A stretch of 64,000 nucleotides of DNA from Squalus acanthias (taxonomy: Eukaryota): NCBI GenBank assembly GCA_030390025.1, contig JASTWF010000180.1:1-64000 (forward strand), given 5' to 3'. Position 1 is the first letter of the stretch; the number at the start of each line of letters is the position of its first letter. Made by a program: the position numbers and the translations under genes. This document shows positions 1 to 64,000 of the stretch, piece by piece. Under the pieces are notes generated by a model that had not been told where the DNA came from, made no database searches, and worked only from the letters and a program-made list of their open reading frames with translations.

Positions 1-119
1 AGGGTTTGATCGGCAAATGATGGAATAAGTTCATCCTGTAGTCACATTTCGAGTTGTTTGGTTATGTTATAAGCACGGGTTACAGAGTCTAACTTGTTCA
101 ATGGGCCATTCTTTCCCAG

Positions 120-419
120 CGACACAGTCTCCTCCCACCCTCTACGCCCTGCTCTCCTCCTGTGGACAACCCAACACCGGCGGCCCCGTCACGTACGGCT
201 GTTTGGCGATGGATTACTTCCCGGAAATCACCAGCCTTTCCTGGAGTAAAGATAAAGAGCCGATCACCACTGGATTGAAGACCTACCCGTCAGTGTTCAA
301 CAAGCAGGGCACCTACACCTTGAGCAGCCAGTTAACCATCACCGAGTCAGAGGTGGGGAGCAGCGCCATCTACTGCCAGGTTCGACGAAGTGATTCGGAC
401 TGGAGCGTCCAAATGCCAG
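120..419 (+). CDS. IGHM: IgM heavy chain constant exon Cmu1 (C1-set Ig domain)
   Basis: Acceptor ttcccAG at 118-119, donor GTTAGT at 420. Translates (A)[14 protein letters not shown]...YGCLAMDY...SWSKD...TYPSV...[18 protein letters not shown], closely resembling elasmobranch IgM CH1 (Cys-Trp-Cys plus an N-terminal Cys for the light-chain bond). Confidence 0.95.
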
Positions 420-439
420 GTTAGTGTTGTGGGATACAG

Positions 440-1157
440 GGGGAAACTGTGAAAAGCAGAGAAGTTATGTTCAACTTCTATACAACTTTGTTTAGACCAG
501 ACTTAGAGTACTGTGTACAGGTCTGGTCTCCATATCACACTTAGAGCACTGTGTACAGGTCTGGTCTCGATATCACACTTCCAGTACTGTGCACAGGTCT
601 GGTCTCCATATCACACTTAGAGTACTGTCCATATTTCTGGTTTCCATATTATAAGAATGATACAGAGGCACTGGAGAAGTGCAAAAAAGATTTAGAAGGA
701 CGATACCAGAACTGAAAAATTGTAACTGTCAAGAATGATTGAACGGGTTTGGGATCTTTTCTCTAGAAAAGAGAAGGCTGAGGGGTGGCCGAATAGAGGT
801 CTTTAAAATTATGAAGGGGTTTGAAAGGTTAGATATAGCGACAATATTTCTGCTTGAGGAGGAGCCCGATACTAGGGGCCATAAATATAAGATAATCACT
901 AATAAATCCAATAGGGAATTCAGGAGAAACTTCTTTACCCAGAGAGTGGGTAGAATGTGGAACTCGTCACCACATGGAGTAGTTGAGGCGAACAGCATAG
1001 ATGCGTTTCAGGGGAATCTAGATAAGTACAGGAGGGAGAAAGGAATAGAAGGTTATGTTGATGGGGGAGATGAAGTAGGGAGAGAGGAGGCTCATGTGGA
1101 GCATAAACACCGACCTGTTGGGCAGAGTGGCCTGTTTCTGTGTTGTAGATTCTATGT
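440..1157 (+). mobile_element. CR1 LINE 3' fragment in Cmu1-Cmu2 intron (with a ~39-bp tandem duplication at ~500-650)
   Basis: Degenerate CR1 ORF2 C-terminus ([32 protein letters not shown]) plus 3' tail. Confidence 0.85.
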
Positions 1158-1228
1158 AAAAAACCGCTTTACAGTTCTTATTGTTTGGATTACAACAAAT
1201 AATCCCAATAAAATGTATTTTCTTGCAG

Positions 1229-1540
1229 ATCGTGTGGTACATCATCCAACTGTGATCCTCACCCTGAGTTCCAGTGAAGAAATCATCAGCAGCAGGTCTG
1301 CAACCGCCGTGTGTTCAATCATCGATTTCCGTCCAATGTCACTGACCGTGAATTGGCTGAAGAATGGACAACTCATGGATTCGGGCTTCGTCACCTCTCC
1401 CGTCTTTGAAGTGAACGGGAACTTCTCGGCGACCAGTCGGCTGACATTCACCGCAGGGGAATGGTTCGCCGGCTTGGTCTATACCTGCCAGGTCTCTCAT
1501 CAAGGGGACATCCAAAGCCGAAACATCACCAGATCTCCGG
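1229..1540 (+). CDS. IGHM: IgM constant exon Cmu2
   Basis: Acceptor ttgcAG 1227-1228, donor GTAAGA 1541, phase 1/1. HPTVILT...[10 protein letters not shown]...VNWLKNG...SATSRLT...YTCQVSH. Confidence 0.95.
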
Positions 1541-1599
1541 GTAAGAGACACAACCCCGAGAAGTCCCAGATCATTCTGAGCGCCGCACTCAGTCAGGAG

Positions 1600-2210
1600 T
1601 CATAGAGTCATAACGGCACAGAAGGAGGCCATTCGGCCCATCGAGTCCGTGCCGGCTCTCTGTTGAGCAATCTAGTCAGTCCCATTCCCCTGCTCTATCC
1701 CCGTAGCCCTGCAAGTTTATTTCCCTCAAGTGCCGATCCAGTCTCCCCTTGAAAACATTGAGTGTCTCCGCTTCCACCACTTCCGTTCGCATTCCAGGTT
1801 ATCACCACTCGCTGCGTAAAAAAGCTTTTCCACACAACCCCCCTGTATCTCTTGCCCAAAACCTTAAATCTGTGACCCTAGTTCTTATACCATCAACTAG
1901 TGGGAACAGGCTTTCCCCGTCTAGCCTATCCAAACCCGTCATAATCTTGTACACTTCTATCAAATCACCCCTCAACCTCCTTTGCTCTAATGAAAACAAA
2001 TCCAGCTTCTCCAACCTGTCCTTGTAGCTAAGATCCCCCATCCCCGGAACCATTCTGGTAAATCTCCTCTGCACCCTCTCAAGGGCCTTCACATCCTTCC
2101 TAAAGTGTGGTGACCGGAACTGGACACAATGCTCCAGTTGTGGCCTAACCAGTGCTTTATAAAGGTTCAGCATAACTTCTCTACTTTTGTAATCAATACC
2201 TCTATTGTTT
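1600..2210 (-). mobile_element. CR1 LINE 3' fragment
   Basis: ORF 1802-2173(-): LYKALVRPQLEHCVQF...LERVQRRFTRM...FSLEQRRLRGDLIEVYKI. Confidence 0.9.
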
Positions 2211-2479
2211 TATTGGACTTTTATTGGAATTAGTAAAAAGCACAGATCTATTTCTAATTTCCAATCATACAGTTTGTGTTTCCTTCCGATGTCAGTGCTG
2301 ACTCAGGGTTCCTCACGGTTCAGGATTCCAGCACTTCGCCAAAGGTTTCCCTCAGCTGTGATGTCAGACAGTGAGTGAGGTGTCCTCGGTCTCAGGTTTA
2401 TCCTGAGTTGGCTGATCATATTCGGAGCGGCAGTAGGTGTCTGGAACCCTTTACTGGTAACTGTCTCGGGACCCACTGC

Positions 2480-3040
2480 TAGAAAGGACATCTGCCCTAT
2501 TTAGAGAACTGCGTTCAATTCTGGGCACCGCCCATCAGGATGGATATACTGGCTTTAGAGGGGGCAACGCAAATTCACCCGAATCATACCGGGGCTGAAA
2601 GGGTTAAATTATGAGGACAGGTTGCATAGAATAGGCTTGTATTCCTTTGAGTATAGAAGATTAAGAGGTGATCTAATTGAGGTGTTTAAGTTGATAAATG
2701 GAATTGATAGGGGAGATAGAGAGAAACTATTTCCTCTGGTGCGGGAGTCCAGAACAAGGGGCATAACCTTAAAATTAGAACCGAGCCGTTCAGGGGTGAT
2801 GTCAGGAAGCACTTCTTCACACAAAGGACAGTGGAAATCTGGAACTCTCTCCCCCAAAAGCTGTTGAGGCTGGGGGTCAATTGAAAATTTCAAAACTGAG
2901 ATTGATAGATGTTTGTTAGGCAAGGTATCAAGGGTTACAGAAACAAGGCGGGTAGATGGTGTTGAGGTGTAGATCAGCCATGATCTCATTGAATGGCGGA
3001 ACAGGCTGGATGGGCCGAATGGCCTGCTCCTGTTCCCATG
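2480..3040 (+). mobile_element. CR1 LINE 3' fragment
   Basis: GLYSFEYRRLRGDLIEVFK...LFPLV..SRTRG motif and CR1-type 3' end (gggccgaatggcctgctcctg). Confidence 0.85.
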
Positions 3041-3734
3041 TTGCTATTACTGCCCTGCGGTCATATTTCCTTCTGACTCTCTCAGCAGACATGATAAGTG
3101 TTCACTACTGACAGAAATGAACACATTACTTCATATCGGCATTACACATTATTCACCACCACAAAAGACCCCTTGGAACTCCATTCTCCCGACCTTTCAC
3201 TTCTCCTCTGACGGGGGCTGCAACTGATTCCTGCACATTTTCATCGCCCCAAAATCGCAACAAGACACCAGAAAATTAACTTTGTTTCCTGTTGCACCTA
3301 AAATCCTGGATTTCATTTGACACTCGGTTTGAACCAGTGTAATTTTCGTGTAGAGCTCTTGACCCTGGGGGCGGAACCATTATAATGAGCGGGAATGCGT
3401 TCGGGCACAAGGATCTACAGACGGGCGTAAAGGAGCAAGGGATTTCGGGAAGAGCGCTATTTACTGCCTAATAAAATTGCGGCCGAATTTATTCAAAGTT
3501 TTTACGCCGGGTGTTTGCTTCACAGGAGGCTCTGGGAGCAAATACACAGGAAATGTTAAAGAGTCTCCAGGAATCGTTGTCAATTCGTTGTCCTTCCAAT
3601 AACGATGGTGTTTAAGCAACAACGAGAGGTTGATATCTCAAAGGTGATTTATTCTCCCTGAGAGAGTGAAGGCTGAATACTGGTGTCCTGATTCTGAAGA
3701 TGGAGCTTTGCTTGACTTTCATTTCTGTTCACAG

Positions 3735-4049
3735 ATGAGATCCGATGCAACGATCCAGAAATCACTCTTCCGCAACCGTCACTAGAACAGGTCTTACTGG
3801 AGGCGACGGTGACCTTAACCTGCGTCGTGTCTAATGCTCCTTATGGAGTCAACGTGTCCTGGACCCGAGAAAAGGAGACTTTGAAATCAGAGATTGCCGT
3901 CCAACCCGGAGAGGCTCCCAACAGCGTGATCAGCAACTTAAACATCTCGACACAAGCCTGGCTGAGTGGGGATGAGTTCTACTGCGTGGTGAGCCATCAG
4001 GATATGCCGACTCCTATAAGAGATTCCATCCACAAGGAAAAGGTGAGCG
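3735..4049 (+). CDS. IGHM: IgM constant exon Cmu3 (3' end ambiguous: 4042 or 4049)
   Basis: Acceptor ttcacAG 3733-3734. CNDPEITL...[26 protein letters not shown]...FYCVVSHQD...SIHKEK. Two GT donors follow: 4043 (phase 0, out of frame with Cmu4) and 4050 (phase 1, in frame). Confidence 0.9.
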
Positions 4050-4184
4050 GTGAGATTGTAGCAATAAGTGAGACTCTGTGACTATTTCCGGTGTTTGTTC
4101 ACGGCTCAATTCGTTTTATTCAGTGTTTTAATGGACTGCTCTGATAATTCAATGGGCAATTCCACCAACTAAACCACCTGGACC

Positions 4185-4358
4185 CGAGATGATGCATTTA
4201 AAGGGAAGCTGGATAAGTCAATGAGGGAAAAAGGAATAGAAGGATATGTTATTAGGGTTAGATGAAGTAAGGTGGGAGGAGTCTCGTGTGGAGCATAAAC
4301 AGCGGCATTGACCAGTTGGGCCGAATGGTCTGTTTCTATGATGTAAATTCTATATAAT
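4185..4358 (+). mobile_element. Short CR1 3'-end fragment in Cmu3-Cmu4 intron
   Basis: Matches the 3' ends of the CR1 copies at ~1000-1157 and ~61490-61655. Confidence 0.7.
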
Positions 4359-4559
4359 TTTCCAGTCCAACTCTTCAAGCTCCCAGAGAGAAGGATTGTA
4401 TCCCCCTCTGCTCCGGGCTGGAAAACCGGACAGGACACAGAGGGGAAAAGGGAATCCTTTAAAATGCAGCGCAAAGCACATTTCTCTCACATCTAACCGC
4501 CGGTTTCATTGTCTCTGGAATTCTCCAGTTTATTGACCTTTATTGTAATTGTTCTGCAG

Positions 4560-4951
4560 CTAAAGATCCGCGGGAACCGTCCGTGTCTGTCCTCCTGCCC
4601 CCGGCAGAAGAAGTCTCCGCTCAGAGGTTCGTCAGCCTCACCTGCTTAGTGAGAGGTTTCTCCCCCCGAGAGATCTTCGTCAAGTGGACCGTCAATGACA
4701 AGCCGGTGAATTCCGGCAACTACAAGAACACCGAGGTGATGGCGGAGAACGGCAGCAGTTCCTTCTTCATGTACAGCCTGTTATCCATTGCAGCGGAGGA
4801 GTGGGCCAGCGGCGCTTCTTACTCCTGTGTGGTGGGACATGAAGCGATCCCCTTGAAGATCATCAACAGAACGGTTAATAAATCCAGCGGTAAACCCAGT
4901 TTTGTCAACATTTCCCTTGTTCTGATGGACACCGTCAATTCTTGTCAATGA
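4560..4951 (+). CDS. IGHM: IgM constant exon Cmu4 plus secretory tailpiece
   Basis: Acceptor ctgcAG 4558-4559. [11 protein letters not shown]...[18 protein letters not shown]...[11 protein letters not shown]. The tail [20 protein letters not shown] has an N-glycosylation sequon (NIS) and a penultimate Cys. An internal donor G|GTAAAC at 4890 serves the membrane form. Confidence 0.97.
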
Positions 4952-4979
4952 GAATCTCTCGATTGCATTTTAGTTCTTG

Positions 4980-4995
4980 AATAAAAACCAATAAA
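4980..4995 (+). terminator. Polyadenylation signals of secreted mu transcript (two AATAAA)
   Basis: AATAAA at 4980-4985 and 4990-4995, about 30-45 nt after the tailpiece stop. Confidence 0.8.
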
Positions 4996-5384
4996 GGCAT
5001 TTTCTTCCAATCGGCAGTAACACACACAGCCGCTCCATTAATTTTGTTTCCCATTTTTGCCAAGGGAAGGGCTGTTTATCTGAAGCAGGATATTTGCCGG
5101 TCTCGGGCCCAAGGCTTGTACAGCCAGCGCTCCCAGCTCAGATACACCACGGGTTAGAGACAGACTGAAGCTCTTCATGACAGGATTCCTCAAAATCACT
5201 TCAGCAACTTTCCTCCCGCTGGTGGAAATCTGAAAAGTTCCCATTTCAGACAAACAAACGCAGCACATTTCGATCTCGGTGTCCCTGTTTCTCGTGCTGT
5301 CCATCACTTCAGAATTGGGGCCAGTTTTATTTTGCAGCATCACACCCTCTGGGGACTGAAATAAGGCCACACACGAACACGAAC

Positions 5385-8300
5385 TGTAACCCCCCACCCC
5401 CACCAGAGAGACGAGAAAGGGCAATTGTTAACCCACTGTACCTCCCACTCCCCCACCAGAGAGAGGGAAAGGGCAATTGTTAACCCACTGTACCTCCCAC
5501 TCCCCCAACAGAGAGAGGGGAAAGGGCAATTGTTAACCCACTGTACCCCCCACTCCCCCACCAGAGAGAGGGGAAAGGGCAATTGTTAACCCACTGTACC
5601 CCCACTCCCCCACCAGAGAGAGGGGAAAGGGCAATTGTTAACCCACTGTACCCCCACTCCCCCACCAGAGAGAGGGGAAAGGGCAATTGTTAACCCACTG
5701 TACCCCCACTCCCCCACCAGAGAGAGGGGAAAGGGCAATTGTTAACCCACTGTACCTCCCACTCCCCCACCAGAGAGAGGGGAAAGGGCAATTGTTAACC
5801 CACTGTACCCCCACTCCCCCACCAGAGAGAGGGGAAAGGGCAATTGTTAACCCACTGTACCCCCACTCCCCCACCAGAGAGAGGGGAAAGGGCAATTGTT
5901 AACCCACTGTACCCCCACTCCCCCACCAGAGAGAGGGGAAAGGGCAATTGTTAACCCACTGTACCCCCACTCCCCCACCAGAGAGAGGGGAAAGGGCAAT
6001 TGTTAACCCACTGTACCCCCCACTCCCCCACCAGAGAGAGGGGAAAGGGCAATTGTTAACCCACTGTACTCCCACTCCCCCACCAGAGAGAGGGGAAAGG
6101 GCAATTGTTAACCCACTGTACCTCCCACTCCCCCACCAGAGAGAGGGGAAAGGGCAATTGTTAACCCACTGTACCCCCACTCCCCCACCAGAGAGAGGGG
6201 AAAGGGCAATTGTTAACCCACTGTACCCCCACTCCCCCACCAGAGAGAGGGGAAAGGGCAATTGTTAACCCACTGTACCTCCCACTCCCCCACCAGAGAG
6301 AGGGGAAAGGGCAATTGTTAACCCACTGTACCTCCCACTCCCCCACCAGAGAGAGGGGAAAGGGCAATTGTTAACCCACTGTACCTCCCACTCCCCCACC
6401 AGAGAGAGGGGAAAGGGCAATTGTTAACCCACTGTACCCCCACTCCCCCACCAGAGAGAGGGGAAAGGGCAATTGTTAACCCACTGTACCCCCCACTCCC
6501 CCACAAGAGAGAGGGGAAAGGGCAATTGTTAACCCACTGTACCCCCACTCCCCCACCAGAGAGAGGGGAAAGGGCAATTGTTAACCCACTGTACCCCCAC
6601 TCCCCCACCAGAGAGAGGGGAAAGGGCAATTGTTAACCCACTGTACCTCCCACTCCCCCACCAGAGAGAGCGGAAAGGGCAATTGTTAACCCACTGTACC
6701 CCCACTCCCCCACCAGAGAGAGGGGAAAGGGCAATTGTTAACCCACTGTACCTCCCACTCCCCACCAGAGAGAGGGGAAAGGGCAATTGTTAACCCACTG
6801 TACCCCCACTCCCCACCAGAGAGAGGGAAAGGGCAATTGTTAACCCACTGTACCCCCACTCCCCACCAGAGAGAGGGAAAGGGCAATTGTTAACCCACTG
6901 TACCCCCCACTCCCCCACCAGAGAGAGGGGAAAGGGCAATTGTTAACCCACTGTACCCCACTCCCCCACCAGAGAGAGAGGAAAGGGCAATTGTTAACCC
7001 ACTGTACCCCCCACTCCCCCACCAGAGAGAGGGGAAAGGGCAATTGTTAACACACTGTACCCCCCACTCCCTCACCAGAGAGAGCGGAAAGGGCAATTGT
7101 TAACCCACTGTAGCCCCCACTCCCCCACCTCAGAGAGGGGTGAAAGGGCAATTCTTAACCCACTGTACCCCCACTCCTTCACCAGAGAGAGTGAAACGGA
7201 CAATTGTTAAACAACAGTACCTCCCACTCCCCCACCAGAGAGAGGGGAAAGGGCAATTGTTAACCCACTGTACCCCCCATTCCCCCACCAGAGAGAGGGG
7301 AAAGGGCAATTGTTAACCCATTGTACCCCCACTCCCCACCAGAGAGAGGGGAAAGGGTAATTGTGAACCCGCTGTACATCCCACTCCCCCACCGGAGAGA
7401 GGGGAAAGGGCAATTGTTAACCCACTGTACCTCCCACTCCCCCACCAGAGAGCGGGGAAAGGGTAATTGTTAACCCACTGTACCCCCCACTCCCCCACCA
7501 GAGAGAGGGGAAGGGCAATTATTAACACACTGTATCCCCCACTCCCCCACCAGAGAGAGTGGAAAGGGCAATTGTTAACCCACTGTACGCCCCACTCCCC
7601 CACCAGAGAGGGGGGAAACAGCAATTGTTAACCCACTGTACTCCCACTCCCCCACCAGGGAGAGTGGAACGGACAATTGTTAACCCACTGTACCCCCCAC
7701 CCCCCGACCAGAGAGGGGGGAAAGAGCAATTGTTAACCCACTGTACCCCCCACTCCCCCACCAGAGATGGGGGAAAGAGCAATTGTTAACCCACTGTACC
7801 CCCACTCCCCCACCAGAGAGAGGGGAAAGGGCAATTGTTAACCCACTGTACCCCCCACTCCCCCACCAGAGAGAGGGGAAAGGGTAATTGTTAACCCACT
7901 GTACCCCCACTCCCCCACCAGAGAGAGAGGAAAGGGCAGTTGTTAACCCACTGTACCCCCACTCCCCCACCAGAGAGAGGGGAAAGGGCAGTTGTTAACC
8001 CACTGTACCCCCCACTCCCCCACCAGAAAGAGGGGAAAGGGCAATTGTTAACCCACTGTACCCCCACTCCCCCACCAGAGAGAGAGGAAAGGGCCGTTGT
8101 TAACCCACTGTACTTCCCACTCTCCCACCAGAGAGAGGGGAAAGGGCAATTGTTAACCCACTGTACCTCCACTCCCCCACCAGAGAGAGGGGAAAGGGAA
8201 ATTGTTAACTCACTGTAGCTCCCCCTCCCTCACCAGAGAGAGGGGAAAGGGCAATTGTTAACCCACTGTACCCCCCCACTCTCCCACCAGAAAGAGGGGA

Positions 8301-8716
8301 AAGGGCAATTGGAAACCCAATGTACCCCCACTCTCCCACCAGAGAGAGTGGAAAGTGTAATTGTTAACCCACTGTAGCCCCACTGCCCCACCAGAGAGAG
8401 GGGAAAGGGCAATTGTTAACCCACTGTACCCCCACTCCCCCACCAGAGAAAGGGGAAAGGGCAATTGTTAACCCACTGTACCCCCACTCCCCACCAGAGA
8501 GAGGGGAAAGGGCAATTGTTAACCCACTGTACCCCCACTCCCCCACCAGAGAAAGGGGAAAGGGCAATTGTTAACCCACTGTACCTCTCAGTCCTCTACC
8601 AGAAAGAGGGGAAAGGGTAATTGTGATCCCACTGTACCTCCCACTCGCTGACCAGAGAGAGGGGGAAGGGCAATTGTGAACCCACTGTTCCTCCCACTCT
8701 CCCATCATAGAGAGGG
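5385..8716. repeat. Minisatellite, ~52-53-bp unit GAAAGGGCAATTGTTAACCCACTGTACCCCCACTCCCCCACCAGAGAGAGGG, roughly 60-65 copies
   Basis: Directly visible tandem array. It is nearly homogeneous at 5500-7050 and more diverged 3' of that. Confidence 0.98.
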
Positions 8717-8968
8717 GTGGTGAACCAATCTCAATTATATGAACTCAGTTGCCATCAGTAGAAAGTCAGCTTCTAACTCAATGTCCGAAAATATTAAACT
8801 TGCCGCATGGGAATCATTTTGTGATATAAATATTTAGTCAACATATTGGCCCAGAAATTAGGCTCCCTGGCTTCCCGCGGGTGCAAGGATCCCGCGCGCA
8901 CCTACCTACCGTGCCTGCCGTTGACCTCTGGGCCCACGGGGACTTCAGCTCCTGGGCCTCCCCCAACA

Positions 8969-11900
8969 GGGCATTCTTAAGGGGGAGGGTGAGCAGGCAG
9001 AGGTTGTGGTTCACATTGGGACCAACGACATAGGTAGGAACGGGGAGGAGGTCCTGCATCAAGAATTTAGGGAGCTAGGCAGCAGATGAAAGAGCAGGAC
9101 CTCAAAGGTTGTAATCTCTGGATTACTCCCAGTGCCACGTGCTAGTGAGTATAGGAATAGGAGGATAGAACAGATGAATGCGTGGCTAAAGATTTGGCGC
9201 AGGAGGGAGGGTTTTAGTTTCCTGGATCACTGGGCCTGCTTCTGGGGAAGGTGGGACTTGTACAAGTCGGACGGTTTGCACCTGAACCAGAGCGGGACAA
9301 ATATCCTTGCGGGGAGGTTTGCTAGCACTGTTGGGGGGGCGGCGGGGGGGGTGGGGGTGTTAAACTAACTTGGCAGGGGGATGGGATTCAGAGTGGAGCT
9401 ACAATAGGGGGTGATGTACAGTCAAATATAGAGAAAAAAACAAGTCAGCTTGGAAGACAGGGCAAACATGTAAGAGCAAGGCTGGAAGGCATCTATTTTA
9501 ATGCAAGGAGTCTAGCGAATAAGGTGGATGAACTGAAGGTGTTGATAAACACATGGGAGTATGATATTGTTGCTATCACGGAGACATGGTTGAGGGAGGG
9601 GCAAGACTGGCAGCTCAATATTCCGGGGTACAGAATCTTCAGGCGAGACAGAGGGGGAGGTATAAGAGGAGGGGGTGTCGCAATATTAATTAAGGAATCA
9701 ATTACTGCCATAAGGAGGGATAATATATTAGCAGGTTCCTCCAATGAGGCTATATGGGTGGAGCTTAAAAACAAAAAGGGGGCAAGCACTTTGCTGGGAG
9801 CGTACTATAGGCCCCCAAACAGTCAGGGGGAGATAGAGGAACAGATCTGTAGGCAAATCTCAGAGAAATGTGCAAATAATAGGGTAATAATAATGGGGGA
9901 TTTCAACTTCCCCAATATTAACTGGGATAGTCAGAGTGTGAAAGGCTTAGAGGGTTCAAAATTCTTAAAGTGCATCCAGGAGAGCTTTTTGAGCCAGCAT
10001 GTAGAAAGTCCTACAAGAGAGGGGGCGGTACTGGACCTAATTCTAGGGAATGTGGCCGGCCAAGTGGAAGAAGTGCTAGTAGGTGAGCACTTTGGTGACA
10101 GTGACCATAATACGGTGAGATTTAAGGTGGTCATGGAAAAGGACAGGGATGGGCCGGAAATAAAGGTTCTAAATTGGGGGAAGGCCGATTTTAATAGGAT
10201 AAGGCAGGATCTGGCCAAAAGGGACTGGGATCAGCTGCTTGTAGGAAAATCCGCATTGGAGCAATGGGATTCTTTCAGAAGGGAGATTGAGATCATACAA
10301 TGGCAGCATGTTCCCGTAAAGGTCAAGGGTGGTTCCAAAAACCACAGGGAACCTTGGATGTCAGGGGATATACGAGAATGGATCAGGAAAAAAAGGAGGG
10401 CTTTTGGCAGATACAAAATGCTAAAGACGGAGGAAGCACTAGAGGAGTACAAAAAGTGCAGGGGGATACTTAAAAAAGAAATGAGGAGATCAAAGAGGGG
10501 CCATGAAATAACACTGGCGAGCAAAATAAAGGAAAATCCTAAGATGTTTTCTAAGTATATTAAGGGTAAGTTGATAACTAGGGAAAAAATAGGGCCCATT
10601 AGGGACAAAAGTGGCAATCTGTGTGTGGAGCCGGAAGATGGAGGTGGGGTTCTAAATGAATTTTTTGCATCTGTTTTCACTATGGAGAAGGACGATGCAG
10701 ACATAAAATTAGGGCAGGGGGACTGTGATATACTCGAACATTTTAACATCGAGAGGGAGGAGGTATTGGCGGTTTTAGCAGGTCTGAAAATGGATAAATC
10801 CCCAGGTCTGGACGAAATGTATCCCAGGCTGCTGTGTGAGGCAAAGGAGGAGATTGCGGGGGGTCTAACACATATATTCAGAACCTCTCTGGCCACAGGG
10901 GATGTGCCAGAGGACTGGAGAACCGCTAATGTAGTACCATTATTCAAGAAAGGGAGTAGGGAAAAACCGGGGAACTACAGGCCAGTGAGCCTAACATCAG
11001 TGGTAGGAAAATTATTGGAAAAAATTCTGAGGGACAAAATCAGTCTCCACTTGGAGAGGCAAGGATTAATCAGGGTTAGCCAACATGGCTTTGTCAAGGG
11101 AAGATCATGTCTGACTAATTTGATTGAATTTGTTGAGGGGGTGACTAGGTGTGTGGATGAGGGTAACGCAGTGGATGTGGTATACATGGATTTCAGTAAG
11201 GCCTTCGATAAAGTCCCGCACAGGAGACTGGTCAAGAAGGTAAGAGCCCATGGAATCCAGGGTGCCTTGGCACATTGGATACAAAACTGGCTCAGTGGCA
11301 GAAGGCAGAGGGTGGTGGTCGAAGGTTGTTTTTGTGACTGGAAGCCTGTGGCCAGTGGGGTACCACAGGGATCGGTGCTGGGTCCCTTGCTGTTTGTGGT
11401 CTACATTAACGACTTGGATATGAATGTAAAAGGTATGATCAGTAAGTTCGCAGATGATACAAAAATTGGTAGGGTGGTAAATAGCGAGGAGGGTAGCCTC
11501 AGTCTGCAGGACGATATAGATGGGTTGGTCAGATGGGCGGAACAGTGGCAAATGGAATTTAATCCGGAAAAGTGCGAGGTGATGCACTTTGGAGGGACTA
11601 ACAAGGCAAGGGAATACACAATGAATGGTAAGACCCTAGGCAAGACGGAGGGTCAGAGGGATCTTGGTGTGCAAGTACACAGATCCCTGAAGGCGGCGGA
11701 ACAGGTGGATAAGGTGGTAAAAAAGGCATATGGGATACTGGCATTCATTAGCCGAGGCATAGAATATAAGAGCAAGGAGGTTATGATGGAGCTGTATAAA
11801 ACACTGGTTAGGCCACATCTGGAATACTGTGTGCAGTTCTGGTCGCCACACTACAGGAAGGATGTGATCGCTTTGGAGAGGGTGCAGAGGAGATTCACCA

Positions 11901-12357
11901 GAATGTTACCCGGGCTGGAGTGCTTCAGCTATGAAGAGAGACTGGGCAGATTGGGTTTGTTTTCCTTGGAGCAGAGGAGGCTGAGGGGGGACATGATTTA
12001 GGTGTACAAAATTATGAGGGGCATAGATAGGATGGATACTAAGGAGCTTTTTCCCTTTGTAGAGGGGTCTATAACAAGGGGGCATAGATTCAAGGTAAAG
12101 GGCGGGAGGTTTAGAAGGGATTTGAGAAAGAACTTTTTCACCCAGAGGGTGGTTGGAGTCTGGAACTCACTGCCTGAAAGGGTTGTGGAGGCAGGAACCC
12201 TCACAACATTCAAGAAGCATTTGGATGAGCACTTGAAATGCCATAGCATACAAGGCTACGGACCAAATGCTGGAATATGGGATTAGATTAGACAGGGCTT
12301 GATGGCCGGCGCGGACACGATGGGCCGAAGGGCCTCTATCCGTGCTGTATAACTCTA
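8969..12357 (+). mobile_element. CR1 LINE, 5'-truncated within ORF1 (SGNH esterase), with near-intact ORF2
   Basis: ORF1 remnant VVVHIGTNDIG...DGLHLN (SGNH blocks), then an APE+RT ORF2 and a CR1 3' tail. Confidence 0.95.
9524..12286 (+). pseudogene. CR1 ORF2 (APE endonuclease + reverse transcriptase), one in-frame stop at 11999-12001
   Basis: AITETWL, YYRPP, MGDFN, SDH (APE); NYRPVSLTS, DFSKAFDKV, GVPQGSVLGP, FADD (RT). Reading continues in the same frame 12002-12286. Confidence 0.9.
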
Positions 12358-12668
12358 GGGCAACACGGTGGCATAGTGGTTAGCACTGTTGCCTCACAGT
12401 GCCAGGGACCCGGGTTCGAATCCGGCCACGGGTGACTGTCTGTGTGGAGTTTGCACATTCTCCCCATGTCTACGTGGGTTTCCTCCGGGTGCTCCGGTTT
12501 CCTCCCACAGTCCAAAGATGTGCAGGTTAGGTTGATTTGGCTATGATAAATTGACCCTTAGTGTTGGAGGGATTAAATACGTGGGGTTACGGGGATAGGG
12601 TGGGATATGTGTCGGTGCAGGCTCGATGGGCCGAATTGGCCTCTATCTGCACTGTGGTGATTCTGTGA
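12358..12668 (+). mobile_element. tRNA-derived V-SINE (HE1-like)
   Basis: A box TGGCATAGTGG, B box GGTTCGAATCC, V-domain-like TGTGTGGAGTTTGCACATTCTCCCC...GGGTTTCCTCCGGGTGCTCCGGTTTCCTCCCAC, CR1-like 3' tail. Confidence 0.9.
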
Positions 12669-13489
12669 ACTGCCGGCGCGCAGTGCTTGTGTATCCCAGG
12701 GGCATAGTTAGTGCGATGCATCACGTGGGCCATGGAGAGCCAATGGCAGCAGACCATCTTTCATTCATAGATTTGACCGGAAGACCTGTCAAATCTATGA
12801 ATTGAAATCGGCCCCAAAACAACACCTAAACTTCAAATAAATTTTAAAAAAATCCATCACATTTTTAAAATAACTGTAAGTTAAATAAATTAACTACTTT
12901 AAAGAAAAATTTAAATTTTTGAAAAAATTAAAATACTTTTTAACAATGCTAAAAATAAACTTACCTTTCTTTAAAGTATCTAAAAAAGATAAACCTGTTG
13001 AAAAAATGTTAAAATTGTAATTAATTAACCACTTACCTTGTTGAAAACGGGTCTTGCGCCTCCTTTTTAAAAGCGCAGCTTCTTCACTACTTACCCTCCC
13101 TGAGAAACCTCAAAAAAAACCTAAGTTCGCTGCATGCCCGCAGCCTCTACCACGCACGCGGTTCACCTCTGAACCGCTCCCTTCACGAGACCGGAAGTTC
13201 CGGTTTCCCGCGCATGCGCAGTGCATGCAGGAAGCCGGCGCGTACTCACCCGGCAAGTGCCGAATTTTTGGCCCATTATCTTTAACAAGTGCTGGGAGTA
13301 AACCTGTCCCTGTTATTCGTAAACTAACAGATTGTATTTTAATAGTCCAAATCTAAATGGTGATTGAATCCTCTGCGGGTTTCTCACGGTTGTGTCCCTG
13401 ATGGTTCTGAGGCCCATCGGTTGAATTATTGCATTCCATCGGTTGACGTCACATTGCCTCTCACACAGAACACATTTACACAGAGCGGG

Positions 13490-14010
13490 GAAGAATGCGT
13501 GTAAAGTGAGTGTGTCTGTGTTTATGTTTAAGTGTTTTTGCGATTTTGTGTAAGTGTGTGTGTTTTTGTGTCAGTGCACACTTACACACAAGCAAACACA
13601 GATTTACACACAAACACACACATTAACACACTGACACAGTATATTACACATACCCAGAATATAATACACAGCGTCATTATCAGACCCAGTTATTGGTACT
13701 CTCTGAAACTTTGAACAATAGCAGAAATACACACACACACGCTTACACAAAACACACGCATTCACACAAACACGCATGCATAAGCACAAACACATACACA
13801 ATTACACACAAACACACACACATACAGGCAAACACACACAGTTGCACCTACATACGCACGCGCTGACATGTAAATATAGACAAACACTTATACAAAACAC
13901 GCACACACTTAAACATAAATACACACACACTTACACATCAACACACACATTAACACAGAAACTCAGACTAAACCAAAACAAAAGTTCGTCATACACACAA
14001 ACACAATCAC
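13490..14010. repeat. Degenerate (CA)n/(TG)n-rich simple repeat
   Basis: Visible ACAC/TGTG low complexity. Confidence 0.85.
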
Positions 14011-14651
14011 TAAAGCGCCCAAAAAACGTCAGGCTATCGACGAATGTAGAATTAAAATGCAGTTTTTACGGACACTGTCTTCAACGATTGTACTGAATAA
14101 ATAATTCCTGATAACGTAACATCTCACATTTCTCTATTCTGGTCCTACTCATACACTGAATCAATGTTCTTGTTGGAAACTGATGCAAGTTAATTATGTT
14201 CAGAGCATTACCATAAGAAACAAATAATCAAGATTATAACTCACATCTGATCTCTTTCCCAGCCCCCTTGACAGTCTCCAAATAACTATCTATAAAAACC
14301 TGTCGTTAAAATAATCGATATCAGTCAGTAAACATCCCTCGATATTTTATCGTATTATTCCCGACTGATAAATCGTAGGAAATTAATGCAAAATCAATTT
14401 GCGTATGTCATTGAAGAAAAAATGTCATATTTTCCAACACGGACTATAGGAGGATCATAAAGGAAGATCGACTGTGGAGTTAGGAACAGAGATAGATTGC
14501 TGAGAGTGATTAAATTAACACAAGATATACATTAAAAATTGAATTAGAGAACAAACTAATAACTTAAGGAAAAGAAAGGAGAATATATAATAATATGATA
14601 TCTTGGATTAATAAACGATCTGAATATATTTCCGCCTCTACATCCCCGTAG

Positions 14652-14779
14652 ATTCCTCAGACCACATCCTGATTGAAGACTATGAGGAAGAGAGCGGCAA
14701 CATCTGGACAACCGCTTCCACATTCATCATCCTGTTCGTCCTGAGCATTTCGTACAGCGCTGCCGTCACTCTCGTGAAG
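14652..14779 (+). CDS. IGHM: IgM transmembrane exon TM1
   Basis: Acceptor ccgtAG 14650-14651, donor GTGAGA 14780. (D)SSDHILIEDYEEESGNIWTTASTFIILFVLSISYSAAVTLVK: acidic extracellular spacer plus a CART-type Ig TM helix. Not in the ORF track. Confidence 0.95.
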
Positions 14780-14792
14780 GTGAGAAGTGGAA

Positions 14793-17700
14793 GGAGCCGC
14801 ACCGCGGGATACACTCACTGGAAGGAGACGCACCGTCGGACACACTCACTAGAAGGAGACGCACCGCTGGACACACTCACTGGAAGGAGACACACTAAAA
14901 GGAGGACGGGATCCAGGAGCGAGAACGAGGCCCAGGAGCGAGTTCGGGACCCAGGAGCGAGGTCGAGGTCCAGGAGCGAGGACGAGGCCCAGGGGCGAGG
15001 ACGGAGCCCAGGAGAGAGATCGAGGCCCAGGGGCGAGGTCGGGACCCAGGAGCGAGAACGGGGCCCAGGAGCGAGGTCGGGACCCAGGAGCGAGGACGAG
15101 GCCCAGGAGCGAGGACGAGCCCAGCAGCGAGGTCGAGGCCCAGGAGTGGCGCAGCGTGGATCAGCAGCGGGGTCGGGGGGACCACACTGCAGCGTGTGAA
15201 ACCCAGGCAGAGAGGATCTGCGGGAGGAGGGAGGAGGGCATTTGGAGTATGTTTGTGTGTGTGTGCTAGGCCGATGTAGCAGAGCCTGGTCTCCAATCGC
15301 CTTGGATCCCCTTGCCATTGGACCAATACCTTGCTTTGTCAAGCCCGTGCGGTAGCTGGTGTGCAACGGCCACTCCACATTAAAATAACTCACGCACAGG
15401 CATCTTCCACCCTTTAAAATGAAGTTCGGGACCTGGAAATGTCAGGACTCTCGTGGATAACCCCAACAGCGACAGGCCGGAATGCTGTACTGGTATCGTT
15501 GCCCGGGAGCTCAGACATTTCGACATTGACATCACCGCCCTAAGCGAGACCCAGCGGGCAGGATAAGGCCAGCTCAAGGAGCAAGGCGGTGGTTACACCT
15601 TATTCTGGAAAGGCAAACCTGAAGAAGAACGCCGCCTCCATGGGATAGGCTTCGCCATGAAATATGAGCTACTTGAACGTCTCAGAGACTCCCCTTGTGG
15701 AATAAACGAATGCCTCATGATTGTACGGCTCACCCTAGCCCAGAAGCAGTGCGCTACAGTCATCAGTGCGTACGCCCCAACACTGGAAGCCACAGACGAG
15801 ACCAAAGAGGAATTCTACTTCAGTCTCCAACAATCCCTGTCCCGAGTCCCAAAGGGCGACAAGCTGATCCTCCTTGGCGACTTCAACACCAGAGTTGGAA
15901 AGGACACAGACCTCTGGGGAGGTGTGATCAGCAGAGAGGGGTAGGGAAAGCCAACTCAAACGGTAACCTCCTGACTAAATGCTTAGAACCTGGCCTTGTC
16001 AAAACCAACACCTTGTTCCATCAGAGAGACAAGTACAAGGCTTCAAGGCAACACCCTCGCTCCAAACACTGGCATCTGCTGGACTACATCATCGTCCGAG
16101 CGAGGGACCGCAAGGACGTCCACATCACCCGCACCATGACAGGAGCTGATGACTGCTGGACAGACCACCGCCTAATCTGCTCTGTCATCTCCATCAATGT
16201 AGCCCCAAAACAGCGTCAGCAACAGAAATAATGGCGCAGGAAAATCAACGCTGGAGCACTCAAACACCCTGCTGAGAAAGCCCTATTCAGCCTGCGCTTC
16301 ACAAACAACCTGACGGCTCCCAGTGATTCCGAGACAAAAGTGTCCACAGCGCCTGGTCTGCACTCAAGGCCTCCATAATCAGCACCTATGAACAGACGCT
16401 CGGTCACTCGACCAGGAAACAACAAGACTGGTTCGACGAGAACGACCAGGAGATCCAGGAGCTAATAAGCCGCAAGCGCAAGGCATTCCTGATCTGGAAA
16501 CAGCAACAGAACTGGAGAGCAAGAAAGCAGCTCTACAGACGCCTGAAGGCCGAGGTCCAACAAAAACTGGCGACCTAAAGAACAGATGGTGGGTGGAGAA
16601 AGCGCAGGAGGTCCAGCAGCTAGCCGACAACCACAACGTGCGTAGATTCTTTAGCGCAGTCAAGACCACCTAAGGCCCAAGCACCCAAGGTCCTACCCCA
16701 CTGCGGGCCAAGAACAGAGAGGTACTCATCAAGGACAGAGAGGCAGTCAGTGCCCGCTGGAAGGAGCACTTCGAAGATTTCCTTAACCGAGACTCTGTCT
16801 TCGAAGCGAGTGTCCTCAACTCCATCCCGCAGCATGCTACCCGCAACCACCTCAGCACAACCCCAGCCCGGCATGAGGTTGAAAAGGCCATCCGACAACT
16901 GAAGAACAACAAGGCCTCAGGAGCAGATGGAATCCCCACCGAGGCGCTGAAGCATGGCAGAGAAGCACTATTGGCGCAAATTCAGGAACTGATTTCTCTT
17001 ATATGGAAGAAGGAGAGCATGTCAGGGGATCTCAGAGACGCCGTAATGGTGACCATCTTCAAGAAAGGTGACAAGTCCGATTGCGGTAATTACAGAGGAG
17101 TCTCCCTGCTGACTGCCACAGGGAAAGTCTTCGCAAGAATCCTCCTCAATCGACTTCTCCCAGTGGCTGAAGAGGACCTCCCAGAGTCGCAATGAGGATT
17201 CCAGCCCACTTAGGGGCACAATGGACATGATCTTCACCGCGCGTCAACTACAAGAGAAATGCAGGGAACAACACCAACCGCTATACATCACCTTATTTGA
17301 CCTCACAAAGGCCTTCGACACCATCAACCGTGAGGGATTATGGAGTGTCCTCCTCAAATTCGGCTGCCCTCAAAAGTTTGCCACCATCCTCTGCCTGCTT
17401 CACGACGACATGCAAGCCATGATCCTGACCAACGGATCTACCACGGACCTAATTCACGTACGGACTGGGGTCAAGCAAGGCTGTGTCATTGCACCAACCG
17501 GCTTCTCGATCTTCCTGGCTGCAATGCTCCATCTCACCCTCAGTAAGCTCCCCGCTAGAGTGGAGCTAATCTACAGAACAAACGGAAAACTGTTCAACCT
17601 CCGTCGCCTCCAGTCCAGATCCAAGGTCGTCCCATCCTCTGTCATTGAATTACAGTATGCAGACGACGCTTGTGTCTGAGCACACTCTGAGGCCGAACTC

Positions 17701-18640
17701 CAAACCATCGTCAACACCTTCACCGAAGCATACGAGAGCATGGGCCTTACACTAAACATCCGTAAGACCAACCTGCCCCCGCCACAAAGTACTGCCCCCC
17801 GATTATCAAAATCCATGACGAGGCCTTGGACAAGGTAGACCACTTTCCATACCTCGACAGCCTACTGCCAACAATGGCAGACGTCGATGACGAAGACCAA
17901 CACCGCCTTCAGTGTGCCAGTGCAGCCTTCGGTCGCCTGAGGAAGAGAGTGTTTGAAGACCAGGACCACAAACCCAGCACCATGCTCATGGTCTACAGAG
18001 CAGCAGTGATACGCCCTGCTGTATGCCTCAGAGACATGGACCATGTACAGCAGGCACCTCAAAGCACTGGAGAGGTACCACCAACGCACCTCCGCAAGAT
18101 CCTGCAAATCCATTGACAGGATAGGCGCACCAACGTCAGTGTTCTCGCTCAGGCCAACATCCCCAGCATCGAAGCTCTGACCACGCTCGATCAGCTCCGA
18201 TGGACGGGCCACATCGTCCGCATGCCCGATACGAGACTCCCAAAACAAGCGCTCTACTCGGAGCTCCGACACGGCAAGAGAGCCCCAGGTGGGCAGAGGA
18301 AACGCTTCCAGGACACCCTCAAAGCCTCCTTGAAAAAGTGCAACATCCCCACCGATACCTGGGAATCCCTGGCCCAAGATCACACAAAGTGGAGAAGAAG
18401 CATCCGTGAAGGCGCCGAACACCTCGCATCTCTTCGCTGGGAGCAAGTGGAAGCCAAGCGCAAAGAGCAGAAGGAGCGCACGTCAACCCAAGCACCCCAC
18501 CCACCCGCCCCTTCAACTACCGTCTGCCCCACCTGTGACAGAGACAGTAGGTCCCGCATTGGGCTCATCAGTCACCTGAGAACCCATTGTTAGTGTGGAA
18601 ACAAGTCATCCTCGGTTCCCAGGGACTGCCTAAGATGAGA
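14793..18640 (+). mobile_element. RTE-clade LINE, apparently full length but disrupted, in the TM1-TM2 intron
   Basis: GC-rich tandem-repeat 5' region. APE starts at 15419 (MKFGTW..., SAYAPT, LGDFN, WTDH), RT motifs (GNYRGVSLL, DLTKAFD, GVKQGCVIAP, YADD), RTE C-terminus (MPDTRLPKQALYSEL, C2H2-like CPTC...HLRTH). Several stops and frameshifts. Confidence 0.92.
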
Positions 18641-18775
18641 AGAAGTTGAAAAGACTCAATCCATTCACACTTCGATCTGACTGAAGTGGTTTGACAAAGT
18701 TTCATTGATAAAACCCTGAGATAAATGCCACAATCCACTAAATCTCTACTTCATTCTTTTATCTCGCTGTCACAG

Positions 18776-18784
18776 GTCAAGTGA
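18776..18784 (+). CDS. IGHM: IgM transmembrane exon TM2 (VK*), followed by 3'UTR
   Basis: Polypyrimidine tract and cacAG, then GTC AAG TGA, completing the canonical KVK cytoplasmic tail. AATAAA at 18847-18852 and 19220-19225. Confidence 0.85.
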   Translation, partial: VK

Positions 18785-19612
18785 ACGGTTGAATTTGGAC
18801 GCCGTGGATTTTCCTCATCTGTTTATTAACATCTCTGTGTCATGAAAATAAAATATGTCCTCTTGGTGATTCTCAGCGTCAAATGTCTTCAGTTAATAGA
18901 TCCGAATCTGTAGCTGAGAAAATCATAACCGGGATTTCCGTCTCTCTGTTTGAAACGTGTGAGATCATCGTGACTATAATGCAAATGCATCTTACAGTTC
19001 TTTGAATGTTTCATGTGTAAATAATACCTTTTCTCGTTCCTAATTCACAATTGTTCCCTTCCCTTTATGTAGAGCCCCTGTTTTCTCTCCCTCTGATGTC
19101 TGTTACAGTTGTACAGATAACTGGCAGCTCAGACCACCTGTGATCTGGTCTCAATGTGACGCTCAGTTGTTATATTCACTTTGATGTTAACTTTTTAAAA
19201 ACGTCTCTGTAAAATTATTAATAAATCTGGAATGACAAATTAACTAACTTGGACTTTGCTGAATTACTTTCTCCAAGGCTCCTCCACACCGCTCCCTTTG
19301 CCTATCACACTTTGTTTTATTTCCCTGACAGGTATTTTTCACCCGTCCTGTCTGGGTTGTATTTGAACCCAAGTCTCTCCTGTTAAGGAGCCACTGCCGC
19401 CACCCAGTGTCCCATCAGAGTAACGACACCTTTACCCCTGCCTTTTCATGTCAAGGCCCAGAGGCGGAATGACTGCACAGCGACCTCGCAGTCCCCTCTA
19501 ATATTATGGTCTGTCACAGTCACATGACAGGTTCTATTAAAGAGCAGGGCTCTGCTCCATCACAGCCCTACAGTACAGTACATGGCAGAGCAAATCTCCC
19601 TCTACACTGTCC

Positions 19613-19725
19613 CTACATTACAACAGTGATTACACTTCAAAAAGTACTTAATTGGCTGTGAAACGCTTTGGGACGTCCGGTGGTCGTGAAAGGCGCTATA
19701 TAAATGAAAGTCTTTATTTTTCTTT
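19613..19725 (+). mobile_element. 3' fragment of Deu-SINE family
   Basis: Near-identical to the 3' end of the SINE at 24345-24805 (tacattacaacagtga...gaaaggcgctatataaatg). Confidence 0.75.
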
Positions 19726-20269
19726 CTTTCCCATCAAACACGCCCAGGGCAGGTACAGCATGGGTTACATATCTGACACAGGCACACCAGGAAGCACAAA
19801 CACTGGGAATGATTCCCAGAGACTGGGCCGAACTGACACACAGACTCTATCGCCATCTGTTTTGTTTACACACACTCAGACGCCCAAGGCAGAGAGGAAA
19901 GAAGGAGAGACTGTATTTGATAGAGAGCAGGTGAGGGATCAAGCGGTGCCCACAGGTACATTTGGAACTTTCTGCGGCCGGTGGTCACCGCTGAATACAG
20001 GTTTTATGAAAGACGGGCAAAATTCAATTATTATGGAATATCATTTTGGTTTTGTTCAGCCAAGTGTGCGAGTGGAGCCCTCCTCTCGGGATGGGCACCA
20101 TAGAATGTATTTTTATTTTGGATTCGCCCCTTTAAAGGAGACCCGAGTCCAAATGTTTCACACGGACCGAGGAATAAAGTAGGCCGAGCTCTGTGGTAAC
20201 CAGTTCCAACCCTTCTCCAATCTTAGCCACACACATTAACCCTGACCCTCTGTCTCCTGTATCCCTGTT

Positions 20270-20470
20270 GATCTGTCTACCTGCTCTGCTCAATCTACCT
20301 GAACTCACCTAACTTCACCCCAGGGACCATTTCTTGCTGCTCTGCTCAATGCCCTCTGAAACCATCTACCCGAACTCAATGAACATCACCCCAGGGATCC
20401 TATCTTCCTGCTCTGCTCCATTCCCTCTGATACCATCTACCCGAACTCACTGAACATCACTCCAGGGTTC
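20270..20470. repeat. Three degenerate ~63-bp tandem repeats
   Basis: tctacc(c/t)gaactca...catcac(c/t)ccaggg...ctgctctgctc repeated. Confidence 0.65.
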
Positions 20471-21524
20471 CGTCAGTGACCTTAAGATCTTCTCTCCCTG
20501 TTTCACTGAAGTTTCGCTCCTCCTCCTTTACCGTCTTATCGGATTCTTTCGGAGCCTCCCGTCCACCTGAACATCTCCAGAGGTTTCTGACCAGGCCCGA
20601 GTATCTTCCTGAATGTTCCTTCTGCTGGGGCGCTGCTTTTCCTCGAAACTCCCGGAGTTCAGGCGTGATGTCTCTTGTGGTTAAATAGCACATCAGGGTA
20701 AGGGAGGGAAGAATTAGCGGCCCTTCTGCAGGGCTCGGAAGGAAGTTTGGGAATGGATGGAGTTGGTGTTGAAACTGTCTCTGCCGCAGTCTCTCTCCCT
20801 CCCCTCTAAGCTACAATTACTTTTAGCAACCATCACTATGTCTCCCCGTCCCTGTCCTGACCCCAGGCTCGAGGACTCTCTGGCGGTGCAGGGCCCCTTT
20901 AAGACGCCCCGGGGTGACACATTCCCCCGTGGTCGGAGCCCTGAGTCAGGGGTCACAGACTGCTCAAACTGGAACACTTTAGCTTAGAGTGGACGCTGTA
21001 GACTGCCCCTGACTCTGTCCGTGACTGAATGTGAAAAGCAGCCAATTACGGTACTGTGACATTTAGAATGGATTGTGGCGTCATCCACTGCAGGGCAAAG
21101 CGGCGGCGGCCATGTTTGTGTGACGTGCGATGTGACGTGTAACTTCAATTTCCACGAAAGAAAAAGTCTCCCTTTCTTAATAAAAAGGAAAAAAAATGCG
21201 ACAGAGATAAAGATACAGATAGCGACTTTTAACGCGGTTGACGAGTGGCGCATGTGCGAATAGTGCTCCCATTGTGCAGCGCGGCCCGTGGTCGACAAAG
21301 GAGCTTTTCTGGTCCGCTGTGCATTGTGGGAAACTCTGTCCTGCATGGCCGCTTTAATCATTGATAGGGTGTGATACAACTGAACCACTGAATGGCAATT
21401 TATACCAGCCTCCAGAGGGAAAGCTGAAGCACGGACAGAGCTCATTAAATATCCGGGTTCGAAGGAATACACTGAAAGAAATAACACACACAGGCAGAAT
21501 ATGGGAACCAGATCCTGTCCTATA

Positions 21525-22710
21525 GGGGAGGTGAGAGTGACTGCCCTTGACATTAAGGCAGCATTTGACCGAGTGTGGCATCAAGGAGCCCTAGTAAAAG
21601 TGAAGTCAATGGGAATTGGGGGAAAACTCTCCACCGGCGGGAATCATACCCAGCACAAAGGAAGATGGTTGTGTTGGTTGAAAGTCAATCAACACAGCCC
21701 CAGGAAATCGCTGCAGGAATTCCTCAGGGCAGTGACCTAGGCCCAACCATCTTCAACTGCTTTATCAATGACTTCCCTCCAACATAAGGTCAGAAATGGG
21801 GATGTTCGCTGATGACTGCACTGTGTTCAGTGCCATTCACAACTCCTCAGATAATGAAGTAGTCCATGCCCGCATGTAACAAGACCTGGACAACGTTCAG
21901 GCTTGGGCTGATAAGTGGCAGGGAACATTCGCGCCACACAAGTGCCAGTCAATGACTATCTCCAACAAGCGAGAGTCTAATCACGGCAATTTGACATTCA
22001 ACGGCATTACCATTGCCAAATCCCACACCATTAACATCGTGGGGGGTCACCATTGACCAGAAACTTAACTGGACCAGCCCCATAAATACTGTGGCAACAA
22101 GAGCAGGTCAGAGGCTAGGTATTTTGCGGCAAATATCTCACCTCCTGAATCCCCAAAGCCTTTCTAACATCTACAAGGCACAAGTAAGGAGTGTGATGGA
22201 ATACTCTCCACTTGCCTGGATGAGTGCAGCTCCAACAACACTCAAGAAGCTCAACACCATCCAGGACAAAGCAGCCCGCTTGATTGGCACCCCATCCACC
22301 ACCTTAAACTTTCACTCCCTCCACCACCGGCGCACCGTGGCTGCAGTGTGTACCATCTACAAGATGCACTGCAGCAACTTGCCAAGGCTTCTTCGACAGC
22401 AGCTCCCAAACCCGCGACCTCTTCCTCCTAGAAAGACAAGGGCAGCAGTTGCATGGACACACCACCACCTTCAAGCTCCCATCCAAGTCACACACCTACC
22501 CGACATGGAAATATATAACCGATCCTTCATCGTCCCTGGGTCAAAATCCTCGAACTCCCTCCCTAACAGCACTGTGGGAGTACCATCACCACACGGACTG
22601 CAGCGGTTCAAGATGGCGGCTCACCACCACCTTCTCAAGGGCAATTAGGGATGGCCAATAAATGCTGGCCTTGCCAGGAACACCCACATCCCATAAACGA
22701 ATAAAAAAAC
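21525..22710 (+). mobile_element. L2/CR1-group LINE 3' fragment (second family)
   Basis: VRVTALDIKAAFDRVWH, PQGS.LGP, FADD, YKAQVRSVMEYSPLAW; A-rich 3' end. Confidence 0.88.
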
Positions 22711-23092
22711 GGAGCGACCAGCAGGAAGTTCCTGGCGCTGTCAGCAACCTCTTTCTCGGAGCTGATCTGAACATTGATCTATGACTTTAAGGGAAAACAG
22801 CTGATCAGCAGCAGAAAGGACAGTTTAACCGGTCGGTTCATTCTGTGATCGATCTTTCGGGCCGATTGGATTCTGCAGTTTGTTTTCTCGGCCGCTCCTG
22901 GAAACAGTTGGGTGACAGTTTGATCCGAGGTTAATTTGGTTTCCTCTCGGTGTGTGTTTGAGCGCCTGACAGCGCGCTGCACATTGTGGCTGCATCTGCC
23001 CGCGATTCCACACAACCCCAACAGACAGGAGCTCCGCCCTACAGTCCAATGGCAGTTTTTGTCCGGGGGTGAGACTGCTTTCCATCACTGTG

Positions 23093-23556
23093 AGTCTCAG
23101 AGCGCAGTAATACACGGCAGCGTCAGTCAGCTGCAGCCCGGAGATGGTTAAACTGGTGAATTTAGTCGAGGTCTGGAGCACAGCTGAGAAACGGGTTTTA
23201 GCAAAATCTGCTTTATCTTCAGAACCGCTCGAGTATTTCCACAGTATAAACTCGGGCTGTGTGTCTGGGTGTTGCCGGTACCAGTATAAATAATAGCCGC
23301 TCACTGTAGTATCATAGGTACAGCTTAAAGTCACCGCTTCTCCTTCTGTCTTAACTCCTGAGGACAGCGGCTGAGTGACAGAATCTCCAAGACTCAGATC
23401 TGAAAAACATGTTCAAACAGGAAAAGATCAGACCGGCGGGTGTTTAAAATTCAGATTTAAATCATATCAGAAATGAGAGAAAAGATTAAATGTGTTTGGT
23501 CCACAATTACCTGTCAGAAATGCCCCCCACACAGCCCAGATGCTGAGTAGCCGCAT
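23093..23556 (-). CDS. TCR alpha/delta-type V segment V1 (intact): leader 23556-23511, V exon 23399-23093
   Basis: Leader MRLLSIWAVWGAFLT|GTAATT. V: DSVTQ...TLSCTY...LYWYRQ...RFS...LTISGLQLTDAAVYYCALR. RSS CACAGTG(23092-23086)-23-ACAAAAACT(23062-23054). Confidence 0.93.
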
Positions 23557-24344
23557 TGTCGCTGTCCGCTCTGTAAAGGGGGGTTGGATATTTGAAGACT
23601 CCCGTTCTAATCTCCGCCCTCAATAATCTGCTGTCGTGTCTCAGGATGCTCTCACCTCACTTCCTGGTGTTCCCAGTGGTGCTGTGAGACCGGTAGGTGG
23701 TGAGCTGGCTGCCAGTGAATGGAAGCACCCCGAGCTGGGCTTCTGTCAGTATCCTTATAGGGGAATGGTTCCGCTTTTAGAGACCGGGGGTGGGAATGAA
23801 ACTTTTGTCTGCTTATTGTAACCTGGAAGCAGAGGGTTATTAATGGGTTTGGTTGATTCCGGAGTCAATTCGTTCTCTAGAATTCGGTTCCCACTGTAAG
23901 GAAATCCCGTCAGGATCCAGTGCGGGTTCAGCACGACCGACAATATCTGTTGGTACAGCCGACTGGTGAGCGAGGCCCCGAGATACATCCATTGTGGGTT
24001 CAAAGGAGAGCGCCATCAAGGCCGGTAAAAGAGCAGCATAAATTCTCACACTGGTTGATTCTATTATCGAAATGCTCATTCTAAATAATCATGCAAGGCA
24101 CTGCTGGACAGAGCGATCAGAAACATTTTCCTGCTCTGATTATCATGTCCTTAAGTAATGATACTGACCAGAAGAAATTACCCGCGATTAACCTCAAAGG
24201 AAATTAAAGGAGAGCGTTTAAATGGCTAGAGCGATGTTATTTTGACAGCTGTTTTAAAAGATGCATTAATCATCTGTTCAGCTGAGTTCTTGCTTTCTTT
24301 CGTTCTTCCTTTTTCTCTCTTTCCCTCTTTTTTCACTTTGTGTC

Positions 24345-24805
24345 AGCCAGTGGCTCAGTTGGTAGCACCCTCGCCTCTGAATCAGAACAGTTGTTGGTTC
24401 AAGTCCCACTCCAGAGACTTAAACACAGCAATCTAGGCTAATACTCGAGTGCAGTGCTGAGGGAGTGCTGCACTGTCGGAGGTGCCGTCTTTCAGATGGG
24501 ACGTTAAACCAAGGACCCGTCTGTGTTCTCAGGTGGACGTAAAAGATCCCATATCACTATTTCAAAGAAGAGCGGGGGAGTTCTCCCTGGTCAATATTTA
24601 TCCCTCAATAAACATCATTAAGAAAAGCAGATTATCCGGTCATTATCACATTGCTGTTTGTGGGAGCTTGCTGAGCACGACTTGGCTGCCGCGTTTCCTA
24701 CATTACAACAGTGACTGCACTTCAAAAAGTACTTTATTGGCTGTAAAGAGCTTTGCGACGTCCGGTGGTCGTGGAAGGCGCTATATAAATGCAAGACTTT
24801 CTTTC
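24345..24805 (+). mobile_element. tRNA-headed Deu-domain SINE (SacSINE1-like)
   Basis: A box TGGCTCAGTTGG, B box GGTTCAAGTCC, Deu-like core (cactgtcggaggtgccgtctttc...gacgtaaaagatccca...cattgctgtttgtggg). Confidence 0.85.
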
Positions 24806-25197
24806 TATTTTTATTTTCTTAATAGTTTCCAAAATGAATGTGTATAAATATAGATATAAAAGAATAAACAACTAACAACGTGTGCTGAAAAGGCGGAAGA
24901 TGAGGCTAAGTGGATGGTTTTTCAGAGGGCCCTCGAGGTGGTCCCAATGGTCTAGGGGCAGGGGAAGGGAACGAATGTGTGTCTTTCAGAGAGACGGCGC
25001 TGAGACGATGATTTGCAAAATGTTCTAATTCCATCTCAACCTTTCAGTCGCTAACTGGCTTCCGGTGCAGTGCAATGTATTATGTGTCTGCATATTAACT
25101 GTTGTTGATTTCCAGTTGGTTTGAGTGATTAGAGCCCAACTGATTGGTTGTCACTCTCTATCGATAATAGTTGGACCATATTTCCCATGTTTTCTAG

Positions 25198-25489
25198 ACG
25201 GTTGCCTTGCAGATGAAGTGCTATAATCGCCGGTCTCCAAAACAGTCCAGCTGGGAGATCCGGCGCAGTTCGATTGCAGCTACACCACCTCCGGGATATC
25301 CGCCTTCCACTGGTACAAGCAGAGCCCGAATGGACGGCTGCAGCGGGTCATCACCAGCACAAGGAGCGGCAAAGACGTGGTCGGACGGTTGGAGATCGTG
25401 CTTGAAACTAGCGAAAAGCGAGGCTATTTCGCTTTCAGAAGGACGGAGGCGCCGGATTCCGCCGTCTATTACTGTGTAATCCAGGCACT
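25198..25489 (+). pseudogene. TCR V segment V2, nonsense codon in FR1
   Basis: DEVL*SPVSKTVQLGDPAQFDCSY...FHWYKQ...DSAVYYCVIQ, with TAA at 25224-25226. RSS CACTGTG(25490-25496)-23-ACAAAAACC(25520-25528). No clean leader found. Confidence 0.88.
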
Positions 25490-25654
25490 CACTGTGACAG
25501 CAATGAGCGGCACCGCTGTACAAAAACCTGGCCTCGGGAGGGACTCGCCCTGCTTTACAAAGATCATCTGTGTCATTGTTTACAAGACACCTGCCCGTTA
25601 GGTTAGAGAATGAAGATTTAATTGTATTATTGCCTCCGACAGCACATTGATCAA

Positions 25655-26160
25655 ACTATATTACATAGAATTTAAAGCACAGAAACAGGCCATTCGGCCC
25701 AACTGGTCAATGTCGGTGTTTATGCTCCACACGAGCCTCCTCCCACCCCTACTTCATCTCCACCTATCAGCATATCCGTCTCTTCCTTTATCCCTCCCTC
25801 TTTATCGAGCTTCCCCTAAAGGCATCTGTGCTATTCGCCGCAACTACCCCTTGTGGTAGCGAGTTCCACCTTCTAACCATTCTCTGGGGAAAGACGTATC
25901 TGCTGAATTGCCGAGTGGGTTTACTGGTGACTATCTTATATTTATGGTCCCTAGTTTAGGACTCCCCCCACAAGCAGAAACATATTCTCTACGTCTTCGC
26001 TATCGAACTCTTTCATAATTTTAACGAACTCTAGTTTGTCACCACTCAACCTCCGATTTTCTGGAGAAAAGAGCCCCAGCCGTTTCAACCTTTCCTGATA
26101 GTTACAACCTCTCAGTTCTGGTGTCATCCTTGTAAATCTTTTTAGCACGTTCTCCAGTGA
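25655..26160 (-). mobile_element. CR1 LINE 3' fragment
   Basis: RFTRMTPELRG..YQERLKRLGLFS..RRLSGD plus 3' tail. Confidence 0.8.
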
Positions 26161-26352
26161 TGGCGTCGTACCGATGGCGATCGGAAAGAAAGCAATATCA
26201 ATGGGGCATTTTTCTACCAATTAGTAATTTGTCCAGTTGTTCTCCAGCGGGTCTCCTTCTGGCCTAGTTGTGTGTGTTTTGTTACAATCTGTACCGCCGC
26301 TGGTCTGTGTTTATTGCCGCGAAAATTCTTCTTTTGTTTTTATTATTGAACC

Positions 26353-26780
26353 ACGTGGCTCAGTGGCAGCACTCGCACCTCTGAGTCAGATGGTCGTGGG
26401 TTCAAACCCCACTCCTGAGACTTGATCTGAAAATCTAGGCCGCCAGTACTGAGGGACTACTGCACTGTCGGAGGGGCCGTCTTTTGGACAAGACGTTAAA
26501 ACCAGGCACCGTCCGGCCTCTCAGGAGGACGTAAAAGATCCCATGGCACTATTTCGAAGAGCAGGAGTGTTCTCCCATGTGTCCTGTCCAATATTTATCC
26601 TTCATCCAACATCACTAAAAAAAGACCATTTGGTCATTATCACGTTGCTGTTTGTGAGATCTTGCTGTGCGCAAATTGGTTGCTGCATTACAAGTGATTA
26701 CAGTTCATTGGCTGTAAAGAATTTTGGGTCGTCCTGAAGTCGTGAAAGGCGCTGTATAAATTCAAATCCTTCTTGTTTTT
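26353..26780 (+). mobile_element. Deu-SINE copy
   Basis: Colinear with 24345-24805. Confidence 0.82.
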
Positions 26781-27008
26781 TTAATCATTATTTATACTAG
26801 TATTATTATCCATGTCAGGATGTTGTACATTGCTTGTGCATTACAGACTTGATCACTTCCCGACCCTTCCACTGACAGTCTCTGACGGTTGCTGGAATCT
26901 CCCTCCTGGTTCTGTTTACTGCTTGTGTTTCGGATACTTGAAACTGTCCCCAGTGCAGAAAAACACTGAGCCCATCTCTGGTGGGGAATCTCACATCGCC
27001 GTGACTAT

Positions 27009-27046
27009 CACAGTGGGAGCGGTATAGTCTCAGCTGTACAATAGCA
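27009..27046 (+). other. Orphan RSS-like element (CACAGTG-22-ACAATAGCA)
   Basis: Consensus heptamer, 22-nt spacer ending in GT like the other V RSSs, 6/9 nonamer. Preceded by atcgccgtgactat, a decayed AVYY-like stretch. Confidence 0.45.
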
Positions 27047-27557
27047 AGGGCTTTAGAATTACCATATTAAGATTTGAGAGCCTTGGGTAACGATGTTTAA
27101 ATGCTGGATGTAAAATTCCTTTCTCCGCTCTCTCAGCGAAGGGGTTAACTCGTTTCCTATAAATGGGCGAGCACTTCCGGTACAATAGGAGGAAGAGTAG
27201 AAAGAGTACACTGAGGCTAATGCATTAAGTAACTCGTAAATTAGAATCCCATCGCGCAGTTTCAGCGCCCTGACTTATAACCACCGCCTTTGCCTCAGTG
27301 CGAAGGGCAGTTTCGCTATCGGCGCCTTTTGGTCTTTTACTTCCTGTTTTAGTCAGAACAGCATATTCAGTCTGCGCTCCTATTCCATAAGAGAGAGATA
27401 GTGGCCGTTGACATCAGATGGACGGTCCCACCGCACAGATATTAGTTTTCAAACAGTGTCAGTTTTACGGAGGTGTCAACAGTTTGGTTTCATTTCGCCT
27501 TTTAGAGAAGTTCGAAGTCTGGCACAGAATCAGATTCTGAGGGAAAAAACTGCCGAA

Positions 27558-29220
27558 ATGTCAAAGGATTTCGGGGCTTTCGTTGTGATTCTTATTCTGA
27601 AATTCGGTGAGACGTTTAGTTCGTATTAAAATAAATATTTGGAAAATAAATATTTGTCTTATGGAAGGAGGGCCGGATGTAGAGAGAGAGGGATTGGATG
27701 GATGAGGGAATGATGGATGGATGGATGGACGAATGTTTGGAGAGAGAGCGCGGGAGAAAGGGAGGGACGGACGGATAGATGGATGGATTGGGTTGGATTG
27801 ATCATTCGCTTGGACTGGAGGGAGGTATGCAGTAGTGGTCCCCAGGGGTCGGTATTAATACCACTGCTCTTTTTGATATAAGTTAATGACTTGGACTTCA
27901 ATATACAGGGCTTAATTTCAAAGTTTGCAGATGACACAAAATTCGGAACTGTAGTAAAAATGAGGAGGATAGAAACGGATTTCAAGAGGACATAGATAGA
28001 TAGGTGAAATGGGCAGACGCATCGCAGATTAAATTTAACGCAGAGAATTGTGAAGTGATATATTTTGGTAGGAAGAATGAGGAGAGGCAATACACACTAA
28101 ATGATACAATTTTGAAGGGGGTGCAGGAACAGAGGGAGACCTGGGGGTGTATGTAGACAAATATTTGAAGGTGGACATGTTGAGAAGCCTGTGAAAAAGC
28201 AGATGGGCTTTATTAATAGGTATAAAGCACAAAAACAAAAAAAGTTATGCTAATCCTCTCTTAAACACTGGTTAGGCCTCAGCTGGAATATTGTGTTCCA
28301 TTAAGGACAACACTTTACGAAGTATGTCAAGGCCTTGGAGAGGGTGCTGAGGCGATTTACTAGAATGGGACCAGGGATGAGTCACGACAGTTATGTGCTG
28401 GGACTGGGGAAGCTGGGGTTGTTTTCTTTAGAGCAGAGAAGGGTAAGGGGAGTTTTGATAGAGGTGTTCAAAATCATGGACGTTTTGATAGAGTAAATAA
28501 GGAGACACTGTTTCCAGTGGCACTGGGGTCGGTAACCAGAGGACACAGATTTAAGGTGACTGGCAAAAGAACCAGAGGCGACATGAGGAAACATTCTTCT
28601 ACACAGCGAGTCATTGTGATCTGGAATGCACTGCCTGAAAGTGTGGTGGAAGCAGATTTAATAGTAACTTTCAAAAAGGAATTGGATAAATACTTGAAGG
28701 GAAAACATTTCCAAGGCTACGGGGAAAGAGCAGGGGAGTGGGACTAATTGTATAGCTGTACCAAAGAGCTGGCACAGGCGCGATGGGCCGAATAGCCTCC
28801 TTCTGTGCTGTATCATTCTCTGATACCAGGATTCTAGGATGAAGAGAGGGAGTGAGCAGATATTGGTGTCTCCGGTATCTAAGCCTCTATTTGTTTCCTT
28901 TTTATTTATGCAGGAGTGTGTTATTCGAATACAATTAAGCAACCGACAGCATCAGTACCATGCGTGGAGAAAGAACGCATGGTGTTGCCCTGTTCATACT
29001 CCACAGACAGCCGCCGATATGACCTGTTCTGGTATCGGCAAAGAACGGGGGAGGCGCCGGTGCTTTTAGTCACGAGGAATTCTGAGGGAGAAGAACAAAA
29101 ACCAGAGCGTGTGGGAGGCCGATTCTCTTCTACCCTCCGAGTATCGGATCGTTTCTTCAGTTTAACCCTGGCAGGTTTACAGCTGGGTGACAGTGCGATG
29201 TATTATTGTGTGCTGAAGAT
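27558..29220 (+). CDS. TCR V segment V3 (intact): leader 27558-27606, V exon 28914-29220; intron expanded by CR1
   Basis: Leader MSKDFGAFVVILILKF|GTGAGA, phase 1. V: NTIKQP...LPCSY...LFWYRQ...GRFS...LQLGDSAMYYCVLK. RSS CACAGTG(29221-29227)-23-ACGGAAACT(29251-29259). Confidence 0.88.
27660..28830 (+). mobile_element. GGAT/GA microsatellite followed by CR1 RT/3' fragment inside the V3 intron
   Basis: PQGSVL, KFADDTK, TRGHRFK motifs; simple repeat at 27660-27800. Confidence 0.85.
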
Positions 29221-29484
29221 CACAGTGCTTTAAACTGATACAGGCCCCGTACGGAAACTTTGGCTGGATTGTAACATACCCTGCGGGATGGAAGCTCAAT
29301 GTGTGTACAGTGAGACTTCATCACTGACAGGGCCAGAATCAGATACCGACAGTTTCCGGCTATGGGTTTGTAACAGGAAAAAAAAAGTTGACTGAAGTAA
29401 AATGACATTTGCGAATGTTTCGAAATCTGAACTAAAAAAATGTGGAAATGCATCTTTTGACATTCAAACAATGAGGATTGAGTG

Positions 29485-31410
29485 CAGCAGAGAGAGAGTG
29501 AGAGAAAGAGAAAGACACAAAAAAGTAGATAGAAAGAGTGATAGAGAGAGAGAGAGAGAGAAAGAGAGAAAAGGGTAAAAGACCGTTACATTTAGAGAAA
29601 GAGACAGAACGGGGGACAAAGATTGAGGGGGCAAGTGGAGAGAGAGAGATAGAGTGAGGGAGACAGAGAGAAAAAGACACATAGAGAGGCAGAGGAACAG
29701 AGAGAGAGGGAGAGAGATACAAATCGCGNNNNNNNNNNNNNNNNNNNNNNNNNNNNNNNNNNNNNNNNNNNNNNNNNNNNNNNNNNNNNNNNNNNNNNNN
29801 NNNNNNNNNNNNNNNNNNNNNNNNNNNNNNNNNNNNNNNNNNNNNNNNNNNNNNNNNNNNNNNNNNNNNNGACAGAGGGGGCATTTTTATTCCTCTTAAT
29901 TGATTTCTGATTTCCAGATTTATTTTTAAATCCTGTCCTATTGTGTGATATCAATGTAACTGAATAAGGGTTTGACGGGTCGACGGACATGGAGCTGTCA
30001 ACGGCCCCATTGCGGAAACCGCTGGTTTAACTGCTCTGTGTGGATATGGGGAACTGAACAGAGAAAACGGTTAACAGGTGCGCGTCTCTCGGACATTGAG
30101 GTTAGAAGGTGAGAAATGTGTGGTTCTTGAAAGCGGGCAGTCTCAGGCACTCCGGGTCACCTCCCCGTTACTGGTTGTTGCTGTTACACGATAAGAAGAT
30201 AGGAAGGTGTAACACAGAAATAGGAGGAGTTCATTCACCCGCCCATTTTACACCATTATCTTGTTAAGCACGGCAGGATTTAATCATTTTAATCCCAATT
30301 CTCTTCACTACATCAATACAAAGTGTCCTTTAAAACTCCTCAACTGATCTGCGGGTGTGGCCTTCTGTGCTGAACTTACCTTTTTATGACAGGAATTTGA
30401 GAATTATTCCTCTGTTTTTCCGTCTGTCTGCCTCTCTCTCTCAGTCTTTGTCCATCTGTGTTCCTCTCTGCCTTTCTGCCTCTCTCCCTCTCTGTTCCTC
30501 TCTGCTCGTCTGTCTGTCTCTCTTTCTCTCTTTGTGTTCCTCTTTTTCTGTCTGTCTCTCACTCTCTGTACCTCTCTGCCTATCTGCCTCTCGCTCTCTC
30601 TCTCTCGCTCTGTTCCTCTCTGCCTATTCCTCTGTCTCTCTGTTCCTCTCTGCCTATCTATCTGACCCTCACTATCTGTACCTCTCTGCCTATCTGACTC
30701 TCGCTCTCTCTCTCGCTATGTTCTTCTCTGCCTCTCTCTCCCGCTGTTCCTCTCTGTCTGCATGTCCGTCACTCTCTCTGGCNNNNNNNNNNNNNNNNNN
30801 NNNNNNNNNNNNNNNNNNNNNNNNNNNNNNNNNNNNNNNNNNNNNNNNNNNNNNNNNNNNNNNNNNNNNNNNNNNNNNNNNNNNNNNNNNNNNNNNNNNN
30901 NNNNNNNNNNNNNNNNNNNNNNNNNNNNNNNNNNNNNNNNNNNNNNATGCCTCTTTCTCTCCCTCTGTTCCTCGGTTCCTCTCTGCCTGCTTATCTGTTA
31001 CTCTCTCTCGCTCTGTTCCTCTCTGCCTATCCTTCCCTTTTTATGTTCCTCTCTGACTGTCTGTCTCCCTCTGTTTCTTTCCCTCTGCCACTTTTTCCAA
31101 CTGTCTCTCTCTGTCTATGTATTTTTAAGATAAATTCTTCTTTGGAAACATTAGGAACAGGAGTAGACCATTCAGACCCTCGAGCCTGAATTCAATTCGA
31201 TCAGCGCTGATCTGTTACTTAACTCAATTTACCCGCCTTAACAAACTCCTAAACCGATCTGCGATTGTGGCTTTCTCTGCTGAACCTATATTTTTACTGT
31301 AGGAAATTGATAATTCTTTCTCTGTCTGTCAATCGATTTCTCTCTCTCTCTCTCTCCGTCTCTCTCTCTCTCTCCCTCTGCCTCTTTCTCCGTCTGTCCC
31401 TCTCCGTCTC
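29485..31410. repeat. GA/CT-rich simple repeats with assembly gaps (N at 29729-29870 and 30783-30946) and locally duplicated CR1-tail units
   Basis: Visible low complexity; 30335-30425 resembles 31243-31330. Confidence 0.8.
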
Positions 31411-31591
31411 TGTACTTTTAATATAAATTCTTCTTCTATAGGAACAGGAGGAGGCTATTCAGCCCCTCGAGCTTGCCCCGAATATCAATAAGATCATTGC
31501 TGATCTGCCCATCAACCTCATTTACCCGCCTTGCCTCCAGATCACGTGACATCCTTACGCAACAAAGGAGAAGCAACACTGAGAGGCGGAT

Positions 31592-31675
31592 TACCCGGAG
31601 CGGAGCTGGAACCCAGGTCAACACTCAGTCCTTTGGATTTTAAATCCAACACCTTAACCACTCGGCCACCCTGGT
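31592..31675 (-). tRNA. tRNA-Leu(TAA)-derived sequence, probably a pseudogene
   Basis: Minus strand ACCAGGGTGGCCGAGTGGTTAAGGTGTTGGATTTAAAATCCAAAGGACTGAGTGTTGACCTGGGTTCCAGCTCCGCTCCGGGTA. D-arm is intact, the anticodon stem TTGGA/TCCAA encloses TAA and there is a long variable arm, but the T-loop is TTCCAGC and the acceptor/T stems are mismatched. Confidence 0.8.
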
Positions 31676-33264
31676 GTGTTCCTGTTTAATGAACACAAAC
31701 CATTCTCCCTGTCAATGGACCAGAGAGAAAACATTCCTGTAGTTGCTCCGTGTCTGCTTACGTGAAAAGTTCCTTTGTTCGCGATTTTCAGCGAAATGAA
31801 GAACAAAATCTCCAGTTTGAAATGAGCAACAAGTTCTTTTTGATATTAAAACTGTGGCTATTTCCCCGGCATTACCTGTACCTGCCAAGTGAGATGTTTC
31901 GGGACCAATTAAACTAACCGGGGACAGTAGCATAGCGGCTATGTTACTACACCAGTTGTCCAGAATCATAAGCTAATGATTTATGATAATCTGTGAATTC
32001 AAATCCCACCACTGGCAGCTAGGGAATTCAGTTTCAGTTCCTTAAATAAATCTGGAATTAAAAAGTCGTATCAGTACTGGCGGCTATGAAATTGCAAGAT
32101 TGTTATAAAAAAAACATCCATTTCACTTTTGACGGTCTGGCCGATGTTTGACTCCAGACCCCCAGCAATGTGGTTGGCTTTTAACTCCCTATGAAATGAC
32201 CTAGCAAGCCGCGCAGATCTACCAAACCGCTGTGACAGAGTATAATGGGGAAGTTTTTGCGGTGGGTTTTCTGGCATACAATATGCCATCATACCGCCTT
32301 TGAAATGTACTACAAGTTCTGGATTTCCGCGTGCATTAAATCCCGAACTTGCGATCTGTCAAGGTACGCCTTGACAGATGACCCGCACCAACGGGGAAAT
32401 ACTCATTGCTGGCGCAGAGTTGGGCGAATTGCCCAGCAATTACGTCCGAAAATGTTACGGTTTGTGAAAGCAGGCGCAGGAGCCTGTTTCACATCTTAAA
32501 AGAGGATCTGTGTCTGTATACTGTGTACGTTTTGGTGGAGCAAACATTTTTTGTCGGTCGAGTTTCATTTTAATTACTTGGGAAGTTGAATAAGAAGGTA
32601 AAATAAAGTGAACATCTATCAGATTTCAGCGACCGATTCTGTCCTTTCACCAGAACAAACAATATAGAGCATTTATAACAAGGAAAATAGATTTCTCTAT
32701 TACCAGTCTAAATGAGGTCTGAATTATCTATTTTAGGCCTGAAAATTAACATTGAACATATGGCTGGGAATCTCTCTGAAGTTTAACAACATTACTTGTT
32801 GGAGATATAAAACATTGTTAGAGCTTTACTGAGTATCAAAGCAGGAAGTTGTATATCTAGGGACTAATAAATTGTGAGTTTATATAGAAAAAATAAAGCA
32901 AAATTATGTGTGCGGATTATTTCCAAAATCCAGTAGAAGTTATACAGTGAGGATGATTGTGAAAATGACCTGCTGACAAATCACTGCACTTTTGATGTAG
33001 CCACGAACTTTAATTCACACTGAAATTTGCTGTGACACATAAACCTCTTTAAGATCATTTCAGTCAGTGTCCTCTTAAAATCTGCTTATTAGCTGGTCGA
33101 ATGTATTAGTCGCCCTTGCAGAAAAACATTGAAACCTTTCTGGTATCACTTCAGAATCAAACACATTTTTTTTAACAAGGTTTTAGAGGCTTCTAAATGT
33201 AATTTCACTGGAAGAGACTGAAAGAAGTTTCTCTGGGCGTGGCTTAGTGTTGACAGCTTTTGTG

Positions 33265-34000
33265 GGCTTATCTTGGAGGGGAAGGTGTTCCCAGACGCAT
33301 GCTGCCCTTGTCCTTCTTGGTGGAAGAGGTCGCGGGTTTGGGAGGCGCTGTTGAAGAAGCCTTGGCGAGTTGCTGCAGTGCATGGTACACACTGCAGCCA
33401 CGGTACCTCATTTTTCGGTACGCCTGGCGCTGCTCCTGGCATCCTCTACTCCTTATTGAACCAGGGTTGGTCCCCTGGCTTGGTGGTAATGGTAGAGTGA
33501 GGGATATGCCGGTACAGATTGTGGTGCTGCTGATGGGGCAAAGCGCCTCATGGATGCGCAGTTTTGAGCTGCTAGAATCTGTTCGGAATCTATCCCATTA
33601 AGCACGGGTGGTAGTGCCACACAACACGATGGAGCGTGTCTTCAGTGTGAAGACCGGACTTGGTCTCCATAATGATTGTGCGGTGGTCACTGCTACCAAT
33701 ACTGCACCTGGCACAGGTGAAGGCGAGGGCAAGTAGGATTTTCCCCTCGTGGTAGCTACGTCCTTCAGGCTCAGCAAGTAGTGGTGCTACCGAGCCACTC
33801 TTGGCGATAGACATTGAAGTCCCCCACCCAGAGTATATTGCTCCTTTCAATGCTTCTTCCAAGTGGTGCCCAACATGGAGGAGTACTGATTCATCAGCTG
33901 AGGGAGGGCGGTAGGTGGTAATCAACAGGAGGTTTCCTTGCCCATGCTTGACCTGAAACCATGAGACTTCATGGGGTCCGGAGTTAATGTTGAGGACTTT
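33265..34000 (-). mobile_element. L2/CR1-group LINE fragments
   Basis: AAVCT.HCSNSPRLL and APE-like ITTYRPPSADESVL. Confidence 0.75.
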
Positions 34001-34344
34001 GTAGGGTTGAGTGTGCCGTGTTTGTAGCCGGTGACCGGTTTCATTCTTATTATTGTGTTTCGTAGCGGTTTGTTACAACTGTGCTGTATATCTGGAGTCA
34101 GATATAGGCCAGACCAAGTAAGGACGGCAGATTCGTTTTTACGACAATCCGATGGTTTCATGGTTACCATTATTCCATAATTTTTATTCCAGATTTTATT
34201 TAATTAACTAAAATTAATTTCCCCAGCTGCCGTGGTGGGATTTGAACTCATGTCTCGGAACCATAAATTCAAGCCTTTGGATTACTATTCCAGTGACATT
34301 ACCACTACGCTACCGTTCCCTCTGAAGAAACATTAACAGTAACA

Positions 34345-37240
34345 AAGGCACAGAATGTACTCTGGGTGGGGGACTTCAATGTCCATCCCAAAGAGGGGCT
34401 CGGTAGCATCACTACTGACTGAGTTGGCCGAGTCCTGAATGCAGAGGAGACTTCCGAGGTTATTGCCAGGAATGGAGTATTTTAGCTATGAAGAAATGTT
34501 GGATAGGCTGGGGATGTTTTCCATGGAACGGAAGAGGCTGAGTGGAGACTTAATTGAGATGTATAAAACTGTAAGGGGCCGAAAAAGAGTGGATTTTCCC
34601 TTAGCAGAGAGGCCAATAACCAGGAGGCATAAATTTAAATTAATTGGTAGAAGGATTAGAGGGGAGTTGGAGAGAATCTTTTTCACCCAGAGTGCGGTGG
34701 GGGTTTGGAACGCACTGCCTGAAAGGATGGTAGAGGCAAATACAATCGTCACATTTAAGAAGTGCTCCGACATGCCTTTGGAATGCCGTAACTTGCGACG
34801 CTACGGACCGAGAGCTGGAAAGTGGGATTATGCTGGAGAGCTCTTTTGCGACCGGCGCAGACACCATGGGCCGAATGGCCTCCTTCCCTTCCGTAACTTG
34901 TTATGATTCTATGATTATATGCCCAATGGGCCTGTGGCACGTGTTGAGAGAAGCAACACGAGGGAAAAATCTGGCCTCATCCTCACAAATCTACATGTCG
35001 CAGATGCATCTGTCCATAACAATATTGATAGCAGTGATCACCGCACAGTCCTTCTGGAGATAAAGTCCCATCTTCACACCGAGGACACTCGGCGTCGTGT
35101 TGTGTGGCACTTCCACCGTGCGGAATGGGATAGATTCAGAATAGATCTAGCTGCTCAAAACTGGGCATCAATGAGGCGCTGTGGGCCATCTGCAGCAGCA
35201 ACATTTTATTCCGCCACAATTTAGAACCCATAGCCCGGCATATTCCTCACTTACCATTGCCATCAAGCCAGGGGACCAACCCTGGTTCAATGAGGAGAGT
35301 AGAAGAGCATTCCCGGAGCAGCACCTGGCGTACATTAAAATGAGGTGCCAACCTGGGGAAGATACAACACAGGACTACATGCATGCTAACAGTGGAAGGA
35401 GCATGAAATAGACAGAGCTAAACGATCCCACAACCAACGCATCAGATCAAAGCTCTGCAGTCCTGCCACATCCAGCCGTGAATGGTGATGGACAATTGAA
35501 CAAATAACGGGAGGAGGAGGCTCCATGAACATTCCCATTCTCAATGATGGCGGAGTCCAGCAGATGAGTGCAAAAGACAACTCTGAAGCGATTGCAACCA
35601 TCATCAGACAGATGTGCGGAGTGGATGATCCATATCGGCTTCCTCCTGAGGTTCCCACCATCACAGAAGCCATTCTGCAGCAAATCGATTCACTCCGCGT
35701 GATATCAAGAAACGACTGAGCATACTGGATACAGAAAAGGTTATGATCCCGACAACATCCCGACTGTCGTGCTGAAGACATGTGCTCCAGAACTAGCTGC
35801 GCCTCTAGCCAATTTGTTCCAGTACAGCTACAACACTGGCATCTACAGAAAAATTGGAAATTGCCCAGGTATGTCCTCTCCACAAAAAGTACGACGAATC
35901 CAATTCGGCCAATTACCGTCCTATCAGTCTACTCTCAATCATCAGCGAAGTGATGGAAGGTGTCGTCGACACTGCTTTCAAGCGACACTTACTCACAATA
36001 ACCTGCTCACCGATGCTCAATTTGGGTTCCGCCAGGACCACTCTGCTCCAGTCCTCATTACAGTCCTGGTCCAAACATGGACAAACGAGCTGAATTCCGG
36101 AGGTGAGGTGAGAGTGACTGCCCTTGACATGGAGGCAGCAATTGACCGAGTGTGGTATCAAGGAGCCCGTGTGAAATTGAAGTCAATGCGAATCAGGATG
36201 AAAACGCTCCACTGGCTGGAGTCATACCTAGCACAAAGGAAGATGGTTGTGGTTGTTGGAGGCCAATCATCTCAGCGCCACGACGTCGCTGCAGGAGTTC
36301 CTCAGGGCAGTGTCCTAGGCCCAACCATCATCAGCTGCTTCATCAATGACCTTCCCTCCATCATAAGGTCAGAAGTGGGGATGCTCGCTGATGATTGCAC
36401 AGTTTTCAGTACCATTCGCAATTCCCCAGTTAATTGAAGCAGTCCGTGCCCGCATGCAGCAAGACCTGGACAACATTCAGGCTTGGGCTGAAAAGTGGCG
36501 AGTAACTTTCGCGCCACACAGTGCCAGGCAATGACTATCTCCAGCAAGAGAGGGTCTAACCACATTCACTTCACACTAACTGGCATTAGCGTCGTCGAAT
36601 CCCCCAGCATCAACATCCTGGGGGTCACCGTTGACCAGAGACTTAACCGGACCAGCCACATAAATTCAGTGGCTACAAGAGCAGGTTAGAAGTTGGGTAT
36701 TCTGCGGCGAGTGACTCAGCTCCTGCCTCCCCAAAGCCTTCCGACCATCTACAAGGCACAAGTCAGGAGTGTGATGGAATATTCTGCGCTTGCCTGGATG
36801 AGTGCAGCTCCAACAAGACTCAACAATCTCGAGACCATTCATCACAAAGCGGTACCCGATCCCCCACCTTAAACTTTCACTCCCTCCACACCGGCGGATC
36901 CTGAATGCAGTGTGTACCCAAGGCTTCTTCGGCAGCGCCTCCCAAACCCGCGCCCTCTACTACCTAGAAGGAGAAGGGCAGCAGCCACATGGGACACCAC
37001 CACCTGCAAGTTCCTCTCCAAGTCACACACCATCCTGACTTGAAAATATAACTCTGTTTCTTTTTCATCGTTAGGTCATAATCCTGGAACTCCCTCCCTA
37101 ACAGCACTGTGGGAATACCTTCAAAATTTTGACGGCTGCAGTTCAAGACGGCGGCTCACCACCAGTTTCTCAAGGGCTATTAGGAATGGGCAATAAATGC
37201 CAGCGACGCCATATCCCCAGAATGAATAAAAAAAGATATA
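34345..37240 (+). mobile_element. Degenerate L2/CR1-group LINE (APE-RT) interrupted by a CR1 3' fragment at ~34440-34915
   Basis: WVGDFN, SDH, NYRPISLLS, QFGFRQ, GVPQGSVLGP, LADD; A-rich end at ~37225-37237. Confidence 0.88.
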
Positions 37241-37994
37241 AAATTTTATAAAACTCTTGGCCGCCGCGATCTCTCAGGAAAGCGTTGTCATGATTTTCAC
37301 TTTCAGATGTTGACTGTCTTGTGTTACATTTCAATCACGTGCTGATTGAATAATATTTCCAGGATTGCAATTCACTCTATCTTTTTCTACTCTTATCGCC
37401 GCTTTACAACACCCCTTATCCCATCCTCACACACACCGAGCACAAAAAGGGTTCCAGAAAAGTTATAATAACTTATACTATCGAGGTTATTGCTGCCATA
37501 TTGCCCTTGCTTTAATAAGCAATAGATGGAAACCGTTGCTCAGGGTTACCAACCGCAAGAGGAACTCGGTTGAACTCACACATTTCATCGTGGATTTTAT
37601 TATCAATACAGCTGACATCCTGCGGTTTTCGTTTTTTAGCGCCCAAAAAACTAGGTCATCAGATGCCTTGTTTTGCAGGATGTGGGTAAAGAGGACATGG
37701 AGGAGAGGAATTGAGCAGCTTAATGAAGCTAAAGGACGTTAAATGAAAAGGCGAGCTGCTTTGGGTTCAGTACTATGTTGTCTGCTCAGAAGTAGAGACC
37801 CTTTAAAGGTCTGAGCTAAAGTAGTGTTCTGGGATTGGTGCAAAGAGCCTCCAATCCGCTCCCGTGAAAGACGCAGAATCCCACTGGCCCACTCAAATAA
37901 ATAACAGTGAGACCGCCCCAGGAGGTACGATAATCGTATGCTATTTTTACGAACAATGATAGATAGGAAAAGTCCATACAGCCTGTCCCACAGA

Positions 37995-38358
37995 TCCTCA
38001 AATGCCACTGAAGTAATGTTTAAGTGTAGTCGCTGTTGTAATGTCGGAAACTGTTGTAATGTAGCCAATATGCGCACAGCAAGCTTCCACAAATAACAAG
38101 GTGATAATCTGTTTTCAGTGATGTTAGTTCAGGGATAAATATTGGCCTCAGGATACCGGGGTGACTGCCCCGGCTATTCTTCGAAATGGTGCTGTAGAAT
38201 CTTCAACATACACCTGAGAGGGCAGAAGGGTTCTTAGTCTAAGGTCTCATCCGAAAGTACTGCGCTGGGAGTGTCAGCCTGGAGTCTCTGGGGTGGGACT
38301 TCGACCAGAGCCTTCTGACTCAGATGCGACAGGGAGACCGACTGAGCCACGGCTGACA
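37995..38358 (-). mobile_element. Deu-SINE copy
   Basis: Reverse complement matches the tRNA head and Deu core of 24345-24805. Confidence 0.78.
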
Positions 38359-38461
38359 CTTTTTAAAAAGGGTCTGTTCCCTTGAACTGCAGGCACCGTC
38401 TGCGACAGTTTTATTTTGCTGAGGTTTTTGTACAGCGACAGTTGAGTTTTAAAACACTGTT

Positions 38462-38906
38462 GATTCTCAACCAGCAGTAATATATGGCGGTGTCCTGGAT
38501 TTCCGCTCGAGTAATCGATAAAGGAAACTTCTTTTCTGCGTTGGTCTGGTCGGCCTCGAATTTTCCCGTGGCAAAATCGGCATCCTTTTTCCTGCTGTTA
38601 TCTCTGTACAAAATAAATCGCAGCGCCTGGTTCGTGTACTGCTGGTACCAGTACAGATCGGGGTTACTGTCGCTTGTTGTGTAGCTACAGTTTATTTTCA
38701 CACAATCTCCTTCAGTGACATAGAGCGTGGTCTGAGTATGTGACCTCCGAATCTGCCTTAATCTCCCCTGAAATAAAAGTTAACTGAGTGTTGAATACAA
38801 TACTGAGATAGAAAGTGTATAAACATCACATTAGTGCAAACAGACACAAGGCCTGGCCATACCTACCGAACACCAGCCACAATATAACGAGGTGACGGTA
38901 CGACAT
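38462..38906 (-). pseudogene. TCR V segment V4: FR1 frameshift and mutated heptamer
   Basis: Leader MSYRHLVILWLVF (38906-38867). The V exon from 38767 has a +1 shift before VKINCSY...LYWYQQ...DTAIYYCWL. RSS AACAGTG-23-ACAAAAACC. Confidence 0.87.
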
Positions 38907-39189
38907 GGGCTCTATTAGATCTTCACCAACAACCCCTTGGAAGAGGAGTTCTATTTCCTGTTGCAATCTGTTGTACGGAGTAAAGTAAGAAATTGTTCGA
39001 CTGGAAGGTATAACAGAAGGCGAGGAAGTGACTCGTGCAATTCTGTATCTGGTAAAACTACCGAATGCATGAATTGGGTAACAGCATTTTAACAGAAGTG
39101 ATGATTCTTCAGATGTAGATTCTCTACTTCCTCCTACGTCCTCTGTCGACATCACTCAGAATGTCACTCAGTATATTAAAGGAGGAGAG

Positions 39190-41170
39190 GCACAGATTAG
39201 GGAAATGGTAGAAGGGGAGGAGCAGCCTTAGTGAGTAAGGATGAATTCACTTCAATGGTAAGAGAGGATATAACGAGAGGTAAGCAGGCAATGGAGACTT
39301 TATAGGTAGAATCAAGAAATAGGAAAGGATTTAATACTGTAGTGGGAGTTGTGTATAGGTCTCCTGGTAGCAGCTGTGAAGTGGTAGAATGTATAAATGC
39401 AGAGATTAGACAAGAGTTTATACCCCTAAGGGGCAAGACCTCTACTTGTCAAGAAACAGCCAATCACGAGTAAAGAGGTAAGGGACAACATAAAACTAGA
39501 AGAAAGAGCATACAAAAATACAAAAACCAGCACAGATCCTGGGAGAGATACAAAGAACAACACAAGGTGAAAAAACAGATAGGAAGAGCTATAGAAACGG
39601 AGCATGAAAAGAAACTTGCAAGGGATATTATAATCAACACTTTTTTACAATTAGGAAAATGAGGTTGGTTATGAGCAATGTGGGTCCCTTGAAAACGGAT
39701 ATCGGTGATATTGTCAATGACAATACAGAAAGGCGGACATGTTGAATAATTACTTTGCGTCAGTATTTACAGTAGAGGAAGAGGATAGCATGCCGGGCGT
39801 CCCAAGGAAACTAATAGTGACTCAGGGACGGGGAATCACCAAAATTAACATAAGAAAAATAACAGTAATGAAGCAAATAATGGCACTAAAGATTGACAAG
39901 TCCCCAGGAACAGATGGTTTCCATGCCAATGTTTCAAAGGATGTAAGTGAGAACATTACAGATGCCTTAACTATAATCTTACAAAGTTTTCTCGATTCGG
40001 GAACCGTTTCTTTAGATTGGAAAATTATGCATGTCGCTCTGCCATTTCAGAAAGGTGAGAGAGGGAAACCAGGGAATTATAGACCAGTTAGCCTAACATC
40101 TGTTGTCGGGAAATTATTAGAGTCTATAATTAAGTATAGGTGAATGAACAGCTTGAAAATGTTCAGTTGATCAGCGAGAGCCTGACGAACTTGATTGAAT
40201 TTTTTGAAGAGGTGACGGAAGTAGTGGACAGGGGAATGTCTATGGATGTTATTTATACGGACTTCCAGCAGGCATTTGATAACGCCTCTCAATAGAGATG
40301 TTAGCTAAAGTTGAAGCTCGTGGAAGTGAAGGCAAATTATTGATTGGTTAGGAAATTGGCTGAGCGGCAGGTGACAGAGAGTAGGGATAATGAGCAGGTA
40401 CTCCAATTGCTAGGATAGGTTGTTATCTCGCAAGGATCTGTGTTGGGGTTTCAACTATTCATCGTATTTATTAACGACGTAGATGATGGGATAGAAAGTC
40501 ACATATCCAAGTTTGCTGACCACACAAAGATTGACGCTATTGTAAGCAGTGTAGATGGAAGTATAAAATTACAAGGAGATTTTTAATAAATTAAGTGAAT
40601 GGGCAAAACAGTGACAAATTAATTTCAATGTAGGCAAATGTGAGGTCATCCACTTTGAACCTAAAAATGATAGAAAAGAGCACTTTCAAAATTGTGAAAA
40701 GCTAGAAACAGTGGAGGTTCAAAGGGACTTGACTGTCCAGGTACATAGATCATTAAAATGTCACGGACAGGTATAGAAAATAATCAAAAAGGCTCATGGA
40801 ATGTTGGTCTTTATATCTAGAGGGCTAGAATACAAGGGGGTAGAAGTTATGCTACCGCTGTACAAAGCCCTGTTCAGACCACACCTGGAGTACTGAGAGC
40901 AGTTCTGGGCACCACATCTTAGGAAGGATGTATTGGCCTTGAAGGGAGTGCACAGTAGATTTACTGGAATGATACATGGACTTCAAGGGTTAAATTACGA
41001 GGAGAGATTACACAAACTAGGTTTGTATGCCCTAGAATTTATACGGTTAAGGGCTGATATGATCGAAATTTTCAAGATATTAAGGGGAACTGATAGGGTA
41101 GATAGAGAGAAACTATGTCAGCTGTTTGGGGAGTCTAGGGCTGGGGGACATAGTCTAAAAATCAGAGAAA
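39190..41170 (+). mobile_element. Degenerate CR1 LINE ORF2 fragment
   Basis: LNNYFASVFT, KSPG.DG, GNYRPVSLTSVVGKLLE, ERLHKLGLY. Confidence 0.88.
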
Positions 41171-41227
41171 GAATGAATGACCAAAACCAAGAAAGATTTC
41201 ACGTGGTGATTGTTATATGTTTCGTTG

Positions 41228-41930
41228 TTTCTCTTAGTTTTTTGCATCCATTCTCGAGATGTGGGCGTCGATGACAAGGCCGGCATTTATTGCCCATCTC
41301 TAGCTGCCCTTGTGAAGGTGGTGGTGAGCCGTCTCCTTGAAGCACTGCAGTCCGTGTGGTGAAGGGTGCGGTTAGGGAGGGGGTTCCGCGATTTTGACCC
41401 AGAGACAATAAAGCAACGACGATTTATGTCAAATTCGGGATGGCAAGGGACTTATAAAATTATAGAAGGATAAAGCACAGAAGGAAGCCTTTTGGCCAAT
41501 CTTGTCTGTGCTCGCACTTTGAATGAGCTGTCCAATTAGCCCAGCTCCCCTGATCTTTCCTCATAGCCTTGCAAACTTTGATTTTCCAAGTATTTATCCA
41601 ATTCCACTTTTAAAGTTATTACGGAATCTATTTCCACCACCATTTCAGTCAGTGCATTCCAGATTGTAACAATTCGCTGCGTAAAAATATTCTCCTAATT
41701 TCCCCCTGAATTATATTTGCCAATTATCTTAAAACTGCGTCCTTTGGTTATCGACCCAACTGTCAGTGAATACAGTTTCTCCCCATCTAATTTATCAAAA
41801 ATATTCATAATTTTAAACACCTTTATTCAAACTCCCCTTAACCTTCTGTGCTCTAAGGAGAAAAATCTCCGGTTCTCTAGTCTCTCCACATAACGGAAGT
41901 ATATCATCTCTGGTACCATTCTGGTAAAAC
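41228..41930 (-). mobile_element. L2/CR1-group 3' end plus CR1 3' fragment
   Basis: Reverse complements of the 3' ends seen elsewhere in the window. Confidence 0.7.
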
Positions 41931-42077
41931 ATGAAAGATGGTTTTCTCATCATTCCCTCAATGACAAATATTTGTTTCATGAGTCGCTCGATGGCAGATT
42001 TCATTGCTTAGCTCTTGGGTTGGTCTGTGGTGTGGTGAGGTTTTTGTACGGAGGTCGAGCAGTTTTGAAGCACCGTG

Positions 42078-42507
42078 ATCCTCACTCCGCAGAAATAGAC
42101 GGCGCTGTCTTCAGTCTCTGCTGCAGAAATTGACAAAGGAAAAACTTGATATTGACTGAAATGGCGAGCATCGAATTTTCCTTTCGCAAAATCGGCATCC
42201 CTTCCCCTGGTGTTATCACGGTACAAGATAAACTGCGGTGCCTGGTTCGGGTACAACCGGTACCAGTAACGATCCGGATCAGCCGAGCTAGTGTTGTAAT
42301 TGCAGTTCAATTGAGAATTTTCTCCTTCATATACTTTCACCTCATGTTGAGGCTGCATTACAGAACTCCCTTGGATTTTACCTGTAAAAATGATTTAAAT
42401 TACCAGTTAATCCCTCTGTAAATTAGCAAAATCCACGCCATCAGAGGGAACACATATCACTATCGACCTATTAAAAGGGACATCAGGAACAGCTCAACCA
42501 GCGCCAT
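42078..42507 (-). CDS. TCR V segment V5 (open frame): leader 42507-42468, V exon 42381-42078
   Basis: Leader MALVELFLMSLLI with a weak GTCGAT donor. V: SVMQP...QLNCNY...YWYRL...DFAKGKF...EDSAVYFCGVR. RSS CACGGTG(42077-42071)-23-ACAAAAACC(42047-42039). Confidence 0.88.
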
Positions 42508-43799
42508 CTCTAAAATGCTGCCAATGTTTACCGGTCTTCCGTACTCACACCGATAAATAGAAGCAATACTTCAGCCTCCACGGTGAGAGTGATGGGGACC
42601 TTATAAAACTTGCAACAAAAAACAACACTCAACAAGAGCAGCTGAGGTCCACTTCGGGAATTATATTAGTTGGTGATTGCAACGCGCATTTACAATAACA
42701 ATGAACATCATAAATGTGGCACCTTAAGTCCCCTTTTCTCCTTTGATTCACTTTCCGTGCCTGCCTGCAATATTGTGCAGCCAATTAGACATCTCCCCTG
42801 TCAGTGTCCCGGACCCTTTGGTCGCGGCCAGTACACAGGTTTATTTGATCAGAGTATGTTGCTGGGCCAGAGACAATTTATTCACAATGAACAGATTTCA
42901 CAAGGTAGTGATTGTGTTCTTTAAAACAAGCCCCAAGCTCAGAGTTCCCCCAATGATCATTGTCCTTCATAATGTATCTTTAATGCTGGGATGTTTAGTG
43001 TGCTATAACTTTTCTCTTCAAACGTCATTTCAGGAACCGGCTGTTCCACTGTGTCTTGGTGGTTTAATTCTAACATAAAATTATCATAATCATCAACATC
43101 CTCATCATCATCATTTTACTAATAATAACATGTGGGTTACAGCAGTCGGGGCGAGAATGGATTTTTACTGGGAAGGAAATACTTACTGAGAAGTGAGATA
43201 ATGATGATGAGCGGTGCGAGACGGTTACGCATGATGCTCCCTGAGTCTACAACTCTGCAGTCTGGGAAATACTATGTCAGAGCAGAATTACAGATTCCCT
43301 CTCCACTGCACTGCTGATCCAACCAATATCAAACAGGAAACGGCGGCAGCAATCTCTCCAATAACACAGGGCAGGAAATGCGGGTCAGAGCGAGAGCAGC
43401 AAATGGAAGCTGTGGGCGGGGCTGCCGCGGGCGGTGTTGTCAAACGGGATCCACCTGTGAGGAGCTGAATTCAATGATAATGGCACTTCCGGAAATAATA
43501 CAACACTGCCTCTCTGTAAGGGCTGCGTTACTTTCACATGCGTTACAAATTCGGGGCAAGCAGGCTCCCGAGATGAATTGCAGATTATTATATTATTCAA
43601 TAGTTACCAAAATCTTCATCAGTGAAGCGAGTTAAAACCAAGGGCTGAAACTAGCGGTAGGAAATAGATCAAAACTGCAACAGATCCCACGGTTCTGGTG
43701 GTGCACAGCTCATTAACACTTAACTAACTTTTGAAATTATTCAACTGCATAACATTAAGAAGCAGAAATGTGGTTACGGCAACGCGGATGTGTTTTTTT

Positions 43800-44330
43800 T
43801 ATTCCTTCCTGGGATGTGGGTGACGCTGGAAGGCCGCCTTCTTGAACCGCTGCAGTCCGTGTGGTGAAGGTCCTCCCACAGTGCTGTTAGTGAGGGAGTT
43901 CCAGGATTTTGACCCAGCGACGTTGAAGGAACGGCGATATATTTCCATGTCAGGATGGTGCGTGACTTGGAGGGGAACTTGGAGGTGGTGGTGTTCCCAT
44001 GCGCCTGCTGCCCTTGTCCTTCTAGGTGGAAGAGGTCACGGGTTTGGGAGCTGCTGCCGAAGAAGCCTTGGCGAGTTGCTGCAGTGCATCTTGTAGATGG
44101 TACACACTACAGCCACGGTACGCCGGGGGTGGAGGAAGTGATTGTTTAAGGAGGTGGATGGGGTGCCAATCAAGGGGGCTGCTTTGTCCTGGATGGTGTC
44201 GAGATTCGTGAGTGTTGTTGGAGCTGCACTCATCCAGGCAAGTGGAGAGTATTCCATCACACTCCTGACTTGTGCCTTGTAGATGGTGGAAATGCTTTGG
44301 GGAGTCAGGAGGTGAGACACTCGCCGCAGA
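43800..44330 (-). mobile_element. L2/CR1-group LINE 3' fragment
   Basis: YKAQVRSVMEYSPLAWMSAAPTTL ORF at 44036-44356(-). Confidence 0.85.
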
Positions 44331-44946
44331 ATATGTGTAATAAAAATGAACATCACAAATCCATTTGTGGCGCCTTAACTCCCCTTTTGTCTTTCGACCC
44401 CCTTTCGGTGCCTGCTTGCAATATTCTGCAGCCCTTTGCACATCTCCCCTGGCAGTTTTCCTGACCCTTAGATCGCGGCCTGTACACAGGGTTTATTTGA
44501 TCAGAGTATGTTGCTGAGTCAGAAACAGTTTATACAAAATGAACAGATTGCACAAGGTAGTGATTGTGCTCTTTAAAACAGGCCCCAAGCACAGAGTTCC
44601 CCCAATGTCCATTGCCCTTCAGAATGTCTCTTTAATGCTGGAATGTTTTCTGTCACCATTAACAATCCCTCAGCTTCCGGGTTACAATAACCAGACAAGA
44701 GTTTCATTCCCACCCCCAGTCTCTAAAAGCTTAACCATTCACCATTAAGGACACTGACTGTAGCCCAGCTCGGGTGTTTCCATTTACTGGCAGCCAGCTC
44801 ACCACCTACCGGTCTCACAGCACCACTTGGGACACAAGGAAGTGAGGGGAGAGCATCCTGAGACACGACAGCAGATTATTGAGGGCGGGGATTAGAACGG
44901 GGGTCATCAAATATCTAACCCCCCTTTTACAGAGCGGACAGCGACA

Positions 44947-45411
44947 ATGCGACTACTCAGCATCTGGGTTGTGTAGGGGGCATTTCTGACAGGTAATCGA
45001 GGAACAAATACACTTCATCTTTTTCTCATTTTCGAAGCATGTTTTGAAGCTGAATTTTAAACACCCGCCGGTCTGATCTTTTCCTATTTGAACATGTTTT
45101 TCAGATCTGAGTCTTGGAGATTCTGTCACTCAGCCGCTGTCCTCAGGAGTTAAGACAGAAGGAGAAGCGGTGACTTTAAACTGTACCTATGATACTACAG
45201 TGAGCTACTATTCTTTATACTGGTACCGGCAACACCCAGACACACAGCCCGAGTTTATTCTGATGAAATACCCGAGCGGTTATGAAGATAAAGCAGCATT
45301 TGCTGAAACACGCTTCACTGCAAAGCTCCAGATCTCGAGTAAATTCACCAGTTTAACCATCTCGTGGCTGCAGCTGACCGACACTGCAGTTTATTACTGT
45401 GCTCTGAGACT
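44947..45411 (+). pseudogene. TCR V segment V6 (V1 paralog): intact V exon 45105-45411 and RSS, but TAG stop in leader
   Basis: Leader MRLLSIWVV* (TAG 44974-44976, TGG in V1). V ends DTAVYYCALR. RSS CACGGTG(45412-45418)-23-ACAGAAACT(45442-45450). Confidence 0.88.
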
Positions 45412-46012
45412 CACGGTGATAGAAACCAGTTAAACCCTCGTACAGAAACTCCCGCCCCTTTGTAGATCAGAGGTAACCCAAGTCTCGAGGGAGCAGCGAG
45501 AAACATGTGTCAACAGCGCCCTATCACTGCTATGATGGGAACTTTTACACTGTTTTGATACTGGATGAAAACACACGGTCAGTGAATTTATGGGGCAGTT
45601 TCCAGCGCCCATTTATGAGGAGAGGTATTGCAGCGATATTGATCACAAATGTCGATAAACATATACGGGCCACTTCAGTTTAAATCGCGCTGATTCTTTT
45701 TCTTTTTTACATTTGTTAGGGAAACCAGTTGATTGAAGCTCGTTAAAACAATATGAAACCACAGAGATGCGGACTTTAATTACAGCGTCACATACAGTGG
45801 ATGGAGATTCGCCTCATGATTCCCGTCTATCCAATATACTTTGGGATAATTTAATGTAACTGCTGCCATTTTAAACTTGTCGCTGAGCTGCCGTTATTAT
45901 CTTTCATTATAATTGCGAGTTGAAATCACTAGCGAATATAATTCCGCGAGTGGGCCACCCATGGTCTTGTTGAGAGTTGTTTTCTGTTGCCCTTTTCAGA
46001 AGGTCTTGTGAC

Positions 46013-46180
46013 TCACTGTGGAGGTGGAATTATTACTGCCGTTTAGCGGTCTGAGAGCGTCCTCTGCTGAGCACTAACTGGAACTCCAAGTGTGTGTTTT
46101 GTACGGGATCCGCGATGTACCTCGTACGAAAAACACGCACTGTCGACGACACCCGAGGTGCTGAATGTACCAGAACACAC
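46013..46180 (-). pseudogene. Collapsed relic of a V9-like segment
   Basis: Colinear with V9 3' flank, nonamer and spacer (50914-51025), then short pieces matching V9 FR3 (SDTAVYF) and FR2 (FWYIQ) with large deletions. Confidence 0.55.
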
Positions 46181-47200
46181 AAGGATTAGGATCTCTTGTT
46201 ATTAAGGTGCAGTTTAGTGTGACATAACTTTTCCTCTACAACCGTCATTTCAGGAACCGGCATTTCAGGAACCGGCTGTTCCATTGTGTCTTGGTGGCTC
46301 AATTTTAACGTAAATTAATTGTAATAGTCACCATCATCATCATTTCACCAATAATAACACCTGGGTTGCAGCAGTCAGGGCGAGAATGGATTTTTACTGG
46401 GAAGGAAATGCTTACTGTGAAGTGATATGATGAGGAGTGGTGCGAGACGGTTCTGCATGACGCTTCCTGTGTCTGTAACTCTGCAGTCTGGGAAATCCTC
46501 TGTGGGAGCAAAAATACAGATCCCCCCCCCCCCCCCCCCATTGCACTGCTGAACCAACCAATGCCGAAAAGGGAACAGCGGCAGCAATTCCTCCAATAAA
46601 ACAGGGCAGGCAAGGCGAGTCAGAGCGAGAGCAGCAAACGGAAGCTGTGGGCGGGGCTGCCGCGGAGGGTGTTGTCACACGTAGGATCCACCTGTGAGGA
46701 ACTGAATTCAATAATAATGTCCCCTTCGGAAATTATTTAACTCTGTCACTCTGTAAGGGCTGCGTTACTTTCACATTCGTTACTAATTCGGGGCAAGCAG
46801 GCTCGCAAAAGAATTGGAGATTATTTTATTTTCGAATTGTTACCAAAATCTTCATCAGTGATGTGGGTCAAAAACAGTGCCTGAAACTAGCGGTGGGAAA
46901 TAGAACAAAACTGCAAACGATCCCGAAGTTCTGGAGGTGCACAGCTCATTAACACTTTAATAACGTGTGAAATTATTCAACTACATAACATTAATAAGCA
47001 GAAATATGAGATAAAGCGGAATTTCACGTTAATTTATACTGAGGAAGTGTCAGCCAGAATTGGTTGATGGAGGGTGACCGGCGGTGGGAATCCGCGCTCT
47101 GTCAGCGCCACCTGGTGGACGTGATAAAAGTTTCTCTCTTTGAGCTGATTTCACAGAACACGGTAATTGTACGAGGTGGCCAGAGGTCCTTCTCACTGTG

Positions 47201-47495
47201 GGCCTCAGTGCACAGTAGTACACGGCGCTGTCAGCGAGCTGCAGCTCAGTCAGGGTGAAAACAGCGATATTTCTGGACGTTTCCAAAGTGACAGAGAAAC
47301 GGCCTTTAACGTCGTCCTTTCCATGGGTATGTGCATGAATTACGAAAGTGGGAGCTTTGTTCTTGTTCTGACGATAAAGCTGCAGGGAATAGTTCGAATC
47401 TGCGCTTGAATAGATACAATTAATGCTCATCGAGGTTCCTTCCAGATATTTGGCATCTGTTGGCCACTGCCCGACGGAATCTCCAGAACTCAGTC
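47201..47495 (-). CDS. TCR V segment V7 exon (open frame, conserved Trp replaced by Leu; leader probably in gap 47533-47694)
   Basis: DSVGQ...SINCIY...SLQLYRQ...GRFSV...LQLADSAVYYCALR. RSS CACAGTG(47200-47194)-23-ACAATTACC(47170-47162). Confidence 0.85.
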
Positions 47496-48584
47496 CTGCA
47501 GAAAACATTTCTGGTTACCAATGGAAACAGAANNNNNNNNNNNNNNNNNNNNNNNNNNNNNNNNNNNNNNNNNNNNNNNNNNNNNNNNNNNNNNNNNNNN
47601 NNNNNNNNNNNNNNNNNNNNNNNNNNNNNNNNNNNNNNNNNNNNNNNNNNNNNNNNNNNNNNNNNNNNNNNNNNNNNNNNNNNNNNNNNNNNNNCTTTTC
47701 TTGCTTAAGATATTAAGTAATTACTAATATCTGTGTATGCCTGGAAATAAAGAGACAGAAAAAGAAAGCATTAGAATAATGGCTAGACATAGATAGGCAC
47801 ACAGGTAGAGAGAGAGAACGAGATACAGATAGGTAGAGAGATAACCATACAGACAGACAGATAGAAAGCTACACAAAGAGGTGGATAGGCCTTAAGATCA
47901 ATGACTAGAAGACAGTTGTATCAATAGTGGAATGGACAGACAGGCACAGATGTATAAATAAATGAACAAACCAAAATACAACGTTGTTAGGCCCCAAATA
48001 ACGCAACCCCCAAACTCCATAATGGCCGCAGTCTCTCCACACTGGGACCCCGCACTTCACCCGGTGCCTTACCTCAGTTGCAGCTTTCGGACTGAAGGGG
48101 AGAATTTGAAGTGTTTCTGTCAGCAGACGGAGTCCCCGTCATTTCCTGAATCAAACCAAGAGCCTCGTTTCAATGAGCTGCCGGTGATCATTGTCGCTGT
48201 CTGTGTTTATCATCACTACCCGCGGCCGCGGCACACAGGCTCCGTGAGCTGTTCTGCTTTGTCCCGGACATCTGACCATCCGATCCCGGGAATGTGTGCG
48301 GATTCTGTCTGACCGTTATCGGCCTCACCCACAATGTCATGGGCACATCCCGGAACTGCTCCTAAGGAGGAAGAAATCATCCCTTCGATTGATGTTTATT
48401 CTTCAAAAGACAGTGTGCTGAACGTGTTTTGAACCCGATGCTGACGGTTAATGAGGAGTCGATATTAGGGTTTTCTTGTTGATGAAATGTTCCATTTGAT
48501 AGAAATGAAAATCTGACACGATGTTGTCGCAATGTCACTAACTCAGAATTTCCCATTATTCACAGTTTACTCTTGAACATTTTT

Positions 48585-49000
48585 GTCTGTGTCTCTCCGT
48601 GTGCTTATCTGCCTGTCTGTGTTTATCTCAGCTTGTTTGCCTGTCTGTGTTTATCTGTCTCTGTCTGTGTGGTTATCTCTCTGACTCTGTTTATCTGTGC
48701 GTGTTTTCTGTGTGTGTTTATCTGTCTCTGTCTGTGTGGTTATCTCTCTGACTCTGTTTATCTGTGCGTGTTTTCTGTGTGTGTTTATCTGTTTCTATCT
48801 GTGTGTCACTGTGTGTGCCTGTGTTTATCTGTCTGTCTGTGTATATCTGTGCATGTTTTTCTGTGTGCGTTTATCTGTTTCTGTCTGCGTGTGTCAATGT
48901 GTGTGCCTGTGTTTATCTGTGCGTGTTTTTCTGTGTGTGTTTATCTGTCTGAGTTTGTGTGTCTGAGTCGGTATGTTTGTTTCTCTGTGTTTGTTTTTCC
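48585..49000. repeat. TG/TCTG-rich simple repeat
   Basis: Visible low complexity. Confidence 0.85.
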
Positions 49001-49327
49001 AATGCTCTATGTGAAGCTTATAGGAACACAGGAGGGCGCTGTCTGATCACTTCTTAATGATCTTTCGTCTCAAACAACTCAGCTGAATATAAATAAAGAT
49101 CCTCAACAACATGTCAACCAGTTGTGTATGTCTGGGTTTACGTTGTCTGCGTGTGTGTATATATGTGTAGGTGTGTGTGTGTGTGTTGTATGTGGGTGTA
49201 TGTGTGTGTGCGCGTCACGGCTGATACTTACTGACAAGGGCGGGTTCCCTTGAACTGGAGGCACCTTCTGCGGCAGATTTATTTCGCCGAGATTTTTTAC
49301 ATCGACAGATGAGTTTAAAACTCTATG

Positions 49328-49761
49328 CTGCTCAGCAGACAGATATATACGTCGGTGTTCTGGATTTTCGCTCGAGTGATCCTTAAATGAAATGTAATTT
49401 CTGAATTGGTTTGGCCGGCCTCGAACCTTCCCTTGGCAAATTCCGCCTTATTTTTGCGCTCTTATCTCGATCCAAAATAAATCGCGGAGCCTAGTTCTTG
49501 TACTGCTGGCACTAGTACAGATCGGGGTTACTGAGCTTTGTTGTGTAACTACAGTCGATTTTCACACCATCTCCTTCAGCGCGGTCTGAGGTTGTGACAC
49601 CGAATCTGCCCGAATCTCCTCTGAACTAAAAGTTAACTTGAGGGTTGAACACAATTACTGAGTTAGAAAATCTATTAACATCACATTAGTGCAAACAGAT
49701 ACAAGGCATTGCCATACCTACCGAACACCAGCCACAATATAAGGAGGTGACGGTACGACAT
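49328..49761 (-). pseudogene. TCR V segment V8 (V4 paralog), multiply disrupted
   Basis: Same leader family (MSYRHLLILWLVF), Trp codon changed to TAG, further stops and indels, heptamer CATAGAG, eroded nonamer. Confidence 0.82.
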
Positions 49762-50165
49762 GGGCTCTATTATATCTTCACTAACAACCCCTTGGAACAA
49801 CAGTTGTATTTCCTGTTGCAATCTATTATACTGAATAAAGTGAGCAACTGTTGACAGGAAGGTATAACAGAAGGTGAGAAAGTATCTCGTGCAGTTTTAT
49901 TCCTGATATAATGGACCGAATGCATTAACTGGGTAACATCATTTTAATTCCGCACAAGTCCGGTTCGCCCATCACCCCTGTGCTCACTGACCCACATTGG
50001 CTTCCGGTACAGCAAAGCCTCGCTTTTAGAAGTCGCATTCTTGTATGCAAATCCCACCATGGCCTTGGCCCTCCCTATTTCTGTAACCTCCTCCAGCCCT
50101 ACAACCCTCTGAAATCTCTGCGCTCCTCCAATTCAGCTTATGAAATGTGTTTGGTCCACAATTAC

Positions 50166-50480
50166 CGTTCATAAATGCTCCCCACATTAACCAGATGCTG
50201 AGTAGCCGCACTGTCGCTGTCCGCTCTGTAAAAAGGGGTTGGATATTTGAAGACACCCGTTCTAATCCCCGCCCTCAATAATCTGCTGTCGTATCTCAGG
50301 ATGCTCTCACCTCACTTCACTGTGTCCCCAGTGGTGCTGTGAGATCGGTAGGTGGTGAGCTGGCTGCCCAGTGAATGGAAACACCCCGAGCTGAGGTACA
50401 GTCAGTGTCCTTATAAGGGTAATGGTCCCGTTTCTTGTGACCGGTGGTGGGAATTAAACCCATGTCTGGTTATTGCATAC
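50166..50480 (-). pseudogene. Orphan V1/V6-type promoter plus leader exon (start codon GTG), no V exon
   Basis: Matches 23490-23830. Leader at 50211-50166 reads (V)RLLSIWLMWGAFMN|GTAATT. Homology stops ~25 nt into the intron, at a LINE-like fragment (~49960-50135). Confidence 0.8.
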
Positions 50481-51035
50481 GGGAAACTCGGGATTGTTAA
50501 TGGTGATAGAAAACATTCCAGCATTAAAGAGACATTCTGAAGGGCCATGGACATTGGGGGAACTCTGCACTTGGGGCTTGTTTGAAAGAACACAATCACT
50601 ACCTTGTGAACTCTGTTCATTGTGTATAAACTGTCTCTGGTCCAGCAACATACTCTGATCAAATAAACCCTGTGTACACGCCGCGATCCCATTAAGGGTC
50701 CGAGAAACTGACAGGGCAGATGTGTAAATGGCTGCACAATATTGCAGGCAGGCACAGAAAGGGCATCAAGGGACAAAAGGGGAGTTAAGGCGACACAAAT
50801 GGATTTATGAAGTTCATTTTTAGTATAAATATGTGCTGAAATCAATTAATATAATTCTGCAAGTGGACCTCATCTGCTCTTGTTGAGTGTTCTTTTAAGA
50901 ATCTCCCTGTGTCTCACTGTGGAGGCTGAATTTTCGCTTCTGGTTACCGATATGAGAGCGCCCTCTGGTGATCCTTAACTGGAAGTCTCAGTGTGGGTTT
51001 TTGTACGGGGTCCGCTATATCTCGGCAGCAGTGTG

Positions 51036-51467
51036 GGGCTCATGGCACAAAAATACACGGCCGTGTCGGAGACAAGTGCCCCGGCGATATTTAAAGGAAC
51101 CGTTTTATTTATTTCGTTCATATTAACAGAGAACCTGTCTGATAAATCTGGAGACTTGGCTCCGTCCTCTGAGCTATAGCTCTTCAGTAAATATCTCGGA
51201 GCTTCTCCGGGATACTGGATGTACCAGAACAGAGTTGAACCAGCTTTGGAGTAACTGCAGCTCAGTATTATGGTCTGTCCTTCCTGAACCTTTAATTCAG
51301 ACGGATCCTGGAGCACTGAATCTTCGCCATTCGTTCCTGTAACAAAACAGAGAATGTATCAGAAGTTTTGGAGTAAACATGACCCATGGAACACAAACTG
51401 ACCCTTTAAACATAGACTCACCGGGCAGCATGATCATCAATATCAGTAAGGAACATGGGGAGCACAT
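51036..51467 (-). CDS. TCR V segment V9 (intact): leader 51467-51422, V exon 51336-51036
   Basis: Leader MCSPCSLLILMIMLP|GTGAGT. V: DSVLQ...ILSCSY...LFWYIQYPG...SDTAVYFCAMS. RSS CACACTG(51035-51029)-24-ACAAAAACC(51004-50996). Confidence 0.9.
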
Positions 51468-52239
51468 GGTGTCTCATTTGGAGTTACACGGAAAATAGCC
51501 GTATATTCTAAATATTCTGGACTGATATTAAAGATTAAACACAGATCAGGGGCAGGCTTCATTTATTGGTAGACTGAGGTGTGTTTCCCAGGGTCAGGAT
51601 TGGCTATTCTCTCAGAACCGATGACAGTTGTGCACCAATCAGTGTTCGTTGTGGTCCAATTAATTTCTCTGCCTGTTTCTCTTTCTTTCACTGTCTTTCT
51701 CGTTGTCTCTACCTCTCTCTTTGTCTCGGTGTCTGCCTGTCTGTCTCTCACTGTCTTTCGTGCGCTCTGTCTCTCCCTACCGAGTTCCATCAAGGTGCAG
51801 AATATAGAGCAATCCAATTTGTCTCAATTTCTCGCTTCAACACAACAAACTGCTCCATTGATAGTTGCAGTTATAATAGATGAAATATAATAACCACAGC
51901 TCATAGACATGTTTAAAATGGCAGCAGTTACAGCACATTCCATCCCGTATATTCATTAGGCGGGAATAATGAGACAAGTCTACACCCTCTGTATGTGCCG
52001 CAGAGTTGGAATTTGTGTGATTTCATGTTGTTTTGAACGAGCTTCATTCATCAGGTATGTCTTGGATATTAAAAATAAACAAAGGGAATCACCAGGATTT
52101 ACACTGAAGGTATCATTAATGCCGTTTATATGTTTTTCTGCATTAAAGTATAATGATAATAGTAATAAGAATAAGAATAGCAAGAAAAATGTGACGTAAT
52201 CGTGCAACAACATCCATCAGTAATTTGAGAATTCCGTAC

Positions 52240-53501
52240 GATAGCAAAATACTGCGGATGCTGGAAATCCGAAATAACAACAGAAAACGCTGGAAAAACT
52301 CAGCAGGCCAGGCAACATCCGTGGAGAGAGAAACAGAGTTAACGTTTCAGGTCGAAACCCTTCGTCGGAACTGAGAGAAGAGCAGGAAATTAAACAGATA
52401 AAAATGCAAGGTGGTGGCTGGGGGGAGGAATAAAAGAACAAAAGGTGTGGTCTATAGTAAGTAGAGACATTAAGAGATGCTCAAGGCAAGACGAGATGGT
52501 AATGGAACAGGTTAAGAAACAAAAGGTGGAGTGTGAAATGCTGGCAGAATGAGAGACAGCTGCCGTAGGGGGAGAGAGAGAAAATAAAGGAAAAAAGCAC
52601 GGACCAAAAGGGTGGATAAAATGTATACATATGTGGTAGGGGCCGGGGTTATGATCTGAAATTGTTGAACTCGATATTGAGTCCAGAGGGCTGTAAAGTG
52701 CCTAAACGAAAGATGAGGTGCTGTTCCTCGAGCTTACGCTGAGCTTCCGTGGAACAATGCATGAGGCTGAGGACGGTGAGGTCTGAGTGGGCGTGGAGGG
52801 GTGAATTAAAATGACAAGCGACCGGAGGCTCGGGGTCACCCCTACGGACTGAACGGAGGTGTTCCGCAAAGCGGTCACCCAATCTGCGTTTGGTCTCCCC
52901 AGTGTAGAGGAGACCACATCGTGAGCAGCGAATACAGTATACTAGATTCCAAGAAGTACAAGTAAATCACTGTTTCACCTGGAAGGGGTGTTTGGGGCCC
53001 TGGAGAGTGGGAAGGGGGGATGTACAAGGGCAGGTGTTGCATCTCCTGCGCTTGCACGGGAAGGTCCCGGGTGAAGGGGAAGGGGTGATGGGGGTGATAG
53101 ACGAGTGGACTAGGGTGTCTCGGAGGGAGCGGTCCCTCCGGAATGCTGAAAGGGGAGGTGAGGGGAAGATACGTTTGGTGGTGGGATCACGTTGGAGGTG
53201 GCGGAAATGACGGAAGATGATCCGTTGAATGTGGAGGCTGGTGGGGTGAAAGGTGAGGACAAGGGGAACTCTATCGTGGTATCGTCTTGCCTTGAGCATC
53301 TCTTAATGTCTCTACTTACCATAGACCACCCCTTTTGTTATTTTATTCCTCCCCCCAGCCTCCCCCTTGCATTTTTATCTGTTTCATTTCCTGCTCTTCT
53401 CTCAGTTCCGACGAAGGGTTTCGACCTGAAACGTTAACTCTGTTTCTCTCTCCACGGTTGTTGCCTGGCCTGCTGAGTTTTTCCAGTGTTTTCTGATGTT
53501 A
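52240..53501 (-). mobile_element. Penelope-like element 3' fragment (GIY-YIG endonuclease) with inverted pseudo-LTR and 15-bp TSD
   Basis: RVPLVLTFHP...PGTFPC..RRCNTC and LVYCIRC...YTGET.RRLGDRFAEH...GLN. Inverted repeats at 52281-52493 and 53282-53495. TTGAGAATTCCGTAC flanks it at 52225-52239 and 53502-53516. Confidence 0.92.
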
Positions 53502-53709
53502 TTGAGAATTCCGTACTTTCCCAGGCAGAGCGCCGTTTACCTGACATCGCCACTAGAGGGAGCTCCCTCATCGTGTTTGCGGTTTCACTGCAGCAAATGA
53601 ATCGCAAGATCACAAGGTTGTAGAGGATGAGCAATGCCGTCAGTCCCATCTTAAGTTAACCTTCCTGAAAAACTACATCTCAAAATATTCTTTAGTTATT
53701 AAAAGGCGC

Positions 53710-54435
53710 GAGACTAGTGAATCTTGATATTCAATGGGAGCTGTACACGAATCACAGAAAGTTTACATGCAATTACAGCAAGCCCTTTGGAAGACAAATG
53801 CTCTATCATCCTTTATTGCAGGGGTTGGTGTATAAGAGTTAGGGAGTCTTGCTGCAGTTAAATAGGGCCTCTTTGAGACCGCACCTGGAGTATTGTGTTC
53901 AGTTTTGTTCTCCTTCCCTAAGGAAGGATGTACTTGCCTTAGAAGCAAATAAGTTTCAACAGATTGATTCCTGATATGACAAGGCTATCACATGAGGAGA
54001 TATTGAGTAGAATGGGACTATATTTTCTGGAGTTCAGAAGAATGAGAGGTGGTCTCATTGAAACGTATAAAATTCTTAGAGGGCTTGACAGGGTAGATGC
54101 TGAGAGCCTGTTTCCCCTGGCTGGAGAATGTGGAACTCGGGTTCATAGTCTCAGGATAAGGGATCGGCCATTTAGGACTGAGGTGAGGAGATATTTCATC
54201 ACTCAAAGGTTTGTGAAACTTTGGATGTCTCTATCCCAGAGGATTGTGGATGCTGAATCGTGGAGAATATTCAAGACGAGATTTATAGATTATTCGGCAC
54301 AAAGGGAATCAAGGGATATAGGGATCGGGCGGGAAAGTGGAGTTGTTGTGCAAGTTCAGGCATGGTCTTATTGAATGGCGGAGCAGGCTCGAGGAGCCGT
54401 ACGGCCTACTCCTGCTCCTATTTCTTATGTTCTTA
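53710..54435 (+). mobile_element. CR1 LINE 3' fragment
   Basis: GLYFLEFRRMRGGLIETYKIL...FRTEVRR plus 3' tail. Confidence 0.85.
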
Positions 54436-54714
54436 CCAAAGTAATGCCATGCTTTTGGACTCTTGTCATTTTGCCAGGATTCCTTTCCAGCTGTCGATCA
54501 CTCTCTGCGTGACAAACAGTCTCCTGATCTCAGTCGTAAAGTTTACATTTACTAGTTTGACCCTGTGCCCACTTGTCCTTAGGTTGGAGTTTAATTTAAA
54601 GTTGTTTTCCCGACTAAATCTTCCCCTATCATGTGCTACCTTATATATCGATGTCATTGTTTTTCCTGCAATTACTGCTTCTATTTTAGGCATTGATCCT
54701 CTCGCTGTATCTAT

Positions 54715-57630
54715 ATCTGTTTCTCTCACTGTCTCTCCATCTCTTTCTCTCACGGTCTCTCCATCTCTTTCTCTCACTATCGCTCCATCTCTTTCTCTCA
54801 CGGTCTCTCCATCTCTTTCTCACACTGTCGCTCCATCTCTTTCTCTCACTGTCTCTCCATCTCTTTCTCTCACGGTCTCTCCATCTCTTTCTCTCACTGT
54901 CGCTCCATCTCTTTCTCTCACGGTCTCTCCATCTCTTTCTCACGCTGTCGCTCCATCTCTTTCTCTCACTGTCTCTCCATCTGTTTCTCTCACTGTCGCT
55001 CCATCTCTTTCTCTCACTGTCTCTCCATCACTTTCTCTCACTGTCGCTCCATCTCTTTCTCTCACGGTCTCTCCATCTGTTTCTCTCACTGTCGCTCCAT
55101 CTCTTTCTCTCACTGTCTCTCCATCACTTTCTCTCACTGTCGCTCCATCTCATTCTCTCACGGTCTCTCCATCTCTTTCTATCACTGTCTCCATCTCTTC
55201 CTCTCACTGTCTCTCCATCTCTTTCTCTCACTGTCGCTCCATCTCTTTCTCTCATGGTCTCTCCATCTCTTTCTCTCACTGTCTTCATCTCTTCCTCTCA
55301 CTGTCTCTCCAAATTTTTCTCTCTCTGTCTCTCCATCTCTTCCTCTCACTGTATCTCCATCTGCTTCTCTCACTGTCTCCATCTCTTTCTCTCACTGTCT
55401 CCATCTCTTTCTCTCACTGTCTCTCCATCTCTTTCTCTCACTGTCTCTCCATCTCTTTCTCTCACTGTCTCCATCTCTTTCTCTCACTGTCTCTCCATCT
55501 CTTTCTCTCACTGTCTCTCCATCTCTTTCTCTCACTGTCTCTCCATCGCTTTCTCTCACTGTATCTCCATCTGTTTCTCTCACTGTCTCTCCATCTCTTT
55601 CTCTCACTGTCTCTCCATCTCTTTCTCTCACTGTCTCTCCATCTCTTTCTCTCAATGTCGCTCCATCTCTTTCTCTCACGGTCTCTCCATCTCTTTCTCT
55701 CACTGTCGCTCCATCTCTTTCTCTCACTGTCTCTCCATCTCTTTCTCTCACTGTCGCTCCATCTCTTTCTCTAACGATCTCTCCATCTCGTTCTCTCATG
55801 GTGTCTCCATCTCTTTCTCTCACTGTCTCCATCACTTCCTCTCACTGTCTCTCCATCACTTTCTCTCACTGTCGCTCCATCTCATTCTCTCACGGTCTCT
55901 CCATCTCTTTCTATCACTGTCTCCATCTCTTCCTCTCACTGTCTCTCCATCTCTTTCTCTCACTGTCGCTCCATCTCTTTCTCTCACGGTCTCTCCATCT
56001 CTTTCTCTCACTGTCTCTCCATCACTTTCTCTCACTGTCGCTCCATCTCATTCTCTCACGGTCTCTCCATCTCTTTCTATCACTGTCTCCATCTCTTCCT
56101 CTCACTGTCTCTCCATCTCTTTCTCTCACTGTCGCTCCATCTCTTTCTCTCACGGTCTCTCCATCTCTTTCTCTCACTGTCTCCATCTCTTCCTCTCACT
56201 GTCTCTCCAAATTTTTCTCTCTCTGTCTCTCCATCTCTTTCTCTCACTGTCGCTAAATCTTTTGTTCTCACTGTCTCTCCATCTCTTTCTCTCACTGTCT
56301 CCATCACTTCCTCTCACTGTCTCTCCATCTGTTTCTCTCACTGTTTCTCCATCTCTTTCTCTCACTGTCTCCATCTCTTTCTCTCACTGTCTCTCCATCT
56401 CTTTCTATCACTGTCTCTCCATCTCTTTCTCTCACTGTCGCTCCATCTCTTTCTCTCACTGTCTCTCCATCTCTTTCTCTCAGTGTCTCTCCATCTCTTT
56501 CTCTCACTGTCTCCATCTCTTTCTCTCACTGTCTCTCCATCTCTTTCTCTCACTGTCGCTCCATCTCTTTCTCTAACGGTCTCTCCATCTCGTTCTCTCA
56601 TGGTTTCTCCATCTCTTCCTCTCACTGTCTCTCCGTCTCTTTCTCTCACTGTCTCTCCATCTCTTTCTCTCACTGTCTCTCCATCTCTTCCTCTCACTGT
56701 CTCTCCATCTGTTTCTCTCACTGTCTCCATCTCTTTCTCTCACTGTCTCCATCTCTTTCTCTCACTGTCTCTCCATCTCTTTCTCTCACTGTTTCTCCAT
56801 CTCTTTCTCTCACTGTCTCTCCATCTCTTTCTCTCACTGTCGCTCCATCTCTTTCTCTAACGGTCTCTCCATCTCGTTCTCTCATGGTTTCTCCATCTCT
56901 TCCTCTCACTGTCTCTCCGTCTCTTTCTCTCACTGTCTCTCCATCTCTTTCTCTCACTGTCTCTCCATCTCTTCCTCTCACTGTCTCTCCGTCTCTTTCT
57001 CTCACTGTCTCCATCTCTTTCTCTCACTGTCTCTCCATCTCTTTCTCTCACTGTTTCTCCATCTCTTTCTCTCACTGTCTCTCCATCTCTTTCTCTCACT
57101 GTCGCTCCATCTCTTTCTCTAACGGTCTCTCCATCTCGTTCTCTCATGGTTTCTCCATCTCTTCCTCTCACTGTCTCTCCGTCTCTTTCTCTCACTGTCT
57201 CTCCATCTCTTTCTCTCACTGTCTCTCCATCTCTTCCTCTCACTGTCTCTCCGTCTCTTTCTCTCACTGTCTCTCCATCTCTTTCTCTCACTGTCTCTCC
57301 ATCTATTTCTCTCACTGTATCTCCATCTGTTTCTCTCACTGTCTCCATCTCTTTCTCTCACTGTCTCCATCTCTTTCTCTCACTGTCTCTCCATCTCTTT
57401 CTCTCACTGTCTCTCCATCTCTTTCTCTCACTGTCTCCATCTCTTTCTCTCACTGTCTCTCCATCTCTTTCTCTCACTGTTTCTCCATCTCTTTCTCTCA
57501 CTGTCTCTCCATCTCTTTCTCTCATGGAACTCCATCTGTTTCTCTCACTGTCGCTACATCTGTTTCTATCCCTGCCTCTACGTCTATTTTTCTAACTGCC
57601 GCTACATCTGTTTCTCTCACTGTTTCTACA
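54715..57630. repeat. Pyrimidine-rich minisatellite, ~22-24-bp unit CTCTCACTGTCTCTCCATCTCTTT, on the order of 120 copies
   Basis: Directly visible; it explains the long low-complexity ORFs. Confidence 0.97.
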
Positions 57631-58777
57631 TCTGATTCTTTCTCCCTCTTTTCTCTCTCCGATTCTCTCATTGCCTCTCCCTCGTTTTATCTTCCCCTGT
57701 TGATCTTCCCGTATCTACCTGAATTTCTCTCCCTGTATCTCTATCTGTGTTTCTCTCCCTGTTTCTCCCTCAATCTTTCTCGCTCTATTTATATCTATTT
57801 CTTAGCCTGTCTCTCACTTAATGACAGATTTGAAAAGTATGTATGAGCACCTCACCACATGAACTGCAACGGTTCAAGAAAGCGGCACACCACCAACTCT
57901 TCGTGGGCATTTAGGGATGAGCAACAAATGCTGGTTTTGCCAGGATCACCCATGTCCCGCGAATGAATAAAAAATACACGAATGAGCCGCCAGGTGGTGC
58001 TCTGATATGTCGCTAGTTTTCATTGCAGTAAAAATATCCAAGTGTTTCTTTTGGATTCCATTCCCGGGAGATTACTCTCGATTAGGTGACGGTTACTGTT
58101 GTAGAGGGCGAGAGTAGTCAGTACTCTGTAGCGAGTGCAAACAGCACAAGTCAGGTATATCCCGGCCCTGCCGCAACCACAAGCATCAAACCCTCCCCCG
58201 TTAATTTCAAGACCTTCCCATCCAAAACCAAATGCGGCCTTTATTCATTTTATGGGCTCTATTTGAATGTAGCAGAAATATTAACATTAAACCAACTGAT
58301 CTGCTCAGTCCCCATCAGGCGCAATAGATCGCCATCCTTTCTGTCCCCACTGGATTCCAAACCAAGTCCCGGAGGGTGAAAGATCAGTGAATGATCCACT
58401 GACCCACCCAATCCCCCATCAGAGGGAGAGGAGATCTTCATCCCCCTCTGCCTGGGCTGGATTTGAACCCTGGTCCCAGAGGGTGAAAGGGTGAAATATC
58501 TGACGCACTACCGCAGCAGTACTGCATGAGTCACTGGTAACCTTGGCGGTTTTTATTCAAGAGGATAAATGAGAAACCGGGCCACCAGAGGGCGTTTCAG
58601 TGCGAATAAAGCGTCAGCACTTGCATTGTTCCCTGGCCCTCAGTAAGTGTATAAGTGATACGTACCATCACACCTGATAAAAAATAATATAATTGTTGCA
58701 CATCAGAATCGCCCGGAATCAAATCGAGCTTCCAGTAATATTCTTGATCCACCGAACGCAGAAGTCAGGAAAACGCA

Positions 58778-59175
58778 ATGAATGAAATTGCAACTTTTAC
58801 TTTTTTTATTTTAGGTGAGTTTTATTTGCAGAAAAGCGTTCGCCGTTACAATATATTTCTTGTGTTTAATTTTCCGTCTCTTTTATATCGGCAGTTATCG
58901 GCGGCGAGGCTGTGATCCACCAACCACAGCAGGTGTTTGCACAAGAGGGACAATCGATTGAATTCCAGTGCAATGCGACCACCAGCGGCTCTGAGCGTAT
59001 ATTCTGGTACAGACAACTACAGAACCGTGGCCCTAAGTTTATCATATCTGCTATCAAGGGCAACAACACTGATGGACGATTCAAACTTTTCATCGACCCA
59101 ACAAGAAGTTATAACATTCTCGGTATGGACAGCACCGCGGTATCAGACGCTGGAGTGTATTACTGTGCAGTGAGG
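58778..59175 (+). CDS. TCR V segment V10 (intact): leader 58778-58814, V exon 58895-59175
   Basis: Leader MNEIATFTFFIL|GTGAGT, in phase. V: VIHQP...EFQCN...IFWYRQ...GRF...SDAGVYYCAVR. RSS CACCGTG(59176-59182)-23-ACAATATCT(59206-59214). Confidence 0.88.
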
Positions 59176-60674
59176 CACCGTGAGACAAAGGCTTAACGCT
59201 CCAGTACAATATCTCCTGCAGGTTCCGAACAGACAATCTCCACACCGCTCCTCTGCTCTCCTGAATGTTTTGCCTCCTTTGTGGGGTTACAGTTCCACAA
59301 GCTCCATTCATTCTGTGAGAACGGTTTAATCAGACTGTTCTAAAGTCTACTAATGTTATACTGCTATTTCATTTTGTAATAATGTTAAGCTTTAGCCTTT
59401 GCCTGTTAAGCAGGGAAGTTTAAGCCAACTTAAATTATCACTGGCTATTGAGCCAGGGCTGACACAGCAGCAGTGTTTAGTTTCGTCACTTCAGTTGCAA
59501 ACGGAGACCATTCATGGAATTATAGAATCAATGAATCATACAGCACGGGGGAGGCCATTCGGCCCTTTGTTCCAGTGCCGGCTCGATGAAAGAGCAATCC
59601 AATTACTCCCACTCCCCTGCTCTTACACTTTAGCCCAGCAAATTTCTCTTTTTTCATGTTTGAAACATTGTTCAGCTACTTTATTTAAGAAAATGGATAA
59701 AGTATTAGATTCGGAAATAGAGGCATTGATTTCAAATGCAAGTTGTGTTTTTTAATGTTATGATGAATTACTAAGGTATTGTGAATGTCAACATATTGTA
59801 AATATTTTTACTGAGCAGTTCACCTCAGTATCACTGACCCTATCTGCTGCTTGCTCCCTCCCATTCTACTCAAACCTATTATTCACTTCCCACTTCATTC
59901 ATCCAAGACGCGCCGCTTGTCTAATTTACCGCATCGTTGTGTTCAAATCCCTCAGGACCCGCTGACCGTCTATTTCTCCCTTTATATAGGCTGGGGGTAG
60001 CTCTAATGGTTATTGAGCAGCTGTTTTGATGGGAGCCTCCCGCACTGATACCAGTACAACATTAACTATTCCCCTTCGCTGCCGCCATCTCACAGATTGA
60101 CCCGATTAAATGGACAACATTGGGTTTATTCCCCGTCCAGTTCTCAGTTGTCATGAGAACAATTTCATTCTAATGTAACATTCCTATTTACACCGAGGTG
60201 TCCGCTCTTTGCGGTAGAATTCCTCTGGTCGCTACTCCGAGTGACATCGTGAACGCATTCTAAAATAATGAATGACGATTCTACTAAACTAGCGATGAGA
60301 CGAGATTTCCCGCTGTGCTTAGGATGTCGCTAACACAGGGAGACCAGAGGAAATCTTCCCCTTGTTTATCCCCAGCATAAGATTATCAAACCCGACCTCC
60401 TGTCAACCACCTGAGTCTCATTACTGACAGTGAGAGAAACAAACTGAACATCTTCATCTACATTCAAATAGTTTTTGTCACTTTGAGGTACTTTCCTCCG
60501 GTCAAACTGTCTCTCAGGTAAATTAGAGATCAAGCTGTCTTCGGGTGAATTAGAGATCAAGCTGTCTCTCAGGTCAATTAGAGATCAAGCTGTATCTTTT
60601 TCTTAGTCTTTCTCGCTCTGATCAGCAGGATGCTAAGTTAATGTCTCAATTTTCTGAAATACACTGGTGGTTAA

Positions 60675-60940
60675 AGAACTGACATCAGAGCAGCCGCAGT
60701 CGGCGCTCTCAGCTCTTTCTGATAGATATTCTGCAGGAAGTGACATCTGACATCAGACCAGCCCCCTCGGCGGTCTCAGATCTTTCTGATTGATGTTCTG
60801 CAGGAAGTGACATCAGACCAGCCGCAACAGGTGCTCTCAGCTCTTTCTGATTGATGTTCTGCAGGATATGGCATCAAACCAGCCCCAACCGTTGCTCTCC
60901 GCACTTTCTGATTGATGTTTTGCAGGTTTCTGTGACACAA
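60675..60940 (+). promoter_or_regulatory. Putative V11 promoter made of ~4 tandem 60-67-bp units carrying Ets (CAGGAAGTG) and CRE-like (AGTGACATCA) motifs
   Basis: Repeated gctctcagctctttctgattgatgttctgcaggaagtgacatcagaccagcc immediately 5' of the ATG at 60970. Confidence 0.55.
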
Positions 60941-60969
60941 AAGGTCCCTCCAATTCCGGAGCAGCAGCA

Positions 60970-62058
60970 ATGCGGCACCCCATTCTCGCTGTGCTGTGGG
61001 TGACATTACTTCTCGGTAAGAAGTTTATAACTTTAAAAAGGAATTAATTTCTAGAGGACTACAATTCAAAGGCAGAGCGGTTACGGTAAGCTGGTATCGA
61101 ACCGTGGTTAAACCAGACTTGGAGAAATAGGCACAGTTCTGGTCTTCTAATTACAGAAAGGACATGGAGGCATTAGAGAAGATGCAACAAAGATTCACAA
61201 GGACGACACCAGAACTGAGAGATTATAACTTCAGGAAAGATTCTACAGGTTGGGTGTCTTTACTCCAGGAAGGAACGGCTTAGGCGCGACCACAGACACA
61301 TCTTTAAAATTACGAAGCTGATTGTGAGGGTAGACGTAGAGAATATGTTTCCACTTGTGGTGGAGTCCAAAACTCCTCGGCAGAAATATTAGATTATCAC
61401 AAAAAAATCAAATAGGAAATTCAGGAGAAAAGTCTTTACCAAGGTTAGAATGTGGAACTCGTTACCACAAGGAGTCGTTGAGGCGAACAGCATAGATGCG
61501 TTTTAGGGGAAGTGAGATAAGCGCATGAGGGAGAAAGGATTTGAGCGATATGCTGATAGGGAGAGATGAAGAAGGTTGGGTGGAGGCTCGTGTGGAGCAT
61601 AAACACCGGCGTAGACCATTTGTGCTGAATGACCTACTTCTGTTCTGTAAATTCTATTTAATTTTATGTAAAACTCACTGCGCATTTTCACCGTCAGTTG
61701 GTTCAGTTTGAAGCTTTAATCGATGATTTCCGCTTTCTTTAACTGTGTGTTCCAGATCTGAGCGATGGAGATTCTGTTACTCAGCGGGAGCGCTCGCTCA
61801 CACAGACAGAGGGAGAAGATGCCACTTTAACCTGCACCTATCCCGGCGATGGTTATTACTTATTCTGGTACCGCCAATACCCGGGCAGACAGCCCGAGCT
61901 TGCAGTCCGGAGGCATACGAACGGCGGTTTTAAATATCAGGCGATTTCGCTCAAGGCCGGTTTTCTGATACAGTCCTTGGGTCAGAGAAGTTGTACCTAT
62001 TGACCATCTCGGAGCTGCGGCTTACTGACACCGCGGTGTATTACTGTGCACTGAGTCT
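60970..62058 (+). pseudogene. TCR V segment V11: leader 60970-61015, V exon 61756-62058 with a -1 frameshift near 61941
   Basis: Leader MRHPILAVLWVTLLL|GTAAGA. V reads DSVTQ...TLTCTY...LFWYRQYPG, then shifts frame before DFAQGRFS...DTAVYYCALS. RSS CACAGTG(62059-62065)-23-ACAATAACT(62089-62097). A CR1 fragment occupies the intron (~61030-61660). Confidence 0.87.
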
Positions 62059-62389
62059 CACAGTGATGGGAACGAGCTAAAGCCTCGTACAATAACTGCC
62101 GCAGGTTTCTGGGTCACAGCTGCTGTCTATTGTGGGCTGTTTATCACAGCGGGTCAGACACTGACACGTGAATACATTCCTGTGCGCGCAGACCCCGATC
62201 AGAATCCACATAAAACTCATACCAAACCGTCACATCGAATACTGATTCCGTCTGATTATTGTATTAACTGTGTGAGGTCAGCATTGACTGCTGTTTATTT
62301 ATGTATTTCTGGGAACACGCCAGTCTCTTTGAGAATAAACACACCTGCGGGTTACTGGAAGTGGTTCTATCGATGCACCGCTGCTTTGG

Positions 62390-63540
62390 ATATAACACAA
62401 GAAATAAGAGCCAGGAGTAGGCCATTTGGCCCATCGAGCCTGCTCCGCCATTCAATCATATCATCTCCGCTTTCCTGCACTATCCCCATATCCCTTGATT
62501 TCCTTAATAATCAAAAATCTATCGATCTCAGTCTTGAATATACTTAACGACTAAGGCTCCACAGCCTCTGGGGTAGAGAGTTCCAAAGATTCACCACCCA
62601 CTGAGTGAAGAAATTTCTCCTCATCTCAGTCCTAAATGGCAGACCCCTTATTCTGAGACAGTGACCCTTGGTTCTAGACTCCCCAGTCCCTGCATCGACC
62701 CTCTCAAGCCCTGTAAGAATTTTGTATGTTTCAATGAGATCGCCTCTCATTCTTCTAAACTCTAGAGAATATAGGCCGAGTCTACTCAATCTCTCCTCAT
62801 AGGACAAACCCCCCATCGCAGGAACCAGTCTGGTGAACCTTCGTTGCACTCCCTCTATGGCAAGTATATCTTTGTTTAGGTAAGGAGATCAGAACTGTAC
62901 ACAACACTCCAGGTGTGGTCTCACCAGGGCCCTATATAATTGCAGTAAGACGGCTGTACACTTCTGCACAAATACTCTTCTAAAAATGACAACATACCAC
63001 TGGCTTTCCTAATTGCTTGCAGTACCTGCATGTTAACTTCAGTGATTCGCGTAAAAGGACGCCCAGGTCCCTCTGAACACTAACATGTCCCAACCTCTCA
63101 CCATTAAAACATACTCTGTTTTTCCATTGGATAACTTCACATTTCTCCACATTATATTCCATTTGCCATGTTCTTGCTTACTCATTTAGCCTTTTTATAT
63201 CCCCGTGAAGCCTCTTCACATCCTCCTCACAACTTACATTCCCATCCAGCATTGTATCATCAGCAAACTTTAATATATTACATTTGGTCCCCTCATCCAT
63301 ATCATTTATGTCGATTAGGAATAGCTGAGGCCCAAGCACTGATCCTTGCGGTAACCTACTAGTTACAGCCTGCCAACCCGAAAATTAACCGTTTATTCCT
63401 ACTCTCTGTTTTCTGTCCGTTAACCAATCCTCAATTCATGCAAGTATATTACCCCCAATCTCATAAGCCCTAATTTTCTTTGAGACCCTCTTGTGTGGCA
63501 CCTTATCGAATGCCTTCTGAAAATACAAATGCACCACATC
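62390..63540 (-). mobile_element. CR1 LINE 3' fragment
   Basis: QRRFTRLVP..SYEERLSRLGLYSLEFRRMRGDLIETYKI. Confidence 0.85.
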
Positions 63541-64000
63541 AACAATAATGGAAAATGTGAGGTTATGCACTTTGGCAGGAAAAATCAGAGAGCAAGTTAT
63601 TATCTTAATGGCGAGAAACTGGAAAGTACTGCAGTAAAAAGGGATCTGGGGGTCTTGGTGCAAGAAAATCAAAAAGTTAGTATGCAGGTGCAGCAGGTGA
63701 TCAAGAAAGCCAATGGAATGTTGGCTTTTATTGCTAGGGGGATAGAATATAAAAACAGGGAGGTATTGCTGCAGTTGTATAGGGTATTGGTGAGACCACA
63801 CCTGGAGTACTGCATACAGTTTTAAGAAAAGACATATTTGCTCTCGAGGCAGTACAAAGAAAGTTCACTCGGTTAATTCCGGGGATGAGTGGGTGGACAT
63901 ACGAGGAGAGGTTGAGTAGATAGGGACTCTACTCATTGGAGTTCAGAAGAATGAGAGGCGATCTTATTGAAACATATAAGATTGTGAAAGGGCTTGATTG
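63541..64000 (+). mobile_element. CR1 LINE fragment, runs off window
   Basis: KCEVMHFG...RDLGV...LVRPHLEYC. Confidence 0.85.

What the first reader, a model, noticed from the sequence alone, without database searches (positions are those of the whole stretch)
120..62097. An IgM constant region directly abuts a TCR alpha/delta V array
Seen: a full Cmu1-4/sec/TM1/TM2 set ends at 18784, and the first TCR-type V (23-RSS) is only ~4.3 kb away. Ten more Vs follow with no unrelated protein-coding gene seen between them. Established: sharks have clustered IgH miniloci, and nurse shark makes chimeric TCR-delta chains using IgM/IgW V segments, as well as NAR-TCR. As I recall, Ig elements have been placed within its TCR alpha/delta locus. 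Inference: this window is a physical Ig-in-TCR junction, so the 'trans' rearrangements could be ordinary cis V(D)J events in a shared Ig/TCR domain. The general arrangement is probably not new, but this instance and its geometry may be.
Basis: partly seen in the sequence, partly recalled or inferred. Interest (0 to 1): 0.88.

Follow-up and report, generated by a model that had tools for sequence, protein, structure and literature searches.

The report
Shark IgM gene beside TCR V segments
In this cartilaginous-fish sequence an intact antibody (IgM) constant gene lies 4.3 kb from a mixed-orientation array of eleven T-cell-receptor alpha/delta-type V segments, an arrangement that was already published for sharks and rays in 2025.

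Summary
All six IgM constant exons (Cmu1-4 with secretory tail, TM1, TM2) are intact and splice-compatible at 120-18784. Eleven V-set segments follow at 23054-62097, each ending in a 23-spacer RSS or a decayed one. The first RSS lies 4270 bp past TM2, and no N gap separates the Cmu exons from V1-V3. Named relatives of the Vs are TCR alpha/delta V genes.

- The Vs point both ways inside every gap-free block.
- Only four (V1, V5, V8, V9) look intact. Five are impaired and two are uncertain.
- The window holds no J segment and no constant exon other than the Cmu ones.

The read test could not bridge the junction, because only 80-150 nt contigs were laid.

Flajnik et al. 2025 (PMC12227049) already report TCR alpha/delta-type V exons between IgH clusters in four elasmobranchs. 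They also already propose that this proximity explains the trans-rearrangements. The scan's unchecked notes record the same pattern on other pieces of this genome.

Verdict: real, ordinary for this lineage, already known.

The parts
120..419 (+). Cmu1 exon
   Evidence: Acceptor AG at 118-119 and donor G|GTTAGT after 419. Pfam C1-set E 4.6e-13.
1229..1540 (+). Cmu2 exon
   Evidence: Acceptor AG at 1227-1228 and donor G|GTAAGA after 1540. C1-set E 9.2e-16.
3735..4049 (+). Cmu3 exon
   Evidence: Acceptor cacag|AT at 3734/3735. The in-frame phase-1 donor is G|GTGAGA at 4049/4050. A second GTGAGC donor at 4042/4043 is out of frame. C1-set E 4e-8.
4560..4951 (+). Cmu4 exon with secretory tailpiece. 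Internal donor G|GTAAAC at 4889/4890 for the membrane form. AATAAA about 30 nt after the stop.
   Evidence: Sequence. C1-set E 2.1e-22. Residues 6-128 align to human 'Immunoglobulin heavy constant mu' chains, tailpiece included, E about 1e-49.
14652..14779 (+). Mu TM1 exon
   Evidence: Found by motif scan. Acceptor tag|AT and donor AAG|GTGAGA. Phase matches the Cmu4 internal donor.
18776..18784 (+). Mu TM2 exon (Val-Lys-stop)
   Evidence: cag|GTCAAGTGA. A contig of run X16, guessed to be RNA, starts its match at 18777 with 151 nt lying elsewhere. That fits a TM1-TM2 splice, but it may come from a paralogous cluster (record 9).
23054..23556 (-). V1, looks intact. Leader ATG at 23556, donor after 23511, V exon 23399-23093, RSS CACAGTG-23-ACAAAAACT at 23092-23054.
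   Evidence: V-set E 4e-12. Best hits: Chiloscyllium 72%, teleost 'TCR alpha/delta variable' about 48%. X16 contigs begin at 23399 and end at 23093, at about 97% identity (records 15 and 16).
25213..25528 (+). V2, probable pseudogene. In-frame TAA at 25224-25226 in FR1. RSS CACTGTG-23-ACAAAAACC.
   Evidence: No leader found. Nearest Atlas clusters are TVA11 and A6-TCR Valpha.
28914..29259 (+). V3. The V exon is open but no leader was found. A repeat element at 28356-28819 lies just upstream. RSS CACAGTG-23-ACGGAAACT.
   Evidence: V-set E 3e-11.
38423..38906 (-). V4. The V exon is open but the heptamer is damaged (reads AACAGTG). The nonamer ACAAAAACC is intact.
   Evidence: V-set E 5e-11.
42039..42507 (-). 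V5, looks intact. RSS CACGGTG-23-ACAAAAACC.
   Evidence: V-set E 1.8e-9.
44947..45450 (+). V6, pseudogene. A TAG stop sits in the leader although the V exon is open. It is an inverted duplicate of the V1 block. RSS CACGGTG-23-ACAGAAACT.
   Evidence: 93% mean column identity to V1 over 584 columns. Blocks 23054-23846 and 45450-44656 match at 89.6%.
47162..47514 (-). V7. The V exon is open, but Leu replaces the conserved Trp before YRQ. The leader region falls in or beyond the N gap at 47533-47694, which I did not fill. RSS CACAGTG-23-ACAATTACC.
49291..49761 (-). V pseudogene of the V4 family, with stops in the V exon and a decayed RSS.
   Evidence: 82% identity to the V4 block and 80% nt identity over the V exon.
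50996..51467 (-). V8, looks intact. Leader ATG at 51467, donor GTGAGT. RSS CACACTG-24-ACAAAAACC.
   Evidence: V-set E 1.5e-9.
58778..59214 (+). V9, looks intact. Leader ATG at 58778, donor GTGAGT. RSS CACCGTG-23-ACAATATCT.
   Evidence: Nearest Atlas clusters are TVA11 and TVAZ2.
61743..62097 (+). V10 pseudogene, with a frame change and a stop. RSS CACAGTG-23-ACAATAACT.
   Evidence: It appears as two fragments in different frames.
18785..23053 (.). The 4270-bp junction between TM2 and the V1 RSS. It contains no N. A high-copy short repeat lies at about 19602-19768 and a LINE fragment at about 21439-22774.
   Evidence: (depth table). No Pfam family other than those listed was found among fragments of this stretch.

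Best explanation
This is a true germline piece of the elasmobranch 'antigen receptor complex', where IgH miniclusters sit among TCR alpha/delta-type V segments.

Shown:
- An intact Cmu gene able to make secreted and membrane mu chains.
- 4.3 kb downstream, an old and diversified array of eleven 23-RSS V segments of about nine families, in both orientations.
- Four of the eleven look usable.

Inferred:
- The usable Vs rearrange in T cells to 12-RSS Ddelta or Jalpha elements elsewhere on the same chromosome. Vs facing the D/J-C region would join by deletion, which excises any IgM cluster in between. Vs facing away would join by inversion.
- The same shared neighbourhood lets an IgM cluster's own 23-RSS VH reach Ddelta in cis. 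That would give the published IgHV-TCRdelta chimeras.
- The array grew by block duplication with inversion, for example the V1 and V6 blocks, followed by decay of many copies.
For: Cmu gene:
- Exon anatomy and phases.
- C1-set matches for all four C exons.
- Match to mu chains including the tailpiece.
- Shark and chimaera IgH-like best hits.

V segments:
- 11 V-set segments with an RSS.
- Of 105 profile hits, every hit with a receptor-class name is TCR alpha/delta V, TRAV or TVA1 (7 hits). Three more carry automatic 'VPRE' names. None is named IgH, IgL, TRB or TRG.
- Each of the nine open Vs has a TCR alpha/delta-named hit at E of 3e-12 or better.
- The two least typical Vs fall nearest to TCR V-alpha clusters.
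- PDB single-V matches are mostly TCR alpha chains.

Assembly:
- Both orientations occur within each gap-free block.
- The inverted duplicate blocks are only about 90% alike, so they are old duplicates and not assembly doublets.
- Only 2 pairs of Vs exceed 75% nt identity.
- All 30 bins of the junction are covered in DNA contigs of two samples.

Published arrangement: PMC12227049, sections 6 and 15.
Against: - No read or contig bridges 18.8-23.1 kb. The laid pieces are 80-150 nt, and the junction holds two high-copy repeats where a misjoin could hide.
- No TCR D, J or C lies in the window, so linkage to a TCR D-J-C region is not shown here.
- Five of 11 Vs are impaired and two are uncertain, which would also fit a decaying outpost.
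- The cluster's VH-D-D-J is off-window, so I cannot say the IgM cluster is complete.
- The class names of the hits are automatic annotations, and candidate retrieval is word-based, so other V classes had less chance to appear.
- The expression evidence comes from one run whose RNA nature is a guess, at about 97% identity. It may stem from paralogues.
Confidence: 0.8

Rival explanations
1. Orphon outpost. The adjacency is real, but this IgM constant gene and these Vs sit in a satellite region, on an unplaced piece or another chromosome. They would be too far from, or unlinked to, any TCR D-J-C, and most Vs would be relics that are never used.
For: - 5 of 11 Vs are impaired and 2 are uncertain.
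- The window has no J or TCR C.
- The scan's notes spread similar findings over many pieces of this genome (unchecked).
Against: - Four Vs keep a leader, open frame and RSS.
- Contigs of run X16 start at the V1 acceptor and stop at its heptamer border, as a spliced, rearranged V1-family transcript would.
- The published maps put such Vs between IgH clusters on the TCR alpha/delta chromosome.
Confidence: 0.1
2. Assembly misjoin. The IgM 3' flank and the V array come from different places and were joined at a repeat.
For: - The junction has a very high-copy short repeat at about 19602-19768 and a LINE fragment at about 21439-22774.
- No laid piece spans them.
- A joint that skips 21520-22708 occurs in three runs.
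Against: - No N in 1-29728.
- All 30 bins are covered in three DNA runs from two samples.
- The skipping joint is what an empty-site allele or a paralogue of a LINE insertion would give.
- The same arrangement is reported in four other elasmobranch assemblies and noted on other pieces of this genome (unchecked).
Confidence: 0.07
3. The Vs belong to another receptor class, for example a light-chain type, TCR beta or gamma, or a V 'intermediate between TCR and Ig', rather than TCR alpha/delta.
For: - Identities to named TCR alpha/delta Vs are only 29-49%.
- PDB lists are crowded with antibody scFv chains.
- PMC12227049 mentions V domains intermediate between TCR and Ig in this region.
Against: - No hit named IgH, IgL, TRB or TRG among 105.
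- The Atlas puts beta, gamma and IgL clusters below the V-alpha clusters.
- The scFv scores are sums over two V domains.
- No J-C lies next to any V, as shark light-chain clusters would have.
Confidence: 0.03

Closest known systems
Elasmobranch antigen receptor complex (AgRC) of Flajnik et al. 2025, Sci Adv (PMC12227049): IgM, IgW and IgNAR miniclusters linked to TCR alpha/delta, with TCR alpha/delta-type V exons between IgH clusters
   Same: An IgM minicluster constant gene followed within a few kb by TCR alpha/delta-type V exons, with the same proposed consequence, namely easy VH-to-Ddelta rearrangement. I read sections 6 and 15 in full.
   Different: - The paper's text gives no distances, V orientations (the word 'orientation' occurs 0 times), RSS details or functional status.
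- Its table S1 with coordinates is a supplement, which I could not see.
- The species of this window is unknown to me, so it may or may not be one of the paper's four.
VH-type segments inside TCR delta loci: nurse shark TAILV (Deiss et al. 2019) and VH-delta of frog, chicken, coelacanth and monotremes
   Same: Ig and TCR gene segments share one rearranging neighbourhood.
   Different: There, Ig-like Vs sit in a TCR locus. Here, TCR-like Vs sit beside an Ig constant gene. I know these papers only through their citation in PMC12227049. Deiss 2019 was not held.
Teleost TRA/TRD loci with V segments in both orientations
   Same: Mixed V orientation, which implies both deletional and inversional joining.
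   Different: No Ig clusters are interspersed there.

Membership tests
IgM heavy-chain constant gene (shark minicluster type) | Four C1-set constant exons with phase-1 splice borders | tested here: met
   C1-set matches for all four exons. Borders read.
IgM heavy-chain constant gene (shark minicluster type) | Mu-type secretory tailpiece on the last C exon, with an N-glycosylation site and a penultimate Cys. An internal donor in that exon leads to two TM exons, the second encoding Val-Lys. | tested here: met
   Sequence. Aligns to human mu chains through the tailpiece. That these features define mu is recalled knowledge.
IgM heavy-chain constant gene (shark minicluster type) | Own VH-D-D-J a few kb upstream of Cmu1 | not testable with these tools
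   The window starts 119 nt before Cmu1.
TCR alpha/delta V gene segment | Split leader, V-set exon with Cys23, Trp41 and Cys104, followed directly by a 23-spacer RSS | tested here: met
   Met in full by V1, V5, V8 and V9. Met in part by the other seven, as listed under parts.
TCR alpha/delta V gene segment | Closer to TRAV/TRDV than to TRBV, TRGV, IGHV or IGLV | tested here: inconclusive
   All class-named hits are alpha/delta, and the nearest Atlas clusters are V-alpha. No tree with curated references of all classes could be built.
TCR alpha/delta V gene segment | Found rearranged to Ddelta/Jdelta or Jalpha and spliced to Cdelta or Calpha in transcripts | tested here: inconclusive
   One contig of run X16 (RNA is a guess) ends exactly at the V1 coding end with about 100 nt lying elsewhere. 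Another starts at the V1 acceptor. The partner sequence was not shown.
Elasmobranch AgRC arrangement (PMC12227049) | TCR alpha/delta-type V exons lying next to or between IgH miniclusters | tested here: met
   A further IgM CH2-like relic about 29.8 kb beyond the window is only an unchecked scan note.
Elasmobranch AgRC arrangement (PMC12227049) | Same chromosome as TCR alpha/delta D-J-C and PSMB5 | not testable with these tools

The most novel reading that the evidence does not exclude
The TCR-type Vs beside IgM clusters may be a two-way shared pool. A + strand 23-RSS V lying upstream of the next IgM cluster could join that cluster's D in cis in B cells. This would give mu chains with a TCR-type V domain, the mirror image of the known IgHV-TCRdelta chimeras. 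The mixed orientation would then let inversional joins reshuffle whole IgM clusters. Nothing here shows this. It is only not excluded.
Probability: 0.05. Interest if true: 0.8.

Novelty: already known. Interest (0 to 1): 0.25.

Why it matters
The window gives a base-level example of how closely antibody and T-cell-receptor gene segments are interleaved in cartilaginous fish. An intact Cmu gene and a usable TCR-type V lie 4.3 kb apart.

This supports the published view that Ig and TCR genes arose in one complex, and that shark 'trans' rearrangements are local events.

The details that the paper's main text does not give could guide tests of which Vs are used and by what joining mode. These are V orientation, RSS quality, the roughly half-decayed V content, and the inverted block duplications. 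They do not change the picture.

Tried and rejected
- Read test of the junction. The best DNA holders had only 0.47 and 0.43 of the sampled words. All laid records were short contigs, so continuity could be neither confirmed nor refuted.
- PDB sequence searches for V class. The rankings are distorted by two-V scFv chains and are useful only as weak support.
- Search for J segments by nonamer, spacer, heptamer and an FGXG-type motif found nothing. I did not scan separately for D segments.
- Deiss 2019, Ott 2021 and Criscitiello 2010 were not held. I know them only from the text and reference list of PMC12227049.
They may show whether this very locus is already mapped.
- Species: not identified. 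Run organisms are coded. The best Cmu4 hit is 83% to Chiloscyllium punctatum.
- I considered and rejected the idea that the mixed V orientation comes from wrongly oriented scaffold pieces. Each of the three large gap-free blocks has Vs on both strands.
All searches were exon by exon.

Full report
**What is there: the IgM gene.** The window opens 119 nt before a complete IgM constant gene on the + strand.

Exon borders read directly from the sequence:
- Cmu1 120-419
- Cmu2 1229-1540
- Cmu3 3735-4049
- Cmu4 with secretory tail 4560-4951
- TM1 14652-14779
- TM2 18776-18784, encoding Val-Lys-stop

All four C exons match Pfam C1-set (E 4e-8 to 2e-22). Every border has AG/GT, and the phases fit one another. 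This includes the internal G|GTAAAC donor in Cmu4 at 4889/4890, which serves the membrane form.

Cmu3 has two adjacent GT donors, and only the second (4049/4050) is in frame. That agrees with an earlier scan note.

Cmu4 plus tail aligns over residues 6-128 to human mu chains. Its best named relatives are a Chiloscyllium punctatum protein (83%) and Callorhinchus 'immunoglobulin heavy chain IgH' (64%).

The long Cmu4-TM1 and TM1-TM2 introns hold three insertions:
- a 52-nt tandem array at 5383-8717
- a LINE with an 891-aa stop-free frame carrying endonuclease and RT domains at 9326-11998
- a second RT-bearing element at about 15.6-18.6 kb

**What is there: the V array.** A motif scan, an RSS scan and a profile built from the window's own Vs find eleven V-set segments between 23054 and 62097.

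Nine have open V exons. Two are broken by stops or frame changes: 49291-49761 on the - strand and 61743-62097 on the + strand.

Nine carry a recognisable heptamer, 23 (once 24) nt spacer and nonamer directly after the conserved Cys. V4 has lost the first C of its heptamer. The 49-kb pseudogene's RSS is decayed.

Orientation in map order, V1 to V10:
- V1: - strand
- V2, V3: + strand
- V4, V5: - strand
- V6: + strand
- V7, the 49-kb pseudogene, V8: - strand
- V9, V10: + strand

Functional reading from leaders, frames and RSS:
- V1, V5, V8 and V9 look intact.
- V3 is uncertain. No leader was found, and a repeat lies just upstream.
- V7 is uncertain. Leu replaces the conserved Trp, and its leader region is in or beyond an N gap.
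- V2 is impaired by an in-frame TAA in FR1.
- V4 is impaired by its heptamer.
- V6 is impaired by a TAG in the leader.
- The two frameshifted segments are impaired.

**Class of the Vs.**
- V1's best hits are Chiloscyllium (72%), Callorhinchus (about 60%) and teleost proteins named 'T-cell receptor alpha/delta variable' (about 48%).
- A profile of the nine open Vs (alignment A3) returned 105 proteins at E of 1e-8 or better, from 375 candidates. Seven are named as TCR alpha/delta V, TRAV or TVA1. Three carry automatic 'VPRE' names. None is named as IgH, IgL, TCR beta or TCR gamma. The rest are unnamed Ig-like proteins.
- In a local blastp each of the nine Vs hits a TCR alpha/delta-named protein at E of 3e-12 or better, with 29-49% identity.
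- The two least typical Vs (V9, V2) fall nearest to Atlas clusters named TVA11, TVAZ2 and A6-TCR Valpha. Beta, gamma and light-chain clusters rank lower.
- PDB searches give mostly TCR alpha chains among single-V chains, but they are crowded by scFv constructs.

I call the Vs TCR alpha/delta-type with good but not formal support. I could not build a tree with curated references.

At the nucleotide level only V1/V6 (91%) and V4/49-kb pseudogene (80%) exceed 75% identity. The array therefore holds about nine old families.

**Between and around.** I scanned 129 stop-free fragments of 76 aa or more from 18.8-64 kb, with simple repeats and N-bearing fragments left out. Apart from overlapping Ig families, only V-set (10), RVT_1 (1) and GIY-YIG (1; 52652-52966 on the - strand) matched. 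I saw no unrelated gene, but short exons would be missed.

No J-like segment was found. The only constant exons seen are the Cmu ones.

**Is the junction real?**
- TM2 to the V1 nonamer is 4270 bp.
- The three N gaps lie at 29729-29870, 30783-30946 and 47533-47694. The Cmu gene and V1-V3 are therefore in one gap-free stretch.
- Each gap-free block has Vs on both strands, so wrongly oriented scaffold pieces do not explain the mixed orientation.
- The V1 block (22120-23846) is an inverted copy of the V6 block (43833-45450) at about 90% identity. The V4 block is a direct copy of the 49-kb block at 82%. These are diverged duplications and not assembly doublets.

Sequencing runs of a coded 'organism A' hold 0.43-0.47 of the junction's sampled words. 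Laid on 18600-23600, three DNA runs from two samples cover all 30 bins. The records are 80-150 nt contigs, and none bridges the stretch. The test therefore shows presence, not continuity.

Two high-copy repeats lie in the junction, at about 19602-19768 and about 21439-22774. A joint that skips 21520-22708 appears in three runs. It is best read as an empty-site allele or a paralogue of the LINE insertion.

**Hints of expression.** Run X16 may be RNA, but that is only a guess. It gave three suggestive contigs:
- One contig's match starts at the TM2 exon (18777), with 151 nt lying elsewhere.
- One starts at the predicted V1 acceptor (23399), with 43 nt lying elsewhere.
- One ends at the V1 coding end (23093), with about 100 nt lying elsewhere.

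This is what spliced membrane-mu mRNA and a spliced, rearranged V1-family transcript would give. Identities are about 97%, so paralogues or another individual cannot be excluded. The partner sequences were not shown.

**What is known.** Flajnik et al. [quoted passage not shown] - This proximity 'easily' supports VH-to-Ddelta transrearrangements.

The main text says nothing about V orientation (0 occurrences of the word), distances or functional status. Coordinates are in a supplement that I could not see.

The scan's own unchecked notes list the same pattern on several other pieces of this genome, and an IgM CH2-like relic about 29.8 kb past this window.

**Mechanism.** Shown: an intact Cmu gene, and 23-RSS alpha/delta-type Vs in both orientations within 4.3-43 kb of it.

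Inferred from the 12/23 rule and from the cited paper:
- The usable Vs join to 12-RSS Ddelta or Jalpha elements elsewhere on the chromosome. Joining is by deletion or inversion according to orientation, and intervening IgM clusters are lost on deletion.
- The cluster's own VH can reach Ddelta in the same way.

None of these steps was tested here.

**Verdict.** The finding is real but ordinary for elasmobranchs. Its added value is descriptive detail.

Noticed in passing
window 5383-8717: A tandem array of a 52-nt unit, about 64 copies at 92% matches, C-rich on the coding strand. It fills much of the intron between the secretory end of Cmu4 and TM1.
   Followed up: no
window 9326-11998 (+): A LINE with an 891-aa stop-free frame carrying endonuclease (Exo_endo_phos) and RT (RVT_1) domains sits inside the Cmu4-TM1 intron. 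It is possibly a young copy.
   Followed up: partly
window 21520-22708: Contigs of three DNA runs from two samples join 21520 to 22708 with 4 other letters between them, skipping 1187 nt of the LINE fragment. This looks like an empty-site allele or a paralogue lacking the insertion.
   Followed up: no
window 22120-23846 and 43833-45450: The V1 and V6 blocks, with their flanking LINE pieces, are inverted duplicates at about 90% identity. The V4 block (38348-39092) and the 49-kb pseudogene block (49216-49947) are direct duplicates at 82%.
   Followed up: yes
window 54699-57633: A 24-nt CT-rich tandem array, about 124 copies at 88% matches. Similar CT-rich low-complexity DNA flanks two of the N gaps (29.4-31.3 kb) and lies at 48.5-49.0 kb.
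   Followed up: no
window 52652-52966 (-): A weak GIY-YIG match (E 1.9e-4, just under Pfam's cut-off). It may be a Penelope-like retroelement remnant between V8 and the CT-rich array.
   Followed up: partly
window 14902-15146: A 19-nt / 57-nt GC-rich tandem repeat starts about 120 nt after the TM1 donor.
   Followed up: no
window 23900-24025 (+) and 46077-46235 (-): Two short V-like fragments matching the middle of the V profile (E 1.8e-3 and 2.8e-4). They are probably relics of further V segments.
   Followed up: no
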